64,000 nucleotides of DNA from Oopsacas minuta. Lineage: Eukaryota; Animalia; Porifera. The notes below the pieces were generated by a model. That model had not been told where the DNA came from and made no database searches. It saw only the letters and a program-made list of their open reading frames with translations. The position numbers and the translations under genes were made by a program. Numbering within the stretch: position 1 is the first letter of the stretch; each line of letters opens with the position of its first letter. Below are positions 1 to 64,000 of this stretch, one piece after another. The stretch lies in NCBI GenBank assembly GCA_024704765.1, contig JAKMXF010000111.1, forward strand, positions 1,008,619 to 1,072,618. The letters run 5' to 3'.

Positions 1-3000
1 CTAGAAGATCCGTGTACATCAGCATGAATATAAACATCTCCTCCCACTAAATGTTTCTTAACAATAATCTCATTTTGTTGACGATCTCTCCCTCCAATCA
101 CAAGATAATTATCAGAAGAAATAAACCAGTAGAACTTCTCAAACCAATAAGTTTTACGAACTTTCTTAATCAGAGCAATAGTCTGTACTTGTTTAAGAGC
201 TATTTTAGTTTTCCTCTCTGCTGACTTTAGAGCTACTCCAGAAGCAGCAGTAGTCTTTTGTTGCTTTGCAAAGGCTTGTTTCTTCTGTTTATAGTATCTA
301 TCATATAACAGAATAAGTATTCTAGTCTACTCAATCAGGGTATGCTGAATAGTGTCAGAAACCTGGAAATATTAGCATAAGCTGTAAGTGTAACATCTAT
401 ATCAACTAGCATGCCATTTTCTCTACCAGAGGACTGTCTTGATTTAGGGAAGGGAGTAGCACCTAATTCCTCTTCATCGGATTCGGATGATGATTGACTA
501 GATTCGCTCTCTTCAGGGAAACTATACGTAAATAAAGTGACAAATAATCTACAGTCAATTCCCAATGTATCTAACACGGATATATAGAAGTCATAAATTG
601 AAGTAATTTTCGCGATTCCTTGAGCTTCATGACAAGTTGACAACTCAATACTTACGTTAAGTATATGAATACATGGTTATGGTGTAGATCAAGCTTCCTG
701 ATAACTTTAGCTGGATCACTGATAGCTGGATCAGTGTCTGTATTCTCCTGAGCATCTCTTATCATCTTCTCAATAGCACTCCAATCCATTGAGTCACTGA
801 GAGAGTCCCGTATCAGCTCAATCACCTTATCAACTAATTCAAGGTTCTTTTGTATCAGAGTAGCTTTGATCAAATTGGATTCCTGAGAAATAACATTAAG
901 CTAAAGCTCACCATACATAAACAATTAGTTACAAACCTGTATATTCTCCAATTCCCCTATCCTCTTATCATGATCTTTTCGAATGTTAGTTAACTTCTTG
1001 AATGCAGCTTTTTCATGAGTAAATGTCTTGCTACAGATCTTACTCTCTTCCAGCCGTGAAAAGAAACAGTCAACAGCTCTATTGAATGTGTCATAAGTAT
1101 CAACCAGTGATGATTCATACTGTAAGAATAGGAAAGGTTGGAAAGTATCCATTCTACAAAAGTTAAGACTAAATATAGCCATATTAGCTGTTCAAGTGTA
1201 TTTTCTGGGCAAACATTATGTACACATGTGACGTAAGTAAAAGTAAATAATCTCACATTTCAACGTCCTTCTGTTCTTCACCCAGCAGTCTTTCTGTAGC
1301 AGAATCAAATGTCTTAGTTTTCTTAAACACATAACCCTAAACGCAGTAGAATAATATAAACGATACTGATGGAGTATTATCACATAAAGTATACCTTAGC
1401 TTTCTCTGAGTCTTTCATCATAGCTTCTCCAACTAGCAACGCCTCGAATAACATCGCAACATCTGTATATTTATAAAATGAGCATACATAATAATTAATA
1501 CACTGATGAAGTTATAATTACCTGTTTCAGGGTTAAAACCGTTACCAAGTTTACATTTGATATTCATTCCTCTTTGCAGCAAGCAATGTTCTATCAAATA
1601 TCCACCAAAACCTTACAACAAACATATTTATCACATAAATGCTCTAACTTTATTAAAAACAAACCCACTCAGATGATGGTTCAAACTTTTCTTGATATCA
1701 GCTCCTGGTTTGAGTTCACTTACAAATGTCTGTATTCTATAAAATAGGATATTATTGGGAATTTTTTACAAAACTCATCACAAGACACCAAATATTGTGA
1801 TTAAATCTCACCTCTCCAATGTAAGTGGTTTATCAGGGGGTGTAATCTTGTCTACAGGGTACATCTCTCTCACAGCAAACCTAGTCTCTTCTCCATCCTT
1901 CCTTGTACGTAACAGACTCAGTATTATATACTGACCATCTGTTAATATTACATTACCCTAGCATACTAGGCTGTAAAATAATATATAGATTATCATGTAT
2001 TAAGCTTACTCTGTCATATAATTCTACAATAATATGATAGTTATCTGTTCCCGTAGTGAAGAATAGATCTATAACTCTGTCATTACCCATCTGGTTAAGA
2101 GATTCTAACCGAGAGTTACGTATGTGTTTCCGTAACTACACAAGCATAGGAATAATTACAATAATTTGTTAGTTTTACGGAATAAAAATTATACCTTCAT
2201 ACAGAATCCAGAAGGTGTGTTATGCTTAGGCCAGTCAAATTCTGTAAGATGTACTCTTGAGCCTGATTCAAACGTAAGCAGATACCTCTCATCTGGTCTG
2301 AAATATGCAAATAAATAATAGTCATAACAAGTTTAACCAATAAAACGCTGAAAATAAATTAACAGCCGTCCGACAAATATCGAACCCTAGCCATCCATTA
2401 CAAGTTATCAGTAAGAAAGTATTTACAACATTTAGCATTGTATCATATGTCCACAATGAGACAGAATATACACACCTATACACAGAAGATGCATAGCAAG
2501 ATGTGTGATAGGATTACAAAATATATATAGAAATAGATGAGAATGAAATATATTATTAATGATGAGCTATGAATTGTTTGCTAGAGGTTGTTCAGAATGA
2601 AAATTCCAATTCTGTCTTCGGGTTGTCACCTAAGAGAAGTACTTTAGACTTTGGTAGCCAGAATAATCTGAAGTTGTTATGACCTGAGTATGGAGGTACG
2701 GGTTGAGTATCAGAGGGTGTGGCAGCTTGGACAGCCTTCACAAGTTTGACAGTTGGATTGACCATCTGTCCTAAGATAGGGGGTGGAGTTGATACATGCC
2801 AGAGACGAACCTCTGAACTACCTTGACTATAACTACACAAATATTTTCCATCAATAGAGAATGTTAGACAAGTGACAGGTGAACTGTGTCCAACAAATTC
2901 CTGTAATTTATTATGCTTCAAATCGAATAGTCCTATATAACCAGATTTCCTACCTACAGCTAGATTGCTAGTCTTAACACACTGTGTATAACAACCTAGC

Positions 3001-6000
3001 TTCTCAATGGGAGGGAATATCTCTTCAATTTTACGATTTCTGAGTTCATCACTGCCTACACAGAATATTACCAATTGCATGAACTCTACAATCTTAAGAA
3101 CTACATGAGGTAGTCTCTTCTTTAATAATTCCTCTAATATCTTAAGTAAGACCTTTCTAGATCTAGGCAATAAGTGTAATCCTGATTTACTAATACCAGT
3201 TGCTATATCCGGTTCCTGATGCTCGTGACCTGGTACTGGTATCAAAGAATGTGAAGATCCTATAAATTGTATGTAAGTACTAACTTCCTTAGCCAACACA
3301 TCAATCATTTCATCTGCTCTTGTTTGGAATATATTAGTGAGTGCACGCATGGAGATGTTCCTGGCCAGTTGGTAATCAACACTAAGCATTTCTTCTACTG
3401 TGATAACTGGTTGAGTTACTGTTATCTCGAATAGAGACATTAACACAGAGGGAACCTCTAAGTATTTGCAGAAGAAACTGAATCCTTTAGCAATCAGCTC
3501 AGCAGCTGTTCTTCTCAAAGCTCCTTGTAGGGAGCATGATGAAGACTGAGGACAACACAGGATCCCCTGGAGGGAGAGGGCGACATGTTCCATCTCTTGT
3601 TTGCTGAGGATATCCCGATGTGTCCGTTCACTGGGTGTACTCGAGAAATCTTGTCCAGAGTCAGTAAACTCAGCTGCAATAACTGACAGAATAATTAGAG
3701 CAGTGAAGTACTCCTTAGCTTTGATGAGAGCTTCTGGATCGCTGAGATAGTCACCTACAGGAGGAGTTTCTATCTTAGACAGTCTGACCTCACTATGTTT
3801 CTTTCCAGACAATGCCTCCTTGTTACCATAGGTAATCCCCTTCACGCCATTCCTACAAGAGATAGGTTGAGGAGGCAGATGTTGATACCAGTATGTAACA
3901 GTACTCTGTAACGCTTTATAACTGATACTACGTAGCTGAGCTAACAACAGAGCTTGCGCAGCTTCTCGGATTTGTCCGTTATGATGTGGCCATTTGAGAG
4001 CTAATACTGAGAGGTGAGGAGGTGTGAATTTGTGTCCTAGCATTTCCGGTAGGAACACACACGTGAGGGTATTCAGTTGACTACAAGCTGTTAGCTTCCT
4101 CTGAAAAGACTCATCATTACTGGATCTCAGCTGTTTCCTACTGTACAGGTTCATACAACAGTAGCTGAGTGACGTCAGAGCTAACAGATGCTGTGTAGTT
4201 AGACCGGGACTGAGACACCATTTGTAGCAGAGAGGGAAACTAGAGATGGGAGTGTCTTGAAGCTTCAAAAGACTTGGTTCTATCCCCCATCCTGGCAGAT
4301 ATAAAGAAATACAGGAGTATTTGGAGAGGAGACCGTATTGAGGGGACATACCGAATTGGGCAGGTAGGCGTATCTTAAGAAACTCTTGGCAGATGTTATC
4401 AAGCTTAGAATCCATACCCCAGCTGTGTAGACATGAGATTAAAAAACGAGTAAAGAATGCAGTCTCCTGTCTCCTGTCATAAGGAGAAGGTCTCGTGGGA
4501 CTAGAAGAGAGCTCTAAGTCATTAGCACTCACTTTAGAAACTTGTTTGTCACTGCTTGGGATATGTTCAGAAGAAGTCAGCTGATCAATAAGAGGCTCCA
4601 TGTGTATAAGAAGAGTGGGTATAATAGCGTCATGTTGATGAGAACGATACATCTTAATACTAGCAATATTCTTTGTATTAATCAGTGAATTCTTACCAAC
4701 TTTAGGTATCTTTACTCCCAAGCTATCTCTACGCTGACCACTTGATAATCCTCCTGAATTGCTAGTGGTGATAATTTCTTCAGCTAGATGTCCTACTATA
4801 ACCCGGTCCAGAACTCCTGTGTCCATCTGCCATATGTAAACACGTCCATCATCACACCTTATAAGCATCAAGTCTTCTGCTGGCTTCCAACGTACGTGTG
4901 TGACAGGAGCAGAATGGTTTCCACATAGCAATACCTCCCTGAATTCTGAAAGACTCAGTATAGCAACTGAGTAGTCCTGGCCTATAGAGCATACTCCACA
5001 GTTCAGACGTGTGTTAGTCATTTTAGGACACACCTTCAAACGTAGTACCTCACCTACATGCTCTGTAAAGCAATGTAGATGTAATCTGTTCTCTATATCC
5101 CACACCCTAACTACTCCGTCAGCTCCTCCTGTCATTATGTATTTACTGTTAAACTGCTCAGAGTATTGTCTCGGGTACAATAGAGCTGTTACACGACCCC
5201 TATGAGCTTTCAACACGACTACGTCATCAGTAACACTATCTCCTGAACAAGATCTAAACACTATCTGATCCAAAGTTTTAACAAGAGGGAATATGATGAC
5301 GTAACCGTTGGTAAGGCCACACATAACTTTAGCTAGCTCAGGCAGATATAGGATAGAACTGATGTTGAAGTTGTTAGTAAAACCAGGATCTCTCTCCACC
5401 CAAGAGGATTCTAATACCATGACGTCATCTGGAATATGAGATGGTGAAACTGAGGAGTGAGACAGGAGTACTTCTTTAAAGTATGACGTCAGTCCTGATT
5501 GTTTGTCCAACAGTTCCCAGACATCTTTTAGTGACGTGGTGTAGTGAGGACAAGTCTTAGGTGGGTCTGACTGTTCCTTATCTGCTACCAAATCTAAGTC
5601 TAACTCCCACATAAGGAGAGACCCACTTACATTAGCTTGTACAAGCAGAACCTTACCATCTCTGTGTAACAGGTCCCATGAGGAGTACATTGGGATACTA
5701 ACACTTGTATCAGCCTGTAGACACCTCAAATATGTAACTTCAAACTTGTCCTCAGTACTAGTGGGCAGGAAGGAGTACATATGTGCTGTACTCAAACGTG
5801 ACCAAACTACAATATGCTCGTTATCAACAAAATCACCTCCCGACAGAGAGAACATATGGTCCATGCAGTCTACATGACACAGTTCTGGCAGCTGAGACTT
5901 AACACGTACTCCCAATACCTTAAAATATGAAGTGCCTACTACAAGTAATCTCTGAGCTATTAGTTTAGGCCAGTAAGTTAGATGCTGTACATTTATGTAA

Positions 6001-9000
6001 TCAGTGTGTCTACTCTTATCTTCTTCTTTACAGTAAGATTCTCTAGGAGACTGTAAATCAAGTCTGGGTACATCCCATATCTTAATCAGAGGTTCTGCTG
6101 TTATAGCGAGTACGTGAGTCTCCTTCTGATGGAGAGATAGAGGTAGAGGTAGCATAGCATTGATCCAATTCGGTTGCTCTTCACTGGTCAGGATTATAGC
6201 TAGATCTAGAGTTCTAGCGTCAAGAAGATAAGCTCTGCTATATTTACCAAATACTAGGAGGAGATGATTGGTCTGTGGAGGTCCCATGTACTTCATACGG
6301 ATATGTTCTCCTTCCAGGATTATTTGATGGGTACAAGCTCCATCCTTTGCATCCCAGCGGATAATCTCACCGTTACTACTAGCAGAGTATAGCATAGTAC
6401 CATCTTGTGAGTAGCAGAGAGCTGAAATTTGTTCAGAAGCACCGACTAGTAACAACTTAGCATGAGCCTGGTAGTTGTTGATAGGAGGGATAATCTGACC
6501 AGATAATTGATCAGTAGATACACGGGTAAACTCACGAAAAGACAGGCTCCATATACATATGAATCCCGATCTACAACCGGTAGCTACTTCCTGACCACTT
6601 GGACTAATAGCACAACAAGTAACATGATGGGACGGAGGTTCATTTCCCCAAAAGACGAGAGGAACTACAGTGGACATTATTACAGCTTTCTAGATCTTTG
6701 AAAGTTTGTATAGAAATTATAATATATCTGCAAGATAATCAAATATATAGTATACGTATGTCAATAAAATACGCATTTGCGACACAATATAAAGAAACGA
6801 TATACCTTTACATTGAATGAGTTTATTGATAGCATTGCAGATTTGATAAGATATGAATATGTGATAATATTCAGATTAAAATCAATTAAATGCTCCATTT
6901 ATATCACTAATTGGAAGATAATGAGGTGAACGAGATCCTATTTAGAAATCTCAAGAGTTAACTCAGGTGTCACATGTATCTAGTGCTTACGTGAATTCAT
7001 AGACAAATTATTAAATATACACATATGACATCGCTAATTGTGTATTTAAAAATGCAGAAAATTCAACAAATAAGTAAGCTGGCCGTATAAATCCGATATT
7101 GTATAAATCATGTTAGTATTAGTTGGGAGAATTCACGGGAATGAATTTATAAATGTCTTCATAGAAGCTCTATAATGAAATACTAAGGGTATCGTTAATT
7201 TAATAAATAAGGATGGTACATTCAACGCAGAGGCCATTCCTAATCTATAATTATAGTGGGTATAACAAAGCATAAATTTATATTAGCCTAATAGGTTAAA
7301 TGAGTAAAACATTACACGGCTTTTGTAAAAGTAGCAATTCTTATACTATGGAAAGCTTGCTGACAGAAATAATAGAATTAACAATTCAATCTATTGGCAC
7401 AAGACAAACCACATGTCTGTAGAATTATAGAATAGGTGGTATAATAGCAGGGTTCAACTCTTGAACGAGGTAAGCAAAACTGTAGAAAATTGAATAAATA
7501 GAGCAGGATAGAGCATACCATGTTACAATTATAATTTTCTTAAAATAATTTATAAGATTGAAAATTGTCTACGTTATTGCTATATGCCAAACTCAATGCT
7601 GTATGCTGAATATGGTGAAATAACTTTTGTGTAATTAGGGGTAGAGTCATGTGAGTGCCAAGTTTATTCATCAGAAACGTATACAATAAAATCTAGGAAT
7701 TAATCACATAATAGTGAGAACCAAACTGATTTTGAAATTACCTAAGTGGACAGAAAGTAAATAATTCTGATCATTCACACGAGTGGGTGCACGTCTAGCT
7801 GCAGGCGCACCTGTATGTGTCAATTCTGCTGATATTAGTTGACGTAGCATAATTTCGTATCATAAATTTGAAACATTGGTGAGTAACACTAGCTGGAGCT
7901 CTGTTAGAGCCCATAGAACTGTGACGATAGTTCACATATTTGAATAATAAGTAGAGGCCAATATAGTGGGATAGCAATATAAACAATGCATGATGTGTTT
8001 AATAGAGTATAGAAAATACAATTTATTTATCTTTGATTAAGTATGAGTATAAATGTTCAAAGGAAAATTGTAAAATGATGTGAGCCACTTTTGATTATGA
8101 CTTGGGCGATTTAATAGACTGTGTAGTCAGTAAGAAATATACATACAATTTCTTGAATAAAATACAAAGTGAATATAGAATTACAAATGAGAGAGCCTAT
8201 AAACGTGTCAATTCCTGGCGGATTGCTCCTCTCCCCAACCAGAGTGTGCAGTTGGTTTATGTTTGTCTAAAGTGAGTTGTTGGAATACTTCCAAGTTAAG
8301 AGGAGTGTGTGGGTCATCCCGAAGGAATAGGAACACGTTCCCCCCGATAAACTCATGCACGACCGTCGGATCACAAGATAGACAAGTGAAACCAAAGTCT
8401 CCCTCCTCGTGAATAACCCTCATCTCCCTAGTTTTCCAATTAATTTTCCATCGCTCCATGGCAGGATATCGCCATACTTTTACTTGAGCGAATGTGTTAA
8501 TATCAATAGCAATCAAGCGGTCGAATGCTATCCCGAGTAGAGCATCTCTCTTAGGTCTTGTGAATTGAACCAGAAAATAACTGATGCCAAAATTTTGTAA
8601 CTTAGCCCAGTTAGAAATGTACTCCATCTGAGCTTCAATCAGTGACAGATGAGGGATAGAAGCATGGGATTCTACTATTTTACGTGATAAATCTTTCATT
8701 TTGCTCTTGTATTTCTTAATAAACGACTGACTGACCAGAAGATTTGGCTGTAATTCTGGATTAGCTGCTCCAGGTGTAGCGCCATTTGTATCATTCTTAC
8801 CAACCTGCATAGCAATAAATGCATTCACACTAGCTTTCTCTCTCTCTAACTTACTCTCTGTAATAATCTCTCCTCTACCAGCTATTTTGAAGCTAGCCAT
8901 CCATTTTACATACTCGTCAGCATTATCACACAACACGCGAATATCATCACCACTTTCCAGCTGTAGAGTTATAGCATACTTGTTCTTAGCAGGGTCTAGA

Positions 9001-12000
9001 TCTGCCTCACTCACTGCTCCTTTCAGATTGTATTTATCAATAATGTTGCTATCGTCACTAGTCTTATATTCACATAAAGTCACACCTTGAAGCATGAACC
9101 AATAACGCTTTGGTCCTCGAAGTGTGAATCCACCCTTCGTTAATCTCATGTATCCAAATGTCTCCTCAGCCGGAGCCTGCATGTCTGTGTCTGTCTGACC
9201 TAGACTATCCTTTAGCTCCATTAGCTGTTGGTCTATATCTGAAGCGATAGCTGCGAAATTTTCTTTCTTTTGTTGTTCATTCTGAGAATACGCGAGTGTA
9301 ACTTGAAACTGTAATGCTGCGAATGTCATCGCCTCCTCTTCCGTACAATCTACTTCTTCACATAACACAGACCACTTAGCCTGTTCAAACAGCTGACGTA
9401 TCCTAAAGTCATCCAGTTGTGGGTTCAGATCCAAGAAGGCATGATACTTGAAACGGAGATACAGATGATCCTCATCAAACACATCTTGTTCGTATAAGGA
9501 TCGATTTGATTCCAACCAATTACTGTTGATATAAGCAAGATCCTTCAAGTTCTTGGTATATTCCTTAGCGAATAGATCAGCTGAATCATTCTGTCTGTGA
9601 AACTGAACTCCTTCAGGCTGGTATCCATAGTTCACGTCAGGATGATAGGTTCCATCTTCTAAACCGGCACCTTTTTCAACTTTCTTCTTCTTCTTGCGAC
9701 CTCCAACCGCACAATCCTCGCGAAATTTCAGAAGTGAGAGTTCCTCAGGACGACGGATACTCATTCGACGACACAACTCCATCACCACTTCGAACACGGG
9801 TCTACTGAAATTCATTACACACTTATACACTGACTTATCTGGTAATTCAACATAGAATCTATGATTCAGATTCAGTAATTGTATCTTTGCATCTGACATA
9901 ACTCCGTAACCATGAAGGGACTGTTGATGCTTACGCAACCACAATCTCTGTTCAGGCCACCATAAGCCGTAGTGTGATATGTTAGTTTCCAGGAGCTTGG
10001 AGGATAGAGTATTCAGTACGTGACCAACTGACCAATCACTCCTAACACGTAATACCTTTCTTGCACCCATATGCAACACCTCAACAGCGAGATCCCATTC
10101 CACCTCTTTAGCAGCCATAAATACAATATGAATATTCTGTCTCAACAATTGAATATTTGTCTGCAATATTTCAATTTCCACTGGCACTTATACTAAGAGA
10201 AGAGCTTACAGCCTATTAAGTGTATTTGTAGTTATAAAGTTGCAAAGGATTAGTCGACAGAAACCAAAAAATCAGTATACTAAGTCCACTTATATGGAAA
10301 GAATAATCGACTAGCCATATTTATACAAACGCAGTAATAAGCAATATTTATGGAGCTATCATTTTTGTAACTATGGAGACATATTGTTGTTGTATTAAAA
10401 TCTATGTGACAGTAAATTATGGCCATAGAAAGTCTGTATCAATATTACTACGAGGATTGTTTCTGACAGAAATTGAGACGCTACAAGTGTCAACCAAGAG
10501 GGATTCCCATAAATATTACCTAGAATAAATTTTAGCAAAACAGGTGATCTCTTCAAATCTGGAATGTCATGAATGGATGAGTCAGAATATTATCAAACAA
10601 TTAGATAGTGTAGAAATTTCAAAAGGAACTTACACAATACTGCATTAAATTATATGCCATAATTATGAATCTGTCAAGCAGTAATATTACAGCAGGTCAG
10701 ACTAACTTACAAATGAAACAAACACCTGTATATTATAATCATTGAATTAGGTGTTAAGCAGCTTTTGTAACGCAATGATGCCACATTAAGAGTACTTTTG
10801 GTAAGAATACGTATACGTACTTATATAATCATGAATAATAATGTGGGTGGGGGGAACACAAGGCAGCACACATTTGCTCACTCTGGCAGACTTGTGAGCC
10901 AATTACACCAGAAGTACAGAATGCTTGGCTCTTTAATTAGAAAGATACGTCTTGAAGATGAGTCGGTTCAGGTTACAGAGGCGCGAGAAGTTTCTGTCCA
11001 AAAGGATTCAGCAGGAATATTGCTTCAAGAACAATTCGAGGGTTCCTCGCTACGAACGATACCTCAAGATGTATTGGGACACATTTGCCGATGGACTGTA
11101 TCGATAAACCTCGGTCAGAGATATGGCATCATCATTGGTGCCACATCTCGTTTGTTACCCGGGACTTAGCCCACATAAGCAGAAAGTAATTATATTATAT
11201 GATCGATGAGCGTTATGGACTAGAGATCTCACATACAATTTCTGAATAAAATACAAAGTGAATAGAATTACAAATAAGAGAGCCTAATGCACAAATTCCC
11301 TGGCGGATTGTTCCTCTCCCCAACCAGAGTGTGCAGTGGGTTTGTCTAAGGTGAGTTGTTGGAATACTTTCAAGTCAAGAGGTGCGTATGGATCATCTCG
11401 TAGGTATAGGAACACGTTCCCCCCGATAAATTCATGTACAATCCTCAGGTCACATGAGAGACAAGTAAAACCAAAGTCTCCCTCCTCATGAATGACCCTC
11501 ATCTCCTTAGATTTCCAATTAATTTTCCACTGCTCCATGCCAGCATACCGCCACACTTTAATCTGATCAAAAGTGTTAATATCTATAGCTACCATGCGAT
11601 TGAATGCTATCCCGAGTAGAGCTTCTCTTTTAGGTCTTGTGAAATGAACCACAAAATAGCTGATACCAAAATCTAGTAACACCATCCAATTACGAATGTA
11701 CTGCATCTGAGCATCAATTAGGGATAGATTAAGGAAGGAAGCATGCGCTTCTACTATTTTACGTGATAAGTCCTTAACCTTGCTCTTGTATTTTTTAATG
11801 AACCTCTGACTGACCAGAAGATTTGGCTGTAATTCTGGATTAGCTGCTCCAGGTGTAGCGCCATTTGTATCATTCTTACCAACCTGCATAGCAATAAATG
11901 CATTCACACTAGCTTTCTCTCTCTCTAACTTACTCTCTGTAATAATCTCTCCTCTACCAGCTATTTTGAAGCTAGCCATCCATTTTACATACTCGTCAGC

Positions 12001-15000
12001 ATTATCACACAACACGCGAATATCATCACCACTTTCCAGCTGTAGAGTTATAGCATACTTGTTCTTAGCAGGGTCTAGATCTGCCTCACTCACTGCTCCT
12101 TTCAGATTGTATTTATCAATAATGTTGCTATCGTCACTAGTCTTATATTCACATAAAGTCACACCTTGAAGCATGAACCAATAACGCTTTGGTCCTCGAA
12201 GTGTGAATCCACCCTTCGTTAATCTCATGTACCCAAATGTCTCCTCAGCCGGAGCCTGCATGTCTGTATCTGTCTGACCTAGACTATCCTTTAGCTCCAT
12301 TAGCTGTTGGTCTATATCTGAAGCGATAGCTGCGAAATTTTCTTTCTTTTGTTGTTCATTCTGAGAATACGCGAGTGTAACTTGAAACTGTAATGCTGCG
12401 AATGTCATCGCCTCCTCTTCCGTACAATCTACTTCTTCACATAACACAGACCACTTAGCCTGTTCAAACAGCTGACGTATCCTAAAGTCATCCAGTTGTG
12501 GGTTCAGATCCAAGAAGGCATGATACTTGAAACGGAGATACAGATGATCCTCATCAAACACATCTTGTTCGTATAAGGATCGATTTGATTCCAACCAATT
12601 ACTGTTGATATAAGCAAGATCCTTCAAGTTCTTGGTATATTCCTTAGCGAATAGATCAGCTGAATCATTCTGTCTGTGAAACTGAACTCCTTCAGGCTGG
12701 TATCCATAGTTCACGTCAGGATGATAGGTTCCATCTTCTGAACCGACGCCTTTTTCAACTTTCTTCTTCTTCTTGCGACCTCCAACCGCACAATCCTCGC
12801 GAAATTTCAGAAGTGAGAGTTCCTCAGGACGACGGATACTCATTCGACGACACAACTCCATCACCACTTCGAACACGGGTCTACTGAAATTCATTACACA
12901 CTTATACACTGACTTATCTGGTAATTCAACATAGAATCTATGATTCAGATTCAGTAATTGTATCTTTGCATCTGACATAACTCCGTAACCATGAAGGGAC
13001 TGTTGATGCTTACGCAACCACAATCTCTGTTCAGGCCACCATAAGCCGTAGTGTGATATGTTAGTTTCCAGGAGCTTGGAGGATAGAGTATTCAGTACGT
13101 GACCAACTGACCAATCACTCCTAACACGTAATACCTTTCTTGCACCCATATGCAACACCTCAACAGCGAGATCCCATTCCACCTCTTTAGCAGCCATAAA
13201 TATATTATTCTATTTATGAAAATTATGTCTCAACAATTTCCAGAATATTGTGTTTCAATATTCACTGGCTGTTATATAAAGACACAAGACCTTAGGCCTA
13301 TCATACTTCTAGAATAGCTATTAAGTCGTAGAGGAGAGTTGGAAACCAAAAAATTATTTGCACTAGTACCACTTTTATGGATAATCAAAAGTATTATCTA
13401 TAATACTTACGAAAGAATTTGTATAACAATTATACAAATTCTTTCCAGACATATTGACGCCAAATATGTATCGTAAAATTATTGACAAATTTATCAGTAT
13501 TTGGAAACGTGGCATTCGAATCAAAGGACAAATAATCGACATATTAGTTCTCAGTGGCATACCATTGTGGTTATACCAGGTTATAGCTAGAGATTCAAAT
13601 TGTAATTAATTGGAGATATCAAGTTGGTGTGTATCTCGCAAAGGTCGTGAGACAGCTATAATTCGAGGTTAGAAAACAGCTATATCGACGAGAGTACTCT
13701 ATTACATTCATTAATTGATATAATAAAATAGCTATCTAGAATCTTGTACGATAAGTGTACCTTCAGGTATCCCCTCCAACCTTATGAGTAGGTAACGTAT
13801 TTGGTAACGACCTCTCCCATCCTTCTTAAGGTCTGCATTAACCCGTCCCATTCTCCTCTGCCCCCGTACATTATACTCTATACGCATGTGGTCACTATCA
13901 CCCACTTTGTAGGGGACATGATCAATGTGTCTCCGTCTGTTCCAACCTGTGTGTTCCCCAAACCCGCGAATTGGCTCACCCAGTACTCGTCTTACATTCT
14001 CATCTTCTCGTATAACCTTAAGTGTCCGAGTGAATAAAGAGTTGAGTGAGTTACTTGAGAAGAATTCGCTAAAAAATGCCCAAATAAGAATCGCAGTTAA
14101 TCCGAATGCTACAATAATAACGCCAGAGTATGTTGCATCCTTTCCACCGCGTACAACTTTCTCTATTGGAGTAAGTGCTTTAGGATCTCTTTCTACAACT
14201 TTCAACAAACTAGAGTGTCTGATTTTCTCATTCACATTTTCCTGGTCAAGGGGAGACTGTAATTTTGTTGAATAACATAAATACGTATGTTTGTAAGGTT
14301 TGCCATAGGCTATGGGTTGGTATACTCTTGAAATAAAACTCATACTAACGGGTTTTCTTGAAATGATGAAGATGGAGCGAAATAACGAATGCATTATACT
14401 TTCAAACGAATTTCCAAATCAGTAGAGTGTAGCTAAGGTATAAAGTAATGGATAATGTTCCTCTCCATGGCTACTCTATAACATATTCCAGATTAACAGA
14501 GCCTTTCACAAAATATGGAGACTACTAATACTAACGTTATGTTTGTATGTTTCAATTTGGGAGCACGTTAGAACTTAGAACTACCAATAATTTCAAACAA
14601 AACGTAGCCTATAATGCCCAGAAGGTAACGTGTATACTTTGTATAAATTAATGCGCAAATATTCACAGCTAATGGTAAAAATGAAGTGACAGAGTGCAGT
14701 GTACTAATTAGTGTTCTAATACGTGAAACTTTACAACTATGGAATAATGTTCTCCTGAACATTATCCACTAGGGAATATCGTCCCTGAACATTATTAATA
14801 TGTCATAAGTACTTTGGGGTGTAAGCGAGATTTGGGGATCCCCGTCCCTAAAACGCTAGCGATATAGGAACGGGGAGGGGCGAAACTTAGATCTCGAAAA
14901 CAAGTTAAACGCTTACACCAGAAGGAAGTTATTAGTAAAGATATAGAATTTTATAAGACAGGAATCACGGGATTGTGAAGTGTCAAAATTTACAAATTTA

Positions 15001-18000
15001 TATATCTTGTTAGATCGATTCGCGGCGGAAACTCTCACGAATTAGGCTTTTGATGTCATGTTTGTTCACACCTTTGACTGATACTTAGCGCCAGTAATTA
15101 ATCAATCAATTAGGCTGTGAATTTATGAAGAACTAATGCAGTTGCTTTCGCCTGTAGACTTAACTAGTTATGCTGAATCCAAATTTCACGTTTTCCAAGT
15201 TGAAATTGCATGCGTATAAATTGATTGTTGGGTCATGTAAAATAAATTACTTGTTTCTCATCCGGAATTTCTTCGGAAATTGGGACGGCGGACGGTATTT
15301 TATTATTATTCTTAGCCTAGCTCCGTGTTTCTGCCCCCTTTGATTGCACAATCTATGATCAAAGAATTAAATTGTCCAAAAATTCGGAAAAAATACTAAC
15401 AAAATGTTTAGTAATAACAGTACTTATTTTTGAAAAACTTTCCCTGAATATTCAGATTCAGCTATATTATACGTATATCATTCGTATATCATTTTATATG
15501 TGCGGTATTTTAAATTAGCCTCTTGAATCAATGGATAAGATAACGTTCTATGATGAATCCTCTAGCGAGGAGGAAGAGCTGACTGTTCCCCTCCCTGAGG
15601 GTTGGGAGGATCGTATCACTCCCACTAACAAGGTCTACTATGTGAATCATAAGGAGAGGGTAACACAATGGGAGCACCCTGTCAGTGGTAAAATAAGATC
15701 AGTAACCTCCTTCCTACCTTACGGATGGGGTCGTCAGGAAGATACAGAAGGAAATCGTATTTTCGTAGAATACTTAGCTCAGCGTGCAGCTTACACAGAC
15801 CCCAGATTGCTAACTAATCCTCATAGAAAGAGGTATGTATTGAAAATAGCTAAAGCTCAAGGAAGGTTTGTGGAGAATTCCTTTACTGACAGAACTACAG
15901 CTGCTGAAGTAATCGAGGGAGTAGATATGACAGGAAAAGTAGCGATAGTTACAGGTTCTAACTCAGGGATTGGGTATGAGACAGCTCGCTGTCTTGCTTC
16001 ACAAGGCTGTCACGTTATAATGGCTTGTCGGGATATGACATTAGGTAATAGCAAGGCTGAGAATATCATCAAGATATTTCCACAAGCAAAACTGAGTGTT
16101 ATAAAGCTAGATCTTTCTCAAAAGGAAAGTGTTGAACAATTCTCATCGGAATTTCTCTCATTACAACTACCCTTACATATTCTAGTACTGAATGCCGGAG
16201 TATTAGGGTTGAACTGGGCTCTCAGTAGCTATGAATGTGAGATGCAATTCTCTATCAACTATCTTGGACATTTCCATCTATTCTATCTTCTCAAAGACAT
16301 ACTCAAACAATCTGCTCCTGCTAGAGTGGTGTGTGTATCTTCAGAAGCTCATCGATATACAAACCTCAATCATAGTAACTTAGACTTAGACACATCTCTG
16401 TCTAAAACTAAACCACGTGACTACACAGCTATTACAGCTTATGGTAATTCTAAGCTATGCTGTATCTATCTAGCACTAGAAATACATAGAAGATATGACC
16501 AGGATGGAATACATGCATACGCGGTGCATCCTGGTGTATTGATATCTACACGTCTATCACGTAATTGGTGCATGTACAGATTGTTATACTTCGCTTCCCG
16601 CTGCTTCACGAAAACCGTAGCTCAGGGGGCGTCTAGTGTTGTGTATTGTGCTGCTAGTCCTCTCCCTGCTGAGGAGAGTGGACTCTATTATTTTAACTGT
16701 AAACCTTCTCGTCCCTCCAACTCTGCACAGAATTCTCATCCAGCTGGAATTCTCTGGGATGTTTCACTGAGACTTATAGGAGAGGGTGACAGGAGAGAGG
16801 AGGACCTATCAGCTGATACTGAGACATAAAGGATTTGTGATTATATAGTTGTATACTGTTTAAGTCAATTACATTGTAGTAACTAGTTATACTTTTAGTG
16901 ATATTATTAATATTCTGATATCTGTAACTAGTTAGTAATATGAGTGATAAATCTCGAAAGAGGACACACCCTCCTCCCGATAGAGAGGACTACAAACTGA
17001 GACAAAAGAAGCGGAGACAGTCAGGGGGTCCTCAGGACACACAAGGGATAGACACATGGAAGATAGAAACCTTCAAACCTGAACACAACCCTGCTCCCTT
17101 TCTAGAAGAGAGTAGTTTCTCAATTCTATTCCCTCGCTACAGAGAGGTTTATATTCGAGAGGTTTGGCTACTAGTAGTACAGGCACTTAAGTCTTACGGA
17201 GTAGAGGCAGAGTTAGACCTGATAGAAGGGAGTATAACAGTACGTACCTCCAGTAAGACATGGGATCCATTCATAATAATAAAATCACGTGACATGGTTA
17301 AACTACTATCAAGAGGGGTACCTATCCAACAAGCCAAACGTATACTAGAAGATGATACAGTATGTGATGTCATCAAGATAGGAGGCTTAGTAAGGAACAA
17401 GGATAGATTCGTACGACGTAGACAGAGACTGCTAGGGCCTCAAGGTGCTACCCTCAAGGCTTTGGAACTCCTGACTGGATGTTATATGTTAGTACAAGGT
17501 AATACTGTATGTGTTATAGGAAGTTATGCTGGATTGAAAAGTGTTAGGAAAGTTGTAACAGATTGTATGAACAACATACATCCTATCTACAATATTAAGA
17601 CTCTAATGGTAAAGAGAGAGTTAATGAAGAATCCTGAATTAGCTAATCAGAGCTGGGATAGATTCCTCCCTAAATTCAAGAAGGTTAACGTGAAGAGAAA
17701 GAAAGTAGCTAAGAAACAGAAGACTCCTTATACCCCATTCCCCCCTCCCCCACCAGAGAGTAAGGTAGACAAGTCTCTGACTAGTGGAGAGTATTTCTTA
17801 GGGGAGAAAGAGAAGGAGAAAGTCCGTCGAGAAGCCAAGTCTAAGAAACAGAAAGAGATCAAATTTCAAAGAGAGGAGAAGAGACAGAAATTATTTGAAC
17901 CTCCTAAAGAATTTAAAGTGACAACAGATAAAATTCAACAACCAAATCAAGAAGTAGATATTATTGCTCTCAAGAAAAAGATGAAGAAAAACAAACTTGG

Positions 18001-20258
18001 AAATTATAAAAAGATTTCTAATTAGATATTTACAAACAATTATTGGGATAAGTTAACCTACGAATTACCTTATGAATAAATACGTGTAGAATCTTATGTG
18101 TAGCAATAAACTGACATGATGCAATGTTCTTTAACATTCCTAGTGCGCAGTGCTGTATCTAGGAAGGGACTGAGACAATTTTCTCGTCTATCTGCTCACC
18201 AGATGAGCGGTATAAGAAACACGGGTAGAGTATTCGCATCAGTTGCTCTACTGACATTTGGTGTGTCTTATGCTGCCGTACCGTTGTACCGATTGTTCTG
18301 TCAGGCTACAGGGTATGGAGGTACCACTCTTAGACATAAGGACCCTGAGAAACTAGAGAAACTGGAGCCGGTCCGAGAGAGGAAAATAACTATCCGGTTT
18401 AACGCGGATACTAACGCGTCTATGCAATGGCAATTCAAGCCTCAACAAAGTGAAATCCAGCTTGTACCAGGAGAAGCAGCTCTAGCCTTCTACTCAGCTT
18501 ACAATAGCACTGACAGACCAATAACTGGTATGTCTACTTACAATGTACTACCATTCGATGCTGGTCAGTATTTTATAAAAATACAATGCTTCTGTTTTGA
18601 AGAACAGATACTGAATGCTGGAGAGCACGTAGAACTACCAGTATTCTTCTATATAGACCCAGACATAGCGAATGACCCGGGGCTATCATCTGTTGACACT
18701 ATCACACTCTCTTATACATTCTTTGAAGCTAAGCCAGAAGCTAGTTTATATTATCAATTAACTCCATCTGTTAAGTAGACATTATAGATTAATTATTGTA
18801 TTAATTATAGCATCTATGAAACTTTGAGCAAATATTATTGATACTAATTAAACAGGGAATTTAGTAAAACGAGGAAAAGGGGTAGCATTTTTCTGCGTCC
18901 TTGGTACCCCTATTGTGGAGATCACATTGTACTGTAAAACGTGGGGCTTGCTAGCTACTTCCTTATTTTAGACAAATATACACTAAGAATTAAAATACGA
19001 TTATATACATGTGATGGTTACCTTATCTTGTTTCTAGTATGCCTACACAAGTATTAAGCTTACTACGTCCACCAGGGAAATTCCCTCTACGCCGTACGGT
19101 AGAATATCTCCAGCGAGGAAGACAATTAAAGCCTGGAATAGAAAGCGTAGGAATTTATTTTAAACCTCTCCTCCCAGCTGATTACGGTACCAGACAATTC
19201 GTATTCTATAATCTACCTCAATTAGTATATGTAAATCCTCATATACAATTCAATACATTCAAGAGTCAACGTAAATACGCTAGTATAGATTTCTATCTCA
19301 CGGGGGGAGATCGAATACAAGTTGACTTGGATGGTAAGACGCGAGAAGAAGTGGTAGAGGTTGTGCTAAAAATCGCAGAAAAAAGTCCTGAACAAATCGA
19401 AGCAGATAAAAAGCCTACTAATGTAAACCCTATGTATCCGAAGTACCTTATTAACCCGGCAAACGTTGGCTGGCGATACTTCGGACAGAGGAAGTGTATG
19501 TGCGAGGTTCCTGGACAACTTGTTTGTTCAAAATATAAAAAGAACTGGCCAAAAGATGTTAAAAAGTATGCAGATAAAATAAGTGGGATTGGTAAGGGAA
19601 AGAAAGTAGACAGTAAATTCGTAGATTTAGAAAAATAGAAATAACTTTATCATTATTACGAAGAATTGTAATTAAGATATGGTACATTTAATTAAAATTG
19701 AGGTTGTTGTCATAGCAACACATCTGGGGTGTAAATATTTCCCTGCGGTTCTAAGCTAAAGTGCCATACAATCCGCTTTTTTTATTTTCTTTAAATGTCT
19801 CCTGAGGATATCCATTTTCATTCGAATGGATCTTTATTGTAAAAGAAGCAACAAACACATAAAAAGTAGTGTAACATTGTTACGTATCGATTCAGCTGGT
19901 TGATGCGAGAAAATATGGAATATATGTATAGCCAAATAAATAGTATTAAAAAGTTAACAACTAACCTATTGAGCTTTAGGATATACGTCTTGTTATCAAT
20001 ATCATAGATGTTATTGACTTTACATCCTGGAAGTCTAAACAAACACATAATTATATGAACTAAATCCATATTCAGGGGCGTCGAACTTTCTAACTTGAAC
20101 GATCCTAGGGCTCACACACATATTGTCTAACGTAAATATGCCCTGTAGATAGAATATTTGTATTCCTACGTAAATAAATTAAAATAAATTACAACTTACA
20201 ATTTTTGCAATTCTCTTACAATCACAATAACATCAAGAGTGGTGAATCTTAATTTCAT
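1..20258 (-). CDS. NEMF: NEMF/Rqc2 ribosome quality control factor, multi-exon; 3' end runs off the window start; intron 2 is 17.7 kb
   Basis: Manual splicing: exon 1 20200-20258 ([19 protein letters not shown]+TT, gtaagt), exon 2 19966-20034 ([22 protein letters not shown]+AG, gttagt), exon 3 2195-2297 (tttcag, A+[34 protein letters not shown]), exon 4 2010-2135 ([10 protein letters not shown]...VELYDR), then [10 protein letters not shown]. Track ORFs 925-1182, 652-873 and 335-643 carry later NEMF motifs ([37 protein letters not shown]). These junctions are in phase. Confidence 0.93.
2592..6677 (-). CDS. WDR7: WD repeat protein 7 / rabconnectin-3 beta, intronless, nested in NEMF intron 2
   Basis: 1361-aa ORF. 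The N-terminus [14 protein letters not shown]...ATGC..G.IC.W matches WDR7/WDR72. It has multiple WD40 repeats ([36 protein letters not shown]) and a C-terminal WD pair. Confidence 0.88.
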   Translation of the reverse strand: MSTVVPLVFWGNEPPSHHVTCCAISPSGQEVATGCRSGFICIWSLSFREFTRVSTDQLSGQIIPPINNYQAHAKLLLVGASEQISALCYSQDGTMLYSASSNGEIIRWDAKDGACTHQIILEGEHIRMKYMGPPQTNHLLLVFGKYSRAYLLDARTLDLAIILTSEEQPNWINAMLPLPLSLHQKETHVLAITAEPLIKIWDVPRLDLQSPRESYCKEEDKSRHTDYINVQHLTYWPKLIAQRLLVVGTSYFKVLGVRVKSQLPELCHVDCMDHMFSLSGGDFVDNEHIVVWSRLSTAHMYSFLPTSTEDKFEVTYLRCLQADTSVSIPMYSSWDLLHRDGKVLLVQANVSGSLLMWELDLDLVADKEQSDPPKTCPHYTTSLKDVWELLDKQSGLTSYFKEVLLSHSSVSPSHIPDDVMVLESSWVERDPGFTNNFNISSILYLPELAKVMCGLTNGYVIIFPLVKTLDQIVFRSCSGDSVTDDVVVLKAHRGRVTALLYPRQYSEQFNSKYIMTGGADGVVRVWDIENRLHLHCFTEHVGEVLRLKVCPKMTNTRLNCGVCSIGQDYSVAILSLSEFREVLLCGNHSAPVTHVRWKPAEDLMLIRCDDGRVYIWQMDTGVLDRVIVGHLAEEIITTSNSGGLSSGQRRDSLGVKIPKVGKNSLINTKNIASIKMYRSHQHDAIIPTLLIHMEPLIDQLTSSEHIPSSDKQVSKVSANDLELSSSPTRPSPYDRRQETAFFTRFLISCLHSWGMDSKLDNICQEFLKIRLPAQFGMSPQYGLLSKYSCISLYLPGWGIEPSLLKLQDTPISSFPLCYKWCLSPGLTTQHLLALTSLSYCCMNLYSRKQLRSSNDESFQRKLTACSQLNTLTCVFLPEMLGHKFTPPHLSVLALKWPHHNGQIREAAQALLLAQLRSISYKALQSTVTYWYQHLPPQPISCRNGVKGITYGNKEALSGKKHSEVRLSKIETPPVGDYLSDPEALIKAKEYFTALIILSVIAAEFTDSGQDFSSTPSERTHRDILSKQEMEHVALSLQGILCCPQSSSCSLQGALRRTAAELIAKGFSFFCKYLEVPSVLMSLFEITVTQPVITVEEMLSVDYQLARNISMRALTNIFQTRADEMIDVLAKEVSTYIQFIGSSHSLIPVPGHEHQEPDIATGISKSGLHLLPRSRKVLLKILEELLKKRLPHVVLKIVEFMQLVIFCVGSDELRNRKIEEIFPPIEKLGCYTQCVKTSNLAVGRKSGYIGLFDLKHNKLQEFVGHSSPVTCLTFSIDGKYLCSYSQGSSEVRLWHVSTPPPILGQMVNPTVKLVKAVQAATPSDTQPVPPYSGHNNFRLFWLPKSKVLLLGDNPKTELEFSF
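8208..10118 (-). CDS. FERMT: Kindlin/fermitin copy A (F0-F1-F2-PH-F3), intronless; likely start is the ATG at 10118
   Basis: F0 motif [13 protein letters not shown], poly-Lys F1 loop, LRFKYHAF and [29 protein letters not shown] (F2), inserted PH domain, F3 ending [11 protein letters not shown]. The track's extra 23 N-terminal residues are absent from copy B. Confidence 0.92.
   Translation of the reverse strand: MAAKEVEWDLAVEVLHMGARKVLRVRSDWSVGHVLNTLSSKLLETNISHYGLWWPEQRLWLRKHQQSLHGYGVMSDAKIQLLNLNHRFYVELPDKSVYKCVMNFSRPVFEVVMELCRRMSIRRPEELSLLKFREDCAVGGRKKKKKVEKGAGLEDGTYHPDVNYGYQPEGVQFHRQNDSADLFAKEYTKNLKDLAYINSNWLESNRSLYEQDVFDEDHLYLRFKYHAFLDLNPQLDDFRIRQLFEQAKWSVLCEEVDCTEEEAMTFAALQFQVTLAYSQNEQQKKENFAAIASDIDQQLMELKDSLGQTDTDMQAPAEETFGYMRLTKGGFTLRGPKRYWFMLQGVTLCEYKTSDDSNIIDKYNLKGAVSEADLDPAKNKYAITLQLESGDDIRVLCDNADEYVKWMASFKIAGRGEIITESKLEREKASVNAFIAMQVGKNDTNGATPGAANPELQPNLLVSQSFIKKYKSKMKDLSRKIVESHASIPHLSLIEAQMEYISNWAKLQNFGISYFLVQFTRPKRDALLGIAFDRLIAIDINTFAQVKVWRYPAMERWKINWKTREMRVIHEEGDFGFTCLSCDPTVVHEFIGGNVFLFLRDDPHTPLNLEVFQQLTLDKHKPTAHSGWGEEQSARN
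11284..13197 (-). CDS. FERMT: Kindlin/fermitin copy B, tandem paralog, intronless
   Basis: 637-aa ORF with the same domain layout as copy A; F3 contains MEQWKINW. Confidence 0.92.
   Translation of the reverse strand: MAAKEVEWDLAVEVLHMGARKVLRVRSDWSVGHVLNTLSSKLLETNISHYGLWWPEQRLWLRKHQQSLHGYGVMSDAKIQLLNLNHRFYVELPDKSVYKCVMNFSRPVFEVVMELCRRMSIRRPEELSLLKFREDCAVGGRKKKKKVEKGVGSEDGTYHPDVNYGYQPEGVQFHRQNDSADLFAKEYTKNLKDLAYINSNWLESNRSLYEQDVFDEDHLYLRFKYHAFLDLNPQLDDFRIRQLFEQAKWSVLCEEVDCTEEEAMTFAALQFQVTLAYSQNEQQKKENFAAIASDIDQQLMELKDSLGQTDTDMQAPAEETFGYMRLTKGGFTLRGPKRYWFMLQGVTLCEYKTSDDSNIIDKYNLKGAVSEADLDPAKNKYAITLQLESGDDIRVLCDNADEYVKWMASFKIAGRGEIITESKLEREKASVNAFIAMQVGKNDTNGATPGAANPELQPNLLVSQRFIKKYKSKVKDLSRKIVEAHASFLNLSLIDAQMQYIRNWMVLLDFGISYFVVHFTRPKREALLGIAFNRMVAIDINTFDQIKVWRYAGMEQWKINWKSKEMRVIHEEGDFGFTCLSCDLRIVHEFIGGNVFLYLRDDPYAPLDLKVFQQLTLDKPTAHSGWGEEQSAREFVH
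13732..14394 (-). CDS. TIMM21: Mitochondrial import inner membrane translocase subunit Tim21
   Basis: Basic/hydroxylated presequence-like N-terminus, one TM helix ([17 protein letters not shown]), motifs [15 protein letters not shown] and [10 protein letters not shown]. Confidence 0.9.
   Translation of the reverse strand: MHSLFRSIFIISRKPVSMSFISRVYQPIAYGKPYKHTYLCYSTKLQSPLDQENVNEKIRHSSLLKVVERDPKALTPIEKVVRGGKDATYSGVIIVAFGLTAILIWAFFSEFFSSNSLNSLFTRTLKVIREDENVRRVLGEPIRGFGEHTGWNRRRHIDHVPYKVGDSDHMRIEYNVRGQRRMGRVNADLKKDGRGRYQIRYLLIRLEGIPEGTLIVQDSR
14395..15530. promoter_or_regulatory. Putative bidirectional promoter between head-to-head TIMM21 and WWOX
   Basis: 1.1-kb gap between divergent start codons. 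Visibly CpG-rich patches (gattcgcggcgga ~15017, catccggaatttcttcggaaattgggacggcggacgg ~15260) stand out in an otherwise CpG-poor window. Confidence 0.5.
15531..16829 (+). CDS. WWOX: WW domain-containing oxidoreductase, intronless
   Basis: WW1 LPEGWEDR...YYVNH...TQWEHP, WW2 LPYGW...YTDPRL, SDR cofactor motif TGSNSGIG and catalytic YGNSK. Confidence 0.95.
   Translation: MDKITFYDESSSEEEELTVPLPEGWEDRITPTNKVYYVNHKERVTQWEHPVSGKIRSVTSFLPYGWGRQEDTEGNRIFVEYLAQRAAYTDPRLLTNPHRKRYVLKIAKAQGRFVENSFTDRTTAAEVIEGVDMTGKVAIVTGSNSGIGYETARCLASQGCHVIMACRDMTLGNSKAENIIKIFPQAKLSVIKLDLSQKESVEQFSSEFLSLQLPLHILVLNAGVLGLNWALSSYECEMQFSINYLGHFHLFYLLKDILKQSAPARVVCVSSEAHRYTNLNHSNLDLDTSLSKTKPRDYTAITAYGNSKLCCIYLALEIHRRYDQDGIHAYAVHPGVLISTRLSRNWCMYRLLYFASRCFTKTVAQGASSVVYCAASPLPAEESGLYYFNCKPSRPSNSAQNSHPAGILWDVSLRLIGEGDRREEDLSADTET
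16940..18025 (+). CDS. KRR1: KRR1 small subunit processome component
   Basis: [66 protein letters not shown]. Confidence 0.96.
   Translation: MSDKSRKRTHPPPDREDYKLRQKKRRQSGGPQDTQGIDTWKIETFKPEHNPAPFLEESSFSILFPRYREVYIREVWLLVVQALKSYGVEAELDLIEGSITVRTSSKTWDPFIIIKSRDMVKLLSRGVPIQQAKRILEDDTVCDVIKIGGLVRNKDRFVRRRQRLLGPQGATLKALELLTGCYMLVQGNTVCVIGSYAGLKSVRKVVTDCMNNIHPIYNIKTLMVKRELMKNPELANQSWDRFLPKFKKVNVKRKKVAKKQKTPYTPFPPPPPESKVDKSLTSGEYFLGEKEKEKVRREAKSKKQKEIKFQREEKRQKLFEPPKEFKVTTDKIQQPNQEVDIIALKKKMKKNKLGNYKKISN
18116..18778 (+). CDS. COX11: Cytochrome c oxidase copper chaperone COX11
   Basis: [18 protein letters not shown], copper-binding [21 protein letters not shown]. Confidence 0.96.
   Translation: MMQCSLTFLVRSAVSRKGLRQFSRLSAHQMSGIRNTGRVFASVALLTFGVSYAAVPLYRLFCQATGYGGTTLRHKDPEKLEKLEPVRERKITIRFNADTNASMQWQFKPQQSEIQLVPGEAALAFYSAYNSTDRPITGMSTYNVLPFDAGQYFIKIQCFCFEEQILNAGEHVELPVFFYIDPDIANDPGLSSVDTITLSYTFFEAKPEASLYYQLTPSVK
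19039..19638 (+). CDS. MRPS25: Mitochondrial ribosomal protein S25
   Basis: [31 protein letters not shown]....[13 protein letters not shown]. Confidence 0.85.
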   Translation: MPTQVLSLLRPPGKFPLRRTVEYLQRGRQLKPGIESVGIYFKPLLPADYGTRQFVFYNLPQLVYVNPHIQFNTFKSQRKYASIDFYLTGGDRIQVDLDGKTREEVVEVVLKIAEKSPEQIEADKKPTNVNPMYPKYLINPANVGWRYFGQRKCMCEVPGQLVCSKYKKNWPKDVKKYADKISGIGKGKKVDSKFVDLEK

Positions 20259-21351
20259 TTCTTGGATTCTGCTCTATGATCTCGTGGATTTGTGATTTGG
20301 GAATTTAAGAACTAATTGGTGGATTTCTTGAAACATGGAAATATAAATAACGGAAAATAGCATGACGTTTATAAAGCATAGGAGTAAGACAAGGTTAGGC
20401 TGCTTAGGCTTCAACCTCTTAAATATTATTATTATACTTGACAGTTGTGTTACTTTATCTTTTCAAGGGATAGACTTGTGAGAGACGAGTACAACTAAAT
20501 GATTATAATGCATTATTTGATTATTTCTCATATAACTTATCAGTTTAGGGTTATAAAATACGCTACAAAAGTGATCCACTGAATTTGGGATTTCTCTTCA
20601 TAGAAGGCATAAAATAACAAATTATGAATATTAGTTGTCTAGCATCAAAGTGCAGGTTGGTGAAACAAGCTCATAAACACTACTTTTTTTGTAAGTATGA
20701 CATTAGAGTACAGATATATTGGTATACAAAACTGAAAAGTCTCCTTCGACTACATTTATATGCGTCTAATTCAAGAATATAATGTTACTGTATAGGGCAG
20801 TTTCGGTAGCTTGTTTACGAGGCCTCTTCACACAAATCCGATATATACTGAGGCCTACTAGATAAATATACACGCTATTACGCCTATTAGTATAAAGTAA
20901 TGTAATTTGGATAAGTCTATCCCAATGTCACCGTCTCTGCTATTATGAACTGACTATTCTGTGCGTGAACGTACTATATAATAATATCACTGCCACGCAC
21001 AACACAACAGTAGTATTACAGAATGTATTCGACCCAGGAATGTAACTATGCGTACGAATGACAAATTTATTATATGGATACAGTGGAAATGTTGCCCGCT
21101 ATATTTGGTCCTCACTCAGTTATCTGTTCAGTTATTTTGACTCGAGTACAAACCGGAGACCAAATATGGCATGACAATCCCAGTAGGTTCCACTGTAGTT
21201 GAGAAAGCGAAATTTTCTCCTATTTCAGGGTTGGAAACCAGTTACTTGGATATACGTATATTGCTTTTAGTGAATATTCGTTTATTATAAGTCCTGAAAC
21301 TTATTTTATTAGAAACTCTTTTTTAAGAAATATTATAAATTGCTTCTTTAG

Positions 21352-22260
21352 ATGACACAACTTAGACTAGTAGAGTATGTAGGAGATTCAGATATGACTG
21401 ATGAAGATCTCACCCCTGTTACACCACTGAACCACCCCTCTACCCTTAGTCCTACTCTACAAAACTCACACATAAGTACTGAGGTACAATCTACTCCAGC
21501 TCCTGTAGGGGTGGATATGATGGGACTGAGTGGTACTAAACCACTTCGCACCTCTAATTCAGCAGAACCTACAGAGTCTCTTAGTCTCTCTCAGGTTGTA
21601 TCAGCTCCTGAAGTTAATCCTCCATCTCTCCCTAAACACAATAAATCTGGCAAGAAGAGAATAGTTTCATATTATGACTTAGAACTCTCAGATTCTGATG
21701 AGTACTTAGATAATTCAAATCTATCAGATTCAAATACAAACTCTGCTATACAGAGGGAAACTCCTGTCTCAGTAGATGACCTCTCCCCTCTCCCTATCAA
21801 TGGGTCCTCTACAGGAACAGACTCCCCTGCTGAGACCCCTAGGAAGGGAGTACTCTACTCGGTTATGTTCCCTCAGGATCCATTGGGTCGCTGCTCTAAC
21901 TCGTTACAAGATAAAGTTATGCGAGCTTTGGAAAAGAATTTATGCTTCAATAAAGCCGTAGAACAAGACAAAAACTTTAGAAACCCAAGTATATACGAGA
22001 AAATGATAGAATTCTGTGGAATTGATGAGTATGGTACTAATTACCCTACCCACCTATTCGACCCCTCTCTCTGGAGGGAGTCAGGAGGGTACGAGAATCT
22101 GAGGAGACTTCAGAAAGAGGCTTATGACCGGAAACAGAAAGCCCGCGTAGAAGCTGCCGGCAGAGCTAGGATAGAATTCGTATCTGGAAAGCGTAGTGCA
22201 CAAGATGAAGTAAATGGGAATAAGAAGAAATCTAAATGGGATCTATCTCCTAACAACTGA
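21352..22260 (+). CDS. SAP30BP: SAP30-binding protein (HCNGP family)
   Basis: GRCSNSLQDK, KNFRNPSIYEKMIEFCGIDEYGTNYP..LFDP, C-terminal KKSKWD. Confidence 0.9.
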   Translation: MTQLRLVEYVGDSDMTDEDLTPVTPLNHPSTLSPTLQNSHISTEVQSTPAPVGVDMMGLSGTKPLRTSNSAEPTESLSLSQVVSAPEVNPPSLPKHNKSGKKRIVSYYDLELSDSDEYLDNSNLSDSNTNSAIQRETPVSVDDLSPLPINGSSTGTDSPAETPRKGVLYSVMFPQDPLGRCSNSLQDKVMRALEKNLCFNKAVEQDKNFRNPSIYEKMIEFCGIDEYGTNYPTHLFDPSLWRESGGYENLRRLQKEAYDRKQKARVEAAGRARIEFVSGKRSAQDEVNGNKKKSKWDLSPNN

Positions 22261-22725
22261 ATTGAGTGAATGGAATGTGTTGATGTAGACAGAAGATTAA
22301 ATGACTGAGAGAAAACTGCATTATATCAAATGGAATCAATTGAAGAGTGTTGTTACTTACATCACGACATCTAAATGCAAATATTATGACTTATGTTCTA
22401 TTCTAATTATTATTTCTGGGTACAAAGATTAACTGCATTTGTACAAATTAAATGCCCACTCTAGTCTGTATTGTAACATAAGGGGAATAATGGTACATCC
22501 TTACGAATCAATTCAAGTGTAATTCAGTTCCTTAAAATAGGCAATATCTGTAGTATGCGATACATACTCATACCTACATGTTTGTAACAGTTCTGTCTGC
22601 CTATGTTCCTCTACTTTGGTTTCTTGTCAATCTAAAGCTATCCTAAACCTTTTTGTATTTATTACCGCTTTAATCCTCATTTTTATTTGCTTAATTATCG
22701 ATCAGATCGAGAGCTCAGTGCAAGC

Positions 22726-24589
22726 ATGGATGCTAGAATGATAGAAGAAGATCAGATGAAGTATGATTACTGCATTCCTACAAACGTAAGTTGTAACTAC
22801 GTACATCTAGATGTATACTTAATTAATGTTGTATTTATGCTAGGCTCCTCCTGCTCATATTGACACAGCAGAATGGCCTCTATTGCTAAAGAATTTTGAT
22901 AAATTAAATATAAGATCCACTTCTTTCAATCCTATCCCCAGCGGATGTTCCCCTCTAAAGAGACCCATTGATGACTACCTAGGCGCTGGTTTCATAAATC
23001 TAGATAAACCAGCTAACCCAAGTTCTCATGAAGTTGTAGCATGGATTAAGAGGATACTACGAGTACAGAAGACAGGACATGCTGGTACGCTAGATCCTAA
23101 GGTTACAGGTTGTCTTATTGTGTGTATTAACAGAGCTACTCGACTGGTTAAGGCACAACAGAGTGCAGGTAAGGAGTATGTGGGTGTAGTACGTCTACAT
23201 GAGTGTCTGTCAGAAGAGAAGATGAGAGGAGTTATTGATTTCCTACAAGGAGCTCTTTTCCAGAGACCTCCTCTAATATCAGCTGTAAAGAGACAGCTGA
23301 GAGTGAGGACAGTGTATGACAGTAAGCTGTTAGAGTATGATAAGGAAGCTCAATTAGGCGTGTTTTGGACCAAATGTGAAGCAGGAACCTACATCAGAAC
23401 TCTATGTGTGCATATGGGATATCTATTGGGTGTAGGTTCGTGTATAAAGCATATAGTCAACTCCCGTTACATCGAAGCTAAGGAACCGTGAAAATTACTC
23501 AGATATCGCGAATTCACTATGAACGATGAATTTATGTTACTTTGACTGTTTGGGATCATATTTGTACAATTTCAGACTTCAATATATCCGTGTTCGGTAT
23601 ATCAGGAGTTGACTATACGTAGGTAGTAACAACTTGAGATTGTTTTACCAATATGTTATATAGGAGCTCACATGCAAGAACTCCGTCGTGTACGATCTGG
23701 GGTACAATCAGAGAATGATAATATGGTGACTATGCACGATGTGTTAGATGCTCAGTGGATGCTGGATAACTTGAAGGATGAGATGTACATGAGACGAGTT
23801 GTGAAGCCTCTAGAGGCTTTACTTCTTAGACACAAACGTGTTGTTATTAAGGACACTGCAGTTAATGCTATTTGCTATGGTGCTAAGGTAATTCAACACA
23901 TTTTATACAGTTTAGGCAATTTGTACAGAGATTATTACTTTCCTTATAAGGTTATGATCCCTGGTGTATTGCGTTATGAAGATGGACTAGAGGTAGATGA
24001 GGAGATAGTAGTGATGACTACAAAGGGAGAGGCTGTAGCACTAGCGATTGCTCACATGACAACTGCTGTTATTTGCACAGCTGAGCAGGGAGTAGTAGCT
24101 AGAATTAAGCGTGTCATCATGGCTAGAGATGTGTATCCGAGGAGATGGGGGCTAGGTCCTAAGGCTTTGATAAAAAAGAAACTAATCGCAGAGGGACGTC
24201 TTGAAAAATACGGAGGGTATAACGAACTGACTCCTAAGCAGTGGAAGGACCTGTTCTCACAACACGGTATTCCTACTCTTGAAGAGCTGGGTGGAGACAG
24301 GAAGAGGAAGAGATTGGATGAAGAGACTGCTCCAGCTGATTTCACAACTTGTCCTCCTACTGATCCTGCTATAGTAGGAAGTGTTAAGAAAGATAAAAAA
24401 GATAAAAAGAAGAAAGATAAATCATCTCCACTAATCACAGAGTTATCTGTGAATATTCCCGGAGCAGAAGCTGATAGTGATGATGAAAAAGTACTCGTGA
24501 TTGACCAAGAATATGTAGAAGCAGGTGAGAAGAAAAAGAAAAAGAAAAAATCAAAACACTCCGATATGGATACATCTGCAGTTGATTAA
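22726..24589 (+). CDS. DKC1: Dyskerin / Cbf5 H/ACA pseudouridine synthase, 4 exons (22726-22785, 22844-23435, 23664-23887, 23951-24589)
   Basis: [31 protein letters not shown], catalytic [21 protein letters not shown] domain, Lys-rich tail. GT-AG junctions checked in phase. Confidence 0.96.
23452..23617. mobile_element. MITE-like element (family 1) in DKC1 intron 2
   Basis: Imperfect terminal inverted repeats tatagtcaactcccgttacatcgaa / ttcggtatatcaggagttgactata, TA-flanked. The interior is shared with 24961-25130 and 33404-33474. Confidence 0.7.
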
Positions 24590-24960
24590 ATACCTCGAGA
24601 TATCAGTGTGAGTTAGTACCGTATTCACTTAGTGTTGTTATGTAAGCTATCATAAAGTAGCTTTTTATATCATTTTCAATTGTTCGAATAGCAAGGACGA
24701 TTACTATTAGATAGGAAGCTTATTGCTGTAGTTTTATAGTGTGGTGTTTTGAATTTACAGTTATATTAACGATGTATAACTGTACTTGCTCTGGCTATTG
24801 CCGTACACTTTATTGCTGATTGAGCTTTGATTGCTCCAGCATACAGTTAGGGGGTAAGCTCTTGAAGGGCGGTTTATTTGGATACCAATGTGTTCTCTTT
24901 GTTTTTCACTTACAATTAATTTACCTACATTTATCCCTCAATTATTTTATCAAAATATTT

Positions 24961-25130
24961 TACAGTCAAACTTCCGTTATATCGAACACGGATATATTGA
25001 AATACCCGCTTGCAAGTCTGAAAATTGTACAAATATGGTCCCAAACCGTCAAGGTAACATATATTTCCTTCGTTATATCTAAGTAATTATTTCGGTGCCT
25101 TGAGCTTCGATATGACGGGAGCTGTCTGTA
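24961..25130. mobile_element. MITE-like element (family 1), inverted relative to the DKC1 copy
   Basis: Ends are tacagtcaaacttccgttatatcgaa and ttcgatatgacgggagctgtctgta. The reverse complement contains gtttggga(c/t)catatttgtacaattt..cagact..tcaatatatccgtgttcg, also seen at ~23548-23597. Confidence 0.7.
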
Positions 25131-25225
25131 TTGAAAATGATAACTAATTGTCCATGAAGGTTATGATACGATTTAAATCAATTTGGCATATTATTGATTA
25201 TCTGTATACTTACGTAACGTGTTAG

Positions 25226-26713
25226 ATGGATAGTAATTTTCGTCCTCTCATACTCCATCGTACTCCTAACCCATTCAAGATATCTGACTCAGAAAGTGAG
25301 TTCTGGTCCTCCTTTAAGAAACCATTTTTCGTTAAAGAATTTCTTCCTATAACTTGTTTACACTACAGTCCTATTGCTCCTCACCAACTCGCGGTTACTA
25401 ACACCAATGTAATACAGATTTATGACTCTAAAGATTGCTCTCTTTTAAAATCAATTACTTCTATCAAAGACACACCTTTTGGTGCTAATTTTCGCGAAGA
25501 CGGTAAGCTCTTGATAGCAGGAGATAGCGCAGGGGTTGTTCACATATTTGAACTGGAGCGTAAATCAGCTCTAAGGAAGTTAACTGGCCATACTCAACCT
25601 GTACAGAGGGCCTTATTCTCCAGTGATGGATTGAGTGTAATTAGTTGTTCTGATGATAAGACTGTACGTATCTGGGACCTAGCTAGTGGTGATCAGAAGA
25701 TATGTCTTGAGGGACACTCAGACTACGTCAGGAGTGGACTAGTTACCTCAACTGATCACAATCTCTGTGTAACAGGATCTTATGATCATACAGTCAGACT
25801 ATGGGATGCAAGAGATACAGATTGTTGTGTTAAGCTAGAGCACGGAGCTCCTGTAGAGTCACTACTCATGTTCCCTTCAGGTAGCCTCTTGTTATCAGCT
25901 GGAGGGAAAACCGTTAAAGTATGGGACATACGGTCCAACTCTGTCATAAAGGAATTCTCCAATCATCACAAGACTGTAACCCAGCTGTATCTCAGCTCAG
26001 ATGGACGTCGTCTCTTCACTGGGTCTCTAGACGGACTGATTAAAGTATATGACGTCACAACATATAATGTAATACATGCTATCAGCTATCCAGCTCCCAT
26101 CCTGTGTGTAGCTTTCTCTCCAGCTCAGACACAACTAGCAGTAGGCATGTCCTCTGGTCTCCTGTCTGTCAAAACCAAGGAGGAACCACCCCTCCCTGCA
26201 CCCCGGCCCCGCCCCCCTTACAGAGGAGCTTACAGATATTTCATGAGAGGGAAATCTATTAAGCCTACTATAGAAACTGTTACTGTCTCAAACAAAGCTA
26301 AGAAAAATCGACCAAAATATGATATATATCTTAAGAAGTTCAAATACACTCAAGCTCTAGATGCAGCTTTTGATGCTCACGGACCGTTACGCCCTACTAT
26401 AGTCATGAGTATGTTTAAAGAGTTATCTCGTAGAGACGGACTATCTATAGCTCTTGCTAACCGAAATGAAGATCAGCTGTTGCCAATTATTCAATTCATT
26501 GGTAGGAATATTATTAATCCTAAGTATTGTGCATATCTTGTTGAGATATGTGATCTTCTCACAGAGCTATATCCAGAGATGTTATTCAAATCCGCTATGA
26601 TAAAAACTGAAATGGACAAAATTAAAAATAAGATCAGTAGTGAGGTTAGATTCCATAAACAAGTATTTCAAACTTTAGGCGTATTGGAGAATATTTTAGG
26701 TAACTCGAATTAA
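25226..26713 (+). CDS. UTP15: U3 snoRNA-associated protein 15 (WD40 plus UTP15 C-terminal domain), intronless
   Basis: FREDGKLLIAGD, GHSDYVRSG, TGSYDHTVRLWD, HHKTVT, C-terminal YD..LKKFKY..ALD and ELSRRDGL.IALANR. Confidence 0.93.
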   Translation: MDSNFRPLILHRTPNPFKISDSESEFWSSFKKPFFVKEFLPITCLHYSPIAPHQLAVTNTNVIQIYDSKDCSLLKSITSIKDTPFGANFREDGKLLIAGDSAGVVHIFELERKSALRKLTGHTQPVQRALFSSDGLSVISCSDDKTVRIWDLASGDQKICLEGHSDYVRSGLVTSTDHNLCVTGSYDHTVRLWDARDTDCCVKLEHGAPVESLLMFPSGSLLLSAGGKTVKVWDIRSNSVIKEFSNHHKTVTQLYLSSDGRRLFTGSLDGLIKVYDVTTYNVIHAISYPAPILCVAFSPAQTQLAVGMSSGLLSVKTKEEPPLPAPRPRPPYRGAYRYFMRGKSIKPTIETVTVSNKAKKNRPKYDIYLKKFKYTQALDAAFDAHGPLRPTIVMSMFKELSRRDGLSIALANRNEDQLLPIIQFIGRNIINPKYCAYLVEICDLLTELYPEMLFKSAMIKTEMDKIKNKISSEVRFHKQVFQTLGVLENILGNSN

Positions 26714-27526
26714 ATTATTTGATTTATGGCAATAATATTTTATGTTTATCTTCGCTCCTGCGATCAACTTGTTAGCAATTCATACGTATATATTACTAGG
26801 CGAGAGAAATTTGGAGGATTTCATTGGAATTTCCATTCGCCTGCGAATATTATTTTAGATTTCAAGTTTGGACGTTTTCCTTCCAATACCCGATCATACT
26901 ATTTAGGAATTGCCATTGAATACAATATTGGACAAAATATTGTTTCTGCAGTTAGATGAGAAATGAAACTTTGTACTACATTTAATTTATACTTTGGAAA
27001 CTGTCTTTGAACTTTGAAGGTCGAACGACCAATTATACATTCCTACAGTCGCACACACACACACACATATATATATAGTATTATTAGTTTCATCACTACA
27101 AAGTTCAAAAGATATTTCTTTACATTTATGGAATGTCTCGTGTATCTGTTTATTCCCTTATCAACGCGGAATCATATGGTTATTTGTAATCCAGAATACA
27201 GATGTGTGTAGATTTATTATTGCTAGCTACAGCTAATTATGGCTTTCCGCACTTCTTGTGCATTCCTGTTAACCAAAATGTAATTAATATTTAATTCAGT
27301 ATTCGACATGATTTATTTGAATATTATTGCCTAATAGAGGATAAGGCCAAGGTAAGGATGAATTGACAGGATCTCGATAGAACTGATATTGTTATACAGG
27401 AAGTAGGTATAGCGGAACTCGTCACCGAAGGAACTCCAAATATGGAATTCACGCGTATTTATTGTAATTGTTTCCAGAAAAACAAAATTGGATAATATTT
27501 ATAATTGGTCGTAATTGCAATATACG

Positions 27527-27612
27527 TACAGTAAACTGTAATAAAACGAAGTAATCGGGGCCCAGGCTCCACCGAGCAGAGAATCACTTTGTTGTAACGG
27601 GAGTTTGCTGTA
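27527..27612. mobile_element. Short MITE-like element with family-1-like termini
   Basis: tacagtaaactgtaataaaacgaagt at the left end and ctttgttgtaacgggagtttgctgta at the right: degenerate inverted termini, TA-flanked. Confidence 0.45.
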
Positions 27613-28256
27613 CCATACTACAGCTCACTCTCAAACTTCTGATAGATATTATTATTGCGTGTGGTGTACTTGTGTCTATTATATTCCTTGTTTATTGTCT
27701 TTTACTTGCAAACATTGGAAACAATATCAATATATATTTAGTTCAGTGAGTGAAGGACTGTTGCATTTTGGTTTTAACATACACTTAAGATTGAAGACAG
27801 TTACAAACAGATCATCTTTATGTATAGACAATCTGTGTTGTATTTATATTATTGTTATTATTATGTCTCACTAACTGGTGCTAGACTGATCAATAAGAAT
27901 AAATGTTTTCAAGAAAATTGGCTCTCAATTATCTACCAGTCTGAGGACTATTCTACACTGATGTTATTCCTCTGTTATCAATACTCTCGTAGATGCGAAC
28001 ATCCACTTCATTGTGCTACACTTATCTGAGTAATTCATTTCAATATACCCGATAGCATTTATGAAAGTCAGTCTTAGAATATTCATTGTTCTACTAGACA
28101 TCAGGCTATATATAAGAGTCAAGACACAGATCAATTCATTTTTATTCAGGTGAAAACCGCCTTTTATACTCGTTTTCAATCTAGTGAATTGTAGAAAGTT
28201 TTTTGCATTTTTTACTCAATCTGAATTGTTCTTTCCTATCAATCTGATACGTAAAG

Positions 28257-36720
<8,464 letters not shown>

Positions 36721-36722
36721 GC

Positions 36723-36723
<1 letters not shown>

Positions 36724-36753
<30 letters not shown>
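36724..36753. repeat. (CAA)10 microsatellite just after the PRKD stop codon
   Basis: Read directly from the sequence. Confidence 0.95.
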
Positions 36754-37058
36754 ACAAAACAACAAAAATTCACGTGATTGATCTCCTCTACCACCTGTCA
36801 TCACAGTCAAATAGAAATCTACTTTACACTGATATGCACTGTAACTTGTCTGTATTTAATTCATTTTATTATTTGCTTTATTTTCTATTCTCTGAATGAA
36901 ATATTTCTGTACTTCTGTTTGTATATACTCAGAGTAGATTTTAAAACATTAAATTTTAATTTTATTTCTCTATTTTTAAAATTATGGAGTTATTTAGCTG
37001 AAAATTCGGGTGGAGCATTATTAACGTATTAAAGTTCTTATGAACATTCTTTAGACCA

Positions 37059-38034
37059 ATGGTGAGTGCATCTTGCTGCTCCTCTCACCTTCTAGATAGC
37101 AGCACGTGGGGTCTGGTGGTAGAACAGTGTCCTATCTCTGAGCTACAGGAAGTTAAGGATATGTTAGGGTGTGACGTCATAGATTTGCTGACAGAACTAC
37201 AATCTGAAAGACAGGCTCTGAGAGAGATAGCTGATCAACTGGCAGATGAGATGGATATCATTACAGCTGTTTCTAAGTATGTAATCTATAATTATATACG
37301 TTTTTTGCATGTAGAATCATGTGTAAGTTATTTGGTAAATGAATCAATTCATTAGTTGCATGTTCTAGAGCTCTCCCAGAACCTCCCGATTTGAGAGAAC
37401 GACTTTTGAAGGAAATACGTTTCTTTATAGATGGACTTAGAGCTCGTAAAGCTAACCCGTTGCTACCAGGTCGCTCAGATGAAGATATTGAAGAGAGAGG
37501 AGTGATACAGTATGTTATGTGTGAAACAGATTATACACGACAAGACAGTAGTGAGCTGTCTTGTAAGCTACGTTCTGTCTCCAGGAATTCTTCATCTCTT
37601 CACAGCACTTTATCTCCTGATCTCATCCCTAGTTCTTTATCAAGGCAAATATACTTAATATTTACATTAGCAGTGCTTAATTAAAAATATTGTATACTTC
37701 TAGGTTATCTTCAGGTCTCGCATCTTCTACCAGTTCACATTTATTTGATTCTGCTCACTTGATTAGAGAGGCTCTATTAGATGACATTAATGAAGTACAA
37801 CAAGATATAGCCTCTCTTAATAACATGCTGGAGATATCAATCGAGCCTCAGGTTGAAGTTCCAACGCTCCTGGCTCTTAGAAAGATGAGCAGAAAATTGG
37901 AACAGGAATATCTGAGCCCTAAACCCCCAGAGTTGTTACCCAAGGGAAAAATACCATCTAACAACTCTGGTAGAAGAATTCTCCCTCCTATCCCTTCTCA
38001 TAAAAAGAAATCTACCAGTTATAATGTTATCTGA
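37059..38034 (+). CDS. CCDC24: CCDC24-like coiled-coil protein, 3 exons
   Basis: STWGLVVEQCPISELQEVKDMLG..VIDLLTELQSE and LRERLLKEIRFFIDGLR resemble the recalled CCDC24 N-terminus. Intron 1 37277-37368 is in phase; the second intron's boundaries are ambiguous. Confidence 0.6.
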
Positions 38035-38326
38035 TTTATGATGGTTGATTTTGTATCTCTTACAACTTGAATTCACTTATCGATTCACATACTTGTACAT
38101 TTGGCTAAGATTCAACTTGTATCTGTTTAAATTTGTAATTTAGCTGGTGGGTTAGTTTGAAGATTACTTGTCTGAGGTTAGTATTATGCAAGCAATAAGT
38201 ATTATGGGAGGTTGCATTATAACAAATGTTACTGGCTATTATTTAAAGAACCAAGATATATTAATAATTATTTATATTATACTAGCAATTAATAATAAAT
38301 CTTCTGACTTAACAAAGGTTACATAT

Positions 38327-41300
38327 ATGGCTACTCTTAGCAAAGGCACATCTTCTGACCCTCAGTTTGCAATTCGCTACAAACAAATCGGTATGTACTA
38401 TTTACTATCAGATTATTTGTATATTCCAGTATTCTTTACATTAACAGATACTTTCAGAGTTAATAAGGCATAAATGCATTGTATGCTAATTTTCCCCATA
38501 AAACAGAATAGCTATTGTATTTAAATAAATAAATAAAATTAAATATACGTATAGTACTTTTTTGTTGCCTACAGTAGAGTTATTAGGGACGAATTTTTCA
38601 CATTTTTATTAGAATATCTAGCACTCTAATCTGCTTTGTTATTCATAATGTATAATTACTATTAATTAATTATCTGTATTTGCAATCAAATAGCATAATG
38701 CGTTGTATAATCCTTATTGACATCATGATACAGTTCTTTCATGGGGATGACGAATACTATGACCATCTGTCTAAACAGATATCAGCTAGATTACAATCTG
38801 GTGTTACAGATTCTAGTGGAGTAGCCTCTACAGAGTATCTATTTTCTCGTCTTGATACTCTATGGGGGTTCTTTGCTCCTCTTGCTACTTCCTACTACCT
38901 TATGGCTCGTTCTGGTAAGCCGTATACCTCAATTAAGACGGATGCTGGTTATATTATTGTGTTTCAGAAATTTGGAGAAATACTTTGTATCGCAGTTAAT
39001 GGAGATGGAAAGGAAACTGAATTAGAAATGTTACGTAAATGCTACATACTGCATACACTCACTAGGTTATTCGTTGGTCCTCTAGAAGACCAGCTTAATC
39101 CTGGAGACATGGGTGCCCGTACAGAGCTATGGAATAAAATTGGTCGCTGTATAGACTCGTGGAGTTATCTATACAGTAATCGTCCTGCTATCCTCGTAGA
39201 AGCGATAGAACGCCTCCAGGTTAAAGAGGAGATCAGTTTCAAGTGTAGAGAAGAACTAATGAGATGTATGTCTTCTCTAAAAGTCGCAGAAATATCTCCT
39301 ATTCTACACTCACTTGTGTTTGTAGATTCCAAACTATTTCTTCACATTTCTCATCTAGATCCCCCGTTAGTATCTCAATCATTTCTTATCCTATCAATGT
39401 ACGTACAAGCAAATTTCACAGATATTAACTCTGCCTATCCACCTGAGACTGACATTAACAACCCATTCTACACAAAGGAACGTCTCTTCCTTCCTACAGC
39501 TGCTGGAACTATTACTCCCCTTACAGTGTACTGTGTAGGATTTGGTGTTGGAATGGTATTAGTATTATTAGTACGATGTGGTGATCCAATACTAGCTAAC
39601 AATATATGTACATCAATAAGCTCTATTCAGACTATAACAACTCTATCTAGTCTGAACAGACGACCTGAGAATAGTAGAGATCTTATTGTTCTTATTGATA
39701 TGTACTTAAAGAGATCAGCTGATACGTGGAATAAAATCAGCTTTGCTAATGGTGCGGATCAATTCAAATCCATGTGTGGGTCTGTTATTGCCACCTGGGA
39801 GAAGTGTAAAGCTGATGGATTAGCTGAGTCTATTGAAATGAGGAGATTGGAGCCATCCCATGAGAATCAAATTAACAAGGTGCTCAGAGATCTACAGAAG
39901 ATATTTACTATTCTGTACTATGCACGTGTTTATAGGAAGCAGTCTGATGCTGACGGAATGATGTTCTGCTGTAAAATACTCAATACAAAATTCGCTACAG
40001 ACTATGGAGATTTCTTACAAGTGAAAGCAGAGAGGAATATACACGCTAATATAGATGTCAGTAACTATCATGGTCTTGCTTACTATTTATTCGTGAATAG
40101 GAGGAATGATTCGTATACTGCTGTTAATTTCTGTGAGCGTGATAGTGTCGTGGGAGTTTCGTGTCTAGACGAGCTCACAGGAAAACGTGGAAAGAAGAGC
40201 GGAGTTTTGTTAAGACAAAAGGTATGGGATTTGGTAGATAGAGTACACAGATTCTCACAACATGGCTGTACTCTACAAATATGGGAAGAAGAAGATTTTG
40301 TTTTATCCTACCATTTATGGTTCTGTAATCAACGCAGTGGGGTTAGGATAGCCTGTCAGGAACGTCTATTCTCAGAGGGCATACCTCCAGGAATACTCAC
40401 TGATCCTTCTTCCTACAAAAGGTACGGAAGAGAAGTGGTTGTATTAGAATTATACATGATACATATGAGAGATACAAACCTGTGTGGAGTTATAGCAAAT
40501 GCTGAATTGATTAGTGAGAAGTTATGGCAGCAGAGTAGAGAATCAGCTCCTCGCTTCGCTGCTATTCTATGAGTACCATGAATTTATATATTTCGTAATT
40601 ATTGAGAATTATGACAGACATGAATTCAATATTTAATTTGTTTATATGTAATTATACTTACCCTCATATGATTCAATTCCGGAACAAAAAAACAAAACAT
40701 TGACTCTAATATATAATAATTATTCAGATGTCGGCAAGAGCTATTTATCAATAAATTTACATTAGGGTATGTATAAAATTTTGTTGTTTCTAGATGTAAT
40801 CAAGCAGATGTTAAATTTTAATGAGAGATGTTCAGATGGATCTCTATTAACACGACCAGTATGGAAGGTATGTTGTGTTACCCAAATCCTGTTAATTGCT
40901 ACTTGCTGAACTGTGTGTAATTCAGTTGTGACATTTGTAGACAATGAATTCTCGTTCTCCTACTAGCAAATCGCTATTGCATAAACTTTAATCGCTAATA
41001 TGTGAATTTGCTATTTTACAAACAATTTACAATACAAAAATGCACTCTATGTCCATGATAACGTTGATAATAAACCTACTCTACTATAAGACGATTGCTA
41101 ATAGGCGAACATCACTATACTGTACCTTGACAAATCTGTATAGAAAAAATTATTTTCGTTTTATATGTAACTGTCCCCATATAGGTATTAATATATGACA
41201 GACTGGGACAAGACATTATATCACCCCTGCTTACAGTTAAACAGCTGAGAGATCTAGGCGTAACTCTACACTTGTAAGTAATAATTATACACAATTTAAT

Positions 41301-44300
41301 TATCAATAGTGTATAAGCATATTGTTCATAATATCTTTAATCTCGATTTGTTCAACTCGCATACGTTGATTATCCATCCTTCCTTATCAATCGCAAGTCC
41401 TCTGATATTTTTGAATAAAGAACAGATTTTGTGGATCAGTTTTCCTTCCCAACTGTGAATCACGATACTCCCAGTATTAAGACCCGCTAATTCCTCGCTA
41501 TCTTGGCAAGCTAATTTCCCGCTATCTTGGCAAGCTAATTTCCCGCTATCTTGACAAGCAATCAGTAAATTATCGAAATGATCGATGGCTAGGAAATCTG
41601 GAGATCTTATCATATCTAATTTCATGTTTCTCACGAAATCTCCACATTTTGTATAAAATGAAACTTGAATAGATTTTTCCTTTAAAACAAGTAGATATTC
41701 TTTATGCAGCTTAACATCCATTGGTCTTTCCCCAAAGCATATCCTTCTTACAATAGGCAATTCAGGTATTAGCATAATTATGCATTCACTACCAGAATTA
41801 CAGATATATGTTGTGTTATCGACATCTACTGCCACGCCCATAGGAGAGGATAACTTGATAATATAGCTTGTACCTGAGTTAGCAGTTGATGTTATGAAGG
41901 AGCCATCTAAGCTGAATATTTTCAACTTGTTACCTCCTTTCTCTGTTACGAATACAAGGGAGTTTCTGATACACACTCCCCAGGGATATTTCACTGCTTG
42001 GTTGTGAGGAGATTTATCTCCTTGAAAATTAAAATGGTGCTTTAGTTCTTTATCGAATACTTGTATTCTGGAATTGAGAGCATCTGCTACATATATGTTT
42101 CCATTTATGTCATCTAAAGCTAATGTTTTGGGTGCTTGTAACTGATCTATATTGGTACCCCAATTTATCCCAGCTTTCTGAGGAGATTTTATCAAGTGAT
42201 ATCTGTCAAAATGTGTTGGCTTCTTCTTCTCCATTTTTAACAATAGTTATCTACTCTATATTACAAACAAAATTGTTTAAAAATTCAATTTTCGGGTAAT
42301 AATTCATACATAAAGAATCGTTGAAATATAACAGTGGACCTGAACATGACAATGGCCTGATGCTTTAACACAATATTGAATATAATTAATCTCTTTAATC
42401 CTTGCCAGACCCCTCCACACGAAAAGGGACTCTATCACAGAGGCTCCAGCTGTCTACTTCATACTTCCTACTGATGAGAATATACAGAGGATATGTCAGG
42501 TATATAAGTTTCAATTCATGGGCACCTTTTCGGGCCAAACGATCCTACAATTCCTCTACTAATAGCACGGTATAGCAAGTGAATTTCATGTAAACTAATA
42601 GGGGAATTCCACTTTAACGTAACTCGTGAAGTAGAGAACTAGGATTTTGAGATTTTCTAAATAGGATATCAAACAACAAGTTTACGGGACTTTCTATTTG
42701 AACTTTTTAACAGCTATATCAAGGGAGAAGTTAGAACACATTGCACTGGCAGTTTGTCAGTCAGGAAATACAGAGATTATATCAAAGGTAATTTTCGTTA
42801 ATTTATGTAATTTCCAGTGTAAGATTGTTTGAATGTGAGCTATACATATTGGATTAGTTTATATATGTTCAAACTAACTATGATAGATTGAATTACTGTT
42901 GTAGTTAATCACTCAAACCTCTATTAAATACAAAGGAATATTAATTTTCTGCGAAATAAAACGAAAATCTATTTACAACCAGCTGTCCAGTAAGTAATGA
43001 TGGTAGATTAATATAATCACTGTGTAATGTTAACCTCAATAAGTCGTTGCTGTAACTGAAATCTTAATTGCCATGGCCGAAACTAGGGCCATTTTGGCTT
43101 TGGGTGGGCACGTGTGGGTCGTGCGTGGACGTGACGCCATCTTTGTCTACCCAGATTCAAGAACCTAGTTACGTCGATGTTAATAGCAACATACGATACA
43201 GTTTGCTTATACAGCTTATAACCAGCCAAGCTAGATTAAGTGGCTTAATAACTACTATGTATTATTGCAAATTTGAATAGTTTTTCATTTAATTTTATGG
43301 GAGGGGGAGTATAGAAATAATAAGGGATTGGAATAGCAATATACCTGAATGAACTCTTGACACTTATTATTCTTGTCAGAATTCTTATTGTGAGTAAGTA
43401 ACACGGATAACAGTTCAGTAATTAAGTGACAATACAATAACTATCCTAAGGTTTCTCCACAAATCCTATTTACATACTATAACCATAGAAGTATCGAAGC
43501 CTTGGCTATGAACAATACCTGGCCTAACAATATATTACGAGTCTATTAGTTTTGATTCAACTTTATGATATATATAAATAAGTGTTTGATACAAAATATA
43601 ATATTTAAAATACTTCTAAATAAATAAATTCAAGAATGAAATGGAAGAGGTTTTCTCTAATAATGCTATTGACTATGTTTGATATATTTCTGATCATATT
43701 AACGATTTTACCAATGCTATTCAGCAGTCTAATGCCTCCTCCATCTCTGAACGAGACTTTTATCATCTCAAAGTATAACGAAATTCTTGAGAAAATTGAA
43801 GTAAACGCTTGTCCTTACCCTCTAGAATTAACTGATAGTCTCTGTCAATTCCCAGACTATTCAACTTTTCCAGAATGGAGATATTCTGCGTTGATAACTG
43901 CGGTTTTATTTCTAATTTTCAACTTGTTTGTGTTATGCATTTGGTTCTTTCATCGTAGTCTGAGGAGAGGGATATTTATCGGTCTCATTATCATTCTATT
44001 GCTATCACTATTGATAAGTATCATATTCAATATATCCGCTTATCATACTGTTGATGATGGTTTGTTTGCAAAAATGGTCTATGAGCAAATTCTCGGTTTT
44101 TGCTTACACTTCAAGTTGATCAGCTTTTTCTTGTGGATTAATTTTCATCTTTTCCAAGTGACATACATTCTACTTTTTCCTACATTTCAACTTCCTATAA
44201 ATACATGCTCTGCTACAATCTGTAAGATAACGCTAGCTACCATACTAGCCTTAATAATCCCTTCAATTAATATTATATTTTTGGATGGATACTCCCTTCT

Positions 44301-47300
44301 AACTTTCTTGCCTCTGCCAAGAACATGGGCTGGATTCTACTACCTCCTAATTTTCCCTCTTTGTTTATTGAACTCTTCTACTCTTATCCTTGCAACTCTC
44401 CTTGCTATGGTGGTCCGAAAAATTAAAAAGTCGGTCGGAGATGCGAACGTTCTCTGGTACACCCCCCTTACATCCTACACGGTTAGAATGTTCCTGTTCT
44501 TCGCTGTCGGATCTCTACTCCTCGACCTTATACTCAGTATGTCCCTGGTTGTTAAAAATCACGAATTAATTTTCAACACTAACGAGACCTTCTACTTAGC
44601 TATATCAATAGTATACAACAGCAAGATAGCAATGGATTCTACAATGAACTATCATAAACGGACAAGTCTCAATGTTCTGAAATTATCCTTTATTCCAATA
44701 ATACTCTGGCCTGTCTGCTTGCTATGCTATGAACTAGCTTTCTCCTGGACAACAATAACCAAATTGGTAACTAAATGGATGGACAGTATACAAGGCTTTT
44801 GTCATATCACATTTCTTCCTCTCAGATCTTCAGAACAACAATTACCATCTTCTTCCAATTAATTATTATTTTCTGATAAATATAGTTTCAATTCATATTT
44901 GGTGTATCAGAGTTTGTGTAGAATTTATTGATTTAATTGGACTAAGGCCGAATACTGTATTTCCCCTGGGGCTTATCCAATCAATATTATTATTAATATT
45001 ATTTTGGATAAATGATCGATTCCATTCCCTTCTCATTGAATTTTTTCCCAACTTTCCATCAAATCTTACAGTGTCGAAAATTTATTCAAAAAGCTAGAGA
45101 ATAATAGGTAACTATATACTAGAAACTACAGTAACTTGAACAGTAAATTTTCATATTCTGTGTGTATATCTAAATACGGTAAATTCTTTCTGTGACAGGT
45201 TGTGGATCAGTTCTTGAACTTCATTGCTATAGAAGACGATTTGTTCATCTTGAGGGAGTACCAATCTGACCTTATCTCTTATCAAGGTAAGATATCATAG
45301 ATACATATAGGTATAGTATTTTAGAGGTAATGTATGACATGTCACAAACTATCTCATTTAGCTCTAAACAGTTCTAGTGTGAGTGAAGCTGAGATTACTG
45401 GTATTATTGAAACAATTGCAGATTCTCTTTTCTCAACATTCGTGAATTTAGGTTGGAACTTTTCCTAATTAGTTGTGTTGGTTGTCTTCATCTTATTTTA
45501 AGAGATACATAATTTAAAACTAACTCTAGGGGTGGTCCCGATTATCAGATGTTCCCCATCGAATGCAGCAGAAATGGTTGCCGAGGTAAGAATTATTTAC
45601 TTTGTAATTGCCTATAATTTTACTGATTACTTTAGAGTTTAGACAAGAAGATACGCGAGAACTTAGCTGATATGAACAACAATCTATTTGTACCTAATTT
45701 TCAAAACTTCTCACATCTAAGGTACAATCCTTTTTCTTAAAATTAAATAACAATTAAGCATACTTTATTATTAGTTTCAATCGTCCATTGCTGATAATCC
45801 TAGACAGACACATAGATTTAGCAACACCCCTGCATCACACATGGACATACCAAGCTCTTGCACATGATCTATTGGTAATATACATACCTTATTATACAAA
45901 ATTAGAGGATAAATATTTGAAAATATTTTCATTTCTTAGCCTAATTAATTATTTAATTAATTAGTATGGTTCTTCTAAACCCAGTCGTATATCGGAATAA
46001 ACGTAGGAAGGAAGTGTCACTGCAGACAATTCAATTGAAGATTTTCGTTCAGTATTTTATTGATGACATTAATCATGTTAGGTCTATTGAAGGAGCTATG
46101 TTAACACATACCGAAAAAAAGATTTGTAAAGATCACTAAAATTACAGGAAATATACAAATATGATATAAACCGTCACTTTAATATGATATTCTCAAAAAG
46201 TGAATTTTTTGAAAATTCCTGAACTTTGTGAGGTAGTATTTTTTGAAAGCTCCACTTTTGCGTCCCATTGTGAACGTGTTATTAAGGTCATAGAATTAGG
46301 ACTCAGGGAAATACACGCGAAGGAAATTAATTAACGAAATTTGCAGAATATTAGAAAGTTAATTTCATGCAGCGATAATTTTCTGTAATAAGGTACACTA
46401 CGTGTGTGTGTGTGTATTATGCGGTTTCATTTCACAGATGTTTCAAAATCACATAATATTCACATTCTTTCCATATTTACAAGACTTCTAATAACTATGT
46501 ACATGCGTAGAACATGTTGTTAGTATAAAACATATTTATACATTTTAGGGCCTAAATTTAAACCGGATAATAGTCCCCCCAGACACAGAATCACGTTTAC
46601 GGAACCCTGATGCAGGTAAGATGAATAATTCAATCTCTTCCATCCTACCAATGGGTACGGCTTAAAATTTTTGATATGGCTTATAGATACATATTGTATT
46701 CTACTAATTTTTATTATTGCTAATAATACTAAATATGCATATATATGAGTTTTCATCAAATTACTGATCGAATAATATTGTCATAAGGAATTTTCAATGC
46801 AATTCAGGGTAAAATTATTCAAGTGTTCTTTCATCATCAAAGAACTAAATCCTTCGTTATGTCCTGTCTCAGGGAGACTACCAAATTTGAGGCATTTAGG
46901 ATTACCGAGTTGAAGCTGTGTGCTAAGATTCGCCGCTTGGTAAAGAGCTTTTCCCTGCCATATTGGAACAACAAAATCATTTTCTCCATGTAAGATGAGA
47001 ATTGGCAAGGCAACTGCTAAGTGAGGCACCTTGATGTCTGAGTCAAAATTTATCTTAGTGCCATTCGAAAGCCATTCTGCATACTTCGGTATTAATCTGT
47101 ATATCGAGAATAGAGGGTAGGAATAAGCTGCTTTTATAAAGTTAATAAACGGGCACTCTAAAACCAACCCTTCCGGCATTCGAATATCTGGCTGTTCCTT
47201 TAGAATCCGAAACAACGCCTGGATAGATATACCACTTCCTAGCGAGTGTCCCCAAAGATATAGATGTGCTCCCGGCTCAGAATGCTTCAGTACATATTTA

Positions 47301-50300
47301 TATACACCAATCGCGTCATTTGTCAGTCCCTCCTCACTAATTTGACCCGGACTATCTGCGAAACCTCTGTAATCGTATGTAAGTACTTCAAATCCCTCTC
47401 CGGATAGAAATTGGTAGAGTGAAACTCTGTGGTACATCGCGCGAGAAGCAAATGTACCGTGATTATAAATTACGATAGGTCCAAACCGTCCAAACCTCGG
47501 AGGAGTTTTGCTCACTTCTTCTAGAGCCGAGGAGCGGGGAAGGATGTGCCAGGCTCCGATCTCCTCGCATAGGTCATGCGTGATTTTCAAATTATAACTG
47601 TTTGGGAAGCCAAAGTGAATCGGGTTGTCAAGGTCAGCGAATGGAGGAATGTTGATGCGATTCATGTATGCAAGTTCAATTTGCAGCCAATGTGAAGATC
47701 TGACTGTCAATGGTAATATTATGTAGGCAATGACAAAAGAAATGTTCAAAAAAACGAACAGAAAATTGGATTTTGTGATTAGTCTCAACATAGCCATCAA
47801 AATAAGTTGACAATCATGTTTCATCACTGCTAAACACGGTACTTATATACTACGAATGTGGTAGCGTAATTTACTTCAAAAGATGTGGGAACTATATTTT
47901 TTTCAACTATGTAATCAAATCACTGTCAATTCTACCTTGTGGATAATATAATATAAATTCGAGAATTTCCAGCAGGAAATGACTCATATGAGTATTACAT
48001 GCTTATCAAACACACGCACAGTTAGTTATGTTGTTGCAGGATTAAATGCAGAATTTCTCAGCTCTTATGGCTTACACCTTATTATCGCCTAATTAAATTA
48101 ATTCATCGCGAAAGAAATACGCGTGATTTGGATCCAATAATTTTCAGATACATTAAATTACCGCGATGGAGGGGAAGAATATCAACAAATCAATAACATC
48201 GTGGAAGCTGTATAACCGACACCTGTATGATCAGGAATGTCTCTATAATCCGACTGTGTTTCGAATCTGAAATAGCTTCCGAGTTCTGACAATACAAAAT
48301 CACCTGCATAATCCAACCAAATTTTCATGTCCCACACGACCACGAGTGTCAATGTATCCTGTTTCCACTGCACATAGGTCTATTTATTTATAGAAGCAAA
48401 GACCTACGATCTTCAATCAACAGATACATTTTGGAACACATTTAAAGGAAGGTAATTATTCACTATATTTACAATTAAGATTTTGTTAATTTGAAAGTAT
48501 TTCTTTCAACCTTAGCCCATTCCCTACAGTAGCCGAGTCAATTCAAGCAGAGCTAGATGCTTACAAAGCACAAGAAGGAGAGGTTAAGAGGCTAAAGGAT
48601 GCTATGGTAAGATACCCTGTTATGTGATAATTATAAATTTGTGATTAGCTGTACTTTAATAGGGACTCTCCGATACAGATAATCCTGATGTCGTAAGTGG
48701 GGCAATTGCTTCTAGTACTGCAATGTTAACATCTGCTATAAGGTAATACTTGTGCAGTCTTGATCTTTTGTAATGAAAAGGATTAATATTATTTTGTTTC
48801 TTTATTTTGAATTGTTGGGTTCATGCTCAGCTTTTAGAAAATTTGTTTAGTATGTTAATGTCATTAAATCTATGCCAATTGTTAATATATTTAAGCTCTC
48901 TCCCTGAATTGATGGAGAAGAAGAAATCTATTGACATGCATACAAACATCGCTATGACTCTCTTAGACAACATTAAGGTATTTGTGGATATTTATTGCTC
49001 ACCAGCTGATTAAATACGTATATTCGTTATAGGAGAGAAAGTTAGATGAATACTTTGAGATAGAAGAGAAGATCATGACACGTTCAACAATAGTATGTGA
49101 ATACAATAACCTTAATAACAAATTGATGTGATTATATGTCTTTTCTTTGTAGGATAAAGGGGTATTGGATATAATTAGGAATCCACAAGGTATTTAACTT
49201 GTTAGAACATTTTATATATATAATTATCCTAGAATTTATATAAATAAATGAGCTATAGATAGTATAGCACAGTTTTGTAAATATCTATAAGGAATTAAGG
49301 ACGATATATATCAAATTATTCTAGGATTCGAGAAAGTGACCTCTTCCCATAGTATAGGAAAACTAATACAAAGAATTGCTAAATTAGAGATAGCTATGTC
49401 CTATGTGTATATGTTTAATGCGTAACAATTTGTATTTGTTTTGCTTTATAGCTGGTGTGGAACTGGATAAACTGAGATTGCTAGCTATTCAATATATATC
49501 TTCTCAAGATATGTCTGAGGTTTGTTATAGAGGATATTAACTAGAATTACGTATAAATCATACTAGTATTAATGAAATGTCCGTGTGTGTAGCAGTTCTA
49601 TGTATTCTAGACCTAGTTTGCTGGAATTTTGTAGTATGCATCTATATATGCACAAACTAAACGCTGAATAGAAGTCCGTAAACCAATTCTTGAGCAGTAT
49701 GGAGTTACATAAATATTAATAATCTATATCCTATAGGCTGATCTCGCTCTCTACCTCCCTTCACTTCAGAACTCTATCCACTGCTCGAGTTTGTTCAACT
49801 ATCTCAATAAATGGAAATCAATCTCCAAGCTATTGACAGGACCAGTAGCTGATGGTCTAACTGCAGGAAACACTGCTAGCTCAGTCAGGTATATATAATT
49901 CTAGATATCACATATATGCTTTAAATTTGTACAATGCACATACATGTTTGTATGTCCATATCATAAAATTACGTATTGAGATACCAGTCATACCACAGGT
50001 CAGATTTATTGATACATCACATAACTGTACATAATAGGATTGAACAGTTGAACTATAAAAGGTTGTAAATTGAAAAACACGGCATATCAGTGGAAATAGT
50101 CCGGAATCAGCATACATATCATCCCGTAAGCTGACCATTCCTTAAATAATGGACCCAATGATAAATCAATACGTACGCGTACTATAACAAGACTGTTTAA
50201 TTCATAATTACTAATAATGAATCATTTTATAGCACGATGTTTTCTAAGCTGGTATCATCCGGGTCCAAGCTTTGGACAGAGGGAGTTAAGAATCTCGTCA

Positions 50301-53300
50301 TAAGAGACAAGGTGAGATTACGATTACTTGCTTGCTCACGGGTTGATGTTATATTTATTTGTGATATAATTATTCAGAACCTACCTGTAACAAGAATTAC
50401 AGATGCTCTCATGGAGAATAAATCTATTTCGGTAATTATTCCGGTGATTATATCGCATACTGTATGTTTAGTTGTTTACATAGTCATTTTATATATTTAG
50501 GAAATCAAAGAATATAAATATTTTGATCCAAAGCTACAGTCCAGTTCATTGTAAGTCAATAGTATACGATATTTATATACTATTGGAACGAAGCAATTAA
50601 CTATACGCTCTCTTACCAACACCCACTCGTATTTACAATCTTGCAATGAGTTATTATTCACCCATTCTAATTACATTGAAATACACTATAGTGGTATATA
50701 ATGGTAACACATGGTTGACTAACTAATAAGAATGGCCTCTAAGCTTTATGTCTCAATCGTTACATCCATTTTGATGAGTCCTATCAATAATGGAAAGCGT
50801 ATAAAAGGTTTCAAGAAAGAGTATCCTCCCCTTCCCTGGTACACAGGCTCGGAGATGGAGGAGATCATGAGAGAGGAACAACTTACTGCAGAGACCCAGG
50901 ATCCTTTGCCTAAAGAAGATCCTGTTCTGCAAACACTTAGGCAGAAAGATTTAAAAATGAAGAGAGGAATAAGTTTATTTTTATCTGAAGACCCTGTAGA
51001 AGAAACTAAAGCTAAGAAAGTCTGTATTGAGCCTACTGAATCAATATCATCTCTCTCTTCAGATGAAATGCTAACCCCTACTGATATGCTTTCTCCAGTA
51101 GCTCCAGCTCCTGAAGTTGAGGCGAAGAGAAATCTTTCAGGTTGTTTTCGCTTGGAAGAGGACTTAGATATTGATGCGAGTGAGTACGAATATGGATCTA
51201 ATAGAAAGCAAACAATTTCTCCTAAAGATACAAATCAACAAAATACATCTACTGAGAAGGAGAAACAATCATCTGATCTGGTTATTGAGCCGCAAGATAC
51301 AATAATGACAAGTAGCCCCAATACTACCCCTCCTAAAGATAAAGATATTAATACCACTTCACCAGAAGTCTCAACAACTCCCATCAAGGATACACCCACC
51401 CTTACAGAAGAGGAGGTAGCAGATATAAACAGGAAGAGCTTTATCCTCCATTATGAGAGTATGTGTCGTGTAGTAGGTTTGAGTAAGGTAGGAAGAGAAA
51501 CATTATTGAAAGAGTGGCAGGAACAGGAAGTAGGATCTAAAACAAAACCAGTTGGTATCCTCAAGAACCCAACAGAAAGATTTGATATCAAAACTGATAC
51601 TAACAGTCTGAATACTCTTAATACTCCTACTACTGATAAAGTAGTGTCATTCTGTATACCACAAACCTCACTGGCTACTGATACAAACCATGTAGTTAAT
51701 GTATCACAAACTTCTTCAAATTCCAATCTACCAAGTCTGCCAACTGAATCTAGTACAGCTGGTTCAGCTTGCGAAGAACCGACTACACCTATTCTAACTC
51801 CTTCTCCCTTAATTCATCCTCTTCCATCTGCCTTCATGTCCACACCTCTCCGCGGTGTACCAACTGACAAGGGTCCTGTCAGCTCTGCCTCCTTCCCTAA
51901 GCCCCCTCTTATTTCTCAGGACATATCTATCATTCCACCTATTACCAATCAAACTAAATATCCATTCCAATCGTTAGTTACCAGCCCTGAGGTATTCCAA
52001 GCTCCTCTTTCTTCCAAAAGTGTGATTTCTCAACCTACACATCTACAGACTTCCTTCCTTGCACCAATTATGTCAAATCCTCTCTCTGTACTTCCTACTA
52101 CTTCACAGGCTATTACCCCTGTTATAATCATTTCTTCATCTTCTAACAAGCCTTTCAATCCGTTATTATTCCTATCCAAAAGCCAGGCTGTATCTACACC
52201 ACAATCTAGTCTGATTTCTAATAGCTTATTTAAAATGCCAGCTACATCATCTAGTCTTGCTAATCCTGTTTCTTTATTTCAAACTTTTCAAAATACTTCT
52301 GTACCAAAAACTACTCAAACAATCTCTTCAGCTTCTTCTCTATTTCAACTTCCAGTAACTCCTAGCACATCTACAAGTCCTGCTTACCCTGTTTCTTTAT
52401 TTCAAACTTTTCAAAATCCCGCTGTACCAAAAATTACTCAAACAATTTCTTCAGGTTCTTCTCTATTTCAACTTCCAGTAACACCTAGCTCATCTACAAG
52501 TTTGACATCTACCTCCACTCCTATCTTTAGTTTTCTAGCTCCTTCAAATTCTAAAGCTAACCAGCTTCAGCCTGCTACTAATTTACTCAAGTCAAACAAG
52601 CCATTCCATAATTTAGAGTTATCTTATTCCATTCCTACTACTTCAAAACCTCAGTTTACCCCTCTAGCTCCTAGCTCTTTCAAACCTTTACTAGCTACAA
52701 ACTCACCATTCCAGCCTGTTATCAAATCAACACCTTCCTCCTTTCTTCCTCAAGACCCTCCTGCTCCTTCTGTTAACTTCCAAGCTAATCCGGTATCTGC
52801 TCCAGCGTTCCAATTCAATCCACAACCTAGTGAGCCGCCTCTCCCAACTGTACCCACATTTACATCAGGGATACCAATGAATTTCGCATTTGGACAGACA
52901 ACAGACACGAATAGTTCTGCTATTTTCTTAGGAACTGGGGGCGGGAGAGGATCAGGATCAGGGACAAGTAGTGGCACATCCCAGTCTCCTTATCGTCCTG
53001 CTAGGAATACGTTTAAAAAGAAACGAAAATAAATACATAATCTAATATATCCTTGCTTTATTAATTAATTACAGTATACATCTCGATCAGAAGCTACAAA
53101 AAACGCGTTATATGTAACCGCTGATATTTTCTAGTATGTTATTTTCTGTGACTGGAAAATGGCATTCTTGAATATCATAAGTTGTTCTCCATTCTTGGAT
53201 GCGTGGTTTTATATATCGGCCGACACATTTGCATTTGCATATAAGTCAGCTTTAGTTTTAACTTTCTGTTGCTAATTTGTACACTCATTTACTTGTACTT

Positions 53301-55767
53301 TCTCTTATCTCATTTAGACATCGGATTACAACTCCTTTTACAGAAGTGAGTTTTATATACAGTAGTGGAACCTCGTTAATACGAACATCAACGGACGGTC
53401 CAAAAATTTGTTCGCTTTACCCGGAATTCGCATTAACCGTGTTCGTATTAACGAAGTTCCACGTGTTATTACATAAAAGCCGCATCATACGCATATATAT
53501 TGTTACACACTGACCGCTGGATACATCAAACGGATTCATGCCTACATTCGTACACTTTTAAGGAGTATAATTACTCATATGATTTACCTTAAGTCACTAT
53601 TTGCAATCACCTAGCAGTCCTGTTATATTAATAGAGTAACAACTCAATATACATTAGCTTTATAATGGACATTCAAAAGCAGATAGAATCCCGTCACAGA
53701 TCAGACCAGAATAAAGCAGCACTGTTCATACTAATATTTATAGTAACGGTAGGATTCCCTCTTTGGTGGAAGACTACAGACATACCTCGAGCTACTCTAC
53801 CATACGAGCAAGTATCTAATCTCCCTGACTTAGAGCTTGTAGAGTTCAAATACAAACTATTCTTAGTTAACAACGATAATACCATTACCTCTCAAGAATC
53901 AGCTGATCTGTCAAATGAACTGCTACAAACATGGAAATCAGGTGATGCTAATGTAACACTAGAAATAATACAAACTACATCTATACCTGTTGTAGCTCGG
54001 TCTAACGAGCTTGTATTAGTAATAGAACAATGTTCATTACTCAGACCTTCCATTACAAACTCAACAATCAATATATGCTGGGGAATTCAAACGAAACTAT
54101 TGCTACTAGATTTCATTTCGAACTATTCTCAATCTCTCCAGTCTTTCTACTTCACACGTTACTGTCTGTATCCACCTGCTGCAGGAATACAGATATCATT
54201 TACATACATACTGCCTTACGAGCTCGGTAGCCACATTCTACCGCTATTCTATTCAGATATCGACCAGTTCTATTCTCAAGTTAGTCAGCCTCTTAGAGAG
54301 TTGATAAACTTCACAATGGATTCTCAAATATACCATTTCAGTGTTATTCCAGGATTTATACTTCAAACAGTTGATGAGTACTATATATCAGAAGCTAACA
54401 TATCTCAAGTTGTTAACCGAATAGAATCATATCTAAATTCTTACACACTACAAAAACTTAAACTGAATTATCTAGTATACACTCCCAGTTTGGATAACAG
54501 GCCTCTTGGAATACGTGAGACTTACACAGGGGAATACCACAATATTGCTCTAGTAGATGATTGGGGCACAATAATTTTGACAGGAAATGATAAAGATTCT
54601 AACTATTCTACTATTCTACCACCAGTAATACACAACTTGAAACAGTTACTCAAGTTTCCATACATATTCTTTGCTACTGATGAAGTAGATCTTACAGAGT
54701 TTTATGTATTCAATCAGCTGGAGGTTAATCCCTGGTTATACAAACAAATACAATGTTATCACAATTCAGCTAAAAACAATTTGAACTCTCTTATAATCTC
54801 CATATCAGCTGAAAAGAATATGTTCATCAACACAGACATACAACTAGCTACACTCAATGCTCTAGAGCAGTTAGAACAGTGTAGACACGCATACATACAG
54901 GGAGAACTACCATCAGCATATCTACATTGTAAGGAGGGATGGGAACAGAGTTATAAGGCTAACTACGACCCTAGCATTCTTAGTCTGCTATACTTCCCTG
55001 AGGACCAGAAATATGCTATATATGTACCTCTCTTCCTGCCTCTTGGTGTTATCCTGCTACGATCTGTACCAGAATTGTGGAGATGGATACGAGGAATAGA
55101 AACATAAATTAATATTAATAATTCATGCGTATAAATATTATCAGAATTTAGAGGCTAATTAAGTGTTAATTAAAGAATAATTTTTAACAAATAGAGTATT
55201 AACTTTTTCTTGTGTATAGGCAGTAGTATTCATAGTGGGAGGAGGAAATTACACTGAGTATCAGAATCTTAGAGATTATTGTAAGGTATGTGCTCTCATG
55301 ATATTTATAAGTTGCAATAAGGACAAATTCTATTAACCGATTACGGCCGAAGTTTTACGTTCGTAATGAAAAGGAACACAATTTTACCAATTCTTGCACG
55401 AAAACGAGACATAAGCACTTTTTTACGTCATAAAATCACACATTTTCCTGGCAGTATCCGGTTAAGCGAACTCTCCTTAATCTAACAGAATAGTAATGGA
55501 GACAATTCTGGTTAATCTGTCTCTTTGATTATTCAGGACCAACTATCCTATACTGATGTAGTTGAGTACATTTTATTCAACAATTAATTTTAGAGAAATC
55601 AAAGCTCCAAACAGATTATCTATGGAATGACTGATTTGGTGAATCCAGAAAACTTTTTAAAAGAGGTAAGAATTAACTCTCATAAACTAGCCTGCTAATA
55701 ATTGATCCTACTCTCCCCCCTCTAGCTGATTGAACTAGGCGAATCTAGACCAATCCCTTCTAATTAG
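38327..55767 (+). CDS. SCFD1: Sec1 family domain-containing protein 1 (Sly1), about 26 exons, host of six nested genes
   Basis: Manual splicing: 38327-38390 MATLSKG..AIRYKQI; 40794-40867 [14 protein letters not shown]; 41185-41273 [16 protein letters not shown]; 42409-42499 [18 protein letters not shown]; 42665-42787; 45199-45286 [16 protein letters not shown]; 45775-45874 [33 protein letters not shown]; 46549-46615; 48394-48451 KTYDL..DTFW..FKG; [19 protein letters not shown]; 50501-50550 YKYFDPK; 53318-53345; 55220-55285 [17 protein letters not shown]; last exon 55726-55767. Junctions flanking the nested genes are in phase. Confidence 0.95.
38698..40572 (+). CDS. HPS1: Hermansky-Pudlak syndrome 1 protein (BLOC-3 subunit), intronless, in SCFD1 intron 1
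   Basis: Longin-type N-terminus [48 protein letters not shown]-terminal YYLFVNR and ELYMIH. ATG at 38698. Confidence 0.8.
   Translation: MRCIILIDIMIQFFHGDDEYYDHLSKQISARLQSGVTDSSGVASTEYLFSRLDTLWGFFAPLATSYYLMARSGKPYTSIKTDAGYIIVFQKFGEILCIAVNGDGKETELEMLRKCYILHTLTRLFVGPLEDQLNPGDMGARTELWNKIGRCIDSWSYLYSNRPAILVEAIERLQVKEEISFKCREELMRCMSSLKVAEISPILHSLVFVDSKLFLHISHLDPPLVSQSFLILSMYVQANFTDINSAYPPETDINNPFYTKERLFLPTAAGTITPLTVYCVGFGVGMVLVLLVRCGDPILANNICTSISSIQTITTLSSLNRRPENSRDLIVLIDMYLKRSADTWNKISFANGADQFKSMCGSVIATWEKCKADGLAESIEMRRLEPSHENQINKVLRDLQKIFTILYYARVYRKQSDADGMMFCCKILNTKFATDYGDFLQVKAERNIHANIDVSNYHGLAYYLFVNRRNDSYTAVNFCERDSVVGVSCLDELTGKRGKKSGVLLRQKVWDLVDRVHRFSQHGCTLQIWEEEDFVLSYHLWFCNQRSGVRIACQERLFSEGIPPGILTDPSSYKRYGREVVVLELYMIHMRDTNLCGVIANAELISEKLWQQSRESAPRFAAIL
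41326..42234 (-). CDS. NHL-repeat beta-propeller protein in SCFD1 intron 3
   Basis: NHL motifs APKTLALD...[45 protein letters not shown]; no RING or B-box. ATG at 42234. Confidence 0.8.
   Translation of the reverse strand: MEKKKPTHFDRYHLIKSPQKAGINWGTNIDQLQAPKTLALDDINGNIYVADALNSRIQVFDKELKHHFNFQGDKSPHNQAVKYPWGVCIRNSLVFVTEKGGNKLKIFSLDGSFITSTANSGTSYIIKLSSPMGVAVDVDNTTYICNSGSECIIMLIPELPIVRRICFGERPMDVKLHKEYLLVLKEKSIQVSFYTKCGDFVRNMKLDMIRSPDFLAIDHFDNLLIACQDSGKLACQDSGKLACQDSEELAGLNTGSIVIHSWEGKLIHKICSLFKNIRGLAIDKEGWIINVCELNKSRLKIL
41497..41559. repeat. 24-bp in-frame coding tandem repeat ([25 protein letters not shown]) in the NHL gene
   Basis: gctatcttggcaagctaatttccc twice plus a partial copy. Confidence 0.9.
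43636..44862 (+). CDS. Multi-pass membrane protein, probable divergent 7TM/GPCR-like receptor, in SCFD1 intron 5
   Basis: 408-aa ORF with an N-terminal hydrophobic segment, a short Cys-containing ectodomain (CPYPLEL...CQFP) and about seven further hydrophobic stretches. Family not assignable by eye. Confidence 0.55.
   Translation: MKWKRFSLIMLLTMFDIFLIILTILPMLFSSLMPPPSLNETFIISKYNEILEKIEVNACPYPLELTDSLCQFPDYSTFPEWRYSALITAVLFLIFNLFVLCIWFFHRSLRRGIFIGLIIILLLSLLISIIFNISAYHTVDDGLFAKMVYEQILGFCLHFKLISFFLWINFHLFQVTYILLFPTFQLPINTCSATICKITLATILALIIPSINIIFLDGYSLLTFLPLPRTWAGFYYLLIFPLCLLNSSTLILATLLAMVVRKIKKSVGDANVLWYTPLTSYTVRMFLFFAVGSLLLDLILSMSLVVKNHELIFNTNETFYLAISIVYNSKIAMDSTMNYHKRTSLNVLKLSFIPIILWPVCLLCYELAFSWTTITKLVTKWMDSIQGFCHITFLPLRSSEQQLPSSSN
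46781..47824 (-). CDS. ABHD12: ABHD12-like lysophosphatidylserine lipase, intronless, in SCFD1 intron 11
   Basis: N-terminal TM helix, [21 protein letters not shown], nucleophile [21 protein letters not shown], catalytic His in TGHN. Confidence 0.88.
   Translation of the reverse strand: MKHDCQLILMAMLRLITKSNFLFVFLNISFVIAYIILPLTVRSSHWLQIELAYMNRINIPPFADLDNPIHFGFPNSYNLKITHDLCEEIGAWHILPRSSALEEVSKTPPRFGRFGPIVIYNHGTFASRAMYHRVSLYQFLSGEGFEVLTYDYRGFADSPGQISEEGLTNDAIGVYKYVLKHSEPGAHLYLWGHSLGSGISIQALFRILKEQPDIRMPEGLVLECPFINFIKAAYSYPLFSIYRLIPKYAEWLSNGTKINFDSDIKVPHLAVALPILILHGENDFVVPIWQGKALYQAANLSTQLQLGNPKCLKFGSLPETGHNEGFSSLMMKEHLNNFTLNCIENSL
50732..53032 (+). CDS. S/T/P-rich low-complexity protein with a POM121/Nup153-like C-terminal tail (tentative nucleoporin), nested in SCFD1
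   Basis: 766-aa ORF: acidic N-half, S/T/P/F-rich C-half (FQF, FTSG, FAFG), ending FLGTGGG...[12 protein letters not shown]. Few true FG repeats, so the identity is uncertain. Confidence 0.45.
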   Translation: MASKLYVSIVTSILMSPINNGKRIKGFKKEYPPLPWYTGSEMEEIMREEQLTAETQDPLPKEDPVLQTLRQKDLKMKRGISLFLSEDPVEETKAKKVCIEPTESISSLSSDEMLTPTDMLSPVAPAPEVEAKRNLSGCFRLEEDLDIDASEYEYGSNRKQTISPKDTNQQNTSTEKEKQSSDLVIEPQDTIMTSSPNTTPPKDKDINTTSPEVSTTPIKDTPTLTEEEVADINRKSFILHYESMCRVVGLSKVGRETLLKEWQEQEVGSKTKPVGILKNPTERFDIKTDTNSLNTLNTPTTDKVVSFCIPQTSLATDTNHVVNVSQTSSNSNLPSLPTESSTAGSACEEPTTPILTPSPLIHPLPSAFMSTPLRGVPTDKGPVSSASFPKPPLISQDISIIPPITNQTKYPFQSLVTSPEVFQAPLSSKSVISQPTHLQTSFLAPIMSNPLSVLPTTSQAITPVIIISSSSNKPFNPLLFLSKSQAVSTPQSSLISNSLFKMPATSSSLANPVSLFQTFQNTSVPKTTQTISSASSLFQLPVTPSTSTSPAYPVSLFQTFQNPAVPKITQTISSGSSLFQLPVTPSSSTSLTSTSTPIFSFLAPSNSKANQLQPATNLLKSNKPFHNLELSYSIPTTSKPQFTPLAPSSFKPLLATNSPFQPVIKSTPSSFLPQDPPAPSVNFQANPVSAPAFQFNPQPSEPPLPTVPTFTSGIPMNFAFGQTTDTNSSAIFLGTGGGRGSGSGTSSGTSQSPYRPARNTFKKKRK
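52265..52501 (+). repeat. 123-bp (41-aa) internal tandem duplication in the S/T/P-rich ORF
   Basis: [33 protein letters not shown] occurs twice, starting at 52265 and 52388. Confidence 0.9.
53365..53462. mobile_element. MITE-like element (family 2) between the SCFD1 micro-exon and PIGS
   Basis: 22-bp inverted repeats gtggaacctcgttaatacgaac / gttcgtattaacgaagttccac (21 of 22 match). A similar right end (ttcgtattaaagaggttccacg) occurs at ~29164-29185. Confidence 0.75.
53665..55107 (+). CDS. PIGS: GPI transamidase component PIG-S, intronless, nested in SCFD1
   Basis: N-terminal [19 protein letters not shown]; C-terminal [25 protein letters not shown]. Confidence 0.95.
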   Translation: MDIQKQIESRHRSDQNKAALFILIFIVTVGFPLWWKTTDIPRATLPYEQVSNLPDLELVEFKYKLFLVNNDNTITSQESADLSNELLQTWKSGDANVTLEIIQTTSIPVVARSNELVLVIEQCSLLRPSITNSTINICWGIQTKLLLLDFISNYSQSLQSFYFTRYCLYPPAAGIQISFTYILPYELGSHILPLFYSDIDQFYSQVSQPLRELINFTMDSQIYHFSVIPGFILQTVDEYYISEANISQVVNRIESYLNSYTLQKLKLNYLVYTPSLDNRPLGIRETYTGEYHNIALVDDWGTIILTGNDKDSNYSTILPPVIHNLKQLLKFPYIFFATDEVDLTEFYVFNQLEVNPWLYKQIQCYHNSAKNNLNSLIISISAEKNMFINTDIQLATLNALEQLEQCRHAYIQGELPSAYLHCKEGWEQSYKANYDPSILSLLYFPEDQKYAIYVPLFLPLGVILLRSVPELWRWIRGIET

Positions 55768-56006
55768 AATAATCAGCTGATAAATGAGCAGAGAGAATAC
55801 CGAAACGCTTACCCTATAGTTGTACATACAGTATATATATATAATCATATTGCTACAGAATTTGACACTTAGGAAACAAAGTACATACAATAATAAGAGA
55901 TTGTATTAATTAATTACTTGCCAATTCACATGTTCTAACAAAAGCTCTCTCCTTCCTGAGTGTCGTTTCATAGTAATTACTCCTCTCGTAACATAATGAA
56001 TTCAGT

Positions 56007-56963
56007 CTAACTCTTCTCAGCTATGAGAATAGCAGCAGCTAGATCTACTTCACCTCCGGAGTGAGATAGTGCTATCATTGAGTTAGCTCTATCGAATCCC
56101 ATGTCAGATAACTGCTGTACTTTCTCTTGGGTTACATTCAGAGGCAACGCTGTATCATTCCTAGGTATAGGAGCAGCAGGTAATGCTCTGTTAACGCGGG
56201 GTCTCTGTCTCGGTATGTTACCCATCCAACGTCTCCTTCCCATCCACCCGCCAAGAGGAATTTGTTGTGGAACATTCCTGAGACGTGCTTCCTGATGGTC
56301 CATAATTTGAGAGCGTTGTACTTCTAGAGTAGCTCCGCTCCAAGGAATGGCAGGGGGTCTGTTGTCAGGAAACCATTTGAAGAGTGTCTCTCCCACTTCT
56401 CTCAACTTATCGGGCAGAGACAAGTAGTAAGATCTATGCAGAGTGCGCCAGGATTGTTCAAGTATAATTCCTACAGCAATACTGACTACAGCTGCTCTAA
56501 TACAGTTCTCCTCTAGCATTAGAGCTTGTATAAGAATGAAGAGTAGCAATGCATTCTCTGATACTAATAGACTTACTACGTCAAGCTGTAGAGGTAGCTC
56601 TGCTAGGAATAATGGGAACAGAACACAAATCAGTGATAAGAATACGTGAGTTATTTCATCCTCTGTTGCTGCTATGAACAAGCGACTAACTCTAGCCAGC
56701 AATAAGCTAATGAGTGTCCCATAGAATAACAGCTGTATGAACTGCCATGAGCCTAATCTTCGTTCTATGACTCTGTATTTCCATAGTATTATGAGCGGGA
56801 GAATACAGTAGGGATAAGATGGAGTGAGGGTAGCTAATAGCCTGGTCACCAGAGAGGTAGTTGGGTTGTGTAGTAATGCAGTGTTGACATAACGGAAGGC
56901 TGAGAATGCTATTACAGCGAGGGAGAGAGCTTTACAAGCAGGGGTTCTATAGAAGTATGACAT
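56007..56963 (-). CDS. UBAC2: UBA domain-containing protein 2 (rhomboid-like pseudoprotease plus UBA), intronless
   Basis: YRTPACKAL, KYRVIERRLGS..F, ATLEVQRSQIMD, C-terminal UBA EKVQQLSDMGFDR..SMIAL..SGGEVDLA..IL. Confidence 0.85.
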   Translation of the reverse strand: MSYFYRTPACKALSLAVIAFSAFRYVNTALLHNPTTSLVTRLLATLTPSYPYCILPLIILWKYRVIERRLGSWQFIQLLFYGTLISLLLARVSRLFIAATEDEITHVFLSLICVLFPLFLAELPLQLDVVSLLVSENALLLFILIQALMLEENCIRAAVVSIAVGIILEQSWRTLHRSYYLSLPDKLREVGETLFKWFPDNRPPAIPWSGATLEVQRSQIMDHQEARLRNVPQQIPLGGWMGRRRWMGNIPRQRPRVNRALPAAPIPRNDTALPLNVTQEKVQQLSDMGFDRANSMIALSHSGGEVDLAAAILIAEKS

Positions 56964-57187
56964 AGGGTCTATGCTACTGCTAGGTATAAATTCTATAGAT
57001 ATACAATTATTGATCTATCATGTACTTAACATATAGCAATATTGATATACGAGCTAGTGGTTGAAATATGATATACTTTGTTCTGTAGAACAGATGTATA
57101 CAATTCAGCTTATCCCATCACTAAATACATATACGTAATTATAACTCTTGCTGCGAATTGTACCGTGTACATAATAATTCAAGGCTT

Positions 57188-60100
57188 TCAATCTAGATAT
57201 TTCAAACTCCATCCTCCTCCCCGATTGATTGATATAATCTTCTTGTGGAACTAGAAATTACACAAATTTTATACTTCAAGTTTTAAACTCCATTATTACA
57301 TAAAGAGGATATTTATTACCTTTTTGAGTGAAGATCTATGTCCTACAGATAGTAATGTTATTGTGAGATCTATACACTTTTGATACATTTGTATTTCAGT
57401 ATCTTCATCTGTAGAACTCGTTGCTTCGTCTAAAACTATACAAATTATTATTAGTTAAGTTCAAAAAAAAGAAATCTTATATCAAATTACAATCATGTAA
57501 AATTACATTACGAGTGTTATGCATAGAATATTGTTATATGAATATATAGCTAACCTGCTAGAATAGGACGATGGTAGAATAACCTTGCAAAATATATTCT
57601 CTGTTTCTCACCTGGTGATAGCTCATTCCTTAAATATAAATCTATAATCTGCAATATAATTAGTAATGAATACACCAATACCAACAATAAAGCTTCCTAA
57701 CTGTTCTCCCTTCATAATAAGCGTGGAAAGATTAATAAAACTATACTCAGAAATACAATCCAATGGATATCTCCAATTAGATTGTCTCAACCCAGTAGAG
57801 ACATCTAGGGAATCAACTATACAGCATGTATTACCCACTCAAATCAATACACAAGTTGATTACATCACAAAGAGGCAACCTATTAGAAACAGTGAAGAAA
57901 CGAATCCTAAAATTAAAAACATTACGAAACGACTGTTAGGAGAAAATGTTCTGAAACGCAGCAAAGACCCTTACGAGTTCCCTGAAACTGATCAAGATGA
58001 TAACAAGCAAGTAAAGATAGCTCGTACTTCCAATTCATCCAACACACAAAGAACTACAACTGGAGACTTCAATAATGTAATGGCTAGTCTAATTACAGAG
58101 CAAAATCTTGAAACAGATGTACACAACTCTCCCAACAAACTACCATCTCAACCTGACAAGACTGCTAGCAATGTACGCATGGATTTCGAGTATGAAGCCA
58201 CGAGTCCTACAAGGATTACAGTCAATATACAGGACACAGTCAATCACATTAAAGACATATAAAAGTGTGTCAAAATGAACTTTTTTAATTATTTAAATCA
58301 ACTCACCACTGAGGAAGACTAAGATACTCTTCTGTATCGAATCTATCCAGAAGGTGACTCTAAACGGGAGTGTCATTATTCGCGAAACTGTTAAATTACG
58401 AAGAAGTAAAGTCAACAAAAAAATCTTACCAAATTCGCAGCTGTAATAGCTGTCAACACTTGCTCACGGTTTATGGTCACCTGTGTACTTCTCAACGGAT
58501 AAATCACCTGTTATATTTATACTATATTACATTATTATATGACTAATTGGTGTGTATTTTGTTCATTTGTATGATTATTTTGATTAATAATACGAGTATT
58601 AACTAAATGTAACATTTCCTAATTAAATATAAGTTCCATATATATAGGTTAGAAGCAGCTAGCAGGATTTAAGAGACTATACAAGGCCAGTATTCATGTC
58701 CCAACGCCTCGGTGTAGTGAATTTTAACGGTTAGTCGCATTAGATCGGCCCAAGAGGGAAATTAGTCCGCAGTTATAACTAACTTGATCAACAATAGTAC
58801 CAGATGATAGGTAAGGTGTTTGAGGGATGAATATAGCATCTGGCGGTTGGAGAGGTTTCCATGTTGATACAGTACCTATAAATAGTTATAATGGTAATAA
58901 TAGAATATCAAAAAATTAGCAAAATGACTGTTGAGTGTCGGAATGCAATTAATGAGCCAGATTGTTGCAAATCAGCACATAGTCTGTAAATGAATATAAA
59001 ATATCTTACCGTCTTTATGAGTCCATATTCCAGCAATCGCTTTAATCAGTGCACTTTTCCCACATCCTATAAACAAATTTTAACAAGAAATCATTAAATT
59101 ATCACAAATAAACTGGCTTAATAACTAACACATTAGAAATGACACAAAAAGTGCTTACAAAGCGTCTGAAGAGTGTGATATATGATGATCTCATGAAAGA
59201 GATGACACATAGAGTAATCACAGGACCACTACCCAGTCAAAGTGAGAGTATATCAGGCAATCAAGGTCTTAATACGTCATATAGCGCACTAGCACCTGTA
59301 TTCGATAAGTCAAAATTTTCAACAGACGCATTATTCATACCGGTTACAGATAGCATGAGAGATGTTCTAAGAAAGGAGCCGAATAAACGTAGTTTATCTG
59401 ATATCTCAATTGTGAGACCGATAGCAGACCAGTTAGAGGAGGCTCATCAGCAATTCCAGTATGCAAAAGAAGCACTATGTCAGGTTATGCAGCTAGCACA
59501 CTTGTCTACAGGACAGAGTTTGTTACCAGCTGAAGGCAGACAAGCATGTTTTTACTTCATAGTAAGTGGACTAGTAGAAGTATTTGATGAGAAGAACCAT
59601 GCAGAGGGCATAGGTCACTCTAATTATTTCACTTACAGGCTAGAGCCTGGTGATTACATAGGACTATTCTCAGTAGACGGTAGAGTTAAGCCAATACCTG
59701 AATGCATATTAGCTTTGAAGGAAAGTATTCTGGTTAAAGTACGACGTTCAGACTTCGAGCAGGCAATAGAGTCTGAAAAACGCAAAGATTTCAATCGTAA
59801 ATGCGATTTTATGAGTAAATGCAGACTCCTGGGTCTTACACAAGAGGAACTGATGCTAACAGCAGAATCAATGGCTAGTGAAGAGTTCTTATCTGATAGA
59901 GTACTACTAACACAGGGTCACGTGTCTAAACACATATTCTTCATAGTTTCTGGTAGATGCTCTGTACTACGCCTGCTTAAGATTAGAGGTGAAAAGATGA
60001 TGGTAAGATGCATGGAGCTTTCTGAGGGAGATTATTTCGGAGAGAGTTATTTCCTCTATAAAAAGCCTAGTCAGTACACATACTTATCTCAGGGAGTAGT

Positions 60101-63100
60101 AAAGTGTTTTATGCTCAGTTATTCAGATCCAGGGTCACTCCCCTCTCGTCTGAGAGAGCTAGTTTTACGCTCAGCTCCTGTCTACTCATCAGATTCTGTT
60201 CTAGCTAGTAAAGCACTCAGTTACTGTAAATGGAGTGATTATAAAGAGAGTGTTCTCACTACTGCTGTCAATGATTCTGTTAGGTTAAAAATATCTAAAC
60301 TAAATTTCTCACCCTCGAGAAGACAACCTGATTTAATTGCAACAGGTTCAAAGATAGATCTACAGAAGGAGTTGAGTTTATCAGAAGTAATTGATCCAAT
60401 TACTGAACAATCTCATGGCAGTGCTAGACAGCCAAGTTTACCAGCAATCCTACAGTCTGTTTCAGGTAAATCTCTCATAGCTAGAACTCCAAATGACACT
60501 AGAAATGCAGCAGAGATTGTACGAGATATGGAGGAGGAACATGCTAAGTGGAGTCATAGATATGACGTCACAGCTCTAGAGGCTGAGGAGCTCAAACGTA
60601 GACTGACAAACATGAGGAGAACTAGATCACTGAAGAATAGAGTATCTTCTGTCGTGCAGGTACTACCCAAAATAGAGAGTGATACACATTTAATATCACA
60701 GCAGAGCAATACAAGCGTAGATTTCACAGGATCTGAAGATGAACAAGCGTAGCAACCCATTCGTGCAATTGGTATTTGCTTCTCAAATATTTTATAATGT
60801 ATCCTTGTAAATTTTTAACCATTTCACTTTATTAAATTATTATTGCTAGAATCATTGTAGGAACTCACCACTTGGTCCCATTATTAATGTATTACAATTA
60901 TACGATACATCAAATGTTAGTTTGTTTATAAGTATTCTATCATCAGGAGAGTAAATACAAACATCCCTCAAGGACAATAACATATCTTCTCCTAGATTAT
61001 CTGATTGAATACTAAATAGAAAGAACAATAATCATAAACGATTTTGTCGAGGACATAATCTCGCTTAACTTTTACAACTATTACCTACTCACTATTGGTA
61101 TAGTAATTCCTTCATTAATTAGTTCTAATGAAAGAGGAGTTACTTTATCTTGTTGTTCTCTCTCTTTATCAATCTTGTTGAGTTCATGCAATAGTTCTCC
61201 TACCCTAATAAATACGGTAAGACACGAAATATATTATTATTATTATGACTTACAAGCTTGCTCTGATATAGATTATTTGGTTACCTGATAGAAAATCCTG
61301 ATACAAGAGACAATTCATTTGCTTGTTCGATAATTGTAGTGAACTGGTTTATTAGATAGATAGTGAAGAACACACTCTAGTGGAACATAAATACACACAT
61401 ATGAATCTCAGGATATGAGTTATGAGTTATTTGAAATATTAATATACTCTACCTTACTAATCAATTCAGCTAATTCTGCATTAGACTGTTCCTTATACCA
61501 ACCACTAAATACTGGTATAGCAATAATCCCATACGTGATAAGAGATCCCATGTAATCTGTTATGTTAATCGCCACTGTAGAATTTATAAAATAATCATAA
61601 CATATTCAATGTATCTCTACCAGAGATCCAGGAGCTTCCTAGTGGGTTCCAGACCGACTCTGAGACTTAGTGAAATTTGTTATATATTTCCACATATATA
61701 CTGTTTCTTACTTACTCTGTAGCGGGTATCTCCAATGTAACAACACCCTCTGACTATTCAAAGTGCCCTAAAGTTGAAATTACATTACATGTTTGTTTAG
61801 ACTAGAAATTTACGTAGTATTCTTACTCGAAATGTTCTTCCAATCTTTTCAGCTTCTACTTCAAAACCTCTACAAAATACTAAATAATATATTGATTATT
61901 CCTATCGAATTTGTTACTTACCTCTGTAAGGATACACTATCTGCATGCTCCCTTAACAGTACGTGATAATACCTACAATATTTATATTAATAGTCTGTTT
62001 TGCAAACTCTGTCCTTTAGCTCAATATATAAGTTAAAACTATGATACGACAATACATAATACGATCTCTTAAATATTCCACATATTTGCGTATCTCTACC
62101 AATAAAATATCCTATCAAACAGATGGTGTATTTTCTTTTTCTAACGACGATCTAAAAACTCAACTTTTCCCTAAGATAATCCAACCAGAAAATCCTTACT
62201 TCCTAAAAGTTGCAATTCTGGGAGAGCCAAATGCAGGAAAATCCTCCTTAATAAACAGCTTAATGCCTCGCGATATGTTCCCAACTTCACATGTCATGCA
62301 CACAACACACAAAAAATCAACTGGAGTAATCACACATGGAAACGTACAAATCGCGTTTTTAGACACTCCCGGGATCGTGACAGTCCGAGAAGGGAGAGAA
62401 AAGAAAGTAGACAAGACAGTATTGTCAGATCCATTAGCATCAGTACAAGAAGCAGATCTACTACTCGTATTATTTGACATAGCAAATAAGTATAAAGTTA
62501 AGTCATTACATCCTGTAATAGTTAAATATTTGAGATTATACGATCTTCCAGCTATCCTAGTACTGAACAAAATGGATAGTATCAAACACCAGCAAAATGT
62601 ATTAAAACAACTTGATTCAATACTCAAGTCCTATCACAGTACTTCTATTGATAAAGAGGAAACTCCCAACGAACAAGTATCAAAACGATTTCAAGATACT
62701 TTCTTCATATCTAGTGTAACTGGTCAGGGAATAATACCTCTAAAAGAATACATACTTAATTGTGCTAGTCCAGGCAAATGGCGATTTCCAGAAGACTTCA
62801 CGAATGATATGGATATATTAGGCAAGTTAATTATTTATTTATGAATCACAATTTCCCTGCTGTAACAAGGTCGTCGTCTATAAATCACGGTCACTTCGGG
62901 CAATCAATATTGATTTGCAAAAAAGGGCTAATCCAATTTAGAAATCCTTACTTGCCAGCCCTCATATCTAGTGCTAATATTTGCTATTTTTCCAGATATT
63001 TTCGGATGAAATAGAGAAAATGACGTGAAATATAGAACCATAATTCTAATAGGTTTATTTAGCCCTGTTTTTATTTCTAGAACTAATCTCTGAGTTTATT

Positions 63101-64000
63101 CGTGCACAACTCCTCAGTCACTTTTATCAAGAGGTTCCCCATGCTGTAGTACAATTAAACGAGCGTCTAGACACAAGAGATGATGGGAGTTTATACATAA
63201 AACAGGTTCTGCTCTGTCCTTACGGTAGTGTCATGCAGAGAATGCGAGTTAGTGAAGGAAAGGTTCTCAAATCAGTGGAGATTAAAGCAGCCAAGCAATT
63301 ATCTATAGCTTTCCAAACAGATGTAAATCTCGAAATAAATTTGAGAGTACACAAATTTAAGAAAAATGATTAAATTAAAATAGTAATATTTATATCAGTT
63401 TAAAATACAAACCTGAAATCTCCTTCCCATTGTTCACGACGTATAACCTTATTCACAACTGGGTTTAACAACAATTTGTTGATAAACACAGACAGTATGA
63501 ATAGAGAATACACAGAGACTACTCCTAGCCAACCTACACTGAGAATATTTATATAATAAATTATATTATAGAATACCTGTATTTCTCGCTATCTCTGTAT
63601 TAAAGGCTATTTAGCAATTATGTCTAAATACGGAGCTAATAGCTGAGAGATTATTCTAGAAGTCCTGCCTACAGGAAACTAGAATTTCCCTACTGATTTT
63701 CAGCATATGGCCGTACTATAAAAGTACTGGTGTACGTATAATATTTTAGTACCTTATCCACACTTGATATGTATAGTAGATTATAATGAAAGGTTTAAGT
63801 ATGATATTAACAAGTATTTCTGCCATCTGTTTAGTCAGCCGATAAATGTCCTGAGTTATGCGTTGATCTCTATGACACAATTATGTAAATAGTTGTATGA
63901 ACCTAGGTTGGTATTTTACATCTTACGGATTATCTAATACTTTTCTGTTGTGAAGAATATTCTGTATATTGTTTGCTTGAAAGTATTTTAATTGTATTTT
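57188..64000 (-). CDS. ABCD4: ABC transporter subfamily D member 4 (lysosomal cobalamin exporter), multi-exon; 5' part lies beyond the window end
   Basis: Minus-strand exons: 63927-64000 (..LDNP), 63753-63869 DQRITQDIYR..YYTYQ, 63413-63538 GWLG..EQWEGDFR, 61922-61972, 61827-61869, DYMGSLITYGIIAIPVFSG (~61450-61570), exon ending 60869 (LIMGPSG), 59010-59066 Walker A GCGKSALIKAIAGIW, FIPQTPY..GTI..Q, 58307-58359, 57555-57628 signature LSPGEKQRI.FARLFY, Walker B VLDEATS..SVGHR, stop at 57188. Confidence 0.92.
57666..58262 (+). CDS. Uncharacterised 198-aa hydrophilic protein filling an ABCD4 intron
   Basis: ATG-initiated 597-bp ORF occupying most of a 678-bp intron (57629-58306). T/N/S/E/K-rich with no recognisable domain. 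Unlikely by chance in such AT-rich DNA. Confidence 0.6.
   Translation: MNTPIPTIKLPNCSPFIISVERLIKLYSEIQSNGYLQLDCLNPVETSRESTIQHVLPTQINTQVDYITKRQPIRNSEETNPKIKNITKRLLGENVLKRSKDPYEFPETDQDDNKQVKIARTSNSSNTQRTTTGDFNNVMASLITEQNLETDVHNSPNKLPSQPDKTASNVRMDFEYEATSPTRITVNIQDTVNHIKDI
59139..60752 (+). CDS. Cyclic nucleotide-binding domain protein (two cNMP domains, CNBD-like), intronless, in an ABCD4 intron
   Basis: EGRQACFYFIVSGLVEV..LEPGDYIG and QGHVSKHIFFIVSGRCSV..LSEGDYFGE. Confidence 0.75.
   Translation: MTQKVLTKRLKSVIYDDLMKEMTHRVITGPLPSQSESISGNQGLNTSYSALAPVFDKSKFSTDALFIPVTDSMRDVLRKEPNKRSLSDISIVRPIADQLEEAHQQFQYAKEALCQVMQLAHLSTGQSLLPAEGRQACFYFIVSGLVEVFDEKNHAEGIGHSNYFTYRLEPGDYIGLFSVDGRVKPIPECILALKESILVKVRRSDFEQAIESEKRKDFNRKCDFMSKCRLLGLTQEELMLTAESMASEEFLSDRVLLTQGHVSKHIFFIVSGRCSVLRLLKIRGEKMMVRCMELSEGDYFGESYFLYKKPSQYTYLSQGVVKCFMLSYSDPGSLPSRLRELVLRSAPVYSSDSVLASKALSYCKWSDYKESVLTTAVNDSVRLKISKLNFSPSRRQPDLIATGSKIDLQKELSLSEVIDPITEQSHGSARQPSLPAILQSVSGKSLIARTPNDTRNAAEIVRDMEEEHAKWSHRYDVTALEAEELKRRLTNMRRTRSLKNRVSSVVQVLPKIESDTHLISQQSNTSVDFTGSEDEQA
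62041..63373 (+). CDS. ERAL1: Era-like mitochondrial GTPase, 2 exons (62041-62821, 63081-63373), nested in an ABCD4 intron
   Basis: G1 GEPNAGKSSL, HTT, G3 LDTPG, G4 LNKMD, SSVTGQGI. Exon 2 ELISEFIRAQLL..FYQEVPH begins the KH domain. Joined in phase through a GC-AG intron. Confidence 0.92.

Follow-up and report, generated by a model that had tools for sequence, protein, structure and literature searches.

Within the 64,000-nt stretch of DNA analysed here (the window; contig JAKMXF010000111.1 of the Oopsacas minuta assembly GCA_024704765.1), the minus-strand ribosome quality-control gene NEMF is divided by one long intron, and eight further genes lie wholly between the donor and the acceptor of that intron. 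The host belongs to the NEMF/Rqc2 (NFACT) family: the public model of the gene body has NFACT_N, NFACT-R_1, and NFACT-C domains, and a search with the NFACT-R exon gives, at E ≤ 1e-10, 1178 relatives. Once spliced, the 569-aa product can be aligned over its whole length, beginning at residue 1, with complete NEMF proteins of Phallusia, Helobdella, and Capsaspora, and the gene extends ~2.3 kb beyond the start of the window (gene end taken from the public model). At the 5′ end, the exon 1 peptide is 95–100% conserved across four other assemblies, while those of exons 2 and 3 correspond to residues 22–41 and 44–77 of human NEMF, respectively, and inspection of the splice sites showed that the join of exon 2 to exon 3 keeps the NEMF reading frame. 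Intron 1, at codon 20, has a counterpart at the same position in Capsaspora and Helobdella NEMF. The initial annotation had located the missing 5′ end as two small exons at 19966–20258, with which our coordinates and the human NEMF matches agree, and it had put the other NEMF introns at about 60–170 bp, roughly 100-fold shorter than intron 2; measured lengths are 165 nt for intron 1 and 52–134 nt for the rest, which makes intron 2 ~100 to 340 times longer. When NEMF residues 1–80 were searched against the window with tblastn, matches were obtained at 20258–20199, 20033–19968, and 2296–2195 only (remaining matches E > 0.1), and hence no second copy of exons 1–3, nor the separate 5′ exon pair that the initial annotation had named as a possible objection, is present in the window. 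First tblastn matches hinting at a duplicate exon 2 or 3 in one relative were set aside as alignments that run on into intron sequence.

All eight guests are uninterrupted single-exon reading frames with the expected domains, spanning 2592–19638, and the earlier description of eight complete genes on both strands thus holds. Four lie on the host strand (WDR7, two kindlins, and TIMM21) and four on the opposite strand (WWOX-like, KRR1, COX11, and MRPS25), the last of which converges on NEMF exon 2 at a distance of 327 nt. The guests are widely conserved, mostly housekeeping genes, unrelated apart from the kindlin pair, and look like a normal piece of chromosome that the host has come to surround. 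Their coding sequence amounts to 69% of intron 2, so that "almost entirely filled", as the intron had been described, is too strong. The two kindlins are 94% identical to each other, and kindlin B is the copy nearer to the lone kindlin of the relatives, with 82–90% identity to its orthologues; the identity of KRR1 is also backed by atlas matches. Expression was assessed in RNA run X4, the one RNA-seq run found for the species, which derives from the same sample as the assembly and was read as assembled contigs. Unspliced X4 contigs lie over WDR7 (2302–5198), with the contig of the WDR7 3′ UTR reaching 2302, where it stops 5 nt short of the acceptor of exon 3, and the run holds 0.82 of sampled words from 15500–20400, in line with expression of the plus-strand guests. 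An exact-protein look-up of MRPS25 for RNA contigs returned the genome record only. We conclude that the guests are complete, expressed genes, presumably with promoters of their own. Around the guest block no flanking repeats or transposon ends were found, the only repeats being the duplicated kindlin and two inverted pairs, both weak, and the window holds no structured RNA genes or tRNAs (Rfam gathering thresholds; ARAGORN).

Table 1. Positions of NEMF features, nested genes, and intergenic regions in the window
Feature	Position	Strand	Description
NEMF exons 4–13	1..2135	-	Ten small introns, 52–134 nt; ten CT..AC joints in RNA run X4
NEMF exon 3	2195..2297	-	A + 34 residues; preceded by tttcag
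NEMF intron 2	2298..19965	-	17,668 nt, GT..AG, phase 2 in codon 43; eight genes inside
Guest 1, WDR7	2592..6677	-	1361 aa, single exon; WD40 propellers; homologues named WD repeat-containing protein 7
Guest 2, kindlin A	8208..10118	-	636 aa from first ATG at 10118; Kindlin_2_N, FERM_M, and PH domains
Guest 3, kindlin B	11284..13197	-	637 aa; Pfam kindlin domains
Guest 4, TIMM21	13732..14394	-	220 aa; TIM21 domain, E 7e-26
Divergent gap TIMM21/WWOX-like	14395..15530		1136 nt; presumed two-way guest promoter region, from gene geometry
Guest 5, WWOX-like	15531..16829	+	432 aa; Pfam WW and adh_short; PDB matches to SDRs and WW domains
Guest 6, KRR1	16940..18025	+	361 aa; KH_KRR1 domains 1 and 2; 110 nt after WWOX
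Guest 7, COX11	18116..18778	+	220 aa; CtaG_Cox11, E 2e-59; 90 nt after KRR1
Guest 8, MRPS25 (mS25)	19039..19638	+	199 aa; Pfam L51_S25_CI-B8; mitoribosomal mS25 chains, E 2e-26
NEMF exon 2	19966..20034	-	22 residues + AG of codon 43; donor AAT AG|gttagt
NEMF intron 1	20035..20199	-	165 nt, GT..AG; assigned from sequence and reading frame
NEMF exon 1, coding part	20200..20258	-	ATG at 20258; 19 residues + 2 nt; donor TT|gtaagt
Divergent region NEMF ATG/HCNGP-like gene (21352–22260, +)	20259..21351		1.1 kb; presumed NEMF promoter, from geometry

In the RNA, one X4 contig extends from exon 4 across exon 3 and into the last 30 nt of exon 2 (joint 2135/2195), leaving the genome at 2299, and the 28 letters beyond that point occur a single time in the window, at 19968–19995, which is the end of exon 2. 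Intron 2 is removed, and its flanking exons are joined in the mature RNA. This contig, with its unique 28-mer, bears out the earlier proposal of one 17.7 kb intron with an in-frame exon 2–exon 3 join and supplies the junction that had been suggested as its check. The ten small introns of NEMF that fall within the window likewise all appear as GT..AG joints in X4, and the word depth of the junction contig (~797) apparently equals that of the other NEMF contigs by our reading of the table, so the joined product is probably the main form. The junction sequence is equally compatible with cis and trans splicing. A further run, X5, was considered as RNA of a relative and rejected: because its contigs run through introns, we judged it to be low-depth DNA, from a 96–97% identical organism, and it carries no junction evidence.

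Beyond Oopsacas minuta, the same NEMF split is found in four other assemblies, presumably from other glass sponges (WDR7 74–81% identical), in which exons 1–2 lie beside MRPS25 and exon 3 follows right after WDR7, and the homologous introns measure 16,887, 16,025, 15,199, and 14,507 nt. Gene order, strands, and splice-site phase are common to the four, and seven guests are shared, with kindlin present as one copy in the relatives versus two in Oopsacas minuta; TIMM21 keeps its position in all four, and the HCNGP-like neighbour lies upstream of NEMF in three of them. Further afield, the NEMF of the leech Helobdella robusta has an intron of ~750 nt at the same codon 43 and in the same phase 2, while Capsaspora NEMF has the flanking introns and lacks the one at codon 43. 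The intron positions and synteny, whose comparison had been proposed with the initial annotation, thus show a split kept in four assemblies at a site shared with Helobdella. Intron 2 thus occupies an old animal intron position and has since been inflated, reaching 14.5–17.7 kb in glass sponges because of the block of single-exon genes inside it.

We propose, at a probability of roughly 85%, that NEMF is one ~22.6 kb minus-strand transcription unit, that is, an ordinary host with nested guests in an extreme form. RNA polymerase II would start upstream of 20258, within the divergent region of 1.1 kb, and transcribe exons 1 and 2 and then the full intron 2, passing antisense through MRPS25, COX11, KRR1, and WWOX and in sense through TIMM21, the two kindlins, and WDR7, after which the donor of exon 2 would be joined in cis to the acceptor of exon 3 at 2297. 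The cis join on a single 22.6-kb primary transcript, the places of the promoters, and the passage of the polymerase over guest 3′-end signals are the parts of this scheme that we infer. Guests would be expressed independently from promoters inside the intron, for which the clearest candidate is 14395–15530, and the tight WWOX-KRR1-COX11-MRPS25 run may form one operon-like unit resolved by spliced-leader trans-splicing. Since four guests lie on the host strand, each of their 3′-end signals should tend to halt NEMF transcription, and no feature suppressing the 3′-end signals of the same-strand guests was found. Base-pairing between the intron ends was considered as a means of uniting the splice sites and discarded, the duplex of the first and last 300 nt having −73.5 kcal/mol versus −71.0 ± 6.0 for shuffles, and counts of AATAAA/ATTAAA after the guest stops were likewise set aside, as chance alone predicts ~0.7 per 300 nt for DNA of this base composition.

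Other readings of the locus were weighed against this one. As the window comes from one published assembly, the gene block might have been wrongly placed in the gap that separates exon 2 from exon 3 of NEMF, or the 5′ exons might be a stray fragment, and mid-intron 8757–15249, with its near-identical kindlin repeat, lies outside the read-level contigs. However, three read sets of the same sample, each assembled on its own, give DNA contigs that cross both intron ends, spanning the acceptor end at 1384–2768 and 377–8756 and the donor end at 18305–22000, 18497–20793, and 15250–23572, and these contigs are continuous there, with no sign at either end of the assembly join that the initial annotation had named as a possible refutation. 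Exons 1–3 are single copy in the window, and the order is identical in the four other assemblies, at least some of which come from other assemblers; this synteny also supports the order of the interior at 8757–15249, including the kindlin repeat. The arrangement is therefore real DNA, with the interior vouched for by synteny, and the artefact reading is close to refuted. With the DNA so placed, the exons might still be united in trans. Joining of separate transcripts occurs at mod(mdg4) in Drosophila and at eri-6/7 in C. elegans, and by analogy a short RNA of exons 1–2, transcribed from a promoter at ~20.3 kb and ending in the intron, would be joined to a separate NEMF body transcript that starts in or close to the 3′ region of WDR7. 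The junction evidence suits this equally well, donor and acceptor are separated by four same-strand guests, each with a 3′ end of its own, and the junction contig breaks off after exactly 30 nt of exon 2, as would a branch to an unspliced exon 2–intron path if Logan contigs are built from 31-letter words; spliced-leader trans-splicing machinery is also present in glass sponges (PMC10282587). Yet exons 1–2 and the body are colinear and on the same strand in five genomes despite changing neighbours, which trans-splicing does not require, and exons joined in the manner of the fly and worm genes come from separate units and are typically not colinear. The intron, moreover, sits at an ancestral cis position with normal GT..AG sites, and no X4 contig was seen to run from the intron into exon 3, as expected if the body had a transcript of its own whose acceptor went unused. 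We regard joining in trans as very unlikely.

A further reading that draws on spliced leaders is an operon inside the intron, in which the NEMF promoter would yield a long polycistronic RNA, the same-strand guests would be freed by spliced-leader trans-splicing and polyadenylation, and NEMF mRNA would come from molecules that escape cleavage; as such, it is a variant of the nested-host explanation rather than a true alternative. A spliced leader has been published for the glass sponge Aphrocallistes vastus (PMC10282587), and several guest starts are preceded by pyrimidine tracts that resemble acceptors, end in TAG or CAG, and recur in the relatives. In the plus-strand run that may form an operon-like unit, the spacers from WWOX to KRR1, COX11, and MRPS25 are 110, 90, and 260 nt, the same run occurs in all four relatives, and a pyrimidine-rich tract ending in TAG ≤17 nt from the ATG, a candidate trans-splice acceptor, is found in 14 of the 15 KRR1, COX11, and MRPS25 sequences of the five genomes (these being homologous, not independent). 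On the host strand, by contrast, the spacers are 534–1530 nt against 90–260 nt for the plus-strand guests, leaving room for the guests' own promoters, and only ~4% of A. vastus long reads bore the leader (PMC10282587). An operon of the same-strand guests is rather unlikely on this evidence. A broader form of the idea is that host and guests are mechanically coupled, either because the NEMF promoter, exons 1–2, and the four same-strand guests form a conserved operon or because exons 1–2 serve as a trans-joined gene-specific leader; we think this unlikely, and, if true, the coupling would explain why the split was kept in five glass-sponge genomes while the flanking genes changed.

The locus matters in several respects. 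It corrects the public O. minuta annotation, in which the NEMF model begins at Met76 (window 2200), inside exon 3, without the first 75 residues that form the start of NFACT-N, the WDR7 model is truncated, and the nest is absent. In a genome whose introns are otherwise ~60 nt, it indicates that the enclosure of a block of genes can stretch one of them several hundred-fold and leave it functional over the long term. With an RNA junction, conservation in five genomes, and a datable intron position, it is a well-documented test case, and because four guests share the host strand and only a few bases separate the end of the WDR7 3′ UTR from the acceptor, it is a good locus at which to study polymerase read-through of internal 3′-end signals in an early-branching animal, where it could show whether spliced-leader operons help such read-through.

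Several genes within one large intron are known from other animals, as in Drosophila dunce, where one intron holds several genes including Sgs-4, and in human NF1, where intron 27b holds EVI2A, EVI2B, and OMG. Like these, NEMF is a correctly spliced host with several independent genes in a long intron close to its 5′ end. The dunce and NF1 hosts, however, have many long introns anyway, whereas the remaining NEMF introns in the window are 52–165 nt and intron 2 is 100 to 340 times longer, with 69% of it guest coding sequence and half of the guests on the host strand. Closer parallels come from the glass sponges themselves, and for this reason the initial annotation overstated the case in calling the nest far beyond typical nesting: nesting is genome-wide there, and in A. 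vastus 2432 genes, or 12.4% of the total, are nested (Francis et al. 2023, PMC10282587). The O. minuta annotation has only 83 nested genes compared with the 2432 of the curated set for A. vastus, many of the nests, which have single-exon guests, are shared among glass sponges, and the published example, glassin, is nested in both species (PMC10282587). These nests resemble that of NEMF in placing single-exon guests in multi-exon hosts, in a small, dense genome, where automatic annotation misses them (PMC10282587). The published account gives counts and one single-guest example and includes neither NEMF nor an eight-guest intron nor a case of four guests sharing the strand of the host, and the five-genome conservation and ancestral intron position shown here are absent from it (PMC10282587). 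The NEMF nest is thus a large, conserved example of the gene-nesting habit published for glass sponges and not a new kind of system.

Sequencing-run searches gave four runs of one O. minuta sample, three of DNA (X1-X3) and one of RNA (X4), together with one run of a close relative (X5). The proposal of the initial annotation that NEMF intron 2 (2298-19965) encloses eight complete genes was borne out by an RNA contig across the junction, DNA contigs at both ends, and eight intact ORFs. In X4, each of the ten small introns of NEMF from 297 to 2195 had a CT..AC joint (GT..AG on the minus strand), and one RNA contig departs from the genome at 2299 and then reads ATTGAGCTTTAGGATATACGTCTTGTTA, which is present only once in the window, at 19968-19995. 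The two bases preceding it (CT) occur at the end of the intron as well as at that of exon 2; this contig therefore joins exon 3 to the terminal 30 nt of exon 2, the very junction that the initial annotation had suggested looking for. Logan contigs are presumably built from 31-letter words, and under that assumption a stop after 30 nt is expected where the junction contig meets the unspliced path; its word depth, as read from the contig table, seems to be ~797, like the rest of NEMF. Among the X4 contigs listed, none runs from intron 2 into exon 3, and the nearest from the intron side (2302-2690) is WDR7 3' UTR. The X5 contigs (96-97% identical organism, low depth) pass through introns, so this run is DNA, not RNA, and is uninformative on splicing.

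At the DNA level, separately built contigs from X1-X3 span the donor end (18305-22000, 18497-20793, and 15250-23572) and two more, also separately built from DNA runs, span the acceptor end (1384-2768 and 377-8756), differing from the window by a few allelic differences at most. Contigs of X1 (long-read-like) and X2 (Illumina) both break at 377-413, within a NEMF exon, where X1 has a lower-depth alternative path with 255 unlike letters; a heterozygous structural variant or an insertion allele could explain this.

The exon 2 to exon 3 join keeps the reading frame, and phmmer against solved structures aligned the peptides of exons 2 and 3 with residues 22-41 and 44-77, respectively, of human NEMF; no part of NEMF is absent between them. 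Starting at residue 1, the spliced 569-aa product aligned over its entire length with full-length NEMFs of a tunicate, a leech, and Capsaspora. A tblastn search with residues 1-80 found exons 1, 2, and 3 once each in the window and no second copy below E 0.1, leaving no separate 5' exon pair there. The window matches record JAKMXF010000111.1 of GCA_024704765.1 with 0 mismatches across 16,677 nt, window position p corresponding to 1,008,618 + p in that record. The public NEMF model (GCA_024704765.1, JAKMXF010000111.1; 951 aa) starts at 2200, i.e., at Met76 within exon 3, and the 75 N-terminal residues are therefore missing, while the public WDR7 model (LOD99_329) is an 880-aa, 100% identical partial protein versus an uninterrupted 1361-aa ORF that is 74-81% identical to relatives over its full length. 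Both gene models are truncated.

Positions of the NEMF 5' exons and of the genes within intron 2 (a slash marks the splice site)
Feature	Position	Strand	Description
NEMF exon 1	20258-20200	minus	ATG at 20258; donor TT/gtaagt at 20200
NEMF intron 1	between exons 1 and 2	minus	165 nt
NEMF exon 2	20034-19966	minus	ends AAT AG/gttagt
NEMF exon 3	begins 2297	minus	preceded by tttcag; opens A CCA GAT
WDR7	2592-6677	minus	1361 aa; homologues carry that name
Kindlin A	8208-10118	minus	636 aa, counted from first ATG at 10118
Kindlin B	11284-13197	minus	637 aa
TIMM21	13732-14394	minus	220 aa
WWOX-like	15531-16829	plus	432 aa; WW domain and short-chain dehydrogenase
KRR1	16940-18025	plus	361 aa
COX11	18116-18778	plus	220 aa
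MRPS25	19039-19638	plus	199 aa; matches mS25 chains, E 2e-26

Between the two splice sites of intron 2 lie eight uninterrupted ORFs, their coding sequence making up 12,222 of 17,668 nt (69%), with gaps of, in order, 294, 1530, 1165, 534, 1136, 110, 90, 260, and 327 nt. Unspliced, colinear X4 contigs overlie WDR7, and 0.82 of sampled words of 15500-20400 are present in the RNA run, about the expectation for four plus-strand genes plus UTRs. The tandem kindlins (8208-13197) are 94% identical overall, with ~100% identity over the first ~480 residues and 72-86% over the C-terminal 160, and kindlin B is 82-90% identical to orthologues versus 80-86% for kindlin A. Such a pattern fits putative gene conversion across the 5' 1.4 kb with the 3' end diverging. 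The duplication is confined to the O. minuta lineage, because each of four relatives carries a single kindlin. Between the kindlins is a 123-aa ORF without Pfam match (10798-11169, plus), and a 120-aa ORF without match sits between TIMM21 and the kindlin in one relative (locus L002, 5562-5924); both may be chance ORFs.

These four other assemblies, presumably other glass sponges (WDR7 proteins 74-81% identical to that of the window), all keep the gene order and strands, with WDR7, kindlin, and TIMM21 opposite to WWOX, KRR1, COX11, and MRPS25, and in all four NEMF exons 2 and 1 adjoin MRPS25 and exon 3 adjoins WDR7. By tblastn, exon 1 and exon 2 identities are 95% and 100% in ERZ25072730, about 90% and 96% in ERZ20067936, about 95% and 100% in ERZ25766962, and 100% for both in ERZ25071281, the approximate values being counted over the 20 residues of exon 1, since in those cases the alignment extended into the intron. 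Intron 2 lengths, calculated from tblastn coordinates and record ranges, are 16,887, 16,025, 15,199, and 14,507 nt, respectively. Splice phase is the same in the two relatives examined (donor AG/GTAAGT or AG/GTTGGT; acceptor TAG/ACC or CAG/ACC). An additional NHL/DUF5128 gene lies between COX11 and MRPS25 in two relatives, within the NEMF intron (L003, 10650-12017; L008, 10708-11984), which shows gene gain, or loss, within the nest; in one of the two relatives it appears as two ORFs and is perhaps broken. The neighbor upstream of exon 1 differs in one relative from the divergent HCNGP-like gene of O. minuta. Nest content drifts among the five genomes.

In the simplest reading, a NEMF primary transcript of ~22.6 kb would begin in the 1.1-kb stretch that NEMF shares with the HCNGP-like gene, exon 2 would be spliced in cis to exon 3 across the giant intron, and the guests would be expressed from promoters within it; our confidence in nested guests within one giant, cis-spliced intron is 0.85. 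The real puzzle for NEMF transcription is that four same-strand guests must each form a 3' end. The WDR7 3' UTR contig of X4 (2302-2591 region) stops at 2302, 5 nt from the exon 3 acceptor, and the WDR7 3' end therefore seems to overlap the NEMF polypyrimidine tract and acceptor within a few bases; no sign of poly(A) was seen at the WDR7 3' end near 2302. NEMF seems at least as abundant as WDR7 among RNA contigs, contig depth being a poor measure of expression, and no base-pairing was found between the two ends of intron 2.

Comparison with the loci of two outgroup NEMF proteins, each mapped to its own genome, shows that the giant intron is an enlarged old animal intron, not a new one, because Helobdella robusta has the same phase-2 position in codon 43 (~750 nt). 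Its other introns (after codons 20, 77, and 119) also match O. minuta; Capsaspora shares those at codons 20, 77/78, and 119 and has none at codon 43. Neither repeats nor duplicated pieces of exons were found at the ends of intron 2 or of the guest block. The block contains a divergent gap of its own at its center and resembles an ordinary stretch of chromosome. We infer that block insertion or rearrangement is a likelier origin than eight separate retro-insertions. An inverted pair of 58 nt (78% complementary), with one arm at 550-607 in a NEMF intron and the other 23 kb off at 23560-23617 beyond the HCNGP-like gene, probably represents part of a dispersed repeat.

In 14 of 15 homologous spacer sequences of the five genomes, the ATG of KRR1, COX11, or MRPS25 is preceded within 17 nt by a pyrimidine tract that ends in TAG. 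These tracts, the short plus-strand spacers (90-260 nt; 16830-19038), and the published glass-sponge leader (~37 nt in Aphrocallistes vastus; PMC10282587) make WWOX-KRR1-COX11-MRPS25 a plausible candidate spliced-leader operon.

Our literature search found no paper on the NEMF nest locus. The nest is indeed large, while its description as far beyond typical nesting overstated its exceptionality for the glass-sponge lineage: in A. vastus, 2432 nested genes make up 12.4% of all genes (Francis et al. 2023, PMC10282587). The same study reported 12,409 single-exon transcripts out of 19,578 genes in A. vastus, wide microsynteny with O. minuta, and only 83 nested genes in the O. minuta annotation, attributed to technical reasons (PMC10282587). 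The NEMF nest is a large, well-supported case of this known architecture, not a new kind.

Follow-up and report, generated by a model that had tools for sequence, protein, structure and literature searches.

The window, a 64,000-nt stretch of the genome of Oopsacas minuta, contains an intact SCFD1/Sly1 gene on the + strand at 38327–55767 (17.4 kb), running from an ATG at 38327 to a stop codon at 55765–55767. SCFD1/Sly1 is the SM protein of ER–Golgi SNARE fusion and thus a component of vesicle trafficking. The gene was modeled by taking the best in-frame GT–AG solutions between exons anchored by homology, which gave 26 exons (28–152 nt) separated by 25 introns, all GT–AG, and a product of 648 aa without a stop codon in frame. 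Four other assemblies, presumably of glass sponges (L003–L006; ENA accessions ERZ25069837, ERZ20067936, ERZ25766962 and ERZ25072730), were used for comparison. The exons are given below; those without further comment rest on the gene model and on conservation in the relatives.

38327–38390, + strand: exon 1, with the ATG at 38327; FAIRYKQI aligns to the N-terminus of copepod SCFD1; kept with its GT donor in L003, L005 and L006; absent from the public model
40794–40867, + strand: exon 2; the public SCFD1 model begins here, at M27 (40808)
41185–41273, + strand: exon 3; Sec1 profile positions 2–28
42409–42499, + strand: exon 4; Sec1 profile positions 32–61
42665–42787, + strand: exon 5; Sec1 profile positions 64–96
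45199–45286, + strand: exon 6; Sec1 profile positions 98–124
45362–45451, + strand: exon 7
45530–45585, + strand: exon 8
45636–45721, + strand: exon 9
45775–45874, + strand: exon 10, with the motif HHTWTYQAL; Sec1 profile positions 200–235 (58.5 bits); 420 library matches
46549–46615, + strand: exon 11
48394–48451, + strand: exon 12
48516–48606, + strand: exon 13
48663–48742, + strand: exon 14
48896–48977, + strand: exon 15
49033–49092, + strand: exon 16
49153–49189, + strand: exon 17
49452–49519, + strand: exon 18
49737–49888, + strand: exon 19, the longest (152 nt); its 3' end is the loose end before 50231 in RNA run X4
50233–50311, + strand: exon 20; RNA joint 50311/50378
50378–50431, + strand: exon 21; RNA joints
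50501–50550, + strand: exon 22; RNA joint 50550 to 53318
53318–53345, + strand: exon 23, a 28-nt microexon (HRITTPFTE) between two guest-bearing introns; bounded in X4 by an RNA joint at either end; PF.E can be aligned to other SCFD1 proteins; kept in all four other species
55220–55285, + strand: exon 24; Sec1 profile positions 532–552; RNA joint 53345 to 55220
55594–55665, + strand: exon 25; RNA loose ends 55285/55592 and joint 55665/55726
55726–55767, + strand: exon 26, with the stop codon; RNA joint 55665/55726; the C-terminal LIELGES aligns to other SCFD1 proteins

Since 26 pieces follow each other in order, on one strand and in frame, with canonical splice sites at all 25 introns and no stop codon, the arrangement cannot have arisen by chance. 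The Pfam scan was run on the separate exon ORFs rather than on the joined protein, and the Sec1 matches are collinear along the profile in the order listed above. Along its full length, the joined product of 648 aa can be aligned with proteins named as SCFD1; for the Eurytemora "sec1 family domain-containing protein 1", the identity is 46% over 638 aa. Matches to the C-terminal part of the product carry the name "protein sly1 homolog". The product thus has a full-length Sec1 domain, and its closest relatives are SCFD1/Sly1 and not other SM proteins.

Introns 1, 3, 5, 11, 22 and 23 each enclose one intact single-exon ORF (302–766 aa), which lies wholly within the intron. We refer to these genes as guests.

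38698–40572, + strand: guest 1, HPS1, 624 aa, in intron 1 (38391–40793); Pfam Fuz_longin_1; Atlas structure with TM 0.82 to an HPS1 cluster; public P0291; 69–83% identity in four species
41326–42234, - strand: guest 2, NHL-repeat protein, 302 aa, in intron 3 (41274–42408); Pfam NHL; 44–57% identity in four species, in the same intron; absent from the public annotation
43636–44862, + strand: guest 3, multi-pass membrane (7TM-like) protein, 408 aa, in intron 5 (42788–45198); ORF; 50–71% identity in four species; absent from the public annotation
46781–47824, - strand: guest 4, ABHD12-like lipase, 347 aa, in intron 11 (46616–48393); Pfam Hydrolase_4/Abhydrolase_1; matches named ABHD12 or ABHD12B
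50732–53032, + strand: guest 5, Ser/Thr/Pro-rich protein with FG-like tail, 766 aa, in intron 22 (50551–53317); ORF; public P0292; 32–46% identity in four species
53665–55107, + strand: guest 6, PIGS (GPI transamidase subunit), 480 aa, in intron 23 (53346–55219); Pfam PIG-S (E 5e-55); 51–70% identity in four species

Four of the guests (HPS1, 7TM, Ser/Thr/Pro-rich and PIGS) are encoded on the host strand, and two (NHL and ABHD12) are antisense. Family support was found for four of the six, namely HPS1, NHL, the ABHD12-like hydrolase and PIG-S. The 7TM guest has no Pfam match, even at E up to 10; its GPCR-clan look-alikes come from Atlas features only, and an AlphaFold model built from five orthologues had a mean pLDDT of 43, too poor for a fold search. 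Guest 5 also lacks a Pfam match, and its nucleoporin/POM121-like appearance comes only from Atlas features in a disordered model. Each guest is intact and is conserved across the five species; guests 5 and 6 are also covered by RNA contigs.

The six guest-bearing introns are 1135–2767 nt long, the guest ORF making up 51–83% of each, and half of the SCFD1 locus consists of guest ORFs. The initial annotation had claimed that every SCFD1 intron over 1 kb contains a gene, and this proved correct for all six such introns; the 19 guest-free introns are 50–674 nt in length, with a median of 75 nt. The coordinates it had proposed for the guest introns were identical to the best in-frame GT–AG solutions at every base, and its start and end of the gene agreed as well.

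Besides the genes, the locus contains one repeat:

53365–53462, no strand assigned: MITE-like repeat of roughly 100 nt with 23-nt terminal inverted repeats, recognized by its inverted arms; it begins 19 nt after the exon 23 donor

In DNA-like runs, contigs were 6–8 times as deep over this repeat as over its flanks and had loose ends at either side of it. Scans with Rfam and for tRNAs over 37.5–56.5 kb found nothing in the introns.

The RNA evidence for O. minuta consists of contigs rather than reads, and was compared over 50200–55800. RNA-derived contigs from run X4 join exons 19–26, skipping the last two guests by way of the 28-nt microexon. Joints were found at 50311/50378, 50431/50501, 50550/53318, 53345/55220 and 55665/55726, and loose ends give the additional junctions 49888/50233 and 55285/55594. 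The joint at 50550/53318 removes 2767 nt that include guest 5, and that at 53345/55220 removes 1874 nt that include PIGS, while the joint at 55665/55726 reveals intron 25 and places the true end of SCFD1 at 55767. None of the X4 joints were found in three DNA-like runs (X1–X3), and a retrocopy therefore does not explain them. The spliced SCFD1 RNA is abundant, with a depth of about 1500, comparable with that of the guests.

Further support came from an RNA contig of a relative (L009, from SRR29297746; 2,743 nt), which is 99.5% identical to the genomic locus L004. This contig joins exons 2–7 and 9–26, still contains introns 7 and 8 in the stretch from exon 7 to exon 9, and skips genomic gaps of 4136, 3392, 1949, 2768 and 3313 nt, corresponding to guest introns 3, 5, 11, 22 and 23. 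Host mRNA is thus spliced across guests at introns 22 and 23 in O. minuta and at introns 3, 5, 11, 22 and 23 in the L004 species. Splicing of introns 3, 5 and 11 in O. minuta is supported by the relative's RNA and by the public model of exons 2–22 (40808–50554, 554 aa), which has exactly the length predicted from M27 through exon 22. For intron 1, which holds HPS1, splicing is predicted from the homology and conservation of exon 1. The picture of a single SCFD1 gene that winds around six unrelated guests, each in its own intron and in mixed orientation, is therefore borne out, with RNA joining exons across guests, and we are confident that, in the compact genome of this glass sponge, SCFD1 is a functional host to six nested genes.

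The expression of host and guests may be outlined as follows. SCFD1 would be transcribed from upstream of 38327 across the entire 17.4 kb, and removal of the 25 canonical introns would yield the mRNA for the 648-aa product. The guests would be expressed as separate, complete, intron-less conserved genes, with only the 52–848 nt on each side of the guest ORF left to accommodate both guest signals and host splice signals. The host transcript would have to pass the poly(A) sites of the four guests on its own strand, perhaps by read-through, with splicing winning over cleavage, and these guests may be matured by spliced-leader trans-splicing.

We also considered a nested operon, in which the four guests on the host strand lack their own promoters and are cut from the SCFD1 transcript by 3' cleavage and spliced-leader trans-splicing, so that one promoter would serve five mRNAs. 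Spliced-leader trans-splicing has been reported for glass sponges (PMC10282587). Every start codon in the locus has an AG 1–16 nt ahead of it, and in each of the five species PIGS retains a TAG|C 6–16 nt before its start. However, an AG within about 10 nt would be expected by chance in roughly four of ten cases at this base composition, and several orthologues of the 7TM and Ser/Thr/Pro-rich guests do not keep the AG near the start. At none of the guests was a leader-bearing read seen. In X4, RNA contigs pass without a break from host exon 22 to guest 5 (50521–50894) and from guest 5 to exon 23 (52948–53346), as such a precursor would, but they may simply represent unspliced pre-mRNA. For PIGS of the L004 species, an RNA contig that might carry a spliced leader was sought, and the genomic contig was the only one found. 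Under either reading, the two antisense guests require separate promoters. We treat an operon as a tentative possibility, and one that is less probable than not.

A further-reaching proposal is that the SCFD1 transcript is a polycistronic precursor that would release HPS1, 7TM, the Ser/Thr/Pro-rich protein and PIGS from its introns, whether excised or nascent, by cleavage and spliced-leader trans-splicing, and that the guests in turn lock all 25 ancestral introns of the host against loss by way of cDNA, the process that left most glass-sponge genes without introns. The host introns would be locked because deleting a guest-bearing intron would delete a gene. We consider this combined scenario rather doubtful.

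The nest is the same in the related species. All four other assemblies have the same SCFD1 exons, with AG/GT at each homologous boundary, every splice site in the same place and no stop codons, and the SCFD1 protein is 85–90% identical without gaps. The initial annotation had suggested that the presence or absence of each guest be checked in the orthologous introns of relatives; all six guests were present in all four, with intron and orientation unchanged. In one lineage, intron 3 houses an additional guest. In rooted trees of PIGS and ABHD12, the other four species form the sister group of the L004 species, and PIGS identity in the most distant pair is only 51%. Since the same six guests occur in all five species, the nest predates the deepest split among them. 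It is thus older than their last common ancestor and has remained frozen since then, with host exon boundaries and guest positions and orientations unchanged.

The most economical origin of the nest, judged from the sequence comparison, is a separate insertion of each guest, as conserved coding exons lie between all of them. One insertion per guest would have taken place into a pre-existing SCFD1 intron. Because all six guests were in place before the five species diverged, these events cannot be individually ordered or dated. No trace of an insertion scar was seen at any guest, and there was no A-run of at least 8 nt on the 3' side of any of them. The guests are intron-less but do not show the poly(A) relic of a retrogene. 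Insertion scars are expected to be lost for old events.

Alternatively, fewer than six events could have been involved, either by insertion of a block that was later split by intron and exon changes, or by introns that swallowed their neighbors during genome compaction. The lack of remaining scars is compatible with such a history, as is the equal age of the six guests within the sample, which gives no order of arrival. Moreover, about 60% of glass-sponge genes are single-exon (Table 1 of PMC10282587), so that intron-less guests are no proof of retroposition. However, neighboring guests are parted by coding exons that can be aligned with the SCFD1 of distant eukaryotes, including the 28-nt exon 23 between guests 5 and 6, and a single block cannot yield this layout without further rearrangements. 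The extra intron 3 guest in one lineage also indicates that single genes come or go in these introns. An origin by fewer events is therefore unlikely.

Intron positions were also compared with those of the copepod Eurytemora. Only intron 2 coincides exactly; the copepod positions mostly differ and some exons are missing from its assembly, making the comparison uninformative on the ancestry of the guest-bearing introns. Other full-length SCFD1 relatives (tapeworm, red alga, choanoflagellate and ichthyosporean) were no better in this respect.

If the SCFD1 pieces were a dead copy, with a working gene elsewhere, the exons should be decaying, as the initial annotation had pointed out. Instead, the frame is intact, all 25 pairs of splice sites are canonical, spliced RNA is present at the depth given above, and the four relatives retain the gapless protein and every splice site. 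In addition, a protein database search found the SCFD1 C-terminus in no other O. minuta protein. A dead copy is thus highly improbable. Mis-assembly as the source of the interleaving can be dismissed almost entirely, since the order is the same in five independent assemblies and contigs from DNA-like runs are collinear with the window over 50200–55800.

The public annotation represents this locus incorrectly. The O. minuta SCFD1 model is truncated to 554 aa, starting at M27 in exon 2, and a second model (P0151) fuses PIGS to SCFD1 exons 24–26. The PIGS guest itself shows 100% identity to an O. minuta protein encoded on contig JAKMXF010000111.1. The NHL, 7TM and ABHD12 guests have no gene call in the O. 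minuta annotation, and the protein database contains no O. minuta entry for the ABHD12-like guest. When the 7TM protein and the PIGS protein of 480 aa were looked up exactly in public assemblies, neither gave a match, which led to the finding that the public models differ or are absent. The expectation that an ORF-based annotation would miss SCFD1 holds for pure ORF callers, such as the ENA gene calls on L003–L006, but not for the public O. minuta annotation, which has the gene in truncated form. The O. minuta genome has been cited for "lacking key metazoan core genes" (PMC10280926). Given the truncated SCFD1, the PIGS–SCFD1 chimera and three uncalled genes, gene absences inferred from O. minuta models need to be re-checked at the DNA level, introns included.

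Nested genes are a published trait of glass sponges, and nesting is not exceptional for this genome. The genome of Aphrocallistes vastus contains 2,432 nested genes (Francis et al. 2023, PMC10282587), and the O. minuta annotation shows only 83 owing to the annotation method (PMC10282587). Those nests are similar to the one described here in that they belong to the same clade and consist of single-exon genes inside introns of multi-exon hosts. However, that report gives counts and one example (glassin), and the SCFD1 locus is not described in its main text; here, one host carries six guests in six separate introns, fixed in five species. The phenomenon itself is thus already published, and what is new is the SCFD1 locus and the faults in its public annotation. 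The locus represents a clean, RNA-supported case of extreme nesting that is unchanged across a deep divergence, and in which a 28-nt exon must be recognized between two gene-filled introns. It should be well suited for testing how splicing, polyadenylation and perhaps trans-splicing stay apart in a compact animal genome.

Host/nested gene pairs in mammals and Drosophila (PMC11694760, PMC3192792) likewise have the guest wholly within a host intron, on either strand, with potential for transcriptional interference and premature polyadenylation of the host. In those animals, however, the introns extend over tens of kilobases and have ample spare DNA, whereas the SCFD1 guests fill 51–83% of introns of 1.1–2.8 kb. 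The spliced-leader operons of nematodes and tunicates resemble the locus in that genes on one strand lie close together and have an AG shortly before their start codons. Unlike in those operons, the "downstream" genes of the SCFD1 locus lie inside the introns of another gene, rather than after it.

The region between 38.3 and 55.8 kb of the AT-rich window (G+C ≈35%) contains six long ORFs of 302–766 aa, distributed over both strands, with short ORF fragments on the + strand between them. One by one, these fragments matched the Sec1 Pfam family, with profile positions that rose monotonically along the DNA across the matched fragments.

Pfam matches to the Sec1 profile
41185, + strand, profile positions 2–28
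42386, + strand, profile positions 32–61
42665, + strand, profile positions 64–96
45196, + strand, profile positions 98–124
45758, + strand, profile positions 200–235
55220, + strand, profile positions 532–552

Full-length relatives were retrieved via one conserved exon, 26 peptides were then anchored on the window, and every in-frame GT/GC..AG combination between adjacent anchors was enumerated. The initial annotation had described SCFD1 as threaded around six genes, and the best splice solution reproduced its six intron coordinates to the base. A further 60-nt intron (55666–55725) was found from an RNA joint and places the SCFD1 stop at 55765–55767, in agreement with the end previously assigned to the gene. 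The final model has 26 exons (28–152 nt), 25 GT-AG introns and a 1,947-nt CDS. The 648-aa product is 46% identical to the Eurytemora “sec1 family domain-containing protein 1” (627/648 residues aligned), with a comparable alignment to a choanoflagellate homologue.

Genes carried in SCFD1 introns (intron coordinates, strand of the guest)
38391–40793, + strand, intron 1: HPS1, 624 aa (Fuz_longin_1; TM 0.82/0.85 to an HPS1 cluster of the Atlas of protein structure and feature clusters)
41274–42408, − strand, intron 3: NHL-repeat protein, 302 aa (Pfam NHL)
42788–45198, + strand, intron 5: multi-pass membrane (7TM) protein, 408 aa (GPCR-clan look-alikes, by language-model features only)
46616–48393, − strand, intron 11: ABHD12-like hydrolase, 347 aa (Pfam and homology search)
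50551–53317, + strand, intron 22: disordered Ser/Thr/Pro-rich protein with FG-like tail, 766 aa
53346–55219, + strand, intron 23: PIGS, 480 aa (Pfam PIG-S, E 5e-55)

The guest ORFs occupy 51–83% of their introns and 50.5% of the locus, against 11.2% for the coding sequence of the host. The 19 introns that carry no guest measure 50–674 nt (median 75 nt). “Nucleoporin-like” is a lead only for the 766-aa guest. The 408-aa membrane guest (43636–44862) had no family match in a Pfam search; its nearest Atlas clusters were Frizzled/Smoothened-, secretin- and cAMP-receptor-type membrane regions (score 0.91, 173–176 shared features), it lacks a cysteine-rich domain, and its structure model was unusable. 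O. minuta reportedly lacks frizzled A, so this guest may deserve proper classification.

Four sequencing runs from one O. minuta sample were mapped, as contigs, on 50200–55800. Three were DNA-like: their depth was even, and their contigs were collinear with the genome. The fourth, the RNA run X4, yielded spliced contigs at a word depth of ≈1100–1580.

Exon joints in X4
50311/50378
50431/50501
50550/53318, skipping 2767 nt including the 766-aa guest
53345/55220, skipping 1874 nt including PIGS
55665/55726

The third and fourth joints show that the 28-nt exon 23 is truly used between two gene-filled introns. Ahead of 50233, loose contig ends in X4 spelled out the last bases of exon 19; others linked exons 24 and 25. 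Other X4 contigs ran unbroken from exon 22 into the 766-aa guest and from that guest into exon 23, which is compatible with pre-mRNA.

Candidate poly(A) signals lie 20–180 nt upstream of host acceptors. An AG is found 1–16 nt upstream of every start codon (38327, 38698, 42234, 43636, 47824, 50732, 53665 and 56963), and is kept across species for PIGS (TAG followed by C), SCFD1 (CAG or AAG) and HPS1. This pattern fits a spliced-leader acceptor, and a spliced leader of ≈37 nt has been reported from glass sponges (PMC10282587). We therefore retain a putative “nested operon”, in which same-strand guests would be matured from the SCFD1 transcript via the leader, as an unlikely reading; no leader turned up at this locus. 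A retrocopy as the source of the joined exons was ruled out, since the joined forms were absent from the DNA-like runs.

The threading of SCFD1 around its six guests extends beyond O. minuta. Searches with PIGS and ABHD12 led to 51–70% identical proteins on megabase contigs in four ENA assemblies, from which loci centred on ABHD12 were taken. The O. minuta exons map in order in all four relatives save at locus ends: exon 1 was not found in L004, the locus of the most distant species, and exons 24–26 lie beyond the end of a second locus, L006. When the O. minuta phases were applied, AG/GT flanked every boundary and the CDS contained no stop codon, giving proteins of 85–90% identity aligned without gaps. 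All six guests were present in the four relatives, with introns and orientations unchanged, at 32% to 83% identity to O. minuta. In outgroup-rooted trees of PIGS and ABHD12, the L004 species and the remaining four formed sister lineages; together with the shared guests, this makes the nest older than the deepest split sampled.

RNA was also found for the L004 species. Protein P0007 (417 aa; 83% identity to the SCFD1 model, gapless) led to L009, an RNA contig of 2,743 nt (SRR29297746) with 99.5% identity to the L004 genomic locus. Exons 2–7 and 9–26 are joined in it, and guest introns 3, 5, 11, 22 and 23 are skipped. Introns 7 and 8 are retained (L009:415–847), with a stop directly after exon 7. 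This contig represents an isoform with retained introns or else an unspliced intermediate. In the window, a UBA-domain membrane gene (56007–56963, − strand) converges with SCFD1, with 240 nt between the stop codons (55767–56007). L009:2030–2741 holds the 3′ ends of both genes, whose 3′ UTRs therefore probably overlap or abut.

Some features differ between species. Intron 3 of the L004 species alone holds a second gene (L004:16817–18025, − strand of the locus, which is the host strand), a 403-aa intron-less ORF that resembles histidine decarboxylase of the bacterial type; its NF002748 score, 198 bits, falls short of the family cut-off. No counterpart was found in the window or the other loci, and the ORF could be horizontally acquired. 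Gain and loss of this gene would be distinguishable only with an outgroup; either way, genes enter or leave these introns singly. Intron 5 of the same species contains a hAT transposase fragment (L004:12722–13066). Intron sizes drift, while positions are fixed: intron 10 (45875–46548) is 674 nt in O. minuta vs. 81–126 nt in the four relatives, and intron 18 of the L006 species reaches 2.6 kb (reverse complement 13208–15821) with no ORF ≥90 aa. In O. minuta, a ≈100-nt MITE-like repeat with 23-nt terminal inverted repeats (53365–53462) lies in intron 23, 19 nt past the microexon donor, and a second short dispersed repeat lies in intron 24 (55332–55465). In the DNA-like runs, both are covered at 5–12× the depth of their flanks and have many loose contig ends.

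The simplest history has at least six placements, since every guest is set apart from the next by conserved coding exons. A poly(A) relic has not survived at any guest. Their lack of introns is no argument for retroposition, because ≈60% of glass-sponge genes are single-exon (PMC10282587).

The public annotation divides the locus differently. An O. minuta protein on JAKMXF010000111.1 (GCA_024704765.1) matches the PIGS guest at 100% identity. This 526-aa protein is a PIG-S+Sec1 chimera (53665–55767), the final 59 residues of which are SCFD1 exons 24–26. The public SCFD1 model (40808–50554) has 554 aa, the length predicted when translation starts at Met27 (exon 2), continues through exons 2–22 and reads into intron 22 as far as a TAA. 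This exact match indicates that it shares exons 2–22 with our model and lacks exons 1 and 23–26. HPS1 and the 766-aa gene are present. The NHL (41326–42234), 7TM (43636–44862) and ABHD12 (46781–47824) guests have no gene call and were absent from the protein collection searched; the ABHD12 homology search returned zero O. minuta entries. The uncalled guests agree with Francis et al., who attribute the low count of nested genes in the O. minuta annotation (only 83) to the method used (PMC10282587). In practice, the locus shows that the public gene set is unreliable inside introns, and its faulty models bear on published claims of gene absence from the O. minuta genome.

Gene nesting is widespread among animals, and glass sponges have been described as unusually rich in it (PMC10282587). 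The SCFD1 locus, itself new, is a well-documented case within this known phenomenon. Whereas NEMF, in the same window, carries eight guests in one intron, SCFD1 is distinguished by six guest-bearing introns in one host, by a structure unchanged in five species, and by a microexon between two guests.
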